Source: Glycera tridactyla (Eukaryota). From it: 64,000 nucleotides of DNA. The stretch lies in contig OZ286473.1 in the NCBI GenBank assembly GCA_965644265.1, forward strand, positions 66,526,001 to 66,590,000. The letters are read 5' to 3'. How positions within the stretch are numbered: the first letter of the stretch is position 1; each line of letters starts with the position of its first letter. Positions 1 through 64,000 of the stretch are shown here, in pieces. Position numbers and translations under genes: made by a program. Under the pieces are notes generated by a model that saw only the letters and a list, made by a program, of their open reading frames with translations, was not told where the DNA came from and searched no databases.

Positions 1-1110
1 CAGCTGATTCTGGCCATATCTTACGGTTCGTCAACATCAGTGAAATTCATCAATGCCAGATCTGCAAGATGTCTATTGGTGTGCCCCAAGGATCAATCTT
101 GTGACCACTCATGTTTGTCATATACGGCAATGAACTCGCAAACCTCCTATAGAAGTGCAGTTTGTTTTTAGATGCAGACGACATTGCCGTGTGTGCAAGT
201 GCAAGTTACGGACATGGGCTCGTACACAAACTGGAGAGTGATCATAGATCCTTGAACATCTGGTTCAGATACATGAGGCTGTCACCGAATCCAAATAAAT
301 CAACTCTCATGTATATCGAGCATTCTAGGCCATTGGTGCTTTTTGACCAATGCAGCAGGGTTTCAGGACTGAAGACTACTACCCTGCAGAAAAGGGTAAT
401 CCCTTTCTATCTGGGAGTACATAGGTTCACGCCAGTAAGTTCTTCCCAGATAGAGATGGATTGGCTTGACTTGAGACTGAGGAGATGGATTGAATTGGAA
501 CGTCTATTCAATAGAGTATCCGAACTGCAAGCACACGAATGTCATTGCAGATAAATGGCTTGGTATCAGAACTCAAGAGATTGTTATGTTACGTGCATAT
601 GGACTCCGATCTGTCAATTGGATCCATTATAGATCTTGATGTGTTGACTGCAAGCTTGAGCAGGCTGAGTCGTGATAATTTGTGGTTAGAGGCAGGATCC
701 AAGGCCAAACCTCATACGTTTCTCGAATCACATGACAGAACTATAGTCAGACCCTTGGTTAACGCCAACCTCAACAGGGTTGACAGAAGCAATCTGGTGA
801 AACTGAAGTATGGGGTTCTGCCTGTAGCCATTGAAACTGGTAGATTCAAGGCTATTCCTATCAGAGAATGAATTTGTCAATGCTGTAAATGTAACTCGGT
901 TGAAGATGAGGAACGTTTCCTCCTGAAATGTGAAGCAGTCTCAACGGAACGGAACAGTTTGTTAGATGGCCTGAGAGCTGTGAACCTGGACCGTAAAATC
1001 GATAGCTTGAGCGACATAGCCGCGCTCATCTCTGGGGAAACTATCAAGATATTTGCAAAAGGGTTAACTATGATGCTGAATGCACGGAAAAGCTGTATTT
1101 TTAATTAATG
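1..1110 (+). pseudogene. Decayed 3' part of a CR1/L2-type LINE ORF2 (reverse transcriptase), running off the window edge
   Basis: Remnant GVPQGSIL (ggtgtgccccaaggatcaatctt, ~79-101) and DADDIAV motifs, then a frameshifted C-terminal LINE tail (LPVAIETGRFKAIP..R.CQCC....VEDEE.FL..C). Confidence 0.75.
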
Positions 1111-2094
1111 TGCCGACTCGATATATACGTGTATGTGTATGTACTCATGAAGACTTTCTATGAACATGTTCACTGTTATGACTGATATATAATTCGCCTA
1201 TGGATGTACGAAGAAGTAGAAAATTTTATTAGGCCTACCGTCGAGAGTTGCAATCAGTAGTACACAGTGTCGCCACTAGAGACAGTACTCGCTGCACAGA
1301 TTTTTTATTCGGACCGACTAGTATATTGCACGCGTATGAGGCCTTTGTTACTGCTCATATCATGTATGAACTGACCACATTTCATTCATCGGAATCATTC
1401 AATTCAACCATTCATTCATTACCTCTTTTATTCACTCATCCTTTTTTTCCTTGGAATTCATTCATCTTCACCTGTATATCGGCTGTGATTATTGTTTTCA
1501 AATAGCTCGTAGATGAAAGCCAGACGGTGAATATCGTAATTAATTATACGCAATTTTGCTTGATCAAATTTTAACTTTGATTCAGATGTACCATTTCCAT
1601 GACAATATTCCTCTTGATCTTTGTATATTTTACTGTATGGTGAACATTGGCAGAGGAGCAAGGTCGAGTAGTTAACACAAGTTCAATGCTTACTGTGACA
1701 GATAGCCTCTTTGTAGGGGCGGGAGATTTCATCAATGTATGTAATATCACTGTCAAAGATTATCATTTACGTTTCTGTCCATATGTTGTATTTTTTGTCA
1801 CAAAAATAAAAGTACTTATTACTTATTACTTATTACTACCAACTGGGAAAAACATAGTGTAATCACAGTGTTCTCATTTAGCACTCCACACTCATGCTGA
1901 ACGCATCCAACTTATTGCCTCACCAGAGAGTTTGTAGCTCTGCTTCATCGACCATTTCAACAAAATGAACCAGCAGCATCACGCACACAATTCAGTGTTG
2001 AGACAAAAGCCGAACATTCTATTCCAAAGCATGCAATTTATTTCCAAATTATATGGAAATCCCCATCAGCACACCCTACTGTACACTGACTTAC

Positions 2095-2208
2095 CAATCT
2101 CGCAAGCGTCTCCCCCGAATCCAGAATTGCAATCACAGCGGTAGTCAGCTATTAGATCAATGCAGGTTCCGGCACAACTACAGTTCACTCCAACGCAGTC
2201 ATCAATAT
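2095..2208 (-). CDS. EGF exon (divergent, 3'-most seen), GT donor
   Basis: [38 protein letters not shown]; cag| acceptor, |GTAAGT donor. Confidence 0.8.
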
Positions 2209-2686
2209 CTGAAAAGTGACACAATGAAAAAGCATGAGTATTTATCTGGGAATAGATCATTGAGAGTAGAGATCGATGTTTGACGCTCACCTCAGTATCC
2301 ACAACTATGGCAGAAAATGATTGGAGAGTGCCTCACAAATTCAGGTTCTGAAATCCATCGAATCTTTCCGGGATGATACTGAGACACCGGAATGGAACTA
2401 ATCCTGAACTTGTGTCTATATGTGTGATCTACTTTGGCTCCAACATTATCACCATTATTCTCAAACATTGCTCATTGAATCTACAGTAACCTTCGTGTTT
2501 GTCACCTTCATACTTGCCTATATTCAATGTTGTCCATTTACTTATTTCTTTAGTGGGGTTGCTTCCATAGATGATCGTCGAGGCTTGGCATATGATACAG
2601 GCTTAATCAGGCTGTGTGCCGCGCATGAGACTGTCAGGGCCATTCAAGTCGACCTCAACCACAGTCTCCTTACAGCCTGACTTCAG

Positions 2687-5600
2687 GTTGTTGTTGAAAA
2701 TGTTTTATTTCACAAAAGACATTGTAGGAAATACATAGTACATGCTTTCGTGGCCAATAAGAAATACAAACATATGGAAACTCTTAGACACTATCAAAGA
2801 AAATTGGGTTACAATATATATGAAGATCTAGTATAATCTCATCACGTACGAATCAATCAATAGAGGATTGGCAAATCTATAAGTGACTCTAGGCTCATCA
2901 GTTACCAATTACAACTTCAACAGATGAAAGAAAATAATTACTACTCCTGACTTCACCACTGATCGTGGAGATATGAAAACATGCTTAAGTCTCCTATCTT
3001 TGAATAAATACACTACCTTGTCATTTACAGTAGGAGAAACCGTTTAAGCCCACCCCTAAAGGCTACAATATTTGGTGCGGCCCTAATATTGTATGGAAGC
3101 AAATTCCATGCACGAGCCCCGCGGATAAATACATTTCCGTCAGCAAAGATTGTTCTTGTTTTCTTAACTACCAGATCATTATTAATACTCTGCCTGGTCC
3201 GTCTATTAGAAATATAACTACGTAGCCTCAAAGGACAAGCGACCAGGCCCTGATTTGAATTATTGACCCATTTGTACATTTCTGCATTCAGTTTCCTGGC
3301 CCTCAGGGTAGCTGACTGAGGAACATTCAGAGTTGTATGACACTGTGTTGCTGAAAATGATGGGCTAACCCTGAGAACAGTCCTGAGGCACCGGTTTTGG
3401 CACATTTGCAGTTTGTGACAACTCGATCTGCTGCATGCATCATAGATAAAATCGTTATAACAAAAAAATGACTGAACAAGGGAGTGGTATAGAAAGAGGG
3501 CTGTATTTTGATCTATATATGGTCTAATATGCCAAAAAGCCATACGCCGAGTATCCACTTTCCTGATCAGTTTACTGACATGATTATCGAACGTCAAATG
3601 CTCATCGAGCGTGATTCCCAAATATTTGAACGTGTCCACTCTCTTAATCTCAGTGCCATTAAAACTCAGTGCATCTGTCGTAATACAACGTACCTGTGGT
3701 CTCATGCTGGAAAACATTAAGACTGACTTAGTCAGATTCAATGACAGTTTCATCTCTTGGAACCAAACTGACAAGCGTCTGAGATCCAACTCCAGTTTGT
3801 TGACAATGTATCTTTCGTCTTTGCCTGATACAATTAGAGCAGTGTCATCTGCATATGAATAAGCTAGGCTCTCCCTTACTACATTGGGAAGCTCATTCAC
3901 ATAAGCTACGAATAAAAGGGGGCCCAAGATCTACCACTGTGGGACCTCACAAGAGACCTGGGCCTCAGCAGATATCACGTTTTGAAATTTTGTGCACTGT
4001 CTTCTATGTGATAAATACGAGCAGAACCATGTAACACAGCTATTCCTCAAACCAAGCTGACACAATCTTGTTAACAGGATACTGTGATCAACAGTATCGA
4101 ACGCTTTCTTTAGATCCAGGAAGAGCACCCCACTGGGACAGCCGGCATCTGTGTTCGAGTATATGTCATTTAAGAAGTTTGCCAAGCAGGTCCCAGTCGA
4201 GTAGCCCTCCCTGAATCCAAATTGTGTTTTAGCTAAGAGATTACGGTCAGTAAAGTACTTACTCAGCTGTATGTGAACTATCCTCTCCAAGATCTTACTG
4301 GGGTTGGTATAATCGAAATTGGTCTAAAATTGTTCATCGAAAGGTCTGTACCACCTTTATGTAAAATTGTTACAACTCCTATTTTCCGATTTGCTGGAAA
4401 TTTTGATTGGCTTAGGGATAGATTACAGACAGCTGTTACAATTTCAATAATATTATCAGGAAATAACTTGACAAATAGACTAGAAATACCATCCACACTC
4501 GAAGACTCAGTAGTATTTAGATCTCCAATAATATCCTTGACAACAGTTACGTCAACTGGTCTAAATTCGCAAACTGGGGGTAGTAGGAACCATGATTTGC
4601 AGCGCATAGAGGAGGAGAATCGATCTTAGATGCTAAACTTTGTCCAATACTCGAAAAAAACTCATTCAAAGCATTTGCTTTATCTTTGTGGGTCTCGAGG
4701 TCCGCAGGGAATGATGGAGACGGTGATGACTTAGACGTAAGAGGCCAGAGTTTTTTGATCTCAGACCACATACGCTTGGGGTCATCGGTATTGTTCTCGA
4801 TAACCCTATCTACATGAGATCGTATCAAAGATCTTTTAAGCCTAGAACGCTGTTTCAGGGCTTCCCTCTTCAGTTCTAGATTCACAAGTGATGGGTCCTT
4901 ATTGAAAATATCCGCATGGTATTCACAGAGGTCAATGAGACCACAATAGGCGGAATTAATCCATGGTAAATTGGTAGTACAAAAAGCCTTTGACCTTATC
5001 GGTGCATGCCGGTTGATAGCCTCGTTTACAGACTTGGTAAGCTTATCCGACATTTGGTCCACATCACATATATGCAGAAAAGCACCAGTATCTAGCGTAC
5101 ACAGGTCATCGATAAAGGCATCAGTTGTGAAATTCCTGAAATTCCGATATTGGGTAACGACTTTAGGTTGTTTTATCCTAATACACTTCCTGCACACAAA
5201 GACTAGACAGTGGTCACTAAGACCTGGATCATGGACACCGGAAATATTATAAAAACTCTTGTTTGAAACAATCACGTGGTCAATGATAGTTGATGCTCTG
5301 GTAGTAACTCTAGTTGGGGTCCCGATCAGCTGTTTCAGGGAATGTGCCTTCAGAAAAGAACAGTAGCGCTTTATCTGTGGCTGGCGTTGTTTGCTTATAT
5401 CCAGATCTGTATCTCTCATCAGAACTACATCATATGATGAGTAATTGGTTTCCAAGAAGCTAAGCGAGTCAGTCAAATACTCAATGGCGGCATTATCATC
5501 ACCACTGGGGGGTCTGTAGACACAGCAAAGAATAATTGGGCGGCATTTATCAATCCTAATAACCAACCAGTGGCATTCTATATCAGGGTTGCAAATATTA

Positions 5601-5974
5601 ATATCACTGATCGTCTCAGTCTGAAATGAGGCATTAGAATATACCAATATACCACCACCGCACGACTTTCCACTTTCTAGTGTAAGATCTTGTCTGTGTA
5701 ATTGGTAGTTGGGTATCTCTAGTTCTAAGTCACAAATACTATTGTTTAAGAATGTTTCGCTAAGCAGTAGGAAGTCTAACCTACTTTGATCAAGGAGTGT
5801 GCGAATTTCATCTATTTTTCTGGTGACGCTTTGAATGTTAAGAGAGCCAAAAGTTATGCCTGGCAGGTTCGACAACGACTCCGATGTGTAATCCAACATT
5901 GAAATAGGCGTACGAGTAGGAAATACATACGTATTATGCTGTCTGTTATTAGAACCATGAGATTGAGTTTCCAT
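2687..5974 (-). mobile_element. CR1/L2-group LINE, ORF2 (APE + RT) broken by stops and frameshifts; 3' end AATAAA followed by (CAA)n
   Basis: APE motifs (LNIQS, SETFL, GGGILVY, CVYRPP, DHVI, SDH) and RT motifs (LDLKKAFDTVDH, VPQ, LGPLLF, YADDT, YLG) in ORF pieces 4547-5974, 4278-4607, 3931-4290, 3025-3927; aaataaaacattttcaacaacaac on minus at 2687-2710. The 5' limit beyond 5974 is not determined. Confidence 0.9.
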
Positions 5975-8085
5975 GATAATTATCTTATCTTAAGTATGGA
6001 GGAGTATATCAAATACGGTGAAGAGACCATTAATAAGTGTCATTGAAATCGTGGGCAGGGAAGCCTATTCCAATCAATTTATAAATTTGACATGCCTGAT
6101 AACTTAAGCTAATATGATTACAAATATGGGCAGGATGATCAGAGAGCTAAGTGTGCTTAATGCCAGGTATTGTTGCCATCGGTTCCGATACCCGACATCT
6201 CACATCAAAATCTGAGTAAGCAGCTTATAACTGAGTATACGCTAGATAACAGTAAAAGTAATAGGAGCGCATACATAAACATACCATGCGTGTTGCCTCC
6301 GAAACCAGTATCAAATCAATCTAGTGGAACACCTCAGATGCTGTCTGACGCCAATATATCATCAAACATTGTATAACGGCTTTAACATAACTACATGAAC
6401 GCATTTCTAGCTAAATGGTAAATCAGTCCTCACACGCTATCAGACACACAAACACAAATTCTGAATTAACAAGATATAACAGAGGATATGCTAAATAGCC
6501 GTAAATGTAAGAGTAATGCATACATAGAGAAACCCTAGGTGATATGATTCCGAACTTTATAGGAATAGCACCCTCATCTAATGTGAAACTATATAGTCAG
6601 TCATCTTTGACCATGACATGCCATCTATTGGAGTACCTGGAGTAGTGCCAACCTCATCGGAGCGGATGATTCTAGTCGGAGTTTTCAAGTCGAGTAAAAG
6701 CACTGATGACTCTCCAAACTGAATATGTTTAGCACGAGAGGCCGTAGGTACTTCTCGATAAATGCAGCAAAGTATGGGGCTTTCTACTTTGACTACCACC
6801 AACTGGGGAAAACATAGTGTGATCAACATTCGGCCATTACGGGTATACTAGGCATATGGAAGCTGTGGCTGTATTTTTTAACCCCATGCTGACGTATCAG
6901 CAGTTATGCTAGCTATTGTGGTCGATGTGATTGTTTCGATGGTAATCACTCTCTTACACTTCTCTGAAAAAAAGAGGTGTTTCGAATTTGACAATGTACA
7001 TTGTGGTCATATCTAGGTGATCGATATCCCAAGCTGATCAATATCACACTCCTCACCATTTTTCATCATCAGATAGAAAGTACCTTTTTCAGCTACTGTT
7101 CGAAAGATTTACACTCTGAAAATACAGATCCCTATAATGTGACAGACATTAACTTATGGTCATAAAACCCCACATGACATCACGGATTATTCAAAGAGCA
7201 ATTTGCTCATGCTAATTTTCCGTGTAAATTGGCTGGTTATAAAGGCACTGTTATATCTCATCTCAGACATAAAGATGGCATTTCTGCGGACCAAAGCATG
7301 TCAATCAAAAGGACTTTATCATAATGAATTCAAAATGATGCATCTCATACTAGGGAGAGATAGTAAGAAGAGCCATGCATATGTCATATAGAGAGTATCT
7401 TCCTCGTCATGATCAACATTCTCCCAGCATATCGACGAAGTAGTCGAGTAAGAAATCCAGGAATAGCCGATCATGATGTGAGAGAAATTATCTCAATACC
7501 TCTCTAGCGCTATGTCTGGTAAAGACACTCTCCTAGATGTATCCATTTTCAGGAAATCATTGAAATGTCTCCTTGCTGGAAAGCTGGATAATATTGAAGT
7601 GTAATATGATTTTGATTCTTTTGTAAACGTGGGGATTGGATGGTAGTGATACTTGTGAAGTGATGCAATATAAAGGTTGTGATGGATGAACAAATGACAG
7701 AGATGGTCGCTCGCGTCGAATGAATGAATGAAATAGTTTTCTCAAGGCACTGTCTGTGGAAAGGAGAGGGAAATGCCTAAAAGACTTTTCTCAGCTGTGG
7801 TAAAGCTCTGAAACCTGATGTATAAGCAGACGTATCAAATTTGAACATTATCTTGCCCCGGAAAAGACCCGCGACACACCTAATCGCCTGTACTGGTCTC
7901 ATGTTCAATGGTCTATATCTCAGGGCGAGATATCCCAGTCAGCAGATACCAGGCAAAGCCCAGCTTGCTACAAGGGCAAAAGTCTATACAGAGGGATTAC
8001 CAGGGTCGCTTCTCTCAGATGGATGGTTACATGCAGTGGTTCTTCTCCCGAATGATAACCAACGAAGTGAGTTCCAGTCCAAGTC

Positions 8086-8091
8086 TTTATT
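8086..8091 (-). terminator. AATAAA polyadenylation signal in the 3' LTR (equivalent copy in the 5' LTR)
   Basis: tttatt on plus strand ~170 bp from the LTR 3' end. Confidence 0.6.
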
Positions 8092-8238
8092 CCCCGTAGA
8101 TACAGCATGAGATAGTATAAGATACAACTATTCAGCTGATGGGGAAGGTGGCGCAGTCCAGAGCATAACGTCCAACCACGTTCTATGCCTCTCAGATCTG
8201 TACTGCCCAACCAACCTTCGCCCATCTAACATATAGGT

Positions 8239-8269
8239 TCCATTGACGTCACCATTGACGTCAATGGAA
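8239..8269. promoter_or_regulatory. Tandem full CRE/ATF palindromes (TGACGTCA x2) in the LTR
   Basis: ttccaTTGACGTCAccaTTGACGTCAatggaa; TGACGTCA at 8244-8251 and 8256-8263, and at 22229-22236 and 22241-22248 in the other LTR. Confidence 0.6.
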
Positions 8270-8394
8270 TATTACATAGGATAATAACATACCGACATAG
8301 GATGGCAAGCGACATACGTTTACATACAGTAATTGCTCAGGCGTGGGCCCTTATGTCATAGGCCTAATGGAGTTCTTTCTTCTGACCGATTCTG

Positions 8395-8480
8395 GATCAA
8401 TACTAGGCGTACATGTTGACATCCAAGATGTAACCCAGATCAATACTAGGCGTACATGTTGACACTCAAGATGTAACCCA
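8395..8480. repeat. 43-bp tandem duplication inside the LTR (present in both LTRs)
   Basis: gatcaatactaggcgtacatgttgacatccaagatgtaaccca x2, second copy with two substitutions. Confidence 0.9.
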
Positions 8481-8688
8481 TCCAGTTCTGCCCCCGGTTG
8501 CTGGTTGCATAACAGCCACGGTCCCGGCAGCAGGAGTGAACAGGTAATGAAACACAAATAGTATTCCATCTCGAGTGCACCTGACGAATATTGTTGCACG
8601 AAAGGAATTTTTAACCCTCGTGCTGGTGATGAACATAGGATTTTGTGCCCAAAACGGTCCTTTCCTATATTTTTCGTTGAGATATACA

Positions 8689-8697
8689 TCTCTCCTC
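8689..8697 (-). other. Polypurine tract (GAGGAGAGA) abutting the 3' LTR
   Basis: Minus strand gctttttGAGGAGAGA|TGTATATCTCA. Confidence 0.7.
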
Positions 8698-11305
8698 AAA
8701 AAGCTTCGACCTCGTAGCTCTGCATTCCAACAATTTCAAAACGTTCCAGCCATCCAGCCACAATTGCCGGCCATAACCAGTCACATATGTTAGGTCCGAT
8801 TCACGTAGAATGGTCCAGGTAAAAGTGATGATATAATATATGACCGGTTAATCAGGCAAGCTGCATCCGGATGTCAAACGTAATCTACGATCCTCAACTA
8901 GAGACAATAATTTCGCATACCAAATGTAAGGGAAAGACCATTGGCCTATTCACAACAACCGAAACAATTTCCGCACCAAATCCTCGAATTTGCGGAACCA
9001 ACAGAACCGCTCACTGTCACGATTCAGGGATAAAATAATCGAGGGTGCTTTCGTTCACGTCCGTGCCCCGAAAAATCCGTGAGCCGAGACCGTGATTTTT
9101 GTTCGCACCTCGTCTCGCTCAAGCCCATTTTGTTCGGCCGAATCGACTCCAGCCGATCGATTCCTCAAGCCGGACCGTGAGAACTTTCTCGCAAATATTC
9201 CCACGGTCGCATGGAGACAGTTCTTCTAGCTATCATTTCATTGCAAATACTCGTGAGAACTTTTCTCGCTTCGCTCCCACGGTCGCATGGGTAGTCTTCA
9301 CACGACTCATCCAGTCGACCGCCGGCCGCGCTACGGAATCGCTCTTAACATATACGTGAGTGCACCGTTGTAGGTTATGAAAGACAACTACATTCGCATG
9401 GTACCTCACGAACATTATCGTATTTCTCCTCGATTCCGCGGAAACTCACGGAAACAAAAAAACCGGGTCGAATGCTCACGCCATACGTCGGTTAAAGTTG
9501 AGATATACATCTCTACAGATGCTAGGCATCACTATCATGGCCAAAAGCATGTAAATCACATCTACAATCCGATCGGCTACTCGAAATTCATATCAATGAT
9601 ATAGAAACACGGTTACCAACTGATTGGCAGTCACATTGGACCGCGCATCCGGCGAAAGCTCCATTCAATCGCAATACCAATATCGACACACTGAAACCGA
9701 CCGATATTGTTACCAAACCATGGACCGGGTTTTATAAAGGATAGGTGACGAGCGCCCAGAAGACACCCAAGCAGAATCTATAGGAAACGATAACAGGTCT
9801 CATAAAAGACTCAAGAAAGAGAGAGACAGAAGAGCGATAGAAGCAGAAGTCATATAGGAAAGGGAAACAGAGATATAAGAAGCAATATCGGTACAATCAA
9901 TACATCCATTACCACTATCCAAACACCTCCATACCAGCGTCCCTCTATGACGCAATCCATTTGCAGTCCATTACATCAATCCAAGCAGGCACACCAATCA
10001 CAACCACAAACAGCCACCCCGATGCAACCAATTAATGCAACAGTGCAGCCATTTCCGATTGCATCATAGAAAGCCCACCAGGCCCAATGCAAAGACCACA
10101 ATCTCCAGCCACGTCGCCAACCGGTGAACGATTTACACGAGAAATATCCCTGTACATCGTCTCTTGCATGATTCCTCGTGCCAAGTCACATTTACACCTG
10201 CTAGTCATGTGGAATGTAATATGAAGGAAAAACTCCCTATACATCGTCTTTTTATCATGCCATCGCATGACTTCACATGATCATGCGCTAACCGCATGAC
10301 ATGTACAGAATTCAAAATATCTTTGATTATCGTCCGAAGCTATATATTATCATGACCATCAATTTGATTACAACGTCTTGCATGATCAGAGTGTTCATAG
10401 CTCATCAGCCTCCAGGCTGGGTTCTCAACACACGCGAACACAACGATATGAGCAGCGTTATACATCGTCCAAGGTATTCACTCACGATTCCCTGATTACT
10501 AGTCTTTTCTCAGTCTAATCTAGAGTGAATACCTTCGCTGCATCCCATAAGATATATGAAGATAATCCATTATCCACAGATGATATCAAGATACACACAC
10601 CGATACGTCCATTTGCCGAGCCCAGAGACAACCAGTGTTTCCGTCAGGCCACCATCCCTGGAACTCAAGCAAATGAACATATCAGTTAATAACTGTACAA
10701 ATATCGATCCACATCCCCATGAACAATTGCAATACGATTATCGTCAATATCTTTCACACAAAACTCCTGTTTGATTATCAAGGTGTGGTTAAACAGACAC
10801 TCACTGAATATCTACGAATATAACGATAAATATAATTCCATTATATATGATTATATACACATCCAGATAGTATTGAAGTCAAAGGAGAAGAACTACCCAC
10901 ACATTCACCGATACATACATCACACCACATTGCAACAATTATAGGGATTGAAAATACAGCCACGGACTCTTTGATTGATTAACAACCAGGACCATGTAGG
11001 TAGTCCCTTCATGTCCCCGAATAACCCATTTTCCAAGAGCCCTGACACCACGATATCCTGTCCAAATTATGAGATATTCATACACACCACATTTAAATCC
11101 CATAATTCTAACCAGGGACACGGTATGGTAAATAAAAACAGATTCACAGGTTGGTTAAGCCTGCTTTCATCCACCATCCCAGCAACTCACTACAATCATT
11201 TCGTGGAAAGATAAAATCAACAGAACGCTAACAAGGAATATTCCTGGATGCCACCCAACACTATCGAGAGACCACCTAGCCATTTAAATCACAGAATATG
11301 GGCAT

Positions 11306-14300
11306 TTAAAATTCTGTGACTTCATCTTTTGGGTTCACCCTCCCATCACCGATTTTTGGCTTATTATTAGTGATACTAACATCAGGAGCAGAAGCGGTCA
11401 ATGGAGTGAGAACACTATTAATAGCATATTTGGGGGTTTGGTCCATAGCAGGATATAGTATCGTAGTGACTTGCTCCGGTGTGTAAATTCCTTTACACAC
11501 CCAACCATCACAATCTGGTTTACATATTTTCGGAATGACATAAAGCTTACCCCCCATCTCAATTTTAAAAGAAGCAGTGAAGCGACCCTGGAGGATGCGC
11601 TTCACTTTCAGAGCTTCCCAGGGTAGAAGTCTAAGTCGTTCCGGCATTGAGAAGGGAGCATTTCCCATCCTATTCCCGATGATTAGTCCCGACCATAGGA
11701 CTGTCAAGTAGGACCAACATTTATATTGTTTTACCTGATAAGGACCAGGTACACCCATGCCCATTAAATGGTAATTGGACATGGCTCCTGGTAATTTCAT
11801 TATCACAATATCCTGACATTCAACCATATTTCCCAGTTCCAAATAAAGCTTACAACGAGTTCTGAATCGGTGTGAATACAGGCGATACGCAAGCCAGCCT
11901 ACCATGACTAGTAGTGAGGCAATAATCAAGATGCCCATAACTATCAAAGCCAGGACATGCTGACCGCCCCAACAATGGTCTTTATCCGTAATATCTGTTA
12001 GAAATCTCCCGATCTGCGGAACCCTAGCACGAGGAGTAGTAACAGGTAAGTAACCCATTAATTTCTCGTACAGGTCATCGGGCAGTTTCTTCAACTCATT
12101 TGCAGACGTTGGTGGAAGGGTTCCCAGCATACTATAAGCCTGTATCGTCTGCTCGAGCAGACGATATGAACGTCTAGTGTATAAAGCCAATGCTAGGGAC
12201 ATAACAGCGATCGTCATGCCTACAAGTCCCAGAACATTAGAGAGGGTGAAGAATTCCTCACTGCTATCGAATGTCCAGGTGCTGGCTGCAACTTGCTTGA
12301 TAGGATCTACATCCAGACCTTCTTTTGCCTGCTTCATTACCGATGCCAGTCTCATTGAGTAGTCATAATCGCGGTTAATATTAACCGAAAAATCATCACT
12401 CACTTTGATCTTTGGAAGATAAGGTAGCCATTTTTCTTTATACATCGTTTCTCCTTTAATTACATCTATATCGTTCAGGTCATATACCAACGACAAGGCA
12501 GCTAGATTGATAGGATGGACCACGGTATACGTTGGTGATGAGGGCACACAATTATTTATACGAGGAGGTAAAGCTGCCGCTGAAATATCATTGGAGACAT
12601 GGATTGAACATCCACACTGCTAGTCTATTTGGCAGTATATGCACCCTTCTCGTTGTCTGGACAGTTCCTGGCCACATTGTTCCATAATAATTTTTGCATT
12701 ATGGACCAATATGTGTCCATTCCCAACGTCCACCAAGTCCACCACAGGGTCCATCCTTTCGAATCAAAATCCACACAATGTACGGACTTTATTTGATTCA
12801 TCCAAATAAATCGCAGCCATACATGAGGGTCGATCCATGTCGAATATTTTCAGCGCTGAGGTACACCAATAGGCAGTTGTATCTCCACATCGGGACAATT
12901 CTTTATGACTCATTTGAATATAGTTCCTACGATCGTCCGTCACACCGAAATATTCCACATCAGTTTTCAGCCTACTTATTTGTTCAGCATCGTCGGTAAT
13001 AGGCGTATTATGAATCGAAATTGAATATAATTTAAATTCGATAGTTAATGAGGACATAGGAAAGTCCAACGCCACTAACAGATGTTGATCGTTGGTCCGG
13101 AAATAATTGATCCGTCCAAAACGATAGTAATACTGTGGAGAGAGTTCAGTTAAATGAAAGTGGGGGTAGTCCAAACATAACTGAGTCTGTAAGGACAGAA
13201 TCGTATCCGTTAAAACGGTGTTATTTATTAAATAAGGACTTAGTTTTCCTTGAACTAAATCGTTAACCGCTGCCATCAAGTGGTCTATCTGAGGACTTAT
13301 GGACTGCAATTTTTCTATCATATTTGCTAGAACTGCACTGGACCTTACACTATGTTGCATAATTCTCCAGAGCCTATCATCCATGTGCTCAGACAGATCC
13401 TGCATTTGCTCCTGTATTTCGGCTTGCAACATAGATATCGTGCCTGCAACGTTGGTAAATCGTTGCGATACAACATCCATAAATGATGCCGTCTCTGTCC
13501 GAAATTTGGTGAAACGTGAAGTAACAACCCCTTGTTGTTCATTCACAAATTTCACCACTTCAGTCAACCTTTTCACATCAGAATTAGTTGCAAGTCCAAA
13601 TACATTCTTGCCTAGCCAGGCAAACAGATTCCACCGCCTAACTCTACTGCCTTCAATCACAGGTACATAAGTTTCGATTATTCCACACACTTCTTTCAAC
13701 CGTTTAGAAGTTTGGTCTACCAGGTCAGAATAATGACTATAAATGGACATTTGTCCTTTCAAAGTCAAAAGGATCTCCAGACGGTCAGATTCCGTGAAGT
13801 TCTCATTAACGTTAGGGTCGATTGTCATATTGGAATCAGTGTAATTCATATAAATGTCAACCTGATCCAATAGGTCACGCCTTTTTCTACCAGCTCGTCC
13901 TTGTAAATCGGTAAGGTTTCTACACCTGGAGTCTGGGCATTTCCGATACAATTGCTGGAAACACGCATTATTCCGATTTCCACAAGCCATTAGGGCAGAC
14001 CAACGTGTACAATCTTCCCTAGTGTATTCCTTTATCTTAGGACCAAGAGAAGGGATGATTAAGATATTGTTAGGGTTTTGATTAGTACAAGCAGCATAAG
14101 AGGTTACATATCTCTTGAATGACTCAGTATATCGACCCATAGCATTATCTTCCTCCAGCTCCTCATTCGTATCACGCCTTACCCTACCGTTCAAATCCGT
14201 AGAGTCACGTGAGGTAAGGTCCAAAATGGAATCACGAACATTATTCACATCTACCATCATCTGACTATGAAATTGAACCAAATAATTATCAAGGGAATGA

Positions 14301-14554
14301 GTTCCGGTGCATGATTGTTGTTCACATGAATCACCCATATCTTGAAACATTTGGCCTTTCATTTCTGGAGGTATTCGTATACGAAAGACATGTGTCCAGC
14401 TAGAAGCAGCCGGATGTAGTGTTTTCAATGGGTGAAAGCTCACTCCATAATTTGGTCGACCTACCGGGTCGAGGGTCGTTTCCGCAAAAGCAAGGAATTT
14501 GAACATATCGCATGCGGAAACCATCATCACTATTCCGACCCAGGACAGCGCCAT
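11306..14554 (-). CDS. env: Envelope glycoprotein, class I F-type fusion protein; one 1082-codon frame with two in-frame stops (12764-12766, 12620-12622)
   Basis: Signal peptide MALSWVGIVMMVSAC..., NYGV.F...W.H.F motif, furin site plus fusion peptide RVRR/WNLFAWLGKNVFGLATNSD (baculovirus F / errantivirus Env-type pattern), heptad region, Cys-rich region, TM. ORF pieces 12764-14629 and 11306-12547 are in the same frame. Confidence 0.85.
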
Positions 14555-15424
14555 CTTGCGGTTTCTACAACACAAGATGACGGTCCGTATTACCCAGCTA
14601 TCGGACTTATTTGTGAATGCGACTGCCAATTCTCCGCTTCACCTCCTCACTACTCCATGTAATCACTACTTCTGAGATAGGAACTCGACAGGTGAGATGT
14701 CAATGCTTTTACATCTCTCCTCATGTCTCTAGTCTCATCTTCAATCATTATAACATGTAAAATAAGAACTAGAGGTAAGGAATAAAACTTACCACAGCAC
14801 CTATCTTATATTTTTGTCTATAAATATCTATCCCTTATACTTTTATACAAAGTCGCCAGCGTTCACCAAGATAAACTTGCCAACATTAGAAACATCATAG
14901 TAACATGCTAGTACCCCGAATCACACCCTACAAGGTGAAGACAATCACATCTTTTACAACTTCTTGCTTTAGGATCCAAGATGACAGGACCCACGACTAA
15001 GCACAAGTCGATTTATATGCTTAACACAAATTTTACTAAGCTAAATGGCTCTTCAGGAAATCTGGGTGGCTGCTAAGTATCATTATATACACATTTCCAC
15101 AGATTTCGACTCTACCTAGTCAGATCGTGGAGACAAGAAGTGTTTCCGGTGTTTTTCACACAAGAATATAATCCAGCACCCAGCACGATCCCTGGTCATA
15201 GCCATTACCTGACATGTCCACACAGAGACTAGAAATACCTAGGTTGCCACAAGAATACGGTGATAATTCCAATAATTATTCTTATGACATTATTCTGACC
15301 TTCTACCTAGCATATTTGAGCGCTCATCAGGCTTTTACATGGTTGGCATTGAGATCTGGGTGAATTTAAGACCCATCACGCATTAACGATAATATCACGC
15401 AAAGCGTAAAATGGTCGTGAGGCG

Positions 15425-18400
15425 CTACTGATTTAGCTGTTTTCTCAATGCGGTTTGTCTCCTAGTCATTGGGCCAGTTGAGCGCACCCGATCGAAACTC
15501 GTTGGTTTCCGAAGTCGATCAGCAGCTTTCGTGGCGTGGGTTCTATTATTTGTCCTGGCCGGATCTGCATATACCCTATCGTTGGTGGCTACAGGCAGCT
15601 CTTTCGAGATCTGTCTTAGCCTGCTATCGTCTTCAGCTAGGAATAACGATAGTTTATTACCATGGATCAGTGAGCCAAATGTCAAGTTTGTGCGCATGTC
15701 TTGCAGTTTAAATAATACCCCACCAAGAGTATCGATGATTCTATAAGGACCTAGTCTCTGATCATCAGTTTTTCCTACTGCTTGACCGGCAGGCCTGGAT
15801 GTTTTTAGCCAAACCTGATCTCCGATCTTGAAAGGCATCTTGCTCACGTGATATCATTTTTCATAGACCTCTTTATATCGTTTGGCAGCTCTTGAAATAT
15901 TCTCACGTGCCATCTCTCTATGATACGTGAGTTCTGGCAGTAAAACTTCTAAAATTTCCTGCTCTTTGAAGTTCAACAACTCGGGGTCTTTCACATGGCA
16001 ATATTCACCAACTTCGGTATCCACCCCAGTAGCCAAAAACGATGGTGAATACCCGGTCGTCTGTGAGGTAGAGGTATTCAAATTCAACCTCACGACTGGC
16101 AGATACCTAACCCACTCACGTGTTTTGCTGACTAATACCCTCATCATAGCCAAAATTGAACTATTCACCCTCTCAACCTTAGCGTTACTCTCTGGTCGGT
16201 GGCTACTGGTAAAAATACGTTTGTAGCCAAGCAATTTAGCCAATGTTTTCATCAGAATGCTCCTAAAGCTTTGGTGTCTATCTGTTGTCAATATGACGGG
16301 ACATCCATGTCTGCAGATCCACTCACGGAAAAAGGCTTTGGCTAGAGTCTCGGCCTTCTCGTTGGGAACAGCTACAAGCTCCACATATGATGAAAAAGAG
16401 TCAATCATTACTAACAATTTAGTATGACCTGTATTGGGATCAGCCGGCAACGATAACACGTCCATGTGTACGTGATACCAAATGGGAAATATTTGGCGGA
16501 GTTCTAATGGCGCTTTGTAAGAGTTATATGGTCTCTTACCTCGACCACACATTTCACAACTATGTACGTATGCTTTAATATCAGTAGCCATTTTAGGCCA
16601 ATAATACTTACTACGTACACTAACGAGAAGTTTCAATGCTCCGCGGTGACATCCCATTTGGCTATCGTGATGCACGTCTATCACGTGACCACGGAATTGT
16701 TTTGGTAGGCACAATTGCAGAAACTGTCCCTCTGTATGCCGTGATCCAGGCGTGTTGAATATACGATAAAGTATATCTTCGCCACCTAGGATATAGTGCT
16801 GATGATCCCTCAATACTAGTTTCATCTTCTCTGACTCTTTTGGTAGACTTCCAAACTTCAAGTAATGATACATTTCCTTAAAGTCCGGACTGTCTTGTTG
16901 CATGTCCCTCATTAACTGTGAATCTGCTCTGAATTGCTTTAATTGCTCCTCTAGCAATCTGGGTCCTAGAAATGCATGCGCTTCCTCATCAGGTATTCCT
17001 TTTCTAGTCCCTACGTCTACCACACCAGGGTCTCTCACCTGCTCCGCATGTTGCTTATTCATAGCTTCTTTAGTGACGGCATCAGGTTGACCTAAGTTAT
17101 GGCGTGATTCATTGGCTATATCGCTAATCGTCTTATACGATGGCATATCGCCACCCAGAGTCTTAACGAACATAACGATAGTTTCATCCAGTGGTACACC
17201 TATGTCCTTTGGTGAATAACCAAATTCAATGGACTGCTCTTCAGGAATGCGTGACAAAGCGTCTACTGCTTCTATGGATTTGCCAGGAGCATGTTTGATG
17301 TCTATGTTTGATCCTTGGATTTCTAAGGCCCACCTCAGCAATTTTGGGGCTGAGGAAGTCCTCAGATTCCTCAGATACCGTGCCGTGAGGTTATCTGTGG
17401 TGACATTAATCTTCTGTCTACCAAGAAGGTGTCTGTAAAGCCGAATGGACAGTATCAGACTGAAAGCCTCCTTGGAATTTATGTCCCACATGCGCTGTTG
17501 GGCGTTCAACTTCTTCGAGAAAAAGGCTATGGGTCTGAGAACATCGTTATCGTCTTTTTGGCTTAAGATGGATGATACGCTATGTTTAGATGCGTCTGTC
17601 GTGAGGTAGAATTCACGATCTAACCTGGGATAGTACAGGACTGCATTCTTCAAGAGTTCCTGCTTCAAAGTGTCCATCGATTTTTGGCACCTATCGTCCC
17701 AACAAAATCTCACGTCTTTGCGCGTGAGGTTAGTGATGGGCTCTGCTATCTCAGCATACTTTTTGACAAACTTCCTATAGTACCCTGTCAATCCTAACCA
17801 GCGTCTAACCTCAGTAACGTTAGTGGGTGTTGGAAAGTTCTGAATGGCTTTCACTTTCTCAGGATCTGGTTCCAACCCTTTCTCAGTCCAAATGTGTCCC
17901 AGGAATCGTAATCTTTTTCGAGCAAAATCACATTTCCTGGGATGAACCGTGAAACCATACTGCCTGAATTGGTTGAAAACCCTTGACAGATGCACAAGAT
18001 GTTCTTTGAAAGTTCTCGACGCCACAAACACGTCGTCCAAAAAGTTCCAAACAAAAGTCTGTCCAAGTCTGCTGAGTGCAGCACTCATAGCTCTACCATA
18101 AGTAAACGGTGCAAGACTTAGTCCGAAAGGCATGCGAAGAAATTTATAGCAGCCTTTCCCAGTAGTGAAAGTAGTGCAATCCTGACTACTCCTTTCCATA
18201 GATATCTGGTAGTACCCAGACAACATATCTAAGGAGGACATCCAACGTGGTGCCTGCCTTGCAATTGAATCATGCAAATCATCAAAGGTGGGCATTACAA
18301 AATACCCAGCATCTTTTTGTGTCATAGAATTTAGTGCACGATAGTCATTGCATGCACGATATATCACAGACCCATCTACAGCACGATTCTTCTTTTTGAC

Positions 18401-19663
18401 CATCACGACAGGTGATTGCCAAGGACTGTCTGATTCTACAATCACTTTAGCAACCAAAAGTTCCTGGATTTGTTTGTCTAAAGATTCCTGTTTTTTGGGA
18501 CTTAACTTATAAGGCCTTTGCCTCACGATTTTGGCATCTGGTTCCAACTTTATCTCGTGTTCAACACACGTGACCTTACCTAGTTGCGATGTAGAAGTAG
18601 CAAAAATATCACGATTATCGTCTAGCAATTCTATCATTTGTCTCTTCTGGTCTTTATTACAGTCTGATAGATCAAGAATTTCAGCCCACGGTATAGGTTC
18701 AAACGTACGATCACCTCTTAATTCCAATCCGAGGACATTTTCACGGAAAGCCTCAGTATTGAAGTAATTTGGGGGTACCGTTACGTTTGACTGTTGCTCC
18801 TGTGCTACGGAATTGATCAACGAGTATATCTCACCACCCACGTCGCCAAGTTCGATGACTTCAACATCATCATCGAGGGAAACTCGAGCCAATTTCGTGC
18901 CAGGCGGTAATTCTAGCGCATCTTGGCCGGAGTTGGCGAGCTTAACCCAGACCGATCCCGATTTCGTGACAGAAGCCAAGCAAGGGTCGAATTCTAAATT
19001 AACAGGTACACTCACATCGGCCAATGGTAACATGCAAACTTGTATAGTTTCTTCATCGACATTACCCGCCATATCAGGTGCAAAGAAGACATTTAGCCAA
19101 TGGTTATCTACTACTTGTAGTCTGGCAGAAATAAATGATTGTGGAGGAATCGTGATATGTTTCGTGTTAACGACATCGATCGCACGGTCAACTGAGAGGC
19201 TGGATAAGATAGTAGAGACCATAGGAGCATCCTCGAAGGAAACCACACCTTGCTCGAAATCGATTATGGCACGGTGGTTCTTTAGAAAATCAATACCCAA
19301 TATAAGTGAGACCGGCAAGCCCTCCGCTACCATCAGACTCACAGGCATCTCCCTGCCCGCAACTTCTAACGATATTTCAACCTGTCCGAGGATAGGTATT
19401 TGTTTACCGGAAGCGTCAGCCAATCTCAATGTTTTAGCATGATTTATAGGTAAAGCACCTTCGATGTTGTATTGCTCCCACTGATCTCTACTAATCAGAC
19501 TAGCAGAAGCGCCTGTGTCGACAAGCGCCTTTGCCACTATACCATTATGCCTTACTTTTATGAAGCTCCCATCAAGATTCAATGAAAAACTAGTATTTTC
19601 ATATTGAGCATATAGGATATTCGAAACACTGGTGAAACTACGTTGAGAGGTGAACTGTGACCT
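15425..19663 (-). CDS. pol: Pol: aspartic protease, degenerate dUTPase-like insert, RT, RNase H, integrase with GPY/F tail; one in-frame TGA at 15854-15856
   Basis: LVDTGAS; LDMLSGYYQI, MPFGL, FLDD; TTDAS; HHCC (HHDSQMGCH...CEMC); VHMD, TTD, VERVN; LGPYRII after the stop. Confidence 0.95.
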
Positions 19664-21388
19664 TCATTGTGTCATTTTGTTGTACCAACATGACTCTGTG
19701 GAATGTTGGTTTCCACATGTTTTACAGACAACATTCTTGTTCATATCAGGCCACTGTCGTTCCATGGCAGATCGCCTTTTCATACATTCTGCCATAAAAT
19801 GGCCATTTTCACCACAATAGAAGCATATCACACCTATCATTCCAGATACAGAGGAGGGGAGGGTTCCCGGAGTGCTTTGGTGACCATCAGTATTATACCT
19901 ATCTTTTTCTGGGCAACGAGGAGCATAATGTCCGATACGTTTACAATTATAGCACGTTACTGAAGCCATGTGCTGAAAGTTGGATGGTGATTTTGAATTG
20001 CCAGAATTTCCATTATTTCCAGAATTATTGCCACCACGGCCTCCACCACGTTTCTGGCCACGGCCTCTGGTGAACTCTCCGGAAAGTCCTACCGATCCGG
20101 AATTTTCCGGATTGTCTTTGGCCGTCATTACGTGAGAGGCTGAACCAGCTTGGGTAGCTGCCTGTTGAGTATTATGATTCGAAATCGACATATTGGCCAT
20201 TTGAGACGGAAAATTTACCATTACACCATCTTCATAGCCTTCTGCCATTTTTGCATCTCGAGCAGCAACAATAAGCTCTTGCAGGTCATTAGGGGCTCTG
20301 TTCAGAATCATTTTCCGAACAGCCTCTCTACATCCTCTCACTATGACAAACATCAACTGGCGTTCTTCAGAAGTATTAAAGTCAACTCCTGGTTCCTTAT
20401 TAAACACTCTCTTCCCTACACCAATTACTTTCCTCACAAATTCCTCAGTTTTATCAGTACCTTGCCTCAGAATATCCAATTCATGGAGTTGATCCCATGG
20501 TCTGGTACCTATTCCTCCAAATTCATCAAGGAATTTCTTTTTTAGGTCAACATTTTTGGCTTTAAGAGACTCGTACCAAATCGCTGCCTCATCACCCAAA
20601 ACCATAGGCATAACATCTTCATGTTTGAGCTCCTTAAATTTACAAAATTTGTCAAATTTAGACCACCAAACGTGGGCATAATTTTTAGGAGCTTCAAACA
20701 CAGGTAGTTTCATAATGCTCCCACCTTTGTCAAATTTGGCCAAGGCTTCCGCCAAGGCATCACCATCTTGTTTTGCCATGTTTCCGTCTTCTAACGGAGG
20801 GGTTGGACTTCGAGGAGGAGGGGTTCCTCCAGTTGAAGCAGGGGTACTTCTTCCCGAAGAAGGATCAGGATCTTTTGGATCAGCTGAATCCGCCTCTACC
20901 TCTTCCTCAAGGATCTCAAAGATTTCTTCTTCAACCTCCTCTTCCAACAATTCCTCTACCAAATTTTCGACACTTTCATCTATAAGCTCCTCTGTGGAAA
21001 CTTCAGCTACTTCCGGTGAACCCTCCAGTTAGGGAGGATAGAAGGGGTTATCAACAGAACTTTCAGCAACACTAAATTCAGAATCTGGATCCTCAGTTTC
21101 TTGAAAAAGTTGTCTAACCACACTATCTTCAACCTCTTCTGATACACCACCAGTATCTCCTACTTCTTTTGTAGGAATAGGAACTTCGGTTGCTAAAACT
21201 GCTTCTACGTATTTTGGCTTTCCAGCCCTTGTAGAAAGAGCTGGGGGTAATTTCTTTTCAGCCTGATCTCGTAGAGACTTTTCCTGAGGAGTTAAATATA
21301 CGTCAGGATGGTCGATAGGGAACCCAGACTTTTTGGACTTCTTTTTAGATTTATCTGAATCGGAATCCCCTGAGTCAGGATCGGACAT
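19664..21388 (-). CDS. gag: Gag with long acidic N-terminal extension and CCHC zinc knuckles; one in-frame TAA at 21029-21031
   Basis: CYNCKRIGHYAPRC, CFYCGENGHFMAEC and CKTCGNQHSTESC; ORF 21029-21388 is in frame with 19664-20962. Confidence 0.85.
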
Positions 21389-21880
21389 TCAGAAAAATCC
21401 AAAATAAATATGAAAATCAATTTTTCATATTTATACCAACGAAAATGAGTAGATCTTAGTGGAGAGTTTCTACATGGCCCGAAAATATTGCAAGTGAGCT
21501 TCAACTTACATTAAAACTGTTGTGAAGCGATTCCTCGGTCTCTTTCCTGTTGCTTTGGCTCGACAAAGTGGGGTTTGTTCTGGTAGACGATCTCGAACAC
21601 CTCTCGGTCTCCTTCCTCGGCCCAGTTGCTACGCGGTACGTTTCATCACCTTCCGCCGGTCACAATTCAGGTTACCAGTCCCTCACGCATCCGTCAGCAT
21701 CCGATCGTCGCTCCCACCAATCAAGCGCACGGCCTCGTGCGGCCCGAAGAAGCCAACAGCCGAGTCAAACGTCACTTACGACCATGTAGACGTGCGCAAC
21801 CGCGCAGACCGCCGCCACCACCTTCCCCAGCGAGGCTAATCAAAGGCACACACCAACAAAGCCACTCACGTCGCAGAGAA

Positions 21881-21898
21881 GCCCGGATTCGATCACCA
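21881..21898 (-). other. Primer-binding-site-like sequence TGGTGATCGAATCCGGGC
   Basis: Begins with TGG immediately after the 5' LTR; primer tRNA not identified. Confidence 0.65.
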
Positions 21899-22667
21899 TA
21901 TATCTCAGGGCGAGATATCCCAGTCAGCAGATACCAGGCAAAGCCCAGCTTGCTACAAGGGCGAGAGTCTATACAGAGGGATTACCAGGGTCGCTTCTCT
22001 CAGATGGATGGTTACATGCAGTGGTTCTTCTCCCGAATGATGACCAACGAAGTGAGTTCCAGTCCAAGTCTTTATTCCCCGTAGATACAGCATGAGATAG
22101 TATAAGATACAACTATTCAGCTGATGGGGAAGGTGGCGCAGTCCAGAGCATAACGTCCAACCACGTTCTATGCCTCTCAGATCTGTACTGCCCAACCAAC
22201 CTTCGCCCATCTAACATATAGGTTCCATTGACGTCACCATTGACGTCAATGGAATATTACATAGGATAATAACATACCGACATAGGATGGCAAGCGACAT
22301 ACGTTTACATACAGTAATTGCTCAGGCGTGGGCCCTTATGTCATAGGCCTAATGGAGTTCTTTCTTCTGACCGATTCTGGATCAATACTAGGCGTACATG
22401 TTGACATCCAAGATGTAACCCAGATCAATACTAGGCGTACATGTTGACACTCAAGATGTAACCCATCCAGTTCTGCCCCCGGATGCTGGTTGCATAACAG
22501 CCACGGTCCCGGCGGCAGGAGTGAACAGGTAATGAAACACAAATAGTATTCCATCTCGAGTGCACCTGACGAATATTGTTGCACGAAAGGAATTTTTAAC
22601 CCTCGTGCTGGTGATGAACATAGGATTTTGTGCCCAAAACGGTCCTTTCCTATATTTTTCGTTGAGA
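21899..22667 (-). repeat. 5' LTR (769 bp); lacks the outer TGTATA seen on the 3' LTR
   Basis: Direct repeat of 7914-8682. Confidence 0.95.
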
Positions 22668-24072
22668 AATTGATGAGCTAGGTGCCTGTATACAAATATT
22701 CCCATATTCTTCTAGAGGAGTTCCTCAGTTTTGGAGTGCACATAAACTCTTTTATTAGCAAAGTTACTATTTGTCGAAGAGTTCTTCGGTGAATATGTGC
22801 CAAGTTGTCTCGTCTAAGGGCTCAATTATTGTACAATGCTTCAATCCCTAAAATCTTTACGTTAGATGCTTATGTCTATGATGCCATAGATCTCAAGCAA
22901 GCAAGTAGACTCTAAGAACACGGGAATCACTGCCTGTGGGTGATACCCAGTGTTTTTCAAGTCCTCAACTGAGATATATCGGATTCTTATCAGATCATCA
23001 GATCAGGAGTAGAAAAATTCTTTCACAAGTCCACAAATCCTCAAATGATGAAGTCCCGTAACAAATCACCGATTGAAACATTGCCTTTAGAATAAAATCG
23101 TTAAGCTCATTGACTCTATCTATCTCTTTGTACTCGTCCACTCAGTCATTCACCGCTCTACTTGCTTGACATCTTGCCAACATTTGCAGAATACAAGTGA
23201 TCGTCTCCAAGTATGTTAAATTGAGTGCCTGAGTGTGGTGTGCTGAAGCGGATGGAATTATTCGAGGTCTGAACTTCACACTAACCTTGACACAAAGGAA
23301 CTTAATGACATTAGGCAGGATGGCACCATTTCGATTGTTCATTTTTTCCAATACAGTGACTCAACTCCTTGAGACCCTGTTCACATTTGTCACTGTCCAA
23401 ACTTGCGGTTCCTGGGTAAATCGAGGTGGTATCTGATAGCAGATGCAAATATTCGAGTGAGAGGCATTCAATATTGGAACCAGCTCGAAGCTACTGCTCG
23501 AGACTGTAGCAGCATGTACACCTACGTGTGTCCTCACCAGTAATCATTTGTTGCCGGCTCTTTACTCTTGTCGTTTGCAGATCAAACAGATATATCACCT
23601 GACACTTAGAAGCACATGCCCACTGAGGCCCCGCACTACATTATCATCCGATGTCGAGTGTAGCGTGTATGTAATCGCCGCGCACCATGTACGTCCGTAT
23701 GGATCATGTAATCTTGGAGGTTACATTACGCGTCATGTGACCATAGAAGAATCATGGTCAAGGGTCAACTGGCAGGGTCGCACATTCGATTTGTGTAACG
23801 TCACTGCAATGGTTTGGGAAACTGCCTCTCATCAACCGCTGGTCAGATTTTCACAATCTAAACATCAAATTGAAGGTAATACATTCTTCTATCCATTCAT
23901 TAGATGATATATACAGAATACCCCTCATGTCAGGTATGTTGAAAGCATACACGTCTTGTATCGGGACCCGGAAACGCACTCTGGGCCCCGCTACTCGACG
24001 TGTGAGCTCTCACTGTAACAGGCACTTGGGGCATTCTATATAAATCCTGCCACAATAACTTTTCATAACCTG

Positions 24073-24118
24073 TCATAAGGCTTCATAAGGCTTCATAAGG
24101 CTTCATAAGGCTTCATAA
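24073..24118. repeat. 10-bp minisatellite (TCATAAGGCT)x4.6
   Basis: Direct reading. Confidence 0.9.
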
Positions 24119-24645
24119 ATACTTTATTGTAAAATGTATTCTATAATACATTTCCATTTTACAATGGAAATATATGTACGTTATCGATGAGAAAATCATA
24201 CATCAGGTTTGAAACATATCAAGAACATATATGAATCTAAATATGATGGCATCAACTGGTACAGGCGATATGGTTACCTAGACACGCTACACATGGCACA
24301 CGGGGACGGCATTTCACCGGACATCTTCAGCATCAGCATCAGCATCAGCACCAGCATCATACCATCATACATGCACATATTTCAATAGACAGACCACAGG
24401 TACTGGTTTGGGGACGGTGATTGCACAGCATTTAGTAGCATTGTGAAATGGTCACATGAGTGATCATTTAAGTAAGTACCCAAATGAATCATATGGGGGG
24501 GGGGGGTACCAGGAGGTAACATGAGGTTAGTGTGAGAGTAATGAGAATGTGAGAGTAATGGGAAACTGATCACAAATTGGATGGCTCCACATGAAATCCA
24601 GCAGTTGACTGGTGCAACATCAGAGGACATCATAATATATGGTGA

Positions 24646-25700
24646 TTAATCAAATACACAATCAGATATACGTCTTTCAAAGATCTGATGACTCTCCGCC
24701 TGCTTGATGTTTGTGCTCAAGCCATTATAGACTCGGGCACCCCTTACTGCAAGTCTGCGGTCTCCAGCTGTATTTTTCGAGCGTGGCACTTCCAATAGAT
24801 TGCCAGTTTGCTGTCGTGTGAAGGCATCAGCTTGATTTACTCTGACAGTAAACATTTCATTGAACGGTGGGGGAAGCAAATCAAGTGAGCCTTTATGAAC
24901 TGTGATGCACACATGTTTCTGCTGGCGAGATTCCAACATGTCAAGCTCTAGTTCCTGGTGCATTTCTCTGATGCTCCTCAGTGGGTCAGCTTGGAGGATG
25001 ATGCGGCAAGCTGCATTTTGTATCTTTTGCAATCTTAAAGTATCATTGACAGTGATTGTGTCATACGCGACATCACAGTAGTCCATCACCGGCAGCACAA
25101 GGGACTTATAAAGCATCAAAGAGGTATCTTGATTTATATATTTTCTTGCTCTGCCGATGATGGACAACTTGCGAGTGCACCCGCCAAACAGAATATTTAT
25201 GTGCTCACTGAAGCTCAAGGTTGGGTCCATCCAAATACCCAGGTACTTGTATCGAGGGACTCTCTCTAAAATACAGCTGTTCATAACCATGTTGATATTT
25301 TTGTAATAGCAAAGACTTTGGTTGCTACCAAAAACCATCCACTGGCTCTTCTTTGTATTTACCGTGAGTTTATTTTCGAACAACCAGGACTCTGCCTCAA
25401 TTATGCCTAGTTGTAGATTGAGCTCTAGTTCATCACTGTCATTGCTCATATAATACAATGCCGTGTCATCAGCATACATCCGTACACGGCAACTTGGTAC
25501 ACTCTCTGGTAAATCATTAATAAATATGACAAACAGTAGTGGACCCAATATTGATCCTTGGGGTACTCCGCAGGTGATTTCATTAGTGGAGGAAAAACAT
25601 GAGTGGACACGTGTCATTTGTGTTCTACCAGTAAAGTAGTTTCTGAACCATAGTAGTCCAGGTTCATCAACACCATATTTTTCAAGTTTGTATAAAAGAG
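24646..25700 (-). mobile_element. 5'-truncated CR1/L2-group LINE (RT C-terminal half, open frame)
   Basis: LYKLEKYGV...WFRNYF.GR.Q, GVPQGSILGPLLF, MYADDT, YKYLG, YCDVAY, LQKIQN. The 3' UTR extends towards ~24330. Confidence 0.9.
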
Positions 25701-26413
25701 TTTGGACAATCGGTCCTGGTGCTCTTCCAACATCTATGAAGACTGTTGTATTTCTCGACTACCGTATCTGCCATGTGCAGGCATGACGACTGTCATGACC
25801 TTGGTTCTCATGTTCACAGCAAAAAAAAATGTATCTCAGCGACGCACATTGTGCGCTACGTCACAACATCACCAGATACGTGATGCACTCAGTGTAGCAG
25901 GCCTGCCACTATATACTTACTGAATCATTATTGATTTATCGATTTATCTACCTGTTTACTACTGTTCTTGATAGATATCCGACAGTCCTCTTCATCTATC
26001 ATTTTGCTTGTGCCATGGGATCTCTTCCTATGTATACTCACAATTGCTCATATCTGTGTACCGTATCGTTTTGTCTTATATCTCCTGCATCTCATTCAAA
26101 CTGGTGCTACTTCATGAGTTAATTCAAATGTTTGCATGAGCACCTAATGATGGTACTACAGGGTGACGTGTTAAACTTTATCTCTGTATATATGTTGCAT
26201 CTCATGCTATGAAGTTATTTCTGATCCTGATTCTCATTTCTGAACTGGTGTAATGCATACATTTCTTTTGATTGATGAACCAGTCAGTAAATGATTATAC
26301 AAGGAGATCACATAGACATATTGTCACATTCGTCACAGAACAAGAATAGTGATATCATTGATGAAGCAAATATGATAGGAGAGCAAAATATTCAATCAGG
26401 AAATGTAACTTAC

Positions 26414-26527
26414 CTGTTTCACAATGACTTCCTCCATACCCATCAGCACAAATACAGTTATATGAATTGACGCTGTCATCGCATGTTGCTCCATTCTCAC
26501 ATGGATTACTACTGCATTCATCAATAT
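26414..26527 (-). CDS. EGF exon, GT donor
   Basis: [38 protein letters not shown]; |GTAAGT. Confidence 0.9.
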
Positions 26528-27314
26528 CTGTAACAGGCAATATCAATAGAGAAGATGTCATGTGGATAAAAGCACATGCTACATCAAATTTATGGGTAGA
26601 TAGACAGAGTCTGAAAGGTACTGGTGATCATCATCTTCATGATGATAATCATCATCACCATTATCATCATCATCATCATCATCAACAATATCATCAGCAA
26701 TATTTTCATCGTCAGAGCACATCAGATTCCAAATCCCTGTGTGGAGATCAAGGCGTCATTGAAAAAATATAAACACATGTCCTTTCCTATGAGAATCACA
26801 GGAAGGAGGAATGTGATTAGGAATAATGAATGGACATTGCATTTGGGGAAATAATGCGATCATATCAGATATGATATATATCAGTTGTTTATGTACGTGT
26901 CCCTCTATATTCATCAGCGTATGTGCAATTGTGGCAATGAACAAGGTATATCAAGTTGACACCCCTTGCATGAATTATTGATGCAGTCACAAAATTCTGT
27001 GAATGGATGATCTCATGATAATTGTCGAAGAGAAAACATTGCCATTGTATGATAAGGAAATGGCAAGGATATATGAATGTTCGCTAAGCTATTCAAGGTC
27101 AGTGAGGGATAATACTGTGGTCAGTAAAGCTATGAACATCTTTTCTTGCTCACGAATGTATTTCATGGAACTTATATGTTAGAGGACATTGACACAGACC
27201 TATTTGAATAAGCACTTTCGGGCAGTCAATGCTAACACAGGGCCCATCTCAATTGTTGCCGACATTGAGTGTATTATTGGAGAGAAGCAGAGAGTATTTG
27301 AATATGTAACTTGC

Positions 27315-27428
27315 CTGTTTGGCAATGAGTTTCTTCAAATCCATCAGCACAAATACAGTTGTATGAATTGATGGTGTCATTGCATGTTGCCCCATTCTCA
27401 CATGGATTAGAAATGCACTCATCAATAT
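27315..27428 (-). CDS. EGF exon, GC donor
   Basis: [38 protein letters not shown]; |GCAAGT. Confidence 0.85.
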
Positions 27429-27730
27429 CTGTAACAAACAATATCGATATTGAAAATAAAAGCATAGAAATAACATCCTAAAGAGATCTATATGTAGATA
27501 GTGAGAATGGGTGAATTTTTCGGGTTCGTCATCATCTTCATCATCATAATCATTCATCATCATCATCATCATCATCATTAGCATCATTTTTGGCATCAGC
27601 ATCAGCATCAGCACCAGCATCAGAGAAAAAATTGACCTATTCTCAAGATAATAACGAAGAGAAGAGGGATATTGTTGAAGAGGGACAATTTATAGGAAAA
27701 CAGCTGATAGAATCCACAGATGTAGCTTGC

Positions 27731-27844
27731 CTGTTTCACAATGAGTCCCTTCATATCCATCAGTACATATGCAATAGTAGGAATTGACGCTGTCATTGCA
27801 AGTTGCTCCATTCTCACATGGATTACTACTGCACTCATCAATAT
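27731..27844 (-). CDS. EGF exon, GC donor
   Basis: [38 protein letters not shown]; |GCAAGC. Confidence 0.85.
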
Positions 27845-28113
27845 CTATAACAGACAATATCAATATGGAGAATGATATGAGGATGCAGATAACACTCCAC
27901 AAGGTGTAGGTGGATAGATCGGATAAGTAGATCCTAATTGCTACAAGGTTGAACAACTATACATTTTTTCTTCTTCATGAAAGTATCTCATGAAACTTAT
28001 AATGTTAGAGGTGATTGACACAAACCTATTCCAAAAAGCACTTTTCAGCAGTCAATGCTAACATGAAGTGAATTATTGGAGTGAAGCAGAAAGTATTTAC
28101 AAATGTGACTTGC

Positions 28114-28227
28114 CTGTTTCACAATGAGTTCCTTCATATCCATCAGCACATGAACAATCGTAGGAACTTATGGTGTCATTGCAAGTTGCCCCATTCTCAC
28201 ATGGATAACTACTACACTCATCGATAT
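28114..28227 (-). CDS. EGF exon, GC donor
   Basis: [38 protein letters not shown]; |GCAAGT. Confidence 0.85.
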
Positions 28228-28802
28228 CTGTAACAGACATCATCAATGTGGTCAATGTCATGGGGATGGAAATGACTTCCTACCAGAAAATATTGAATCA
28301 ATACAGAAATCGGATGGATTATCCTCCTCCTCCTCCTCCTCTTTCATCCTCCTGACTTCACCCCCTCCTCTTCATCATCATCATGGTACTGAATCAATAC
28401 AGAAATTGGGTGGAGTATCTTCATCCTCCTTCTCCTTTATCCTTCTGCTCCCTCCTCCTCCACCTCTTCCTGATCCTGCTTCTTCTCCTACTCATCATCA
28501 TGATACTTAATCAATACAGAAACTGGGTGGATTATCAACATCCTCCTTCTCCTTCATCGTTCTGCTTCCTTCTCGTTTGGCTCTTCCTTCTCATCCTGCT
28601 GCTCCTTCTCCTCCTCCTTCTCCTCCTCCTCCTTCTCCTCATTATCATTATCATCATCAACATCACCAGCACCATCATCAGCAGCAGCAGCGGCAGCAGC
28701 AGCAGCAGCATTATGTCATACACAGGGAATACATTGACCTATCCTCAAATTGATAAGAAAGAAGAGAGGAAATAACTGATAGTATTTGCAAATGTAACTT
28801 GC

Positions 28803-28916
28803 CTGTTTCACAATGAGTCCCTTCATATCCATCACCACATATGCAATCGTAGGAATTGACGCTGTCATTGCAAGTTGCTCCATTCTCACATGGATTACTA
28901 CTACACTCATCAATAT
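28803..28916 (-). CDS. EGF exon, GC donor
   Basis: [38 protein letters not shown]; |GCAAGT. Confidence 0.85.
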
Positions 28917-29035
28917 CTGAAACAGACAATAGCAATATCGAGAATATTATGAGGATGCAAATAACACTCAACAAGGTAGAGGTGGATAGAGCAGATAAAT
29001 AGATTATTAGGGATCGTAATCATCATCATCATCAT

Positions 29036-29066
<31 letters not shown>

Positions 29067-29644
29067 AGCACATGGTCAGAGCACCTGAGATTGTATATCT
29101 GTGTGGAGATCATGACATCATCAGAAAACAAGAACACTTGTTTTTTTCTCTGAGAATCACAGGGAGAAGGAATATGATTTCGAACAATGACTGCATATTA
29201 CGGAAATAGTGCAATTTCATCTCCTTTGAATATATCTTGCATGTTTCATTATGTATTTCTTCATGTCATATGGAATATGTGCAATTATAGAGATAAACAG
29301 GACATAGCTAGTTGCCTTTTCGTGCATGTATTGTCAATCTGATAACCATATTTTGTGACCCATTAATCTCAAGTTCATTGTATGAGGGACATCCTGCTTT
29401 TGTATGAAAAAGGAACAACGAGTATTCACGATAACTCTGACATTCAAGAGCAGGTGGGCATGATTCGATGGCCATACTGGCCAGATCAACCACCGATCAT
29501 AATCGTCATGAGATCGCAAGATTATTTTTCCATAGATTCAACAGCAATCAAATTACCATTTGTCATACAACGGGATGACATGGAACTTCTGAAGAGGAAG
29601 GATATATAGGAGAGCAGCATATGGTATTGGAAAATGTCACTTGC

Positions 29645-29758
29645 CTGTTTCACAATGACTTCCTTCAAATCCATCAGCACAAATACAATTGTATGAATTG
29701 ATGGTGTCATTGCATGTTGCTCCATCCTCACATGGATTACTACTGCATTCATCAATAT
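29645..29758 (-). CDS. EGF exon, GC donor
   Basis: [38 protein letters not shown]; |GCAAGT. Confidence 0.85.
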
Positions 29759-29830
29759 CTGTAACAGGCAATGACATTAATGGAGATGTCATTAGGATGA
29801 AAACACATGCTCCATCAAATTTATGAGTAG

Positions 29831-29907
29831 AAATACAATTGTATGAATTGATGGTGTCATCGCATGTTGCCCATTCTAACATGGATTATTACTGCACTCA
29901 TCAATAT
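29831..29907 (-). pseudogene. Truncated EGF pseudo-exon (acceptor intact, in-frame TAG, donor deleted)
   Basis: cag|ATATTGATGAGTGCAGTAATAATCCATGTTAG; 3' third of the exon is missing. Confidence 0.85.
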
Positions 29908-30604
29908 CTGTAACAGACAATATCGATAGGGAAGATGACATGAGGATAAAAGCACATGCTACATCAAATTTTTGAATAGATGGAGGGAGTTTGGAGTGTA
30001 TTTTTGATTATCACCTTCATAATGACAATCATCATCACCATTACCATCATCATCATAATCAAAATCATCATCGACAACAACTCCCTTTTTTGGCGTCATT
30101 GGAGAAATATGAACATGTCCTTCCAATGAGGATCGCAGAAATGAGAAATGTGATTAGGAATAATGAATGGACATTACATTTGAGAAAAATTATGTGATTA
30201 TATAAAATATGATATTTTTCGAGTGTTTACATATGTGTCCCTCAATATTCATCAGCATATATGCAATTGTGACAATGAACAAGGTATGCCAAGTTGTATC
30301 TCCTTGCATGGAGAATCGATGCAGTCACAAAATTCTGTGAATGAATGATCTCATGATAATTGTTGGAGAGACAACATAATCATTGTACAATCAGAAAATA
30401 ACCTGTATATACGAATGTTCGCAAAGATAGTCAAGGACAGTAGGGATGATAAGGTGGCTTTACTGACCACATGTGCTAATAATCCTCATTGTCATAAGAT
30501 TAAACAACTCAGCAGTCAATGCTAACATGGGGCCAATCACCATTGTTGCCGACGTTGAGTGAATTATTGGGGAGAACCAAAGAGTATTTGAATATGTGAC
30601 TTGC

Positions 30605-30718
30605 CTGTTTCACAATGAGTTCCTTCAAATCCATCTGCACAAATACAATCGTATGAATTGATGGTGTCATTGCATGTTGCTCCATTCTCACATGGATTAG
30701 AAATGCACTCATCAATAT
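30605..30718 (-). CDS. EGF exon, GC donor
   Basis: [38 protein letters not shown]; |GCAAGT. Confidence 0.85.
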
Positions 30719-30971
30719 CTGTAACAAACAGTATCGATATGAAAAATGTCCAAAGCGAGAAATTTATATGTAGATTGTGAGAATGTGTGAATTTTTCGGG
30801 TTTATCATCATCATCATGATCATCATCAGCATCAGCGTCAGCATCAGCATCAGGTTATATACAGAGAAAAAATTGACCTATTCTCAAGAAAAAGAGAGAG
30901 AGAAGAGAGATATTGTTCAAAAGCGACAGTTTATAGGAAAACAGCGGATCGAATCCACAAATGTAACCTGC

Positions 30972-31085
30972 CTGTTTCACAATGAGTCCCTTCATATCCT
31001 TCAGTACATGTGCAATAGTAGGAATTGACGCTGTCATTGCAAGTCGCTCCATTCTCACATGGATTACTACTGCACTCATCAATAT
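30972..31085 (-). CDS. EGF exon, GC donor
   Basis: [38 protein letters not shown]; |GCAGGT. Confidence 0.85.
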
Positions 31086-31354
31086 CTATAACAGACAATA
31101 TCGATATGGAGAATCATAGGAGGATGCAAATAACACTTCACAAGGTTTCGGTCGAAAGAGTGGATAAGTAGATTCTAATTGCTACAAGGTTGAACAACTA
31201 TACATTTTTTCTTCCTCACGAAAGTATCTCATGAAACTTATAATGTTAGAGGTGATTGACACAAACCTATTCCAAAAAGCACTTTTCAGCAGTCAATGCT
31301 GACATGAAGTGAATTATTGGAGTGAAGCAGAAAGTATTTACAAATGTGACTTGC

Positions 31355-31468
31355 CTGTTTCACAATGAGTTCCTTCATATCCATCAGCACATGAACAATT
31401 GTAGGAACTTATGGTGTCATTGCAAGTTGCCCCATTCTCACATGGATAACTACTACACTCATCAATAT
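31355..31468 (-). CDS. EGF exon, GC donor
   Basis: [38 protein letters not shown]; |GCAAGT. Confidence 0.85.
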
Positions 31469-32091
31469 CTGTAACAGACATCATCAATGTGGTCAATGTC
31501 ATGGGGATGAAAATGACTTGCTACCAGAGATTATTGAATCAGTACAGAAATCGGATGGATTATCCTCCTCCTCCTCCTCTTTCATCCTCCTGATTTCACC
31601 CCCTCCTGTTCATCATCATCGAGGTACTGAATCAATACAGAAATTGGGTGGAGTATCTTCATACTCCTTCTCCTTCATCCTTCTGCTCCCTCCTCCTCCA
31701 CCTCCTCCTGCTTCTGCTTCTTCTCCTACTCATCATCATGATACTCGATCAATACAGAAACTGGATGGATTATCAACATCCTTCTTCTCCTTCACCGTTC
31801 TGCTTTCTTCTCGTTTGGCTCTNNNNNNNNNNNNNNNNNNNNNNNNNNNNNNNNNNNNNNNNNNNNNNNNNNNNNNNNNNNNNNNNNNNNNNNNNNNNNN
31901 NNNNNNNNNNNNNNNNNNNNNNNNNNNNNNNNNNNNNNNNNNNNNNNNNNNNNNNNNNNNNNNNNNNNNNNNNNNNNNNNNNNNNNNATACATTGACCTA
32001 TCCTCAAATTGATTAGAAAGAAATGAGGGATATTGTCGAAGTGGAACATTTTTAGGGAAATTAACTGATAGTATTTGCAAATGTAACTTGC

Positions 32092-32205
32092 CTGTTTCAC
32101 AATGAGTCCCTTCATATCCATCACTACATATGCAATCGTAGGAATTGATGCTGTCATTGCAAGTTGCTCCATTCTCACACCGATTACTACTACACTCATC
32201 AATAT
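32092..32205 (-). CDS. EGF exon, GC donor
   Basis: [38 protein letters not shown]; |GCAAGT. Confidence 0.85.
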
Positions 32206-32895
32206 CTGAAACAGACAATAGTAATATCGTGAATATTATGAGGATGCGAATAACACTCAACAAGGTAGAGGTGGATAGAGCAGATAAATAGATTATTAGG
32301 GATCGTAATCATCATCATCATCATCAACAACAAAAACAACAACATCACATGGTCAGAGCACCTGAGATTGTATATCTGTGTGGAGATCATGACATCATTA
32401 GAGAACAAGAACACTTGTTTTTTTCTCTGAGAATCACAGAGAGAAGGAAAATGATTTCGAACAATGACTGCATATTACAGAAATAGTGCAATTTCATCTC
32501 CTTTGAATATATCTTGCATGTTTCATTATGTACTTCTTCATGTCCCATGATATATGTGCAATTATAGAGATAAACAAGACATAGCTAGTTGCCTTTTCCT
32601 GCATGGATTGTCCATCTGATAATCATTTTTTGTGACCCATTATTCTCAAGTTCATTGTATGAGGAACAACGAATTTTCACAATGAATCTGACATTCAAGA
32701 GCAGTTAGGCATGATTCGATGGCGATACTGGCCAGATCAGCCACGGATCATAATTGTCATGAGATCGCAAGATTATTTTTCCATAGATACAACAGCTATC
32801 GAATTACGATTTGTCATACACCGGGATGACATGGAACTTCTGAAGAGGGAGGATATATAGGAGAGCAGCACATGGTATTGGAAAATGTCACTTGC

Positions 32896-33009
32896 CTGTT
32901 TCACAAAGATTTCCTTCAAATCCATCAGCACAAATACAATTGTATGAATTGATGGTGTCATTGCATGTTGCTCCATTCTCACATGGATTACTACTGCATT
33001 CATCAATAT
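32896..33009 (-). CDS. EGF exon, GC donor
   Basis: [38 protein letters not shown]; |GCAAGT. Confidence 0.85.
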
Positions 33010-33081
33010 CTGTAACAGACAATGTCATCAATGGAGATATCATTAGGATGAAAACACATGCTCCATCAAATTTATGAGTAG

Positions 33082-33149
33082 AAATACAATTGTATGAATT
33101 CATGGTGTCATCACATTCTAACATGGATTACTACTGCACTCATCAATAT
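33082..33149 (-). pseudogene. Truncated EGF pseudo-exon, paralogue of 29831-29907
   Basis: Same TAG and same 3' truncation plus a further internal deletion. Confidence 0.85.
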
Positions 33150-33846
33150 CTGTAACAGACAATATTGATAGGGAAGATGACATGAGGATAAAAGCACATG
33201 CTACATCAAATTTTTGAATAGATGGAGAGAGTTTGGAGTGTATTTTTGATTATCACCTTCAAAATGACAATCATCATCACCATTACCATCATCATCATAA
33301 TCAAAATCATCATCAACAACAACTTCTTTTTTTGGCGTCATTGGAAAAATATGAACACATGTCCTTCCTATGAGAATCACAGAAATGAGAAATGTGATTA
33401 GGAATGGTGGATGGACATCACAAATGAGGAAATTATGTGATTATATCAAATATGATATTTTTCGAGTGTTTATATATGTGTCCCTCGATATTCATCAGCA
33501 TATGTGCAATTGTGACAATGAACAAGGTATACCAAGTTGTATCTCCTTGCATGGAGAATCGATGCAGTCACAAAATTCTGTGAATGAATGATCCCATGAT
33601 AATTGTTGGAGAGACAACATAATTATTGTACAATCAGAAAATAACCTGTATATACGAATGTTCGCAGATATTCAAGGTCAGTGAGGGATGATACGTTGGC
33701 TTTACTGACCACATGTGCTAATAATCCTCATTATCATGAGATTAAACAACTCAGCAGTCAATGCTAACATGGGGCCAATCACCATTGTTGCCGACGTTGA
33801 GTGAATTATTGGGGAGAACCAAATAGTATTTGAATATGTGACTTGC

Positions 33847-33960
33847 CTGTTTCACAATGAGTTCCTTCAAATCCATCAGCACAAATACAATTGTATGAAT
33901 TGATGGTGTCATTGCATGTTGCTCCATTCTCACATGGATTAGAAATACACTCATCAATAT
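33847..33960 (-). CDS. EGF exon, GC donor
   Basis: [38 protein letters not shown]; |GCAAGT. Confidence 0.85.
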
Positions 33961-34213
33961 CTGTAACGAACAATATCGATATGAAAAATGTCCTAAGTAA
34001 GAAATTTATATGTAGATTGTGAGAATGTGTGAATTTTTCGGGTTTATCATCATCATCATGATCATCATCAGCATCAGCGTCAGCATCAGCATTATGTCAT
34101 ACACAGAAAAAAAAAGACCTATTCTCAAGAAAATAAGTGAGAGAAGAGGGATATTGTTCGAAAGCTACAATTTATAGGAGAACAGTTGATCAAATCCACA
34201 AATGTAACTTTGC

Positions 34214-34327
34214 CTGTTTCACAATGAGTCCCTTCATATCCTTCAGTACATGTGCAAAAGTAGGAATTGACGCTGTCATTGCATGCTGCTCCATTCTCAC
34301 ATGGATTACTACTGCACTCATCAATAT
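34214..34327 (-). CDS. EGF exon, weak GC donor
   Basis: [38 protein letters not shown]; |GCAAAG. Confidence 0.7.
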
Positions 34328-34583
34328 CTATAACAGACAATATTAATATGGAGCATGGTATGAGGATGCAAATAACGCTCCATAAGGTGAAGGTGGATAG
34401 AGCGGATAAGTAGATCCTCATTGCTACAACATTGAACAACTATACATTTTTTCTTCCTCACAAATGTATCTCATGGAACTTATAATGTTAGAGGTGATTG
34501 ACACAAACCTATTCCAATGAGCACTTCTCAGCAGTCAATGCTGACATGAGGTGAATTTTTGGGGAGAAGCAAATGTGACTTGC

Positions 34584-34697
34584 CTGTTTCACAATGAGAT
34601 CCTTCATATCCATCAGCACATGAACAATTGTAGGAACTTATGGTGTCATTGCAAGTTGCCCCATTCTCACATGGATAACTACTACACTCATCAATAT
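34584..34697 (-). CDS. EGF exon, GC donor
   Basis: [38 protein letters not shown]; |GCAAGT. Confidence 0.85.
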
Positions 34698-35170
34698 CTG
34701 TAACAGACATCATCAATATGGTCGATGTCAAGGGAATGGAAACCACTTCCTACAAATATTACTGAACCAATACAGAAATTGGATGGATTTTCTTCCACCT
34801 CCTCTTTCATCCTCCTGATTTCACCTCCTCCTCTTCTTCATCATCATGATACTCAATAATACAGAAATTGGTTGGATTATCAACATCATCCTTCTCCGCC
34901 ATCATTCTGCTNNNNNNNNNNNNNNNNNNNNNNNNNNNNNNNNNNNNNNNNNNNNNNNNNNNNNNNNNNNNNNNNNNNNNNNNNNNNNNNNNNNNNNNNN
35001 NNNNNNNNNNNNNNNNNNNNNNNNNNNNNNNNNNNNNNNNNNNNNNNNNNNNNNTGCAACAGTATGCCATACACAGGGAATACACTGATCTATTCTCCAA
35101 TTGATAACAGAAAATAGAGGGATATCGTCGAAGTGGCACCATTTTAGGGAAAATCGCAAATATAACTTGC

Positions 35171-35284
35171 CTGTTTCACAATGAGTCCCTCCATATCCAT
35201 CAGTACATATGCAATTGTAGGAATTGATGCTGTCATTGCAAGTTGCTCTACTCTCACATGGATCACTACTGCACTCATCAACAT
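35171..35284 (-). CDS. EGF exon, AAG acceptor, GC donor
   Basis: [38 protein letters not shown]; |GCAAGT. Confidence 0.7.
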
Positions 35285-36015
35285 CTTAAACAGACAATAT
35301 CAATATCGAGAATATTATGAGGATGCAAATAACATTCAACGAGGTAGAGGTGGATAGAGCAGATAAGTAGATTATTAGGGATCGTAATCATCATCATCAT
35401 CATCATCATCATAATCAACAACAACAACAACATCATAATCACATGGTCAGAGCACCTGAGATGGTATATCTGTGTGGAGATCATGACATCATTAGAAAAG
35501 AAAAACACTTGTTTTCCTCTGAGAATCACAGGTGAAGGAATATGATTTTGAATAATGACTGCATGTTGCAGTTGAGGAAATACTACAATTTTATCCCCTT
35601 TAAATATATCTTGCATGTTTCATTGTGTACTTCTTCGTGTCCCATGGAATATGTGCTATTATAGCAATAAACAAGGCATAGCTAGTTGCATTTTTCTGCA
35701 TGGATTGTCAATGCAATAACCATATTTTGTGACCCATTAATCTCAAGTCAATTGTATGAGGGACATCCTGCTTTTGTATGAAAACGGAACGACTACTCAC
35801 CATGACATCGACATTCTATATTAGTGAGGCATGATTCGATAACAATACTGGCCAGATCAGCCACCGATCATCATTGTAATGAGATCACAAGATTATTTTT
35901 CCATAGATTCATCAGCTATTGAACTACCATTTGTCATATACTGGGACGACATAGAACTTCTGAAGAGAGAGGATATATAGGAGAGCAGCATATGGTATTA
36001 GAAAGTGTCACATGC

Positions 36016-36129
36016 CTGTTTCACAATGATCTCCTTCATACCCATCAGCACAAATACAATTGTATGAATTGATGGTGTCATCGCATGTTGCCCCATTCTC
36101 ACATGGATTACTACTGCATTCATCAATAT
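36016..36129 (-). CDS. EGF exon, weak GC donor
   Basis: [38 protein letters not shown]; |GCATGT. Confidence 0.7.
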
Positions 36130-36934
36130 CTGGAATAGACAATATCAGTAGGGAAGATATCATGAGGATGAAAGCACATGCTACATAAAATTTATGAGTA
36201 GATAGGGAGAGTCGGGAGGGTATTGGTGATCATCATCTTCATAATGATAACCATCATCACCAATATCATCATTATCATAATCCTGATCATCACATTCGAC
36301 AACATCAATTTCATTGTCAGAGCGCATAAGTTTGTATATCTGTAAGTGAGGTCATGGCGTCATTGGAAAGATATGTCCTCTCCAAGAAAATCACAGACAG
36401 GAGGAATAAGATGCAGAGTAATGAATGCATATTGCAAATGAGAGAATGCTGTGATTATATCTAAATTAGATATATATTGTGTGTTTCTCTGTGTGTCCCT
36501 CGATATTCATCAGCATATGTGCAATTTTGACAATAAAAAAAAGATGGCCCGTTGCCTTTCCTCGCATGGATTATCAATGCAGCACAATATTCTGTGAATG
36601 AATGATCACATTATGATGGTAAGAGAGACAACATTGCTATTGCATGATGACAAAAACAACCAGTATATACGAAAGGGTCAGTGAGGGATGATACTGAGGG
36701 TTCACTGGCCACATTTGTTGAAAATCCTCATTGTTACAAGTTTGAACAACTATAAACATTTTTCTTGCTCACATATGTATCTCATGAAACTTATAATGTT
36801 AGGGGTGATTAACACGGACCTATTCCAATGAGCACTTTTCGGCAGTCAATGCTAATATTTGGCCCATCCCCATTGCTGCCAACATGAAGTGGGTTATTGG
36901 AGACAAGCAGGCAGAATTAGAAAATGTGTCTTGC

Positions 36935-37048
36935 CTGTTTCACAATGAGTTCCTCCATATCCATCAGCACAAAAACAATAGTATGAATTGATGGTGTTGT
37001 TACAAGATGCCCCATTCTCACAGGGATTACTACTACACTCATCAATAT
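36935..37048 (-). CDS. EGF exon, GC donor
   Basis: [38 protein letters not shown]; |GCAAGA. Confidence 0.8.
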
Positions 37049-37716
37049 CTGTAACAGACAATAATAATATGATAAGTGTCATGGGAATGGGAATGACTGC
37101 CCCAAAAGAATTATCAAATCGATAAAGAAATTTGATGGGTTATCATCCTCCCCCTCATCATCCTGATACTGAATCAATACAAACATTGGATGAATGATCC
37201 TCTCCTCGTCCTTCATCCTCCTAATTTCTCCTCTCCTCCTTTCCATCATCATCATGATACTTAATCGATACAGAAATTGGGTGGATCATCTCCATCCTCC
37301 TTCTCCTTCATTTTTCTGTTTCCCTCGACTTCCCTCTTTCTCCACCTCCTCCTCCTCATACTTCCTGTTCCTGCTTCTCCTTCCCATCATAATTATGATA
37401 CTGAATGAATACAGAAATTGGGTGGATTATCAACATCCTCCTTCTCCTTCATCGTATTGCTTCCTCCTCCTTCTGCTCTTTCTTCTCCTCCTCATCATGC
37501 TGCCCCTTCTTCTTCTCCTCCTCCTCCTCCTCATCATCATCATCATCATCCTCATAACCAATCATCATCATCATCAAAATCAGCAGCAGTACCTTTATGT
37601 CATACACAGGGAATACATTGACCTATTCTCAAATTGATAAGGAAGATAAGAGGGATATCATCAAAGTGAGACAATTTTAAGGAAAATGACTGATAGTATA
37701 TACAAACGTTACTTGC

Positions 37717-37830
37717 CTGTTTCAAAATGAGTCCCTTCATATCCATCACTACATATGCAATTGTAGGAATTGACACTGTCATTGCAAGATGCCCCATTCT
37801 CACATGGATTACTACTACACTCATCAATAT
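37717..37830 (-). CDS. EGF exon with Cys6 to Phe, AAG acceptor, GC donor
   Basis: [38 protein letters not shown]; |GCAAGT. Confidence 0.6.
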
Positions 37831-38629
37831 CTTGAACAGACAATATCGATATGGAGAAAGATATGAGGATGCGAGTACGATTACACAGGGTGGAGGTGGA
37901 CAGAGTGGATAAANNNNNNNNNNNNNNNNNNNNNNNNNNNNNNNNNNNNNNNNNNNNNNNNNNNNNNNNNNNNNNNNNNNNNNNNNNNNNNNNNNNNNNN
38001 NNNNNNNNNNNNNNNNNNNNNNNNNNNNNNNNNNNNNNNNNNNNNNNNNNNNNNGCACCTGAGATTGTATATCTGTGTGGTGATCATGACATCATTAGAA
38101 AAGATGAACACTTGTTTTTTCTCTGAAAATCACGAATCACAGAGAGAAGGAATATGATTTCGAATAATGACTGCCTATTACAGTTGAGGAAATACTGCAA
38201 TTTTATCTCCCTTTAATATATCTTGCATGTCTCCTTATATGCTTCTTCATGTCCCTTGAAATATGTGCAATTTGCGCGATAAACAAGGCATAGCTAGTTG
38301 TTTTTTCCTGCATGGATTGTCAACGTAATAACCATATTTTGTGACCCATTGATCTCAAGTTCATTGTCTGAGGGACATCCTGCCTTTGTATGAAGAGGGG
38401 AAGATGAGTATTTAATATGACTTCGTCATTGGAGATCAGTGAGGCATGATTTGATAACAATACTAGCAAAATCAGCCACCGATCATTATTGTCATGAGAT
38501 CACAAGATTATTTTCCATAGACTCATCAGCAATTGAACTACCATTTGTCATACACAGGGATGACATCGAACTTCTGAAGAGGGAGGAGATATAGGAGAGC
38601 AGCATATAGTATTGAAAAGTGTTACTTGC

Positions 38630-38743
38630 CTGTTTCACAATGATTCCCTTCATACCCATCAGCACAAATACAATTGTATGAATAGATGGTGTCATCGCAT
38701 GTTGCCCCATTCTCACATGGATTACTACTGCATTCATTAATAT
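38630..38743 (-). CDS. EGF exon, GC donor
   Basis: [38 protein letters not shown]; |GCAAGT. Confidence 0.85.
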
Positions 38744-39556
38744 CTGGAATAGACAATATCAGTAAGGGAGATATCATGAGGATGGAAGCACATGCTACAT
38801 CGAATTTTTGAGTAGATAGGGAGAGTTGGGAGGGTATTGGTGATCATCATCTACATAAAGATAATCATCATCACTATTATCATCATTATCATAATCGTAA
38901 TCATCATTATCAACAACACCATTTTCATCATTGCAGCACATGAGATTGTATATGGTGTTATTGGAAAAATATGAACACATGTCCTTCCTATGAGAATCAC
39001 AGAGAGGAGGAATATGATGCAGAATAACGAATGCACATTGCAACTGAGAGAATGCTGTGATTATATTCAACTTAGATATATATTGTGTATTCCAATGTGT
39101 GTCCCTCGATATTCATCAGCATATGTGCAATTTTGACAATAAAAAAGGGATGGCCCGTTGCCTTTGCTTGCATGTATTTTCAATGCAGTCACAATATTTT
39201 GTGAACGAATGATCTCATTTTGATTGCAGGAGAGACAGCATTGCTCTTGTATGATAAAATAACAACCAGCATATACGAAAGTTTGCGAAGATATTTAGGG
39301 TCAGTGTGGGATGATAAGGAGGCTTTACTGACCACATTAGCTGAAAATCCTCATTGTCACAAGTTTGAACAACTATATATTTTTTCTTCCTCAGGAATGT
39401 AACTCATGGAACGTATAATGTTGAGGGTGATCGACATAGGCAGATTCAGATAAACCCTTTTCGGCAGTCAATGCTAACATGGGCCCCATTACCATTGTTG
39501 CCAACATGTAGTGTATTATTGAAGAGAAGCAGAGAGTATCTTGAAATGTGACTTGC

Positions 39557-39670
39557 CTGTTTCACAATGGGTTCCTCCATAACCATCAGCGCATAAACAA
39601 TTGTAGGAACTTATGGTGTCATTGCAGGTTGCCCCATTCCCACAGGGATCACTACTACACTCATCAATAT
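39557..39670 (-). CDS. EGF exon, GC donor
   Basis: [38 protein letters not shown]; |GCAAGT. Confidence 0.85.
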
Positions 39671-40842
39671 CTGTAACCGACAATATCAATATGGAAAGTG
39701 TTATTGGAATGGAAATGATTTCCTACAAAGAATACTGAATCGATACAGAAATTGAGTGAATTATTCTCATCATCCTTCTCTTCTTGCTTACTTCTCCTCC
39801 TCCTCCTTCTCCTCCCTCTCCTCCTCCTCATCCTCCTCCTCCTCATCATCATCATCATCATCATCATCATAATCATCATCAACATCACCATCATCGTTGT
39901 AACAATCATCATCTTTATCATCCTTGTTACAGTGCTTGGGATTGCATACTTATATTTTGAGATTGTAACAACATTAAGAAAATGAACACATGTCCTTCCA
40001 AAACGAGTCAAAGAGGGATGGAATATAACTCCAGATGATATCTGCTCATTGGATTTAAGGAAAAACTGTGATTGTATCTCACACAAATATGTATTGCGTG
40101 TTTCAATACCTGTCCCTTAATACCAATTGGCATATGTGATATTGTAGTGATGAAAAGGCATAACCAGTTGCCTTTCTCGCACGGATTCCAAATGCACTAA
40201 GCAATTTCTCCAAGCAAAAGGATGCATAGGATACTTATTCATACACCTATTCACACATTTGTCACAGGGAAAGGGGTGATAATGATGAACAGCAGAGAAG
40301 TATAGGAGATCAGCAGATAGCATCAGAAAAGGTTGATTGCCTGTTTAATGATGTGTTCCCTAATTTCCATCAAAAGTGCTCATTTGAATATATCTCGCAT
40401 GTTTCAATATGTGTCTTATCATATCCATTCACATATGTGCAATTTTCTGTTATATCAAGCCAGGCAATACCTGTTGCTTCCCTCACGCACAGTTAACCCA
40501 TGCACTTAACAAATTTCGTGGGGGAATTATCCTATGATGATTATGGGAGGAATCATAACACGTTTTCAATGATCAGGAAGCAATAAGAAGTTTAGGCAGA
40601 GATATTCAAGGAAAGTGATGCATCATTGGAGGGCTGTAACAACCACATCACCTATCAAGCATCATTGTTACAAGATCACAAGATTCTTGTTTTGATGAAT
40701 TCATCAGTCACTGAATGAAAAGTTATCTCACACAGGGTGTACATGGAACTATTCTCACATTGATAACAGAAAATAGGTGAATATTGTTGAAGCAAGACAA
40801 ATTATGGGAGAATGACAGATAGTATTCGCAAATTTAACTTGT

Positions 40843-40957
40843 CTGTTTCACAATGAGTTCCTTCATAACCATCATCACATAAACAATTGTTAGAATAGAC
40901 CATGTTATTGCAAGTTGCCATATTCTCACATGGAACTACTACTGCACTCATCAATAT
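40843..40957 (-). pseudogene. Dead EGF exon (115 bp, frameshift, donor mutated to AC)
   Basis: DIDECSSSSM*; GAAACAG|ACAAGT. Confidence 0.85.
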
Positions 40958-41046
40958 CTGCAACAGTCAATATCAATATAAAAATTGTAATGAGGATGCA
41001 AATAATATTTATGAGGTGCAGAGAGCAAATTAGTAGATTATGAGGG

Positions 41047-41077
<31 letters not shown>

Positions 41078-41585
41078 CCATCATCATTATCATCATCATC
41101 GTCGTCGTCGTCGTCGTCGTCATTGTCAAAGAACCTGAGGTTGTACACCTGCATTTGGAGATCATGACATCATTTGAGAAAACAAGCACATGTCCTCCCA
41201 AGATAGAGAATATAATCCCAAAAAATGACTGCACATGGAAGTTGAGAAAATACAACAAGATTATCAAATGTATATCACGTGTTCCAATTAGTGTCCCTCG
41301 ATAATCATTGGCATAGATACAATTGTAATGATGAACAAGGTACAGCCAGTTGCCTCTCCTGCATGAAATCCTGACTGCACAATTTTTAGATAGAAGGATG
41401 CATATGGATGCATATGGATGCATATGATACATTTTTCAAATTCGTTTCTCAATCAATAGATATCCTATGTCATACAGAAAGGCTGAATACCTATCCACAA
41501 ATGATACACAGGAAAATGGGGGTGAGATCGCTGGAGAGAGATATCATAGGAGAGCAGCAGATAGCCTTTGCAAAATGTAACTTGC

Positions 41586-41699
41586 CTGTTTCACAATGAG
41601 TTCCTTCATAACCATCAGCACACATACAATTGTATGAATTGAAGGTGTCCATGCAAGTTGCCCCATTCTCACATGGAATACTACTGCAATCATCGATAT
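41586..41699 (-). CDS. EGF exon, GC donor
   Basis: [38 protein letters not shown]; |GCAAGT. Confidence 0.85.
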
Positions 41700-41783
41700 C
41701 TGTAACAGACAATATCTGGAAGACATCATGAGGACGGAACTGAAATCCTACAGAAGATTTATGAGTAGATAGATAAAAATGGT

Positions 41784-41828
<45 letters not shown>

Positions 41829-42693
41829 GTCATCATCATCATCATCATCATCGTCATCATCATCATTGTCAGGAGCAGGAGTTTCAGAGAGAGGATATAA
41901 GTACAACCACCTCAAAATTGTTACTCCAGGACGAGTTTGATTTCTGATCACCCATGACAAGTTTCTCTGTACACACTTTTGACTTTCTGAGAACCGTTGT
42001 TACGTTTTTTTCTACTCGATGACAACGAGTTGTCTGTCAGGCTCATGATCGAGTTCACTATCTGATGAGAATTATTCCTGATACAAATCCCATCTTCCAT
42101 AGCATTCAAATCAGCACCTCGATCTACGTCTTTTGGCGTGCTCTTAGGATCAAAGCTTAATAAGGTGCAAAGTTACAGAGGCGCAAACTTTTCATTTAGA
42201 CCTGTCCTAGCTATCATAGCAAGCAGGGCTCACCATGGCTCGGTGATGATGGGATCAATTATGAAGCATGCAGAGGCTGTAAGAAAAACCGGCTGTATCA
42301 AATACCTAATATATGAGAGGAATTCTCCGTTTTCTTAGTTCCTCACTTTGGGTAATTCACGAGTTTCAGAGCCTAAGTTAAGAAAATTTAGAGTTGGTGA
42401 TTTTCGTTTTTCCTCGAGAGCTTGAGATTCACTAGGCCGGGCCCAAAAGCGAAATAATAATGACCTGTGCTCAATTTGGTGGTGTTACAATTAGATTGAT
42501 TCATCGGTCGATGAACTAACAGTTGACATACACAGATGTTACATGGACCTATCTCAACATTGGTCACAGAGAAAAGGGGGATATTGTTGAAGAGGGAAAA
42601 TAATAGGAGAGCAGCAGATAGCACTAGACAGTATAACGAGTTCCTTCATAACAATCGGGAAAATTGCTGATAGTATCTGCAAATTTGACTTGC

Positions 42694-42807
42694 CTGTTTC
42701 ACAATGAGTTCCTTCATATCCATCGGTACATATACAATTGTATGAATTGACGTTGTCATCGCAAATTGGCCCATTCCCACATGGATTACTACTGCACTCA
42801 TCAATAT
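42694..42807 (-). CDS. EGF exon, GC donor
   Basis: [38 protein letters not shown]; |GCAAGT. Confidence 0.85.
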
Positions 42808-42989
42808 CTGGAACAGACATTATCAATATGGAAAATGTAATGAGGATGCAGAGGCAGCGGCAGCAGCAGCATGTCATACACAGGGAGTACATTCACAAAT
42901 TCTCAAATCAATGAAAAATGAGAGATGGATATTGTTGAAGATGGCAAATTATGGGGAAACAGTGGATAGTATTCGCAAATGTAGCTTGC

Positions 42990-43103
42990 CTGTTTCACAA
43001 TGAGTTCCTTCATATCCATAAATACATATACAATTGTATGAACCGACCATGTCATTGCAGAATGCCCCGTTCTCACATGGATTACTACTGCACTCATCAA
43101 TAT
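42990..43103 (-). CDS. EGF exon, GC donor
   Basis: [38 protein letters not shown]; |GCAAGC. Confidence 0.85.
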
Positions 43104-43468
43104 CTGGAACAGACAATATCAATATGGAAAATGTTATGAGGATGCAAATAACATTCCACAAGAGATGTAGAGGTGGATGGAGCTGAAAATCCGGTCAGTT
43201 GGGATCATGATAATCAGCAGCAGCATCNNNNNNNNNNNNNNNNNNNNNNNNNNNNNNNNNNNNNNNNNNNNNNNNNNNNNNNNNNNNNNNNNNNNNNNNN
43301 NNNNNNNNNNNNNNNNNNNNNNNNNNNNNNNNNNNNNNNNNNNNNNNNNNNNNNNNNNNNNNNNNNNNNNNNNNNNNNNNNNNNNNNNNNNNNNNNNNNN
43401 NNNNNNNNNNNNNNNNNNNNNNNNNNNNNNNNNNNNNNNNNNNNNNNNNNNNNNNNNNNNNNNNNNNN

Positions 43469-45037
43469 TTGACCTGACTAAGGCCTTTGACAAAGTTGAC
43501 CATGATATACTTCTCCCTAAATCATAATTCTTGGGTTTTCGGAATTCTGTTCCCTTATGGTTTGAATTATATTCAAAGAATAGGCACCAGGCAGTCAAAT
43601 GTACTGAGGTATTATCTGATTTTGCAAATGTTGAAATAGGGGTGCTTCAAGGCTTGATCCTTGGGCCACTCCGATTTGTCCTATCTAATAATGACCTCCC
43701 ATCTGGGATTAGGCATTCGAAAGTCTTCATGTATGCGGACAACACCGCTATCCTGATGAAATTTTGCAAAAATTAGTAGCGGATATGAGTGATTTAGAAG
43801 AATGGTTCGAAAGAAACAAATTGACACCTTATCACGAAAAGTCAAAATAATGTTTTTCGAAACTCGTCCAGAATTACGAAATCTGTCGAACCAACCCTCC
43901 CTACTAAGCTTTGATAGGGTGTCGACCTTTAGTTACTTAGAAATGAAGCTTGATTCACACTTAAACTTTGATTTACGTGTAGGTGCCATTGTAAGTACGC
44001 TCCGGAACTAGCTTCCTATTGAGAATCCGCTGTTTTATAGATAAGAACCTGGCTTTGTTTCTTGCTAAATCCCTTATTATCCCTCTGTTTGACCGTGGAG
44101 ATGTATTATTATTTGGTAGTGACAGTTGTTTCCTGAAGAAACAGGATGTTGCTTTTAATGATGTACTTTGTGCGTGTCTGTGTTGCAACAGGATAACTTC
44201 AACAAATTATCTACTAACGGAGGCGAATATGGTGGGCTTGATGGATACACGAAATTATCATGCGTTATGCACATTCAAGAAGATAAACATAGGTCTGTGC
44301 TCTGGTCGGTTGAATAAAACTTTTGTTGAAAAATTTGAAAATTCAAATGAGGAATCATGCCAGACTAGATCTGAATATGTGGATAGACACAGAATTCCGA
44401 AAACAAATCTGAAATCGACCGAAAAACACTTTTTCATGCAAATTATTAGAATCTGGAATGCCATCCCACTAGAGACATGATCATGTGGAAGTATTACAAC
44501 TTTCAAATCTCAATTGAAAAGGAAACTGAGTGCAAAACGCCATACTATGTACCTTTAATACTGTACAACATTCAGTATTGCTGCTTGTACTTCATGATTT
44601 TGTATTGATGGAATGATCTGCGGGATATGGCACTGCCTATAAGGAAGTGCATTTTTCTCAGCTTGATGGAAAGTATTAAGCTTGGGTTTTCTAGTGTCCA
44701 GGGACCACCACTTTGTGCTTGCCAGAACACTGCCGGGTTGCTCAGTGATTTTATTATTGAATTATGATATTTGCCACTTGGCGGTGAGCATGTCCTTAAA
44801 TTTTATTTAATCCTATCTATGCTGCCTGTATTTATTTTGTCAGAATGGTTTGATTTGATTTTATATCATGGACCATTTCTTATGCTTGGGTATTGGGGAC
44901 CTCTATTCAGTGCTTCCCTCTTGATTTTCTCTGACGTTTTGTCTGGTTTTGTTCTTTGTTGATCCATCGTCTTGCAGAACTATATTGTGTGTCTTGATAA
45001 TGAAGAGTAAAATACTTGCCTTCACTTAAATTCCCTA
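43469..45037 (+). mobile_element. Old CR1/L2-type LINE fragment (decayed RT plus start of 3' UTR); probably continues at 61355-61860
   Basis: DLTKAFDKVDH, GVLQGLILGPL, MYADNT, IWNAIP...FKSQLKRKL motifs with many stops. Confidence 0.8.
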
Positions 45038-45103
45038 GATCTATCTGTACCATTTCTCCCTCAAATTTAGCATTCCCTGGGTCGATAGGCCTACGTGCAA
45101 ACA

Positions 45104-45222
45104 TAACAACAATAAGAATTTCAATTGGGGGTGTTCCCACCGGCCGCCGATAGTCCCGCCAGATGTCAGGCGGGACTGTTGACGTCCTGCGGCCACTGCC
45201 GTATCTCTGTGTATTTTTCAAC
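45104..45222 (+). repeat. DIRS left inverted terminal repeat (pairs with 61219-61338)
   Basis: taacaacaataagaatttcaattggggg...gtatttttcaac is the reverse complement of 61219-61338 with a few substitutions; internal hairpin gtcccgcc-agatgtca-ggcgggac. Confidence 0.92.
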
Positions 45223-46210
45223 TTTGCGTCGTTAGTGACAGTTGGAGAATACCTGGGCTCCGTGGAAATTTGTATTTTCACATCGCCTATGGCTTTCTGC
45301 GTGACGCGATCATTGTCGGATTGATTAATCATTCTTTAAGGATTGTACTTATCACCGGATTGCGTTACGTGGAGAGTAGCGATCAATTATTGTGATACAT
45401 TACTTATCGGAACATGGTTTAGTTATTGTTGCTAGACGGGGGGGGGGGGGGGGCGGGAGCGCGCCCTCCTTCCCGTATTGCGAGTCTGAGCTGTTGTTGT
45501 CAGATCTGTGACATTGCTCAGCTTATCAGTGATCATTTATGATTATTCATGTTTCTTGTATTTGCCTAATGGGCTTGGTCGGTTTTGAAAGTCACTTTCC
45601 GCTCGGCAGTGGACATGAGTGCACGGGAGCGCGCGCTCCTGGCATTGTGGTGACAGCCATCGCTGACCTGTCATCGGTTACATTACTTGAAGAGAAAAGG
45701 GGAGATTGTAGTGATTGGGGACGAGCTTATGTGTGTGTGGGCGGCCGTGTGTATGAAGTGTCAGTTGCGTCTCAGAGCTGTGCGTGAAGCTCTCGACAGT
45801 TTACAATCAAGCTGCTTCTGTATAGCAGGTTGAATTGATCATTCATGAATTATGTCATTGTGTGAGTCAGTACTCTATCACAGCTGTTTTGAGTAGAGTA
45901 GTGGGGTTCAGGTGAACATCAATGTTGGCGGTTTGTGATTCATGCTCTTGCCTCTGAAATGATACCCTTGGTATCTGTGATTTTCATATCATTGCAGGAT
46001 TGTTGACTACCTTTAAAATGGCACTCGGGTGTCTGTGACTTTCATATCAGTTGTATATAATCACACTTGAACCTGGTGTTGTGTCATCATTCATGGTCGT
46101 GCATAGCTGCAAGCCCTAGCCCCAACCACGCTGCAATATTGTACCCTTGCCATCAATTCTGAGTAATGTGAGTATCCTGGCCCATAGTTCGAATTCACAT
46201 ATTCTACATT

Positions 46211-48924
46211 ATGTCTTCCGAACAGAAAAAAAGAAGATTGTGGACACCTCATGTCATTGTGGGATGATCATAGAAATTGTCCAAATTGTAGACAATGTGG
46301 TAACTTGGAAGATGTTCAAAGATTTGGCCAAAAAGTTTGTAAAACCTGTTCAGTCTGGCCGTGGGAGAGTTGGGAGGCTCACTATAGGAGCAGGAGACAA
46401 TTTCTGAAACGCATAGTTCATTCCCCTGCTGTCCCGGAGGAAAACTCTAAAAGGAGTAAGACTATGGCCCAGATTGTAGAGAATACTTCTGTGTCTTCCA
46501 AGAAAACTGAGCCCCCGTCCCTGTCAAACACAATGTGAGTAAACACCCTGGTCCTAGTTCAGAGGGGCATGCTTCTGTAGACAGCCTTGCCAGTGTGGCA
46601 GAAGATTTAGCATCTAGGCCACATTTGCTACAGTCCATTCGCAGGAGGAAGGAACTTGCCAAGCAAAAGCTTTTGTCTAAAGCAGGGATTGATTCTGAGG
46701 AACTTAGAATGGCTTCCTCTTCTGCTATTGTCATGCCAGAGGTCACTTTGACACTTTTGAGGCCAGGCACTGGACTGTCATTTTTGGATGGTGTGCCTGG
46801 AGATACTCAAGAGAATCCAGCTTCCACATCAGTACAATTCCAGGATGATTTCTTCTGGCCAGAGCAGCCAGCTGTGGATGTAGTCAAACCTGTTAATATA
46901 GTTGAATCTTCAAATGCTGGGAAAGATTCCAATCGCAAGAAAACCAGTAGTACCAATGCAGGTAGTATTCTATCTAAGGCCAGTGGACATTCAGTTCATT
47001 CCGTTTATTCATCTCATGAATCTAAGCTTAATACTAGTGTGAGAGCAGTTTCTCGTAGAGGACGAGCTATTTCACCTGTCCGGGCTCCAAAGGATCCCAT
47101 GGGGACAGATTCGACCGAACCAGAACTCCGGTCAGTTCACGCTTTAAAGCGTTCAGGTTTTAGACCGGGGTGTGCTCAAGCGGTTCTAGCCAAAGCAGGG
47201 ATCCGCTTAGCGGCAGCACCCGCTAGGAGTCTGATTCGGACAAGATCCGGAGTTAGCGGACATGAGCTCATTCACTCTCAGAAGTTTCATGATAATGATA
47301 CCATTACAGTGATTAGATCGTGAGCGGCTGCGGCTGCACTCATTGCAACTTCTTCTCATCAAGCTCTAGCAGTCCAGGTTGAGATCTATAGGGAGGATGA
47401 GCCTCCGGTCCTTTTGAATGAGCCAGTCTCCGGCTCACCAGATTCTTGGAAATCTCTGCTGGATGAGTTATCTACTAGAAGAAAACAGATGGAGGAAAAC
47501 CTTCTTAGTCTACAGGACCTGATGTCCAAGGTGAAATCAGACATAGGATCCAGAGGAAATGATAATAGACTTCCTCCCATGCCACGACAGGATAGTCCTC
47601 CTCAGGTTCAGCCTCACGTACAGAGAAATATCCCTTGCACTGCATCAGCCCCAGGTAGAACTGCGTTTATGAGGGATCCACGAATCAGGTCTTTGTCACC
47701 AGTTGTGGTAGAAAGGGATAGATCAGAATTAGCTTCAGCAGCGAGATTTGAAGCAATGGCTGAGAGATTGCAGAATGTCGAGAATCAGTTGAAAAAGAAG
47801 GATGAGAATGCTCAAGCTGAAACTGATCCAGAATCAGACGAAGACACTGAGAAACCAGCTGTTAAAAGAAGGTTGAGAAATTTTAGAAAATTTGCGGCAG
47901 AGATGTTGCCTGCCGATATTCCTCAGCCAGATGTTCATCATGAGGCAGTACCTGGTGTATCTCAAAAACATCTGAATACTTCTTATGAGCAGGAAAGGAA
48001 GTCTAATGAAACAGATTGTTTGACCAAATCATCTCTTCCTTTGTCATCCTTACTGATTACGACTCAAGAGAGTCTAGACAGAGCCCTTCGAGGCAAGGAG
48101 AAGGGTCAGGTACTTCAACCAGTTGACACTCCTTTGAAAGAGTTCAAAGTAGGCAGATTAGGCTTGCAGGAAGGGAGTGCAAAGTACTTTAGGATATCCA
48201 TGCCAAAATCTACAGGTTGTAACCCAAAGTCCTACAGAGTGAGACAGACAGGAGATAGATCCAGGAGGCATTTGGTTGAGCCCCCGTTAATTGATTCGGA
48301 TTATTCTCAATATGGTAAACTGTCTAAATCCGAGCTAAAACCGTCTAATGACAAACTCATTCTTAGACAATCTCTAAAAACTCTCAGCTACGCAGATTTT
48401 GCGTTGGCTGCGGGTCTGTGTGCCGGGGAACTCTCAGAAGCTGAGTCTCTTAATATTAAGAATAAAGCTCGGGAAGCCACTCGTGTAGGACTCAAAGCAG
48501 TTGAACATACAGCACAACTTGTCTTGAAAGTCGTCGGCAACATAGAGCTGACCAGACGCACTCAAGCTTTACGTTCAACTGACTTTGACGAGGACACTGA
48601 GTTACAATTGAGGTCTTTACCTATGGGCAATGAAGAACTCTTTGGAGGCAGACTCTTTGATGCTTCAGAACAATCCTCGGAGAAATGTCGCAGGAAGCGA
48701 GAAATGTCTTTTGATTCTCACCTTCGTGGGACCTATAAATCATACCCAAATAGAGGTTCAGGTAGAGGTGGAGGATTTGTGGGCAAGTCTAGAGGTGGCA
48801 ATAACCAGAAGAGTAGAGGCTAGGGCTTCAGAGGTAGGGGGTCGAGGTAGAGGTGCTCCAGCATCAGGCCAGACAAAGAAAGACTTCAATGAGAATCAGT
48901 CCTCTAACTTTGATCAGGATGTAA
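46211..48924 (+). pseudogene. DIRS ORF1 (gag-like), frameshifted; C-terminus resumes at 57479-57528 after the LINE insertion
   Basis: N-terminal CGH.M...D.H..C..C..C...C..C..W motif; conserved N.EL.RR....LP....LFG block; RG-rich tail completed as ...FDQDV|KPKFPKSRGRGRKRQP* when the LINE is removed. Confidence 0.8.
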
Positions 48925-48989
48925 GATATGGGGACCCGGATGTGCGAGTAGACGCGTTGTTGATCGGTCTGGGAGAATAAGCACGGAAT

Positions 48990-50879
48990 ATGTCGTCTAA
49001 ACCTTTAACAGCGCCTCCGAACCAACCATACATTACTGATTACACTTCTAAGGATACTTCGGATTCAAAATTAGATGCCGAGGCTAAACTTAAGGCCTTG
49101 ATCGCGGATACTAAAATCCAAGCAAACGGTAATGTTGTTACTGACACTGTAACCATGGACGCTACTGCGACCGTGACCGAGACTGCACCCGCTAACAATA
49201 ACAAACCTCCAGATCTTTCCGACATAACCGCTGACAGCGCTCTTGCAAGCACACCAGGTGGGAAGTCTAAACGCAACCGTGATCACTTCTCCCCTCCGGG
49301 TGATGTTCCCCTTGATAAAAAACAGGTAATCGAAATACCGGTTTCCGTGAGACATTCTAATTTGCAATTAAACTCAGAAGCCCTGCCTTGTGAGACCATT
49401 GAACCTCCGAGCAGTGACCAATTGCAGCTGGCTCAATGCAGTGTTATCGTCTCTGACGAGACTAGCCTTGCTAATATGACCAACGGAGATCAAGATGATC
49501 ACGGCATTGACCTGCATATGCAGTCGCCTTTTAATGAAGCTGGTGTGTCTGATGACCCGGTTGTCAACTCGATCAATGAAAACAAATTACCCTTTAACTA
49601 CGCTGACCTGAAAAACCAGTTAATGTGCGAAATCAAATCTGAGTTGAATCAAACGATCAAAAAAGAGCTCAGTACTACTATCAACAACTGTGTTGATGAT
49701 CTCATTCTCCTTATAAATAATCTCGAGTCTAGAGTAACAGCAACAGCGAGTGCTCTTAATAATCATATCGGAAAATCTAGTCTTAATACTGACTCTGGGG
49801 ACATTTCTCCTCCTCCCACTGACCTAAAATCACTGATCAATGAACTGAGTGTAACCAAACTCGAACTCAATAAGGCAGTTGGACGACTGGAAAACCTGGA
49901 GCTGAGTGATAGAACAAATGTCATTCTCGTTGATGGATTTAAACCGACTGATGACCGTCCTATAACAGATGCTATTCTATCCGAGTTGAATCAAAGACTT
50001 GGTACTTCTCTCTCCAGATCTGACATTCTGCACTGCCATTTCTTTGGCCCTCTCTCAGATGACCCATCTAAATCAACCACCATACGAATCAAGTTCCACT
50101 CAGCAATGACCAAAAGGAGCATCCTTAAGTTAAAAGGCAAACTTAGGGATACTCCCATCTTTCTAAAAGAACATTTGACAGTAAATAATAGCCGTATTTT
50201 CTATAACTCACGAGAAGCACGCAAATATGGTATTATTGACCATACGTGGACGGATAATGGCAAAGTATGGGTCACGACATCCACTGATGACCCCCCAAAA
50301 CTGATTAAGGACTCTAGTGAGCTAATTAGCACTGTCGAGGAGGCCAAACAGAGAGGCGTTCAACCGCGAACGGATTTTCCGCCTCGCCAACCACGACATA
50401 ATCGACATGATCAGAACTACACTAAGACACCACTACCACGCAATAATAGCCGAATTTCACAATATGTTGGTACTCGCCGTCGGGCACAATTCAACTATGA
50501 CACTGATTTCCCTGTACAAACGCACTACAGCCAACAACCTAACTTTAATGCGTCAATAGACAACACCCCGATCCAGTCGCGTCTTGCCGGAATTGCCTAT
50601 GGCATGAACGGCTGGAATGCAGGCCCACCGCCTAACACCCTCTCGTACGATAACAACCAGTATAACATGCAACGCCACTCGCAAATGCAGTCATTCATGC
50701 CGACAGATACAAGCACACGACCACCGCTACCACCGCCGATACCGTACACCCGTCCGTCGCACGACGGTTTCCAACGGCCACCGCCACATTTGTCTGTGCC
50801 CTCTTTCCGAGCACAAGTCCCTTCGTACCCTGCGACTAGCAATCGTTTTTTTCCGCTTCAAAATTGGAATCAGAATTAA
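48990..50879 (+). CDS. LINE ORF1p, L1-type (coiled coil + RRM + CTD) with low-complexity N- and C-terminal extensions, 629 aa, intact
   Basis: Heptads LKSLINELSVTKLELNKAVGRLENLE, RRM start NVILVDG, IRIKF...K..IL, IFLKEHLT, WT.NGKVWV. Confidence 0.85.
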   Translation: MSSKPLTAPPNQPYITDYTSKDTSDSKLDAEAKLKALIADTKIQANGNVVTDTVTMDATATVTETAPANNNKPPDLSDITADSALASTPGGKSKRNRDHFSPPGDVPLDKKQVIEIPVSVRHSNLQLNSEALPCETIEPPSSDQLQLAQCSVIVSDETSLANMTNGDQDDHGIDLHMQSPFNEAGVSDDPVVNSINENKLPFNYADLKNQLMCEIKSELNQTIKKELSTTINNCVDDLILLINNLESRVTATASALNNHIGKSSLNTDSGDISPPPTDLKSLINELSVTKLELNKAVGRLENLELSDRTNVILVDGFKPTDDRPITDAILSELNQRLGTSLSRSDILHCHFFGPLSDDPSKSTTIRIKFHSAMTKRSILKLKGKLRDTPIFLKEHLTVNNSRIFYNSREARKYGIIDHTWTDNGKVWVTTSTDDPPKLIKDSSELISTVEEAKQRGVQPRTDFPPRQPRHNRHDQNYTKTPLPRNNSRISQYVGTRRRAQFNYDTDFPVQTHYSQQPNFNASIDNTPIQSRLAGIAYGMNGWNAGPPPNTLSYDNNQYNMQRHSQMQSFMPTDTSTRPPLPPPIPYTRPSHDGFQRPPPHLSVPSFRAQVPSYPATSNRFFPLQNWNQN

Positions 50880-50938
50880 CTTCTCGTTAGAAGTCATTTT
50901 CGGCGGACCTTACATATTGTGCTAGGAAGGCTAACGCC

Positions 50939-51829
50939 GTGCCTATATATTTAAATGTCGAAAACCCGAGATACAGTGAACCACTCGAGGTGAGTGATCT
51001 TCAACTGCGAAATGCGTGGAGCACTCTCCACCCACCTATGTTCGCTGACAAGATGTACACGGTAGCATATTGGCTACGGAGGTACGGCCCTCCCAGACTC
51101 GTCTTTTTTGGCAGCAGCCATGCTATGCACTTTGCCACATTTCAAAATGCACCCTCTGCACCATTGTCACTGAAGCAAGTGTTTAGCGCTTCCAAGTTTG
51201 TGACTGTTGGTGGTCTGAAATGGTCGTCAGCTACCGACCAGCTTAACGGCCTTTTTAGTGACCCCATTAAACTGGCTCGCTATGGCAACCAATGGGCCAA
51301 CTATTACAATTCAGCGCACTCAATAACTCCTAACTATGTGCCCCACTATGCTGTCATTTGCTTGGGCTCAAATGATCTCGATGATTTTGACGCTATGTGT
51401 AGAAGCCTAGCAAATGACCACAGCGTGCTTGAGCTGTCCACCCGCCGTGCAATTCTGTCCAATAATTGGTTTAATCAATTGACGGCCCTTATTCGTCAGG
51501 TAATACCAGGGTTTCGCGTCCATCTCCCGAGATGCCCTTTGGCCTATATCCCTATCTTGGAGAGATCGTGGTGGCTACCGGAAACTAGACAGCTATGCAG
51601 CTACTACAACTACTATATAACTCGCACCCTCGAAACCGAGACAGGTCTGAAAGTTAAGGCTATCGACACGTCACCATTATATATGATCCATAAAAACACC
51701 AAGATCATAAACCCGGCGCTGATGCAGGATGATAATATCCACCTAAATTGGTGGGGCTTTGAGTTGCTTGCAAGACAAATTGCCACCCCACTGCAGCAAT
51801 TCATAGCCAATATTTACGGTCCGCAGTGA
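50939..51829 (+). CDS. Free-standing SGNH/GDSL esterase ORF (first ATG at 51038, 263 aa)
   Basis: Block I FFGSSH, block II VGG, block III LGSND, block V DNIH; Ser-Asp-His triad intact; different frame from ORF1. Confidence 0.85.
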   Translation: MPIYLNVENPRYSEPLEVSDLQLRNAWSTLHPPMFADKMYTVAYWLRRYGPPRLVFFGSSHAMHFATFQNAPSAPLSLKQVFSASKFVTVGGLKWSSATDQLNGLFSDPIKLARYGNQWANYYNSAHSITPNYVPHYAVICLGSNDLDDFDAMCRSLANDHSVLELSTRRAILSNNWFNQLTALIRQVIPGFRVHLPRCPLAYIPILERSWWLPETRQLCSYYNYYITRTLETETGLKVKAIDTSPLYMIHKNTKIINPALMQDDNIHLNWWGFELLARQIATPLQQFIANIYGPQ

Positions 51830-52640
51830 ATTGTCATACTACAGCCGAACATTGTTTGAATGCGCGTATCGAATATTGTCTTGCTAGGATATGCCGTCTT
51901 GATCGCCTCAGACCTTGCACTGGGTTCGTAGTGACCCATAACAGCCGTAGCGCCATCTGGATATTGCTGTCACTCAAAGACGCATTCTTGCATCGCGAAT
52001 TATACAAACCATGCACTGGATCCGTATTGTACACAAACAGCCGCTATGCAATCTGGCTGGTGCCCCAACGCACATGTACTTATGAATGAATGTACTTGGT
52101 GTGTGAGCGTGCGCACACGTATTGATGATTAATTGTACATGGTGTGTGTGTGTGTGTTTGTGGGAATGTTAGCGATTTGTGAATCTTACATGAGAGGGTG
52201 TTTGTAGGCATGTGAGTGTAGTTGAGTGCAAGCTGGTGAGTCTATACGATCATCCTTTCTGTGCTAGAAGTGACTGTGTGCGCGTTTTTGGTGTGAAGGT
52301 GCATGAGTATGTTTGCATTATTGTATGTGCTTATGTGTGAATGCGTGCTCAAGTGTAGTTATCTAATTCCGTGTGTGTTTCCTTTTCTCTTTGTTTTTTC
52401 TTTTTTTCATTACCCACAAGGTTTGTTGCACTGTATCGCTGTTCTTGCAAAAAGAGATGTAACTCTGTGTGTACATACATGTGTAGTTTCTGAGCGTTTA
52501 TGATGTCATGCACCCATGGTTGACTATCACACTCACTCGAGCCAATGTGTCTTGTTTCTCTTCAATTGGTACCCAAAGTCAGGTGACCTCGTTATTGATT
52601 TGTCCTCTGTACATGTTCACTGTCGCTCGACCAACTCCGT

Positions 52641-54190
52641 GTGTGGCAAAACCCTAATTGGGCACCACCCTTTCCATCACCACCATACTATTTTGATCTT
52701 GTGCTTGTACATAGATTTGCTATTGTTCCTTTATGTTCTACTATGCCTCATTATCTGTTTTATGCTAATATCCATCTACGATATTTGACAATCTGCCTTG
52801 AGTCATGCTTGTATTGTGCACCTGAAATATTTCTCCAACTCCCCCTACTTGGTAAAGTATACTGTTACCGCTTATAGTTAAACCAGCTCAAGGATTGTCC
52901 CCTGGACCTGCTGTTTATTGCTCAACCTGCCTCACGTGTGGTACAACCCTAATTGGGCACCACCGCCTCTATCACCACCTTAAATCTCGATGTTCTGTAT
53001 TCTCTCCAATTTGTCTTTGTCCTTTTATGTTCGACCTTGCCTCATGACTGACACAAGTTGCCATAGGCGCCACCTATCGTATCCTGCAGGCAGAACCCTA
53101 ATTGGGCACCTGTTGCGATCAAGATGCTAGACTGTTACAACCTGCCTTGGGTCTGACCCTTATTGGGCACCCAATGACTTCTCCTACTTGGTAAGTTGCA
53201 TTGTTGCCGTTCACAGATGAACCTGCTTAAAAAGCCGTGCCTCCTATCGCATCCACCGCATAACACCATCTATTGACCAGACCTCTGGACTATGCCGCGG
53301 ATGCGTCCGGCCGTATCCTGCGGGCTTGACCCTTTGTCACGCTCGACCACATCGACTCCATATCAACATCTACTGGCCTTGCAGTGTTTCTTTTTCTTTT
53401 CGAATACTACCATGAACTTTGCAATAAGCACCACCAACTGTAAGCAAAACCCCAATTGTGCACCTGCTGTTAACAGGATAACTGCAACTGGAAGTTTAAC
53501 CTGCAACACTAAGTTGCAGATACTCTCTTCATTTTTCCTTTTCTGTTAGCCCTCAGGCACAACCCTAATTGGGCACCTGTGGTCATCCTGCTGATACATA
53601 TATCTCTGTTATAAATGGTTCTATGTTACACCTGACAATGTCATAACTGCCATCTATCTTAGCAAACAGGGACAACCCTAATTGGGCACCTGTGGTTAAC
53701 TTATTGACAATGCTAATGACTACAATCTGCAATTGCCTCTATTGTGTTATTTTTTTTTTCTTTTTTCTGCATTTATTTCTCTTATTGTTCACAGGTACGA
53801 CCCTAATTGGGCACCTGGTGGCCTCTGTGTCTATAATGATGCCTCTTAGTATAGCAATAATCTCTATATATCATCTAATATTGTGATCATCTTCTCGTGA
53901 ACCGGCTGGTACTTAACTGTTGTTTTTCTCACGATGATCTCCCATAATTTGTCTCTAATTCACTCTATTACATGCTGTCTCACTATTTGCTATTTTTCTG
54001 CCAGTAGCCTGATTTATCGAAAATTATAGTGTGGCATAACCCTAATTGGGCACCATATTCTTTGAGTGTTTCTTTACTACGCTCTCTTTTCCATCTACTT
54101 GACTGCAACTGCTCATTGAGGATGAAACAATATGACTCATTCTGTTCCTGGCTATGGATTGGTTAGAATAACCCTTATTGGGCACTACTC
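52641..54190 (+). repeat. Array of ten ~25-30 nt hairpin motifs, core RACCCTAATTGGGCACC, with variable spacers
   Basis: Cores at 52650, 52945, 53094, 53155, 53448, 53561, 53674, 53799, 54038, 54170. Confidence 0.92.
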
Positions 54191-54361
54191 ACTCCTGTCG
54201 GGACCAGAAATTATTTCTTACTTAGCTCCACCAATATCCTTGAACCACAGTTACTGTGTACTGTGTATCTAATCCCCTAATCTTCAATATTATGACCTGT
54301 GCAGTTCTCCTAGACACAGACCCAAGCATTTCCTACTCACCCAGGGACCCACCCCCTAATT

Positions 54362-57281
54362 ATGGTTGAGTTTCCAACACAAACTCCTCTTTCCAAAATT
54401 GATTACACAATTTACTCCCTCTCTAAATTAAATGGCGTGGCGTTTGGTGCATATAATATTCGCAGACTTGTACCCAAACTAGATTCCATCAAGATACTGC
54501 TGGATAAAACAAAGCTAGATATACTTGTCCTGACCGAAACATTTTTAAACAGCTCGATCAATGACAGTGAGCTTATAGTTGATGGCTTTAACCTTTATCG
54601 CCAGGACCAGAATAAGGATTCATGTAAAAAATCAGGCGGAGGGATTATTGCCTATGTACGTAAGGCATACTCTGTTAGTCTAGAAGACTCTGCCTGTTCT
54701 CTGAACAAAGACTTAGAGTCTATGTGGCTTACTTTGCGTTTACCGAGAACAAAGCCGATTTTAATTGGTGCTTGCTATCAGCCACCTGATGGCAGTCTGG
54801 TAAATGCAACTGAAATGCTGACCACGTCCATCAATCACCTTCTAACAAATAAAAATGAAGAAATAATCTGCCTCGGGGATCTGAATATTGATACATCCAA
54901 CCCCTCGCAAGACACCCAAAACATACCGTGACTTCCTAATACTTGAGAAGCTGTCCCAAATCATCAAACAGCCAACTAGAGTTACTAAATCTTCTTCCAC
55001 TACAATCGACCATTTCTGTACCAACAACGCTGATCTTTACCAACGCTGTGGTACAATTGATCCTGGCCTGAGTGATCACAGTCTCATCTTTGCCTGTAGG
55101 AAATACCTAAAACTACCCAAACTCAAAGTAACTATAACTATCCGTTCTCGCCGCCACTTCGATATAGATAACTTTAAACAGGACATGATCAACTCTGACT
55201 GGAGCTCTGTCATCGATACAACTGACCCCAACTTAGTAACTCCAAGGTTCAATAGTATTATGCTCCGATTAATTGACAAGCATCTGCCGCTCATTAGTAT
55301 TAGGGTGAGAAGCAACAGTGTCCCATGGGTAACGAAGGAATACCTCAGTTATACTGACCGACGGAAATACCTCTCACGGCTTTATAAAAAGAACCCCACT
55401 GATGAATTGCTTGAAATGAAGAAAAATGCAATTCGAGAATGTAATAGACTCAAGCGTCGACTGAAAACTGATTATATCAATTGTAAATTAGAAGAACATA
55501 AGAGTGACGACAAAAAACTATGGGAAGAGTTACGGCACATTCTACCAGACTCTAACAATAACTCAGGCAGTACTATTGAAGAAATCAATGGCATCCCTGG
55601 CGATCTGAAAATTGCGAATGAATTAAACCAACACTTCTGTAGTACGGCTAAAACCCTCGTTGACAGAATCCCTGCAGAGACTAATCCCTCTCTGACGCCG
55701 TGTTTGCCACCCATATTTGACCTAAAGCCAGCCTCTATCAAGGATATCCAGGATGGAATTAGCCAACTTTCGAACTCGAAATCGAGTAGCAATGACAGTA
55801 TTACTTCTGAACTTTTAAAATCATGTAATGAAATTATTAGCCCGGTCATCTTGCATCTAGTTAATTCAAGTATTATTAGCAAAACTTTTCCATCTGTCTG
55901 GAAAGTTGCTAATGTAAGGCCTCTTTTTAAATCAGGTAAAACAAATCTTGCAACAAACTACCGTCCAATCTCTATCTTGCCTACCGTTAGCAAGATTCTG
56001 GAGCGAATTGTCCATACTCAAACATATAATTATATGACCGTAAATAACCTGCTGACAGACGCCCAGGCGGAGTTCAGGAAGGGACACTCAACAGGCACCT
56101 GTCTAATGGCCTTTCTTGATGAGATATATCATGCCATCGAGCGGGGTGAATTAAGTGGAGTGCTCTTCCTGGACCTCTCCAAGGCATTTGATACTGTCGA
56201 CCATATTTTACTGATTCAGAAATTAAGGAACATGGGCTGCAAAGCGAGTACATTATCATGGTTCAAATCATACTTATCTGAACGCACTCAGAAGACCATT
56301 GTCAATATCTCCTCCTCGACCACCCTGAACATTGATTACGGAGTACCACAAGGCTCTATTTTAGGCCCCCTTCTCTTTACGATTTATGTAAACGATATCA
56401 CTGAGCATGTACTTTCTAGTAAGACATTCCTTTATGCAGACGACACTGCCATATTATATTCCGCAAAGGACCCGGGGGAAATTTTGGCCAATCTGTCACT
56501 AGACTTAGTAGCTCTACAGAAATGGTTCAACTCAAACAAACTGACGCTTAATATCAACAAGTGTAAACTTATGTTTTTCGGAAGTCGGTCGAAATTGGGA
56601 CAGTCGACTGACTTAAACCTGCATTTTAATGACACGATAATTGAACGTCCCACCTCCTTTAAGTACTTAGGTCTGACTTTAGACCCGTCTCTATCCTTTA
56701 CCGAACATGTCTCAAATGTGGTTCATAGCGTGTCTTATAAAACTGGGATGTTGTGGAGGTTGCGCCCATACATCAACAAGGATGTTGCTTTAAAACTTTT
56801 TAAAGTGTTGATTAACCCACTCTTTTGCTATGTCGATTTCATATATGACGCCACATCAGTGACGAATAAAAAGAGACTCCAAATTGCCCAGAACAAGGCC
56901 CTCAAATGTGTGCTCAATGTGGGACGTCGGACTCCAAGTGTCTACATTCACAAAACAACAAGGATAATGTATTTACAGAAGCAGAGAGACCTCCGTTCGA
57001 TGATTGAAATACATAAAATCATGACCGGCCATTGTCCTCCCATGATATCAGACAGAATTAAGCAAAAAAATCCCTCTAGGGTCCACACTAGACAGTCTGA
57101 AAAATGCTTGATTGAAATCCCGAAGATCAAGTATGAATTAAGTCGCGGTAACATTTTCCTTAGGGGCAGTATATTGTGGAATAAGCTCGACTCTGATCTT
57201 AAGGACATAGAAAATGCTCAATCATTAAGAAGTGAACTAAAAATCCAGGCCCTTGAGAACCTTTCCGGCTTGCCTGATTAG
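54362..57281 (+). CDS. LINE ORF2 (APE endonuclease + reverse transcriptase), single frameshift near 54900-54930
   Basis: YNIR, TETFL, GGGIIAY, GDLNID, DHF, SDH; LDLSKAFDTVDH, GVPQGSILGPLLF, YADDT, YLG. Confidence 0.93.
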
Positions 57282-57505
57282 ATTGCATGAACCATTCTAA
57301 TTCATGCTGAATCATATTGTCTCATCTCCTCCTCTTTTGTATTTTTTTTTGTACATATATGTCCTGTAAATACTGTATATACTGTTATATGTTCTCGCAA
57401 GCCCTGAGTTCATCTGGCTTTCAGATACGGGGCTTGTTTTTTTGAGAGTAAAATAAAGTATTAAAAAAAAAAATGTAAAACCTAAGTTCCCTAAGTCTAG
57501 GGGGC

Positions 57506-59450
57506 GTGGCCGCAAACGTCAGCCCTAGGGCAGCGTGCGTCGCTCCCTCAGGATCGCTAGTGGTAAGAGCTCATCTTCTACAATTTCTGGATCAATGGCG
57601 GTTGATAACCTCGAACAGATTTGTTCTGTCAGTAGTGGGGAAGGGCCTCTCTCTGATTTTCATTCAGCAACCCCCTCTGTCACAAGTTCTCCATCCCTCT
57701 TCGTTACCAAGAGGGCAGGAGAAGAGAGAAGCTCTTTTGCTGGAGATCAAGAACATGTTGCAGAAGGACGCAGTAGTCCTGGTAGGGCCGGAGGACAGTC
57801 CAGGATTTTATTGCAACCTGTTCTCGGTTGCCGAGTCAACGGGGGGTTTTAGTCCTATAATCAATTTGAAGCCGCTAAATCTTCTTCTGTACAATCAGAA
57901 GTTCAAGATGGAGACTGCCCGGTCAGTGGTGAAGTCAGTGTCACTCATGGACTGGACAGTCTCCATCGACCTCAAGGATGCTTATTTTCATGTACCGATC
58001 CGAGAGGAGTTCCAGAAATACCTGCGATTCACTGTATCGGAGCAGGAGGGGTACCAGTTCAAAGCCCTTCCCTTCGGCCTTTCCTCGGCAACAAGGGTTT
58101 TCACCATAGTGTTGAGGGAAGTGGTGCAGCACCTCCATCAGAAAGGAAAAAAGATTCATTTCTACTTACATGACTGGTTGCTGAGGCATCAGGATTCAAC
58201 TATTCTCGAGAGTCATCTGAATTATGAGGTCCAGTTGGCAACAGATCTAGGTTGGATCATCCACTAAGAAAAAACAGATCTGATTCCTTCCCGCCAGTTC
58301 ACCTACCTGAGTATCGAGTTCGATACCCAGGAGGGAACCGTCAGACCATCATGAAAGAGAATAGAAAAGTTGAATCTTTGCATACAACTATTTCAGAGGA
58401 GGCCTCAGCAACCAGTCAGAGCCATCCTGCGTTTACTGGGCCATATGTCCAGTTTGACTGATTTTGTACATCTGGGGAGGCTTCATATGAGGCAGCTCCA
58501 ATTATACCTCCTATCAAAATGAAGACCCTTTGCCGACCCCTTAGAGGTCATGTTACTGCTTCCCAGGGAGGAGATTGCAAGTCTGATTTGGTGGCAGATT
58601 CCACGAACTCTTACAGCGGGATTCCATTAGAACCTTGTCAGTCCACAGTGATGGTCATGACAGATGCCTCTCTGTCAGGTTGGAGTGCGCAGTTGACAGT
58701 AGGAGAGAGAGATAGCTGGTTCTTGGCCTCACACTCACATGGGCAGGTCGATAAACTCCCTAGAATTGGAGGCAATTCTACTAGCCTTTCAACAGTTTGT
58801 TCCCTTCCTTCAGAATCAAGTAGTGTTAGTCTTATCGGACAACAGCACAGCAATTTCTTATATAAAGAAACAGGGGGGAATGCTCTCTCCTATGTGCACT
58901 AGCCTGGAGAATTTTCATGCTTGCAGAGAAACTGTCAATGATAGTTCAAGTCCGCCACATTCCAGGCAAAAGGAATGTTGTAGGGAACGCTCTTTCAAGG
59001 GTCAAACCAATCCAAACAGAATGGGAACTTTGCCCTCTAGTTTTCAACCAAATCAATCAGAAGTTCAATCTTTCACCTATCATTGACCTGATGGCCACTC
59101 CGGCCAACACGAAACTTCCAATTTTCGTGTGTCCATTTCCCAATCAGAAAGCATGGGCAGTAGATGCTCTTTCAGTGCAATGGGAGGGCTTCGGAGTGGG
59201 TTATGTTTACCCTCCGACAGCGTTGATAAAGGAAGTCATCAGCAAGCTGAGAAGAAGGGAGATCACACTGGTTTGCATAGCACCATGGTGGCCGAACCAG
59301 TCATGGTTTCCCGACCTTTTGAAAATGTCGATAGACCTACCATTAGAACTTCCGATCTCAAAAAAGTTGGTAACACAGATGGTGGATAGGAAGAGAGTCT
59401 TCCACTGCAGACCACAGATCTTAGGGCTGACCGCTTGGTGTCTGTCCGGG
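57506..59450 (+). pseudogene. DIRS RT - RNase H - adenine-methyltransferase-like ORF, frameshifted
   Basis: L.QF...W..IT, IINLKPLN, IDLKDAYFHVPI, LPFGL, YLHDWL; TDASLSGW, INSLELEAI, SDNST, HIPGK.NV; IDLMAT..N.KLP.F, YVYPP, APWWP.QSWFP. Confidence 0.9.
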
Positions 59451-59459
59451 GTGCCCTCA

Positions 59460-60486
59460 AGCAAAAGGGTTATTCGGCAAAGGTTGTCGAGCGGATCGCT
59501 CGATCAGACCAGAATTCTGCTTCTATCTACGATAGCCGCTGGAAAAAGTGGTTCTACTGGTGTGAGTGGATTGTGAGAACCCCTCTACTCCGCAGGTAGT
59601 ACAATTTTTCATTGAGCTCTTCGAAGCCAGTTTACAACCATGTACTGTAAGGGGTTATCGAAATGTGTTGCAATCTGTGTATGTCCACACTGACTGTAAT
59701 GTTTTGAACAGTAGTGAAGTCAAGTCTTCGCAGAATGACCTTGAGCTCGAGAGACCAATTATTCAGAAGACAGTTCCACAATGGGATTTATCCTTGATTC
59801 TTAAGTTCTTAAAGAGTCCTTGCTTTGAACCTTTGGAAGATTGTTTGGTTTCATATCTTACAAAGAAAACTGTCTTTTTGGTAGCGCTGGTCTCAGGCAG
59901 ACGCCGTAGTGAAATACATGCATTTTCAGGCTCTACAGGACTAGTGAGATTCACTGCAGATAAATCATCTGTTAGAATTTATTCAGTTCCAGGGTTTCTG
60001 GCTAAGAACCAGAAGCCCTTGGCTAGATCTCCTGAGATTAGGATTCCAGCTATCCCAAATTGTGTAGATGAAGAGGTAGACAATTCCTTGTGTCCGGTGA
60101 GAGCCCTGGATATTTATCTACAAAGGGTGGCTGCTTGGAGGGCGAATAGAATCAGATTATTTCTGCCAGTCAGTAGAGCAACCACGGGCAAATTACGTTT
60201 GGACAGAATATCTGCTTGGATACAGCAAACAGTAAAACAAGCATACGAGGCAGCTGACAGAGATGAAGATCTTCCTAGCTCTGTGTCAGCTCATGAAGTT
60301 TGAGCCTTATCCACATCATGGAAAGCATTGAATCAGGCTTGTTCCATTGAGGAGTTAATGCAGGCAGCATTTTGGAAGTCTGGCAGTACATTTCCAACCT
60401 TTTTTTGAGGGATATGTGCGGCTAGGCTTTCGACCTGTATTCTCTGGGTCCAATAGTAGTCGCTCAATCCGTGGTTAATCCATAGC
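59460..60486 (+). pseudogene. DIRS tyrosine recombinase, inactivated
   Basis: Y...WKKW..WC, KTVFLVALVSGRRRSEIH, LCPVRAL, AHEV*(R to TGA at 60301), W....TF; catalytic Tyr region frameshifted; C-terminal LYSLGPIVVAQ. Confidence 0.9.
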
Positions 60487-60496
60487 GTGTAATATC

Positions 60497-61038
60497 ACTC
60501 CAGTCTTGAATACTCGGGTACTAGCCGAGAGGCAAGGAGTTTGCATGGTATCTCTATAATTGTGTTGTTTTCTGTATAGGCTCTAGGTCTCGAATAGGGT
60601 ATTAGCCGAGAGACACGGAGCAATCAATAGGTTTTTTATTTCAAATAATGTACATTTCAATAGGCTCTATGCCTTGAAGACTCGGATATTAGCCAAGAGA
60701 CACGGAGCAATCAACATATGCTCTCAATGATTGATAATTATTTGTGTTGTATATATCTATAGGCTCTATGTCTTGAAGACTCGGGTATTAGCCGAGAGAC
60801 ACGGAGCATGCAGCATATGTTTTTGAAATTGATTCATGATTATTCATATTGTACATATCAATAGGCTCTAGGTCCTTAAATACTCGGGTATTAGCCGAGA
60901 GACACAGAGCATTATCAAACACTGAGATTGAAATGTATATAGCTGTTTATAGCAATAGGCTCTAGGTCTTGAATACTCGGGGTAATGAATTTTTTTTTCA
61001 CCTGTGATTCAGATATAGGTACCCGAGAGACACGGAGC
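60497..61038 (+). repeat. Six-copy structured repeat in the DIRS 3' non-coding region
   Basis: Core GCTCTAGGTCTTGAATACTCGGGTATTAGCCGAGAGACACGGAGC at 60497, 60580, 60664, 60763, 60865, 60959. Confidence 0.9.
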
Positions 61039-61076
61039 ATCCAGAGGGCTCTACACCCTCCATCCATGTCATATTC

Positions 61077-61136
61077 AATGCTAAATCTGAGGAAGAAATG
61101 GTACAGATAGATCCACCCCAGGTTTGGTTCTCTAAC
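61077..61136 (+). other. DIRS internal complementary region (ICR)
   Basis: 61077-61113 is the reverse complement of the left terminus 45038-45074; 61119-61136 is the reverse complement of the right terminus 61335-61352. Confidence 0.88.
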
Positions 61137-61218
61137 CTTGGGATCTATACTTACCATTTCTCCCTCAAATTTGAGGGTCCCTCCCGTCCGTCCCCATTGT
61201 AGAGCAATATAGAAGCTT

Positions 61219-61338
61219 GTTGAAAATATACACAGAGATACGGCAGTGGCCGCGGGACGTCAACGGTCCCGCCTGACATCTGGCGGGATTATCGGCGGCC
61301 GGGAGGAACACCCCTAATTGAAATTCTTATTGTTGTTA
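61219..61338 (+). repeat. DIRS right inverted terminal repeat (plus short right extension to ~61352)
   Basis: Reverse complement of 45104-45222. Confidence 0.92.
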
Positions 61339-61354
61339 GAGAACCGAACCTGAT

Positions 61355-61860
61355 GAGGGGGGGGGGTTCTGATAATGTATTGCAAGATAACTTATCATAT
61401 CATATCATGGCTGTATTCAACTAGAATATTGGTGCCTTCAGATTTATCATCAACGTGAGCATGTCCCGCTGTAATTAATTAATTCTGGTCTTTAGATCTT
61501 TATACTATGGACAACTTCTAGGGACTACTACTTCTATTATGGTACTTCATCAATCTGCAAATTTGAATAATAATTTGGTGAAATGTTTGCTTTTTGGTTC
61601 TATTACTGAGATTATTTACCGCAATACAATGTGCTGAGACATCATGACAACAGTTGTCGCAAGAATATTATGTGATGTTTTTGATGTTCTGAGGTGTGTC
61701 TCGAAAACCTTTCCACTTTTGTGTAAATTTATTTGTGTTGTCAATTTGTACATATGTTTTTTTACTATGTTCATTTGTACTCTTGAGGGAAGGAAATGAT
61801 CCTGTGATCTTCCCTGCTAGAGTTTAATAAAGTTTCTTTCAATCAATCAATCAATCAATC
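61355..61860 (+). mobile_element. Probable 3' UTR end of the LINE at 43469, ending AATAAA (61826-61831) + (TCAA)n
   Basis: Typical CR1/L2 microsatellite tail; continuity across the DIRS insertion is inferred. Confidence 0.55.
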
Positions 61861-62008
61861 GATCATCATAAGCAGCAGCAGCAGCATGTCATACACAGGG
61901 AATACATCCACATATTCTCAAATTAAAAAAAAAAAAGGGAGAGATGAATATTGTTGAAGGGGGCAATGTAAGGGAAAATAGTCGATAGTATTCGCAAATG
62001 TAGCTTGC

Positions 62009-62122
62009 CTGTTTCACAATGAGTTCCTTCATATCCATCAGTACATATACAACTGTAGGAATTGACGCTGTCATTGCAATTCGCCCCGTTCTCACATGGA
62101 TTACTACTACACTCATCAATAT
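62009..62122 (-). CDS. EGF exon, GC donor
   Basis: [38 protein letters not shown]; |GCAAGC. Confidence 0.85.
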
Positions 62123-62234
62123 CTGCAACAGACAATATCGATATGGAAAATGTTATGAAAATGCAAATAACATTCCGCACGAGATGTAGAGGTGGATGGA
62201 GCTGAAAAGTCAATCAGTAGGGATCATCATCATC

Positions 62235-62266
<32 letters not shown>

Positions 62267-63005
62267 CATCGTCATCATCTTAACTTCTCTGAAAATATCT
62301 TGCATGTTTTATGATATGCCTCTTCTTGTCCATTGCCATATGTGTAATCATAGCGATAAACAAAGTATAGCTAGTTGCCTTTTCCTGCATGGAACATGAA
62401 TGCAATCACTAGCATCGTCAACAACAACTACAACATCATCACCATTGTCGAAGCACCTGAGATTGTATATCTGTGTGGAGACCATGCCATCATTAGAGAA
62501 AATTAATACATGTCCTTTTTATGAGAGTCAGAGAGAGGAGGAATAGGATTTTGAATAATGAATGCATAATGCCGTTAAGGAAATACTGCAATTTTATCTA
62601 CCTTGAATATATCTTGCATGTTCCATGATATGCCTCTTCATCGATTGGCATATGTGCAATCATAGCAATGAACAAGGCATAGCTGGTTGCCTCTACCTGT
62701 ATGGATTATCAATGGAATCACCACCTTTTGTGACCCAACAAACTCATGATCATTGTATGAGGGACATCCTGCTTTTGTGTGAGGAGCGAATAACGAGTAT
62801 TCACATTGACTTTGACATTCAATGTCAGTGGAGCATGGCAATACTGGCCACATCAGCTACCGATCATCATTGTCATATGAGATTATTTTGATATGAATTT
62901 ATCAGTTAGTGAATAATCAGTTGTCATACAGGAAGATTACATTAAACTTCTGTAGAGGGAGGATATAAAGGAGAACTGCATATGGTATTGGAAAGTGTGA
63001 CTAGC

Positions 63006-63119
63006 CTGTTTCACAATAAGTTCCTCCATATCCATCAGCACGAATACAATTGTATGAATTGATGGTGTAATTGCATTGTGCCCCATTCTCACATAGATTA
63101 CAATTGTACTCATCAATAT
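63006..63119 (-). CDS. Degenerate EGF exon (Cys1 and Cys5 lost), weak GC donor; may be skipped
   Basis: [38 protein letters not shown]; |GCTAGT. Confidence 0.45.
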
Positions 63120-63394
63120 CTGTGATGGACAATATCGAGAGAGAAAATGTCATGAGCATTGAGGTGGAATCCAAACGGAATTTATAGGTAGATGTCTTAC
63201 ACAGGGGATACATTGACCTATTCTCACATCAAGAACCAAGAAAAGAGGAATATTGTTGAAGAGGGATGAATCATAAGAAAAAAACTGATAGCATTCGCCT
63301 TTTTCTCGCACAGATTACTGATGCACTAAGCAAAATTGTTGAAGAGGGAAGTTTCTTAGGAGAGTAGCAGAAATAATCAGGGGATGTCACTTGC

Positions 63395-63508
63395 CTGTCT
63401 CACAATGAGTCCCTCCATATCCATCAGCACATATACAGTTGTATGAATTTACGATGTCATTGCAAGTTGCCCCATTCTCACAGGGAATACTTATGCACTC
63501 ATCAATTC
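63395..63508 (-). CDS. EGF exon, GC donor
   Basis: [38 protein letters not shown]; |GCAAGT. Confidence 0.8.
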
Positions 63509-64000
63509 CTGTAAGAGACAATATCAATAAGTAAAATGTCACGAGGATGGAAATATCATTTGATACGATGTGAATGAGTAGATACAGAGATTTGGTGGAT
63601 TCCAGGTGATCATCATCATAGTTGTTGTCAGAGCACTTTGGAATGTATATCCGTTCGTGAAGATCATGAAATCATCCAAGAAATCAATCAGTGTTCCTTC
63701 TACAAAAGCTAACAGAGAAATAGAAAATCATTCGAATAATGATTGTCAATTGCAGTTGCGAAAATACCGTGATTATCCCTTCTCTTAATATATCTTGCAT
63801 GCTTCGCTATCTATCCAATGGCATTTTCTCAATTGTGATGATAAACAGATGGGCACCCAATGTGAGCAAAATCTAAGTGGGTGAATGAAGGGTGAATAAG
63901 GCTTCGATACATATGAAATGCCATTTCCTCAGAAATTGAAGGGGTGCGTTCTCTGATGTTCTGCCTCTGAATCAGATGTCCCACATGGTGTTTGAAGGAT

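Follow-up and report, generated by a model that had tools for sequence, protein, structure and literature searches.

Furin-type sites and constrained inserts between F2 and the fusion peptide in a clade of Env proteins related to a Ty3/gypsy element of Glycera tridactyla

The window analyzed here is a 64,000-nt stretch of the Glycera tridactyla genome (GCA_965644265.1, contig OZ286473.1, 66,526,001-66,590,000), and the coordinates below are positions within it. It contains a 14.7-kb LTR retrotransposon on the minus strand, which carries the env gene under study; all features of this element are on the same strand. The 5′ LTR (about 21899-22667) and the 3′ LTR (about 7914-8688) showed 5 mismatches in 761 aligned bases, and the first few bases of the 5′ LTR differ from the start of the 3′ LTR, which reads TGTATATCTC and is preceded by a purine-rich tract. 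The LTRs do not end in a clean TG...CA pair, nor was a target-site duplication recognized. The gag gene (19664-21388) encodes two zinc knuckles and has one premature stop (21031-21029). Its terminal TGA (19666-19664) is in frame with pol and may reflect read-through or decay. The pol gene (15425-19663) has the order PR-RT-RH-IN and a premature stop near its end (15856-15854). The assignment to Ty3/gypsy was based on this domain order; with gag, pol and env lying between LTRs, the element has the composition of a Ty3/gypsy errantivirus. It is young but broken. In five out of five other env families checked, pol was also located upstream of env. A 2.6-kb segment (8689-11305) without any ORF of 100 aa separates env from the 3′ LTR.

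Three copies of the window's own family were found in the genome and every env among them is broken; many other families have numerous open and nearly identical copies. By our clustering, the genome has at least 21 env-bearing families, including single-site ones. Elsewhere in the window, a 155-nt unit recurs about 27 times amid (CAT)n microsatellites at 26300-43200 and 61900-63500, mostly at spacings of 300-1,300 nt. By eye, these units look like short exons that encode Cys residues of a repeat protein, for instance an EGF array. Two further segments (46511-48823 and 57479-60303) hold gag-like, RT and recombinase-like fragments of what we take by eye to be a DIRS-like element. It is presumably interrupted by a LINE (48981-57281), judged likewise by eye, with an ORF1, an esterase-like ORF and an endonuclease-RT ORF.

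The env gene (11306-14554, ATG at 14554) encodes an F-type class I fusion protein of 1082 aa when read through two premature stops, at 12766-12764 (aa597) and 12622-12620 (aa645). This copy would not yield an anchored Env, and we infer the mechanism proposed below for its families. A likely signal peptide (aa1-24, 14483-14554) was suggested by hydropathy. It is followed by the F2 core (14174-14482), which consists of a NYGVSF strand, a C77-x4-C82 pair and the F2 helix (aa87-115), and which terminates at furin-type site 1. This core scored 11 bits against a profile of single-site F2 (0/100 shuffles). Site 1 is RVRR followed by DT (14174-14185, aa124-127), site 2 is (RAG)RKRR followed by DL (13877-13888, aa223-226), and site 3, the ancestral activation site, is RVRR followed by WN (13634-13645, aa304-307). 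No other strict R-x-[KR]-R motif occurs in the 1082-aa read-through. Only site 3 is directly followed by a hydrophobic sequence, WNLFAWLGKNVFG, and the fusion peptide WNLFAWLGKNVFGLA... (13580-13633) aligned with the fusion peptides of relatives. The first-pass annotation had described three such sites with only the third preceding a fusion peptide, and this description was correct. At least three strict motifs occurred by chance in 57 out of 20,000 shuffles of the 758-aa ectodomain. Hydropathy predicted two transmembrane helices (12176-12256 and 11873-11977). Thus, a furin-type site, a hydrophobic fusion peptide, a signal peptide and an anchor were all found, with two predicted anchors rather than one. 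Beyond the two predicted membrane helices, Env continues with a conserved domain of about 190 aa (12256-11306 for helices and domain together), and the alignment shows this tail in single-site relatives too.

The fold of the ectodomain is that of an F protein. Env matched Pfam Baculo_F at aa380-594 (E = 3.5e-9, 36.3 bits against a cut-off of 24.1). An AlphaFold2 model of aa27-755, in which the two stops were entered as X and which drew on an alignment of 105 rows, had a mean pLDDT of 77. Pneumovirus and paramyxovirus F proteins came out on top in both Foldseek and VIA; the best matches of the model were RSV and metapneumovirus F (Foldseek E = 2.5e-7; VIA Z = 10.7, rmsd 4.9, 315 aligned residues). 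At the sequence level, a PDB search with env gave nothing below E = 0.1, and a homologue search with the 596-aa env frame gave 6,443 candidates, none of them at E = 0.001. In the ESM Atlas, Baculo_F clusters scored 0.82-0.84 for aa27-356, which we treat only as a lead. In a viral library, the best fold matches of the model ranked ahead of baculovirus F. They were glycoproteins of 1000-1230 aa from chu-like and related arthropod RNA viruses, and an abalone herpesvirus protein of 801 aa (E = 9e-20). These proteins may share the long architecture or may reflect gene exchange.

The three sites delimit two pieces between F2 and the fusion peptide. Piece 1 (13877-14173) is 99 aa long, ends with site 2 and is predicted to form a small helical domain. 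Its six Cys, spaced 25-8-6-7-4, are as annotated earlier; one sequon, NLT (aa213), had been overlooked. Piece 2 (13634-13876) has 81 aa and ends with site 3. It comprises a variable acidic N-terminal part and a predicted 42-residue helix (about 13792-13667). Its three sequons (NYT, NMT and NFT) are indeed present in the window copy. However, the proposal that piece 2 is a dedicated glycopeptide was not supported, as the seven families of the window's subclade have 3, 1, 0, 1, 1, 1 and 1 sequons in piece 2 and 0-7 in piece 1. Piece 2 has a single Cys (aa290), which is private to the window copy: neither the family's other in-frame copy nor any of the six sister families has it. In the AlphaFold2 model, piece 1 formed several short helices, with pLDDT of about 55-80 in context and 56 alone, and piece 2 formed one 42-residue helix; the fusion-peptide region was below 50.

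We did not find a known domain that matches piece 1. ShK domains, defensins and hairpinins are types of Cys-rich peptide families. A likeness of piece 1 to the ShK domain, noticed by eye, was dropped for want of support from Pfam. No Pfam match above the cut-off was found in piece 1 of the seven families. LEAP-2 was the best Pfam candidate, at E = 0.003 in one family only, and was rejected as falling below the cut-off. The ESM Atlas gave no usable match for piece 1. In the fold search, whose query was the pLDDT-56 model, none of 48,161 chains reached Z ≥ 5 (best VIA Z = 4.6).

To place these sites among related proteins, we used a HMMER scan of representatives. From its 832 relatives we took the best 150, which together with the genome loci were clustered into 145 groups; the 109 groups with a recognizable N-terminal motif were used and 36 were left out. 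Among the 80 short Envs (less than 135 residues from the N-terminal motif to the fusion peptide), four had an extra strict site. Extra strict sites were present in all 29 long Envs (144-408 residues), 19 of which came from this genome and ten from other records. In trees built from F1 alone, the 29 long Envs formed one side of a single branch, with a support of 95 in FastTree (109 rows) and 99/96 in IQ-TREE (LG+G4, 53 rows); these trees were unrooted, without an outgroup, and their sampling was centered on the query. Therefore, the insert is not a quirk of one lineage, as had been considered earlier. On sequence evidence, the architecture of two to about five sites is clade-wide rather than specific to the window. 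The most elaborate member seen is an env family of about 1,190 aa with at least 22 loci (for example, L107:1300-4878 on the minus strand and L128:106-3693), in which the region ahead of the fusion peptide contains ten Cys and furin motifs in four to five clusters.

The distribution and flanks of the motifs in the long Envs were also surveyed. We counted 46 strict motifs in the 7,322 residues before the fusion peptide versus one in 11,163 residues of F1. The residue after the upstream motifs was D, S or E in 36 out of 46 cases, and these residues after the cut agree with the preference of furin. At the fusion-peptide sites, a small residue (G or N) followed the cut in 17 out of 26.

It had been left open whether the insert might be a normal part of F2. 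This was not the case: a profile of the F2 helix, built from 69 single-site relatives, matched the segment ahead of the first site in 26 out of 29 long Envs. The insert therefore starts right behind a normal F2 and is cut off rather than kept on it. The three exceptions are L078, where a non-strict RRRPTR follows the F2 helix, L128, which has about 85 extra residues ahead of its first strict site, and P0019, for which our cutting rule gave no clean segments. The last piece, which corresponds to piece 2 of the window, is common to all 29 long Envs and is 47-91 aa long in nearly all of them (mis-cut tails set aside). An alignment that seemed to place the Cys of single-site F2 on piece 1 was left out of the analysis.

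The pieces seem to differ in origin. Last pieces weakly resemble the end of the F2 helix, at two or fewer of 100 shuffles in six out of 29. An hhalign comparison of all last pieces with the F2 helix gave 36%, driven partly by the furin motif. In the window, piece 2 scored 5.6 bits against the F2-helix profile (0/100 shuffles). The amphipathicity of the last helix exceeded that of shuffles in only 13 out of 29 Envs; the window was not among them (35/300). The case for duplication of the F2 helix as the source of piece 2 is weak. In the subclade of P0025, a clear F2-helix copy forms the end of the middle piece (0-1/100 shuffles in seven of the nine three-piece members). In the window's subclade, the middle piece is the Cys-rich domain, and F2-helix likeness was seen in none of the seven families. 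An origin of piece 1 as a duplicate of F2 was rejected, since its F2-profile score lay at 23-90 out of 100 shuffles. The suggestion of an internal duplication, which rested on an apparent repetition of a C-x4-C, helix and furin-site pattern, is likewise abandoned for the six-Cys piece: the C-x4-C lies 42 residues before the furin motif in one instance and 12 in the other, so this is not a true repeat, and hhalign gave a probability of 1.6%. Piece 1 probably joined an Env that already had two sites, because the two-site sisters P0001 and L078 adjoin the window's subclade.

Conservation of the sites and of the pieces was examined in sister families. A genome search with aa55-360 of the window Env scored 129 out of 2,283 candidates. 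Four rows had 94-100% identity (three copies, one of them split by a frameshift) and 125 rows had 38-42%; from the latter, 28 loci of family B and 10 loci of family C were examined. Further env families were obtained from genome searches with P0025, P0001, P0019, P0008 and P0009. The window's subclade comprises seven families, all of which have three furin-type sites. The strict motif was present in 24 of the 25 in-frame copies of family B at each of the three sites (25 of its 28 loci being in frame), and in all ten copies of family C. Mean pairwise identities among the seven families were 48% for F2, 24% for piece 1, 23% for piece 2 and 65% for F1. Piece 1 ranged from 63 to 118 aa, with six Cys in six families and four in one, and had no conserved residues apart from Cys across the seven families; piece 2 had 0-3 sequons.

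We computed dN/dS within families, as synonymous sites were saturated between families. In family B, dN/dS was 0.05 for F2, piece 1 and piece 2 alike (295 of 300 pairs, from diverged copies; the pairs are non-independent). The values for family C were 0.05, 0.10 and 0.08, respectively (39 of 45 pairs, also non-independent). A third family, under weaker selection, had 0.20, 0.32 and 0.61 (11 of 21 pairs, again non-independent). Judged from these ratios, both inserts are under purifying selection in families B and C. At 0.05-0.10, they do not seem to be loose linkers. The additional sites are conserved and selected: there are three sites in seven out of seven families, and low ratios for both pieces in two.

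Similar designs are found in known viral proteins. Chary and Hayashi (eLife 2026, PMC13524379) described F-type Envs of metazoan Ty3/gypsy errantiviruses with one conserved furin site. The element in the window resembles these errantiviruses in having gag-pol-env between LTRs, a Baculo_F match, an F fold and a furin site before a hydrophobic fusion peptide; unlike them, its lineage has two to about five sites and constrained inserts. In the main text of that survey, the word "furin" occurs three times and "p27" does not occur, and seven text supplements have neither "furin" nor "cleavage"; its alignment figures, which lie outside a word search, might show extra sites. Passages of PMC5408684 and PMC6784293 contained nothing on multiple sites in retrotransposon Env. 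More generally, no report of a multi-furin retrotransposon Env was found in the literature searched, whose coverage left out most subscription journals.

According to PMC11468914, RSV F stands alone among its relatives in having two consecutive furin sites, and removal of p27 is required for trimer assembly. RSV F is described as cleaved in two stages, with p27 kept on F1 until entry (PMC3623752, PMC10320223), and there is continuing debate about what p27 does (PMC10320223). The analogy with RSV drawn earlier is apt: both are class I F folds with an insert between F2 and the fusion peptide and a furin consensus at both ends. However, p27 is a single flexible peptide of 27 aa, whereas the insert of the window consists of two pieces, 180 aa together, that include predicted helices and six Cys. 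It does not look like a short, flexible and variable peptide, given pieces of 99 and 81 aa and a dN/dS of 0.05-0.10. In RSV, F2 is disulfide-linked to F1, whereas F2 of the window has only the C-x4-C pair. RSV F has one anchor and a short tail; the window Env has two predicted membrane helices and a tail of about 190 aa. As the identity is about 12%, the two designs are probably convergent. At most, the insert works like p27; it is not a p27 homologue.

Foamy virus Env offers a second parallel. Its F-like scaffold, too, is interrupted by a folded domain, which lies between helix HRC and the activation site. This receptor-binding domain (RBD) has about 330 aa and stays covalently on SU (PMC11468914), whereas the insert of the window is bracketed and subdivided by furin-type sites. 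By its sequence, the insert would not be kept on the N-terminal subunit, as a conserved furin motif separates it from F2. Neither a sequence match nor a fold match was found between the insert and the foamy RBD. The third parallel is virokinin, a tachykinin-family peptide released from between two furin sites of bovine RSV F (PMC7552771). Its position within an F protein is similar, although no tachykinin motif was recognized in the window Env.

Which function best explains these inserts? We think it about evenly balanced whether the insert is a pro-region like RSV p27, but folded, which is excised in stages and locks the fusion protein until maturation. In the folded precursor, the insert would occupy the position of p27 in RSV and of the RBD in foamy virus. 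Sites 1 and 2, with D, S or E after the cut, would be cleaved early in the secretory pathway, freeing the Cys-rich piece 1, whose even number of Cys suggests internal disulfides only. Piece 2, bearing the helix and common to the clade, would remain on F1 and cap the fusion peptide. Site 3, with a bulky Trp after it, would be cut last, which would arm the fusion protein. This order of cuts was deduced from the motif flanks, and the argument for a late cut applies mainly to the Trp subclade because G or N follows 17 of the 26 fusion-peptide sites. The sites, their conservation, their clade-wide spread, the position of the insert and the selection on it are observations. In almost all long Envs a furin-type site sits directly behind F2, and there is no evident Cys tether, so it seems that the insert must be removable. 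As it is as constrained as F2 within two families, it would also have to act structurally before or after the cut. Of the three roles suggested in the first-pass annotation (immune modulator, receptor-binding cap and fusion clamp), the clamp fits best, more so for piece 2 than for piece 1. Against the staged reading stand the modest confidence of the model, the last helix whose amphipathicity beats shuffles in a minority of Envs, and the weaker selection in the third family. In addition, families diverge fast, and this, with the up to seven sequons of piece 1, would fit an exposed, host-facing domain equally well.

Such a host-facing role is the core of the main rival, which we regard as a tentative possibility: the pieces might be cut and yet retained non-covalently as subunits, with piece 1 acting as a variable receptor-binding or host-range cap like the foamy RBD. 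We treat it as the main rival because the foamy RBD sits at the same spot, between helix HRC and the furin site (PMC11468914). Piece 1 also has the variation expected of a cap, being constrained within families (dN/dS 0.05-0.10) and yet only 24% identical between them, with the ranges of length and sequons given above, and no separate attachment gene was seen in the element. On the other hand, the cut right after the F2 helix occurs in nearly every long Env, and the even Cys count of piece 1 leaves no covalent tether evident, unlike in the foamy RBD. Moreover, piece 1 is lacking in the two-site relatives and in the 80 short ones, so an Env of this kind can do without it.

In our estimation, it is unlikely that piece 1 acts as a bioactive peptide, secreted in disulfide-bonded form and with a host target of its own, as virokinin is for bovine RSV (PMC7552771). 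The cuts conserved on both of its sides in seven out of seven families, the six-Cys frame in six of them and the purifying selection are what such a peptide would have. One family lacks the apparent Cys 3 and 4 together, as would be expected of a self-contained disulfide pair; the predicted disulfides would accordingly be nested as 1-6, 2-5 and 3-4. However, residues other than Cys are not conserved across the seven families, and no match found suggests a target or an activity. Furthermore, in the other three-site subclade the slot of piece 1 is occupied by an F2-helix copy, which points to a structural origin. The same copies, found in seven of the nine three-piece members of the P0025 subclade, would be accounted for if the extra sites were redundant by-products of helix-plus-site duplications and the pieces were spacers that let the precursor fold and be cut somewhere. 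The last pieces that match the F2-helix profile (six out of 29) and the wide variation in the number and length of pieces agree with this, but we consider it quite improbable. The dN/dS of the pieces is as low as that of F2 in two families; the sites are kept where their flanks are not, the flanks are furin-like, and the motifs are nearly absent from F1. Piece 1 of the window's subclade is also no duplicate, by the shuffles described above.

The staged, folded pro-region remains our preferred reading. Here, 29 Env families lie on one branch, 19 of them in one genome; their inserts are kept, the number of modules differs among them and selection can be measured. This series lets one compare why a class I fusogen carries an excisable insert: as a lock, for receptor binding or as a free peptide. 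The multi-site feature is also an addition to the recent survey of metazoan errantiviruses, the text of which does not mention it (PMC13524379). More speculatively, and with some doubt, the F2/F1 junction in this old clade might be a polyprotein cassette, to which modules with their own furin cuts (two, three or up to about five) have been added repeatedly, at least one of them, the six-Cys domain, being a new small fold that is secreted and either determines host range or, once released, acts on host cells. If this were true, RSV p27 would be one case of a general and evolvable design.

What the first reader, a model, noticed from the sequence alone, without database searches (positions are those of the whole stretch)
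27315..63508. Twenty-five consecutive GC-AG introns in one EGF exon array
Seen: every intact exon from 63395 to 27315 ends GARACAG|GC (mostly GCAAGT); only the two 3'-most exons use GT. Established: GC-AG introns are on the order of 1% of spliceosomal introns, need strong flanking consensus (AG|GCAAGT, as here) and are enriched in alternative splicing. Inference: one GC donor was amplified by tandem duplication and retained. Because all exons are 114 bp and phase 1-1, weak donors permit frame-preserving skipping and thus combinatorial, variable-length EGF rods. Donor variants GCAAAG, GCATGT and GCTAGT give a graded strength series. GT-only gene predictors would mis-annotate this locus.
Basis: partly seen in the sequence, partly recalled or inferred. 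Interest (0 to 1): 0.75.

Follow-up and report, generated by a model that had tools for sequence, protein, structure and literature searches.

The report
Tandem EGF exon array with GC donors
A large invertebrate gene for a rod of calcium-binding EGF modules has 27 consecutive introns that start with the rare GC instead of GT; the odd signal was copied along with the exons by tandem duplication, and nothing yet shows that it has a special role.

Summary
On the minus strand, 25 EGF exons of 114 bp (phase 1-1) end CAG|GC. Two more lie just beyond the window, so 27 of the gene's 29 array donors are GC. The four N gaps all lie inside introns.

The GC exons carry the marks of working splice donors:
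- They match 6.7 of the 7 other consensus positions, against 5.0 for GT donors in sister arrays.
- None has an in-frame GT alternative.
- Exons are 94-96% conserved where deep intron is about 72%.

GC is not a genome-wide habit. Three other EGF arrays have 0 GC among 81 donors. In a matched genome-wide pattern count, 40 of 42 GC hits fall in two amplified loci, against 157 GT hits.

All window exons form one clade, so amplification of a single founder donor is supported. A neighbouring paralogous gene has 13 GC and 5 GT donors.

It is also not needed: GT-only arrays of the same design in Lingula and Mercenaria already have annotated isoforms that differ by multiples of 38 residues.

Verdict: a real and extreme example of a known intron class, most likely inherited passively.

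The parts
63395..63508 (-). cbEGF exon, donor CAG|GCAAGT
63006..63119 (-). degenerate EGF exon (three Cys lost), donor CAG|GCTAGT
62009..62122 (-). cbEGF exon, donor CAG|GCAAGC; followed by an 18.9-kb intron
43104..62008 (-). 18.9-kb intron holding retroelements (plus-strand LINE, RT at 54888-57281) and N gap 43228-43468
42990..43103 (-). cbEGF exon, donor CAG|GCAAGC
42694..42807 (-). cbEGF exon, donor CAG|GCAAGT
41586..41699 (-). cbEGF exon, donor CAG|GCAAGT
40843..40956 (-). pseudo-exon: frameshifted EGF copy whose donor G+1 is mutated (CAG|ACAAGT)
39557..39670 (-). cbEGF exon, donor CAG|GCAAGT
38630..38743 (-). cbEGF exon, donor CAG|GCAAGT; its intron holds N gap 37914-38054
37717..37830 (-). 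EGF exon with Cys6 changed to Phe and an AAG acceptor, donor CAG|GCAAGT
36935..37048 (-). cbEGF exon, donor CAG|GCAAGA
36016..36129 (-). cbEGF exon, donor CAG|GCATGT
35171..35284 (-). cbEGF exon (first of repeat unit A), AAG acceptor, donor CAG|GCAAGT; its intron holds N gap 34912-35054
34584..34697 (-). cbEGF exon, donor CAG|GCAAGT
34214..34327 (-). cbEGF exon, donor CAG|GCAAAG
33847..33960 (-). cbEGF exon, donor CAG|GCAAGT
33062..33149 (-). decayed EGF pseudo-exon (stop and frameshift, no donor), a local 149-bp duplication just upstream of exon 33009
32896..33009 (-). cbEGF exon, donor CAG|GCAAGT
32092..32205 (-). cbEGF exon (first of repeat unit B), donor CAG|GCAAGT; its intron holds N gap 31823-31987
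31355..31468 (-). cbEGF exon, donor CAG|GCAAGT
30972..31085 (-). cbEGF exon, donor CAG|GCAGGT
30605..30718 (-). cbEGF exon, donor CAG|GCAAGT
29811..29907 (-). decayed EGF pseudo-exon, homologous to 33149-33062
29645..29758 (-). cbEGF exon, donor CAG|GCAAGT
28803..28916 (-). cbEGF exon (first of repeat unit C), donor CAG|GCAAGT
28114..28227 (-). cbEGF exon, donor CAG|GCAAGT
27731..27844 (-). cbEGF exon, donor CAG|GCAAGC
27315..27428 (-). cbEGF exon ending CAAACAG (..CQT), donor GCAAGT; last GC donor
26414..26527 (-). cbEGF exon with GT donor (CAG|GTAAGT); nested in a GC clade, so a C-to-T reversion
2209..26413 (-). 24.2-kb intron holding LINE fragments and a same-strand Ty3/gypsy-type element with gag, pol and a Baculo_F-like env ORF (observed only)
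2095..2208 (-). different EGF exon type ([15 protein letters not shown]..), donor TTG|GTAAGT; its counterpart in the neighbouring gene is at L010 4314-4201
25628..35284 (-). three copies of a 5-exon repeat unit of about 3.2 kb (A 35284-32206, B 32205-28917, C 28916-25628); A and B 93% identical, C about 80%

Best explanation
The window is the middle of one large minus-strand gene. The gene runs from about G000:C39:66,598,500 down to at least 66,524,500 and encodes a secreted or matrix protein built mostly from Notch-type calcium-binding EGF modules, one module per 114-bp phase 1-1 exon.

An ancestral exon in this array had the donor CAG|GCAAGT. Repeated tandem duplication copied that donor with the exon, first as single exon-intron units and later as a 5-exon unit of about 3.2 kb. 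The gene now has 27 consecutive U2-type GC-AG introns. The same state is shared with the paralogous gene about 40 kb downstream.

The GC donors are most likely used constitutively. Every other donor position is held at the U1-complementary consensus, which compensates for the C at +2. An occasional C-to-T change turns a copy into GT with no visible consequence. GC is therefore a passively inherited, roughly neutral state rather than a device.

Shown: the anatomy, the compensation, the exon constraint, the single origin within this gene, and the locus specificity.

Inferred: that the sites are spliced in vivo, and that GC is neutral.
For: Anatomy: 27 of 29 array donors are GC.

Compensation:
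- GC donors match 6.7 of the 7 non-dinucleotide consensus positions. GT donors match 5.0 in three sister arrays of the same genome, and 5.1 and 4.4 in Lingula and Mercenaria (Mann-Whitney P about 2e-18, copies not independent).
- Among the 7 GT exons in the family, 3 have drifted to 5 of 7 or fewer matches. Only 1 of 40 GC donors has (Fisher P = 0.008). This is what is expected if the flanking positions are constrained only while +2 is C.
- No exon has an in-frame, stop-free GT alternative with even 4 of 7 matches within -54 to +150 nt.

The exons are functional:
- Between repeat units, exons are 94-96% identical, flanks within 40 nt 82-94% (90-94% for units B and C), and deep intron 70-72%.
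- dN/dS is 0.33-0.57.
- The one copy whose donor G is mutated (40956-40843) is also frameshifted.

Single origin and age:
- The window exons form one clade, and GT tips are nested singly inside GC clades.
- The neighbouring gene has 13 GC and 5 GT donors.

Locus specificity:
- Three other arrays have 0 GC among 81 donors.
- Genome-wide, the pattern G[FY]xGxxCET followed by G|GCRAG has 42 hits: 31 in this gene pair, 9 in one other tandem array and 2 singletons. The GT version has 157 hits.

A second, independent case exists. At C39:51.17-51.19 Mb, one GC donor inside a 2.25-kb three-exon unit is present in 9 copies.

Literature: GC donors make up about 1% of introns, with the rest of the consensus strengthened (PMC3167603, PMC7242645).
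Against: - There is no transcript evidence.
- No database protein matches these exons at more than 72% identity.
- This gene has fewer GT reversions than a neutral simulation predicts (2 against 11, P about 0.04 at the nominal rate).
- Synonymous sites (dS 0.10) and 40-nt intron flanks are much better conserved than deep intron. Both could point to splicing regulation rather than passive inheritance.
- Repeat copy number is uncertain because of the gaps.
Confidence: 0.72

Rival explanations
1. The GC donors are kept by selection because they are weak. Each symmetric 114-bp exon can then be skipped on its own, giving a combinatorial family of EGF rods of different lengths, with the donor variants setting graded inclusion levels.
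For: - All exons are phase 1-1, so any skip keeps the frame.
- In this gene only 2 GT are seen where 11 are expected under neutral C/T exchange.
- Intron flanks of about 40 nt and synonymous sites are unusually conserved, a known mark of alternative exons.
- In humans GC donors are about ten times commoner in alternative than in constitutive introns (PMC3167603).
Against: - The deficit disappears if the intron rate is halved, and it is absent in the neighbouring gene (5 seen, 5.1 expected).
- The GC donors match the U1-complementary consensus at 8 of 9 positions, while most GT donors of sister arrays match 7 of 9.
- Arrays of the same design with only GT donors in Lingula and Mercenaria already have annotated isoforms lacking 1, 2 or 4 exons, so GC is not needed for skipping.
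- Exon-centred gene conversion would equally explain the conserved flanks.
- No RNA data are available.
Confidence: 0.17
2. The array, or a large part of it, is no longer expressed or is decaying. The GC 'donors' would then be relics that the spliceosome does not use.
For: - No RNA run was listed.
- Two exons have lost cysteines and three copies are clear pseudo-exons.
- Two introns have swollen to 19 and 24 kb with retroelements.
- No matching protein is in the databases.
Against: - 23 of the 25 window exons keep all six Cys and an open frame, while the other two frames are full of stops.
- Exons are far better conserved than introns, and dN/dS is below 1.
- The flanking donor consensus is held in 39 of 40 GC copies but relaxes in GT copies.
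- The run search needed 5% of the sampled words from a 5-kb, mostly intronic query, so a blank result is weak evidence.
Confidence: 0.08
3. Assembly or sequencing artefact. Under this reading, collapsed or mis-scaffolded repeats, or a systematic base error, create the appearance of many GC donors.
For: Four N gaps lie in the array. Two are at the same position of the repeat unit, so copy number is uncertain.
Against: - The GC copies differ from one another by 4-30% elsewhere, so they are distinct loci.
- GC is also present in 13 exons of a second gene and in old, diverged exons outside the repeat units.
- GT sits at the same position in 7 family members and 80 paralogous exons, so there is no systematic T-to-C error.
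Confidence: 0.02

Closest known systems
U2-type GC-AG introns (about 0.8-1% of human and mouse introns; PMC7242645, PMC3167603)
   Same: GC at +1/+2 and AG at the 3' end. [quoted passage not shown] There is no U12-type donor motif.
   Different: Known GC-AG introns are described as scattered, usually one or a few per gene. Here 27 stand in an unbroken row in one gene and 13 more in its neighbour, all traceable to duplication. Use in RNA is not shown here.
Arrays of 114-bp phase 1-1 EGF exons in other lophotrochozoans: Lingula anatina 'notch homolog' XP_013388144 and Mercenaria VWDE-like XP_053387515
   Same: The design is the same, one cbEGF module per 114-bp symmetric exon, with 31 and 16 such exons and short introns. 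Annotated isoforms differ by whole multiples of 38 residues.
   Different: All of their donors are GT (49/49 and 41/41 introns), with a weaker flanking consensus (5.1 and 4.4 of 7). Best exon identity to the window is only about 70%, so they are analogues and not shown orthologues.
Notch-type calcium-binding EGF modules (for example human NOTCH1 EGF11-13, PDB 2vj3 and 5uk5)
   Same: The exon profile hits NOTCH1 EGF chains at E = 1e-30 to 1e-41. Six Cys, the D-x-D-E-C start and the C-x-S-x-P-C motif are present.
   Different: No Notch-specific parts (LNR, ankyrin) were seen. The gene's 5' exons instead carry a SEA-like motif that Pfam did not confirm. This is a generic multi-EGF matrix-type protein, not a shown Notch receptor.
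Second amplified GC donor in the same genome (G000:C39:51.172-51.193 Mb)
   Same: One EGF exon ending CAG|GCAAGT was multiplied at least 9 times by tandem duplication.
   Different: Only one of at least three exons per 2.25-kb unit has GC, and its neighbours use GT. The copies are nearly identical, so the amplification is very recent.

Membership tests
U2-type GC-AG intron | GC at intron +1/+2 and AG at the 3' end, at the position that keeps the reading frame | tested here: met
   27 of 27: the frame and the sixth Cys require the exon to end at CAG|GC, and every next exon is preceded by AG
U2-type GC-AG intron | Remaining donor positions closer to consensus than in GT donors (compensation) | tested here: met
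   6.7 of 7 against 5.0 of 7 matches; the consensus relaxes in GT revertants
U2-type GC-AG intron | Not U12-type (no /RTATCCTT donor) | tested here: met
   All donors read GC(A/T)(A/G/T)(G/A)N; none has ATCC at +3 to +6
U2-type GC-AG intron | Junction used in mature RNA | not testable with these tools
No database protein from this locus
Calcium-binding EGF domain (Pfam EGF / EGF_CA) | Six conserved Cys and a Pfam match above the curated cut-off | tested here: met
   PF00008 EGF 41.3 bits (cut-off 21.5) and hEGF 34.4 bits (cut-off 29.3); Cys columns are invariant or nearly so
Calcium-binding EGF domain (Pfam EGF / EGF_CA) | EGF_CA model above cut-off, plus the D-x-D/N-E ... D/N ... Y/F calcium consensus | tested here: inconclusive
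   PF07645 scores 24.7 bits, below the cut-off of 27, but the split first codon (D) could not be included. The consensus DIDEC..ND..SY is visible, and the best solved matches are NOTCH1 cbEGFs
Cassette-exon array giving length isoforms | Symmetric exons whose removal keeps the frame | tested here: met
   All exons are 114 bp, phase 1-1
Cassette-exon array giving length isoforms | Transcripts that differ by whole exons | not testable with these tools
   No RNA for this locus. Only analogues (Lingula, Mercenaria) show annotated isoforms differing by multiples of 38 residues

The most novel reading that the evidence does not exclude
Selection keeps C at +2 in this gene so that each of about 27 symmetric EGF exons is recognised only marginally. 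The conserved intron flanks (about 40 nt upstream, ACAT(T/C)T at +8 downstream) and the constrained synonymous sites would then be the regulatory code that sets inclusion exon by exon, giving a tunable length series of EGF rods. The 40 GC and 7 GT paralogous donors would form a natural allelic series for GC-donor function.
Probability: 0.15. Interest if true: 0.7.

Novelty: new member of a known kind. Interest (0 to 1): 0.4.

Why it matters
GC-AG introns are rare. Whether they are regulatory devices or tolerated accidents is still argued, mostly from scattered single cases. This locus offers 40 paralogous GC donors and 7 GT revertants in almost the same exon and intron context, spread over two neighbouring genes. 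One long-read cDNA experiment could therefore measure what a C at +2 does to exon inclusion when everything else is held nearly constant.

There is also a practical point. Gene finders that allow only GT donors would break this gene, its neighbour and the array at C39:51.17 Mb into fragments. Annotation of this genome should allow GC donors.

The arrangement is striking but needs no new mechanism: one founder GC donor plus tandem duplication explains it.

Tried and rejected
- RNA evidence. The look-up of sequencing runs on window:38055-43227 listed no RNA run and its cap is one search, so read laying was never usable. This does not show the gene is silent.
- Protein databases. A profile of the 28 exons searched against 1.84 billion representatives gave only generic multi-EGF proteins, at most 72% identical per exon. 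A word search with the open frame around exon 42807 gave one hit at 71%. No annotated or transcript-derived product of this locus was found.
- Orthologue hunt with the non-array exons. Only generic EGF similarity turned up.
- SEA domain. Pfam on the conserved 5' and 3' exons of the gene gave nothing above threshold. The SEA-like reading rests on a motif recalled from memory and is only a lead.
- Nearby GT donors. None is in frame and plausible. The GT inside GCAAGT (+5/+6) would shift the frame by 4 nt.
- More genome fetches. The two singleton GC hits (C7:389503, C26:33302846) were therefore not inspected.
- Literature. Searches for tandem arrays of GC donors or GC-AG in EGF genes found nothing relevant.
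- Joined exon model.
- Other operator rules. The N gaps were left unfilled. The retroviral-type element in the 24-kb intron was only observed.

Full report
**Where and what.** The window is G000:C39:66,526,001-66,590,000 of a 2.04-Gb animal genome. Earlier notes of this scan call it a probable annelid; I did not test that. The feature lies on the minus strand.

**Observation.**
- A scan for GARACAG followed by G[CT] found 25 sites. Translation with a 2-nt offset shows that each closes a 114-bp exon encoding a 37-residue EGF module.
- The codon split by each intron is G|AT (Asp). Every intron is therefore phase 1 and every exon is symmetric.
- tblastn with one exon found one further intact GC exon (27428-27315, ending CAAACAG), three decayed copies, and a different EGF exon at 2208-2095.
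- Pfam assigns the exons to EGF/hEGF. The closest solved chains are NOTCH1 calcium-binding EGFs.

**Gaps (checked first, as asked).**
- The four N runs all lie inside introns. The exons on both sides are complete, with AG acceptors and GC donors.
- The gaps at 31823-31987 and 34912-35054 align to the same place of the repeat unit, next to a CT-rich minisatellite that is readable in the third copy.
- Intron sizes that include the estimated gaps (473 and 623 nt) are close to the ungapped homologue (575 nt).
- Continuity cannot be proven. Because all exons are symmetric, the frame would survive a hidden exon. Exon number and repeat copy number are best read as lower bounds.
- Nothing was filled in.

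**Extent of the gene.**
- Flanking DNA from the same contig shows the array continuing 5' with two more GC exons, then one GT exon, then three EGF exons of other types with GT donors.
- This gene therefore has 27 consecutive GC-AG introns, bracketed by GT introns.
- Further 5' and 3' exons are conserved with a paralogous gene 40-65 kb downstream (C39:66.460-66.489 Mb). That gene has the same layout, and its array has 13 GC and 5 GT donors.
- The two giant introns (18.9 and 24.2 kb) are filled with retroelements.

**Are these working donors?**
- Compensation: 19 of 27 are the perfect CAG|GCAAGT. The mean match at the seven positions outside +1/+2 is 6.7. It is 5.0 for 80 GT donors in three other EGF arrays of this genome, and 5.1 and 4.4 in the Lingula and Mercenaria arrays.
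- Relaxation: within the family, GT copies have drifted from the consensus in 3 of 7 cases, GC copies in 1 of 40.
- No alternative: no exon has a usable in-frame GT nearby.
- Constraint: between repeat units B and C, exons are 95.6% identical, flanks within 40 nt 90-94%, flanks at 41-100 nt 84-88%, and deep intron 72%. dN/dS is 0.33-0.57.
- Decay when broken: the only copy with a mutated donor G is also frameshifted.

Together these make real use of the GC sites likely. It is still an inference, because no RNA run was listed for the stretch I asked about and no protein from this locus is in the databases.

**Is GC a habit of this genome?** No.
- Three other arrays of the same exon type have 0 GC, 80 GT and 1 GG donor.
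- A genome-wide pattern for an EGF exon end (G-[FY]-x-G-x-x-C-E-T) followed by G|GCRAG has 42 hits: 31 in this gene pair, 9 in one other tandem array and 2 singletons. The GT version has 157 hits, and the reversed-pattern controls have 0.
- Outside the amplified loci the GC share is therefore about 1%, the usual figure for animals (PMC7242645, PMC3167603).

**Origin.**
- A maximum-likelihood tree of 47 exons with 60 and 80 nt of flank, donor positions masked, puts all 26 window array exons in one clade (support 88/97), 25 GC and 1 GT.
- Exons at the 5' end of the array pair with exons of the neighbouring gene. GT tips sit singly inside GC clades, and the tree needs six state changes.
- Units A and B of a 5-exon repeat of about 3.2 kb are 93% identical. 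Unit C is about 80% identical to them.
The GC state predates the split of the two genes.
- An independent case in the same genome behaves the same way: one GC donor in a 2.25-kb three-exon unit, present in 9 copies at C39:51.17-51.19 Mb.

**Is GC retained by selection?**
- I re-estimated branch lengths on intron columns only. The tree length is 14.5 substitutions per site and the C-to-T rate is 0.82.
- I then simulated neutral C/T exchange at +2.

| Set | GT expected | GT observed | P |
|---|---|---|---|
| All 47 exons | 16 | 7 | 0.08 |
| This gene (29 exons) | 11 | 2 | 0.04 |
| Neighbouring gene (18 exons) | 5.1 | 5 | not significant |

- With the intron rate halved, to allow for alignment noise, nothing is significant.
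- The result is at most a weak hint of retention. It depends on midpoint rooting, an assumed ancestral C, and intron alignments of old copies.

**The skipping idea.**
- The best database relatives are multi-EGF proteins of Patiria, Lingula, Mercenaria, amphioxus and Nematostella.
- I mapped the Lingula and Mercenaria proteins back onto their genes. They have 31 and 16 exons of 114 bp, phase 1-1, and every intron starts with GT.
- Even so, their annotated isoforms lack 38, 76 or 152 residues at various places in the array.
- Frame-preserving exon loss is thus a general property of such arrays and does not need GC donors. Those isoforms are database annotations, and I could not check their RNA support.
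- In this window the GC donors match the U1-complementary consensus at 8 of 9 positions, so calling them weak is not justified by sequence alone. GC donors are, however, reported to splice more slowly (PMC3167603).

**Unexplained.**
- The roughly 40 nt before each exon and the +8 to +35 region after each donor are conserved across both genes. The ACAT(T/C)T motif at +8 is absent from GT arrays.
- Synonymous divergence (0.10) is about a third of deep-intron divergence.
- Either splicing enhancers or exon-centred gene conversion would explain both. I could not separate the two.

- All protein searches were made exon by exon, by reference.
- The retroviral-type element was only described.

**Verdict.** This is a real and unusually long run of GC-AG introns. 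It is best explained as one founder donor multiplied by tandem duplication and kept functional by a perfect flanking consensus. The regulatory reading remains possible but is unsupported.

Noticed in passing
G000:C39:51172364-51192778 (loci L023-L025): A second tandem array: at least 9 near-identical copies of a unit of about 2.25 kb with at least three EGF exons. Only the middle exon ends CAG|GCAAGT, and its neighbours use GT donors.
   Followed up: partly
window, the 40 nt upstream and +8 to +35 downstream of every array exon; also L007-L010: Intron flanks are conserved across old paralogous exons of both genes (upstream ..CATGACATTTTCCATATTGATATTGTCTGTTACAG; downstream ACAT(T/C)T at +8, then ..CTGCTGCT.TCC). 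The ACATTT motif is absent from GT-donor arrays. Possible splicing enhancers, or gene-conversion tracts.
   Followed up: partly
L001 8338-8526 and 6830-7081 (minus); L007 6789-7025: 5' exons conserved between the two paralogous genes carry a ..LEGSITLEDYVYTEELADPKS.. and ..YRPGSVIVDWRLFL.. pair of motifs that recall a SEA domain. Pfam found nothing on the separate exons.
   Followed up: partly
window 12764-20962 (minus): A Ty3/gypsy-type LTR element inside the 24-kb intron, on the same strand as the gene. It has gag (zf-CCHC), pol (protease, RT, RNase H, integrase) and an env-like ORF matching the baculovirus F protein. Observed only.
   Followed up: partly
window 31823-31987, 34912-35054, 28375-28610: Two assembly gaps fall at the same position of the 3.2-kb repeat unit, where the ungapped copy has a CT-rich minisatellite (periods 96-117). 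This sequence is probably what breaks the assembly.
   Followed up: yes
window 33062-33149 and 29811-29907 (minus): A 149-bp local duplication placed a second copy of an EGF exon 26-35 nt upstream of the real one. The upstream copy has a stop and a frameshift and lacks a donor. It was already dead before units A and B duplicated.
   Followed up: partly
L021 (Lingula anatina) and L022 (Mercenaria mercenaria): Arrays of 31 and 16 EGF exons of 114 bp, phase 1-1, all with GT donors. The 14 and 2 other annotated isoforms checked lack 38, 76 or 152 residues (one Lingula isoform differs by a single residue only).
   Followed up: yes
alignment A1 (all array exons): The C-x-S-x-P-C motif between Cys1 and Cys2 has an invariant Ser and a nearly invariant Pro. 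From memory this is the Notch O-glucosylation consensus; it was not tested.
   Followed up: no

Follow-up and report, generated by a model that had tools for sequence, protein, structure and literature searches.

A covarying hairpin array upstream of ORF2 in a three-ORF LINE from Glycera tridactyla

Results

Organization of the host element

The window, a 64,000-nucleotide stretch of the Glycera tridactyla genome (contig OZ286473.1, positions 66,526,001–66,590,000), contains on its plus strand a three-ORF LINE consisting of ORF1, a free-standing esterase ORF, a long spacer and ORF2. ORF1 (48990–50879) comprises 629 aa and is probably an RNA-binding ORF1p of the L1/FP25K type. Its C-terminal part aligns to ORF1 of the related LINE L001, a Pfam search gave no hit, and in a language-model comparison it resembles LINE ORF1-like clusters (Baculo_FP and Transposase_22; scores 0.87–0.91), a similarity that serves as a lead only. 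The second ORF (50939–51829; 296 aa) is of the SGNH/GDSL esterase type, with weak hits to Pfam SGNH and Lipase_GDSL_2 that fall below the curated cut-offs. A word-indexed protein search returned zero homologs of this ORF; it shares homology with the first 300 aa of a 783-aa L001 ORF, and also with the L004 and L006 ORFs located directly upstream of their spacers. ORF2 (54362–57281) encodes an APE endonuclease and a reverse transcriptase and carries one frameshift between about 54892 and 54918. The 3' UTR (57282–57474) harbors a GC-rich hairpin unlike the array motif described below, an AATAAA signal and an A-tail.

The esterase stop and the ORF2 ATG are separated by a 2.5-kb spacer (51830–54361) that is T- and C-rich (58% pyrimidine) and contains 52 ATGs; its first 800 bp comprise TG-rich repeats and a (GT)n run. 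The sole ATG between the last hairpin and ORF2 opens a 25-codon uORF (54292–54369), the TGA of which overlaps the ORF2 start (ATGGTTGA). A likeness of positions 52516–52535 to the ORF2 start was set aside, as it lies at chance level for an 8-nt seed. A scan for bacterial-type promoters and terminators gave background levels and is not relevant to a eukaryote.

A ten-copy hairpin array in the spacer

The first-pass annotation had described a ten-copy array in this spacer with core-to-core distances of 61–295 bp, and a core scan bears this out. Ten matches to the 16-nt core AACCCTAATTGGGCAC (at most two mismatches) were found, all on the plus strand and all within 52650–54185, against a chance expectation of 0.34; none of 100 shuffles reached ten. 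Successive core starts lie 295, 149, 61, 293, 113, 113, 125, 239 and 132 bp apart. Beyond the ten copies, two decayed ones were recognized: 52788–52822, which is homologous to copy 4 including its flank (74% to 53137–53171) and has lost CCC and GGG, and 53312–53345, which is a homolog of copy 3 together with its 5' flank (82% to 53078–53099). Two half-motifs were also identified, namely CCCTAAT at 54275–54281, which has no 3' partner, and CCCTAATT at 54354–54364, which runs directly into the ORF2 ATG (CCCTAATTATG). Across the plus strand of the whole window CCCTAAT occurs at 12 sites, nine of them inside 52652–54354.

The motif is far better conserved than its surroundings, as had been claimed: compared pairwise, the copies are 93% identical in the core and 27–30% in the flanks, which is the random level. 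The spacers between hairpins measure 25–259 nt, and just two of 36 spacer pairs give an alignment z-score of at least 5. Tandem Repeats Finder reported no array in 52641–54190, and a regular tandem repeat, a satellite or an L1-type monomer array was rejected because the period is not constant and the spacers are not homologous along their length. Copies 1 and 2 are contained in a higher-order repeat of ~295 bp, homologous places of which are occupied by the donor-like GGTAAG (~53190) and GGTAAA (~52851) that the annotation had noted at 53191 and 52852. Copies within one array are related by duplication, so that independent compensatory events are few (perhaps 3–4 in the window).

Each unit spans 28 nt and has the anatomy originally described, that is, an outer stem, a 5-nt strand N-A-N-R-A, CCC, TAATT or TTATT, GGG, CA, and the second arm of the outer stem. 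This corresponds to a two-helix hairpin, in which a variable outer stem of 4–5 bp is joined through an A-rich internal loop to an inner stem of invariant CCC/GGG, capped by a 5-nt loop. The loop and internal-loop bases are constant, the outer stems covary and the intervening spacers drift freely. Copies 1 (52642–52669) and 2 (52937–52964) have the outer stem GTGG/CCAC, with minimum free energies (MFE) of −7.5 kcal/mol (in the expected shape) and −9.1 kcal/mol, respectively. The stem CAGG/CCTG is found in copies 6 (53553–53580; −7.3 kcal/mol) and 8 (53791–53818; −10.6 kcal/mol), and in longer form in copies 3 (53086–53113; GCAGG/CCTGT, −8.6 kcal/mol) and 7 (53666–53693; ACAGG/CCTGT, −9.3 kcal/mol). 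Copy 4 (53147–53174) combines TTGGG/CCCAA with the loop TTATT (−10.7 kcal/mol), copy 9 (54030–54057) has TGTGG/CCATA with one G-U pair (−6.4 kcal/mol), and copy 10 (54162–54189) has TAG/CTA, its MFE fold consisting of the inner stem only (−4.1 kcal/mol). Copy 5 (53440–53467) is degenerate, with a broken inner stem and a different fold (−1.9 kcal/mol). These assignments agree with the stems listed in the annotation.

Across the 10-unit alignment 91.3% of cells are paired and double-sided (compensatory) changes occur in four of the five outer-stem pairs. The covariation score was reached by none of 500 shuffles, slid-register controls gave pairing of just 22–56%, and RNAalifold, unaided, predicts the same two-helix structure; the stems do change in sequence while staying paired, as first proposed. 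Taken singly the hairpins are weak, with shuffle z-scores of −0.2 to −2.2 and energies of −4 to −11 kcal/mol, and in a context of ±100 nt the outer-stem pair probability is at least 0.5 in only four of ten copies (pair probabilities in context range from 0 to 0.98). By themselves, neither the z-scores nor the probabilities in context lend the structure further support.

The motif had been said to differ from five familiar RNA consensus structures (hammerhead, HDV, IRE, SECIS and histone stem-loop), and Rfam 15 gave no match in the whole window at the gathering threshold. Relaxing the E-value to 10 over 52000–54500 yielded a sole match, to an lncRNA, at 14 bits where the gathering score is 70. 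The families covered included hammerhead, HDV, twister, IRE, SECIS, histone stem-loop, and viral and cellular IRESs, among others. Literature searches on inter-ORF hairpin arrays, esterase-LINE stem-loops, ORF1p packaging signals and the literal motif found no relevant description, and the array is apparently an undescribed LINE element. A two-core pattern search of metagenome contigs gave no match; a 17-mer gave six single matches, which had neither array nor LINE context and were judged to be chance.

Related LINE families carry different hairpins at the same position

Three other LINE families, with ORF2 40–43% identical, bear arrays at the same position with different hairpins. The family of L001, L002 and L003 has eight copies of a different 26-nt hairpin, in which 48 of 48 cells are paired and five of six pairs are compensatory; RNAalifold agrees with this structure, and the internal loop shows G-A/A-C co-variation by eye. 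L004 has three copies, one inner-stem pair of which varies from C-G to U-A in the manual register or from C-G to U-G in the RNAalifold register, and its array lies 840–1250 nt upstream of ORF2 rather than adjoining it. L019 has four hairpin copies. One assembly contains both L001 and L004, and their motifs differ. At 99.7% identity and with their ORFs intact, L001 and L002 indicate that an array-bearing family has been recently active. For six further related families, an array was not seen in the upstream DNA covered, which for one of the six includes the complete 507-bp spacer; the array is therefore not essential to the clade.

The covariance models match nothing else in the elements, and the motifs are thus confined to the spacer. 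Models built on the window motif and on the L002 motif did not detect one another's arrays, and neither detected the L004 motif. By inspection, the window, L004 and L019 motifs look alike (AACC(C)T..GG..CAC), with a window–L004 local-alignment p of about 0.03, and a common origin of the motifs across families is possible. An AAYCC element common to all four families was left as unproven, its structural position being different in each. In the window LINE and in L001, the hairpin of the 3' UTR is unrelated in sequence to the arrays and is not matched by the covariance models. The array was also considered as a LINE 3' UTR stem-loop of the kind recognized by reverse transcriptase, and this was rejected on the grounds that it is internal, unlike the element's own 3' hairpin.

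The annotation had taken the array for a selected, multivalent element just upstream of ORF2 within a LINE. Covariation, conservation of the core far above that of the flanks, and the arrays of the three other families all support its being a selected, structured, multivalent LINE element. The two clearly decayed copies, the broken copy 5, the non-significant z-scores of single hairpins and the several relatives without arrays might instead suggest a decaying irregular repeat of no function, in which a palindromic core has been kept by chance or gene conversion; however, a 93% core next to saturated flanks cannot be neutral, and the covariation is replicated in independent families. A self-cleaving ribozyme fares no better, given that there is no family match and that a 28-nt two-helix unit is too small for known self-cleaving folds. 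We regard this pair of explanations as highly improbable.

Strand and level of action

The motif had been read as an RNA hairpin, and of this reading the pairing holds, while the sense strand is not fixed by it. The reverse complement forms a 9-bp structure with 93% of cells paired and an invariant extra G-U pair, and in the window family its alifold energy is better than that of the sense strand (−10.75 versus −7.92). Possibly, then, the antisense strand folds, either as an antisense transcript or as the first-strand cDNA of target-primed reverse transcription, with a role in cDNA handling or antisense regulation. The L002 family favors the sense strand instead: pairing there is 100%, two of its U-G pairs would turn into A-C mismatches if the opposite strand folded, the internal loops are purine-rich (GA/GA) on the sense strand only, and the alifold energies (sense −7.87, antisense −6.81) show a slight sense preference. 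The window alignment itself has four wobble cells that are possible on the sense strand only. An antisense fold is, in our estimate, very unlikely; pairing statistics do not settle the folded strand, and we infer the sense-RNA reading from context.

Pairing that does not tell the strand would also suit a site acting in duplex DNA. The strongest conservation falls on a contiguous 16-bp block, and half-motifs without a pairing partner are retained as well, as would be expected of a cluster of transcription factor sites with a TAATT homeodomain core or, on the other strand, a telomere-like TTAGGGTT. In a way comparable with the mouse L1 monomer arrays, such a cluster would constitute an internal promoter or enhancer driving an ORF2-only transcript, and would solve the expression of ORF2 across a long spacer. 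However, a duplex site gives no reason for complementary change outside the block, yet the flanking positions covary as pairs, and the stems of the relatives are fully compensated with different sequences. In addition, all copies share one orientation and the array is not a regular tandem. This makes a DNA-level role improbable. The telomere-like AACCCTAA and the homeodomain TAATT were themselves dismissed as explanations, since they are not common to L001 and leave the covariation unexplained.

Turning to host RNA processing, pyrimidine tracts precede copies 3, 6, 7 and 8, the stems of which contain CAG|G, and the two conserved donor-like sites (GGTAAG/GGTAAA) lie within the array. Stem-hidden 3' splice sites combined with these donors could yield a spliced ORF2 mRNA; alternatively, the hairpins could be export, localization or stability elements, and for localization stem-loops there are precedents among insect LINEs, the I-factor included. 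The acceptor-like context is, however, limited to the CAGG subfamily (four of ten copies) and is absent from copies 1, 2, 4, 9 and 10, the hairpins of L001, L004 and L019 have no consistent splice-site context, and for processing or transport by a host the difference in motif between families within one host is unexpected. We consider a role in processing or transport unlikely.

Discussion

Two live options are left for the array, protein loading or packaging and an IRES-like function, the latter being the main rival to binding by a protein of the element itself. In the IRES-like case the hairpins and pyrimidine-rich spacers would recruit the 40S subunit or initiation factors, followed by a short, AUG-poor scan to the start of ORF2. 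Initiation at ORF2 is unexplained in non-LTR elements with long intergenic regions, which could hold IRESs (review, PMC3894237). Within the elements, the arrays are found upstream of ORF2 in every case and at no other place, and the 52 ATGs of the window spacer make scanning or reinitiation from the esterase stop implausible. Half-motifs reach up to the start codon, and the window array is 60% pyrimidine. Work by Chappell et al. in 2000 on the 9-nt Gtx element reportedly showed that multimerized short modules can act as synthetic IRESs, and a modular, copy-number-dependent design of that type is conceivable here. Between the last hairpin and ORF2 there is one ATG in 176 nt in the window and none in 223 nt in L001, with ~3.5 expected in each, a depletion that is statistically weak. 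Further points against an IRES are that the L001 spacer is not pyrimidine-rich, that the L004 array is 840–1250 nt away from ORF2, and that the motif differs between L001 and L004 in one genome, although they have ribosome and host factors in common. An IRES-like platform is accordingly possible but doubtful.

The mouse L1 inter-ORF IRES offers a parallel in position, as both sequences separate the leading cistron(s) of a LINE from its ORF2, and in the problem of ORF2 translation (PMC3592465, PMC3894237). It differs from the present array in that here the motif varies between families in one host. To our knowledge, the mouse L1 inter-ORF region is not a hairpin array and has no reported covariation. 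The 5' UTR monomers of mouse L1 are likewise repeated units of a LINE in a single orientation whose copy number changes over time; they are, however, regular head-to-tail promoter DNA of ~200 bp, whereas here the distances are irregular (61–295), only 16–28 nt are conserved and the stems covary.

Constant loops, covarying stems and many irregularly spaced copies are the design of protein-binding hairpins such as the MS2 and PP7 operators, boxB and the IRE. Several stem-loops with common loop bases and variable stems, the pattern of operators and packaging signals, are found both in the window and in its relatives. The explanation that we favor, tentatively, is that the hairpins are repeated binding sites for the element's own protein, probably ORF1p, and possibly also control ORF2 translation. 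They would act in the sense LINE transcript, and the partner would best be sought in the RNA-binding ORF1p and, with less likelihood, in the esterase protein or ORF2p. Translation products of the upstream cistrons could be captured on the RNA encoding them and so seed an RNP in cis. The differing motifs of L001 and L004 in one assembly fit a partner encoded by the family better than a single host factor. The likeness among the window, L004 and L019 motifs could instead indicate a common host factor, and counts against binding by the element's own protein.

The resemblance to the MS2 TR operator, PP7 and packaging-signal hairpins extends to many short, irregularly spaced stem-loops with common loop or bulge bases and variable stems, and to specificity for a family, which in the phages encodes the binding protein, as is putatively the case here. 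The MS2 operator extends over the start codon of the replicase gene downstream, and in the window the ORF2 AUG is directly adjoined by the last motif copy, for which reason it is conceivable that occupancy might gate ORF2 translation in the manner of a phage coat-protein operator. Unlike the phage and virus hairpins, those described here belong to a eukaryotic non-LTR retrotransposon, cluster in one spacer rather than genome-wide, and have no sequence or Rfam relation to them. By analogy with these systems, an operator array, carried by a subclade of three-ORF LINEs and bound by the element's own ORF1p, might both seed the RNP in cis and throttle ORF2 through the copy at the start codon; we offer this full form as a speculative proposal of rather low probability.

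Within LINEs, UnaL2 and ZfL2 (of the stringent type) carry 3' UTR stem-loops that are recognized by their own reverse transcriptase. Like the present hairpins, these are family-specific, have a conserved loop and reside in LINE RNA; they differ in being single and at the 3' end, whereas the array has at least ten copies, is internal, and is accompanied by a 3' hairpin of different sequence. Background on the 3' UTR stem-loops of stringent-type LINEs is provided in PMC5135761.

Translation of ORF2 from a polycistronic RNA and the means by which LINE proteins find the RNA that encodes them (cis-preference) are both open questions, and only in a few model elements has either been linked to a defined RNA element. 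The compact hairpin described here, which is repeated, covaries and recurs at a fixed position in several families with a motif of its own in each, lends itself to specificity swaps and compensatory-mutant designs aimed at both questions, and gives annotators a new class of cis-element to seek in LINEs with long inter-ORF spacers. Should the operator reading hold in its full form, the hairpins would follow a phage-MS2-like logic that has not been described in eukaryotic retrotransposons, and would account in physical terms both for cis-preference and for the way in which LINE families that compete in one genome are told apart.

Organization of the LINE

The LINE that holds the array is ordered as ORF1, a separate esterase ORF, a spacer with the array, ORF2 and a 3' UTR, with three reading frames. 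ORF1 (48990–50879; 629 aa) has no Pfam match; language-model comparison places it, as a lead only, near Baculo_FP- and Transposase_22-type clusters that resemble LINE ORF1. The free-standing esterase ORF (50939–51829) is SGNH/GDSL-like, with weak Pfam matches only. ORF2 (54362–57281) encodes APE and RT domains and carries one frameshift near 54900, located at 54892–54918 between the APE and RT parts; with both the ORF1 and the esterase frames intact and ORF2 shifted once, this is a young but non-intact copy. The 190-nt 3' UTR has its own hairpin, an AATAAA signal and an A-tail; this hairpin is unrelated to the array motif. Directly upstream of the LINE, at 46535–48823, lie two long ORFs of 262 and 469 aa, which have no Pfam match and may be part of its 5' region or of a different element.

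Copies, spacing and conservation of the array

The first-pass annotation described ten covarying hairpins in the spacer. The 16-nt core AACCCTAATTGGGCAC indeed occurs ten times at no more than two mismatches, always on the + strand and within 52650–54185, whereas dinucleotide-preserving shuffles of the window gave a mean of 0.34 and a maximum of 2 matches. Core spacings of 295, 149, 61, 293, 113, 113, 125, 239 and 132 nt reproduce the annotated range of 61–295. Four further traces extend the array: decayed copies recognised by their flanks at 52788–52822 and 53312–53345, and CCCTAAT half-motifs on the + strand at 54275 and 54354, the latter leading directly into the ATG of ORF2 (CCCTAATTATG). 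The 64-kb window has 12 CCCTAAT sites on its + strand, nine of them in 52652–54354.

Tandem Repeats Finder reports no array at the hairpin region, which is accordingly neither a regular tandem repeat nor a regular satellite. Alignment of the ten copies by their cores gives mean pairwise identities of 93% for the core itself, 38–40% for the 8–12 nt on either side (the stem positions) and 27–30% farther out, the random level for the local composition. Residual spacer homology is limited to spacer 1 versus spacers 2 and 4, and a ~295-bp higher-order repeat contains copies 1 and 2. Strong constraint thus acts on a short element whose surroundings drift, as had been claimed. Rfam yields no family at gathering score anywhere in the window and nothing meaningful in the array region at E values up to 10, in agreement with the annotation, which saw no match to the hammerhead, HDV, IRE, SECIS or histone stem-loop consensus. 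That the array is a neutral repeat or a ribozyme is highly improbable: the contrast between core and flank conservation contradicts the former, and the absence of any ribozyme match contradicts the latter and, with it, the proposed self-cleaving motif.

A neighbouring DIRS-like element at 60503–61044 contains six units of ~43 nt at spacings of 81–128 nt, each carrying a CTCGG(GTATTAG)CCGAG hairpin. Its whole units, spacers included, can be aligned, whereas those of the LINE array cannot; it therefore looks like an ordinary tandem repeat. Three further ORF2 copies or fragments in the window, near-complete at 3025–5974 (− strand) and otherwise at 24673–25743 (− strand) and 43471–44519 (+ strand), belong to related families, 32–47% identical to the ORF2 of the L001 family described below. 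No multi-copy hairpin array was found in the 5.5 kb upstream of the near-complete LINE, which contains only a 250-bp duplication (6206–6541). An exact 16-nt repeat, TCCCACGGTCGCATGG, occurs at 9199–9214 and 9275–9290, 76 nt apart, upstream (− strand) of the second LINE copy.

Hairpin structure and covariation

Covariation was counted on the ten units aligned over 37 columns. Given no structural hint, RNAalifold predicts the same two-helix unit as the annotation: a 5-bp outer helix, a 5-nt by 2-nt internal loop, a CCC/GGG inner helix and a 5-nt loop. Standard pairs occupy 91.3% of 80 cells, and in four of the five outer-helix pairs both partners have changed, so the outer stem does vary yet stay paired. 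Column pair 7–30 is A–U in five copies, U–A in four and G–C in one; column pair 6–31 is C–G in four, G–C in two and U–A in one, with two wobbles. No column shuffle out of 500 reached the pairing percentage or the covariation score of the real alignment, and sliding the 3' partners by 1–3 columns left pairing at 22–56%. The invariant inner helix is neutral evidence on structure; the helices flanking the core covary. Since the copies arose from each other, the count of independent compensatory events is low: three or four at least. A cluster of DNA-level sites, one of the readings offered initially, gives no account of this covariation and is improbable.

Folded in isolation, eight of ten units have both helices in the minimum-energy structure, with copy 10 forming the inner helix only and copy 5 neither. 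The units are modestly stable (−4 to −11 kcal/mol; z-scores against shuffles of only −0.2 to −2.2), and within a context of ±100 nt the outer helix reaches a pair probability of at least 0.5 in only four of ten copies. The reverse complement forms a 9-bp structure with a 3-nt bulge that pairs in 93.3% of cells (alifold energy −10.75 versus −7.92 kcal/mol for the sense strand). Pairing is therefore silent on which strand folds: the earlier interpretation stands as to a selected element with covarying helices but not as to its strand. Folding of the antisense strand or cDNA, with which this equally good pairing is consistent, is very unlikely.

Arrays in related LINE families

ORF2 homologues number in the thousands, the nearest being 39–45% identical, and DNA was fetched around ten. 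An array at the same position is present in three families: L001/L002/L003 (from two NCBI assemblies plus an ENA metagenome, with copies 99.7% identical; eight hairpins), L004 (an assembly shared with L001; three hairpins) and L019 (an ENA metagenome; four hairpins). Related LINEs that were recently active thus show the arrangement again, at one position and with different sequences. Pairwise, the ORF2s of the window, L001 and L004 stand at much the same distance (42–45%).

L001/L002/L003 share the window's order—ORF1, an esterase-containing ORF, a 1.1-kb spacer and ORF2—but have a different 26-nt unit: GCC, GA, TTC, loop AATCCA, GAA, GA, GGC. RNAalifold recovers this hairpin unaided, all 48 cells are paired and five of six pairs show compensatory changes, with inner stems TTC/GAA, TCC/GGA, GTC/GAC and TCT/AGA and outer stems GCC/GGC, GCT/AGC and ACC/GGT. 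Two U–G pairs, together with GA/GA internal loops rich in purines, speak for the sense strand in this family. L001/L002 hairpins are each trailed by a conserved single-stranded YTTAG (L002 5625–6295, alignment columns 29–33; T31 and G33 invariant); no conserved tail follows the hairpins of the window family. The L001 esterase ORF (3423–5774; 783 aa) is extended C-terminally by ~480 aa that match nothing in Pfam and lack a window counterpart; the window spacer is correspondingly longer.

The L004 unit, CTGGCAACCCTGATGGCACGCCG, lies 840–1250 nt upstream of ORF2; one inner-stem pair varies between copies, from C–G to U–A in our register or to U–G in that of RNAalifold. The L019 unit is a two-helix hairpin (CAGC, TC, GTT, CCC, AAC, CT, GCTG). 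Searches with covariance models built on the window and L002 motifs hit only the respective arrays and nothing else in the elements, neither model detecting the other motif, and the window/L004 likeness (AACCCT.AT.GG.CAC) reaches a p of only about 0.03. No array was found in the 570–1400 nt of upstream sequence examined for L005, L006, L007, L016, L017 and L018; the L006 spacer is complete at just 507 bp, and in more distant relatives an esterase or PHD ORF lies ~100–160 nt or less from ORF2. The array is a mark of some long-spacer families in one subclade and is not universal. Upstream of a more distant LINE ORF2 (L014 1–7000), short gene calls reappear at periods of ~1.96 and 3.66 kb, suggestive of a large tandem repeat.

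Proposed function

Turning to function, initiation of ORF2 across long non-LTR intergenic regions is described as unexplained (PMC3894237). The window's 2.5-kb spacer contains 52 ATGs, which makes ribosome scanning through it implausible, and the 176 nt that separate the last hairpin from the start codon of ORF2 contain a single one; in L001, the 223 nt preceding ORF2 contain none. An IRES-like platform would fit the array's position, the many ATGs and the AUG-poor last stretch, but the motifs are family-specific and the L004 array is distant from ORF2, and we consider this reading rather unlikely. The single ATG opens a 25-codon uORF (54292–54369) whose TGA overlaps the ORF2 start (ATGGTTGA), an overlap reminiscent of termination–reinitiation that may have arisen by chance. 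Host processing or transport signals, too, seem improbable: the splice-acceptor context is confined to four copies, which also counts against the suggested splicing switch.

We tentatively propose that the hairpins are protein-binding sites for an element-encoded partner, with ORF1p the obvious candidate. The array has the design of protein-binding hairpins: its loop and internal-loop bases are constant, its stems are free to vary, and its many copies are irregularly spaced. Because the motif differs between L001 and L004 within one genome, an element-encoded partner is favoured over a host factor. ORF1p, probably an RNA-binding protein and made just upstream, would bind the hairpins; sites directly downstream of its cistron could capture it in cis, and the presence of a motif copy at the AUG of ORF2 hints at coupling to ORF2 translation. 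Our search of the literature on LINE inter-ORF regions found no description of hairpin arrays; the array is real, and apparently an undescribed kind of cis-element array in LINEs.
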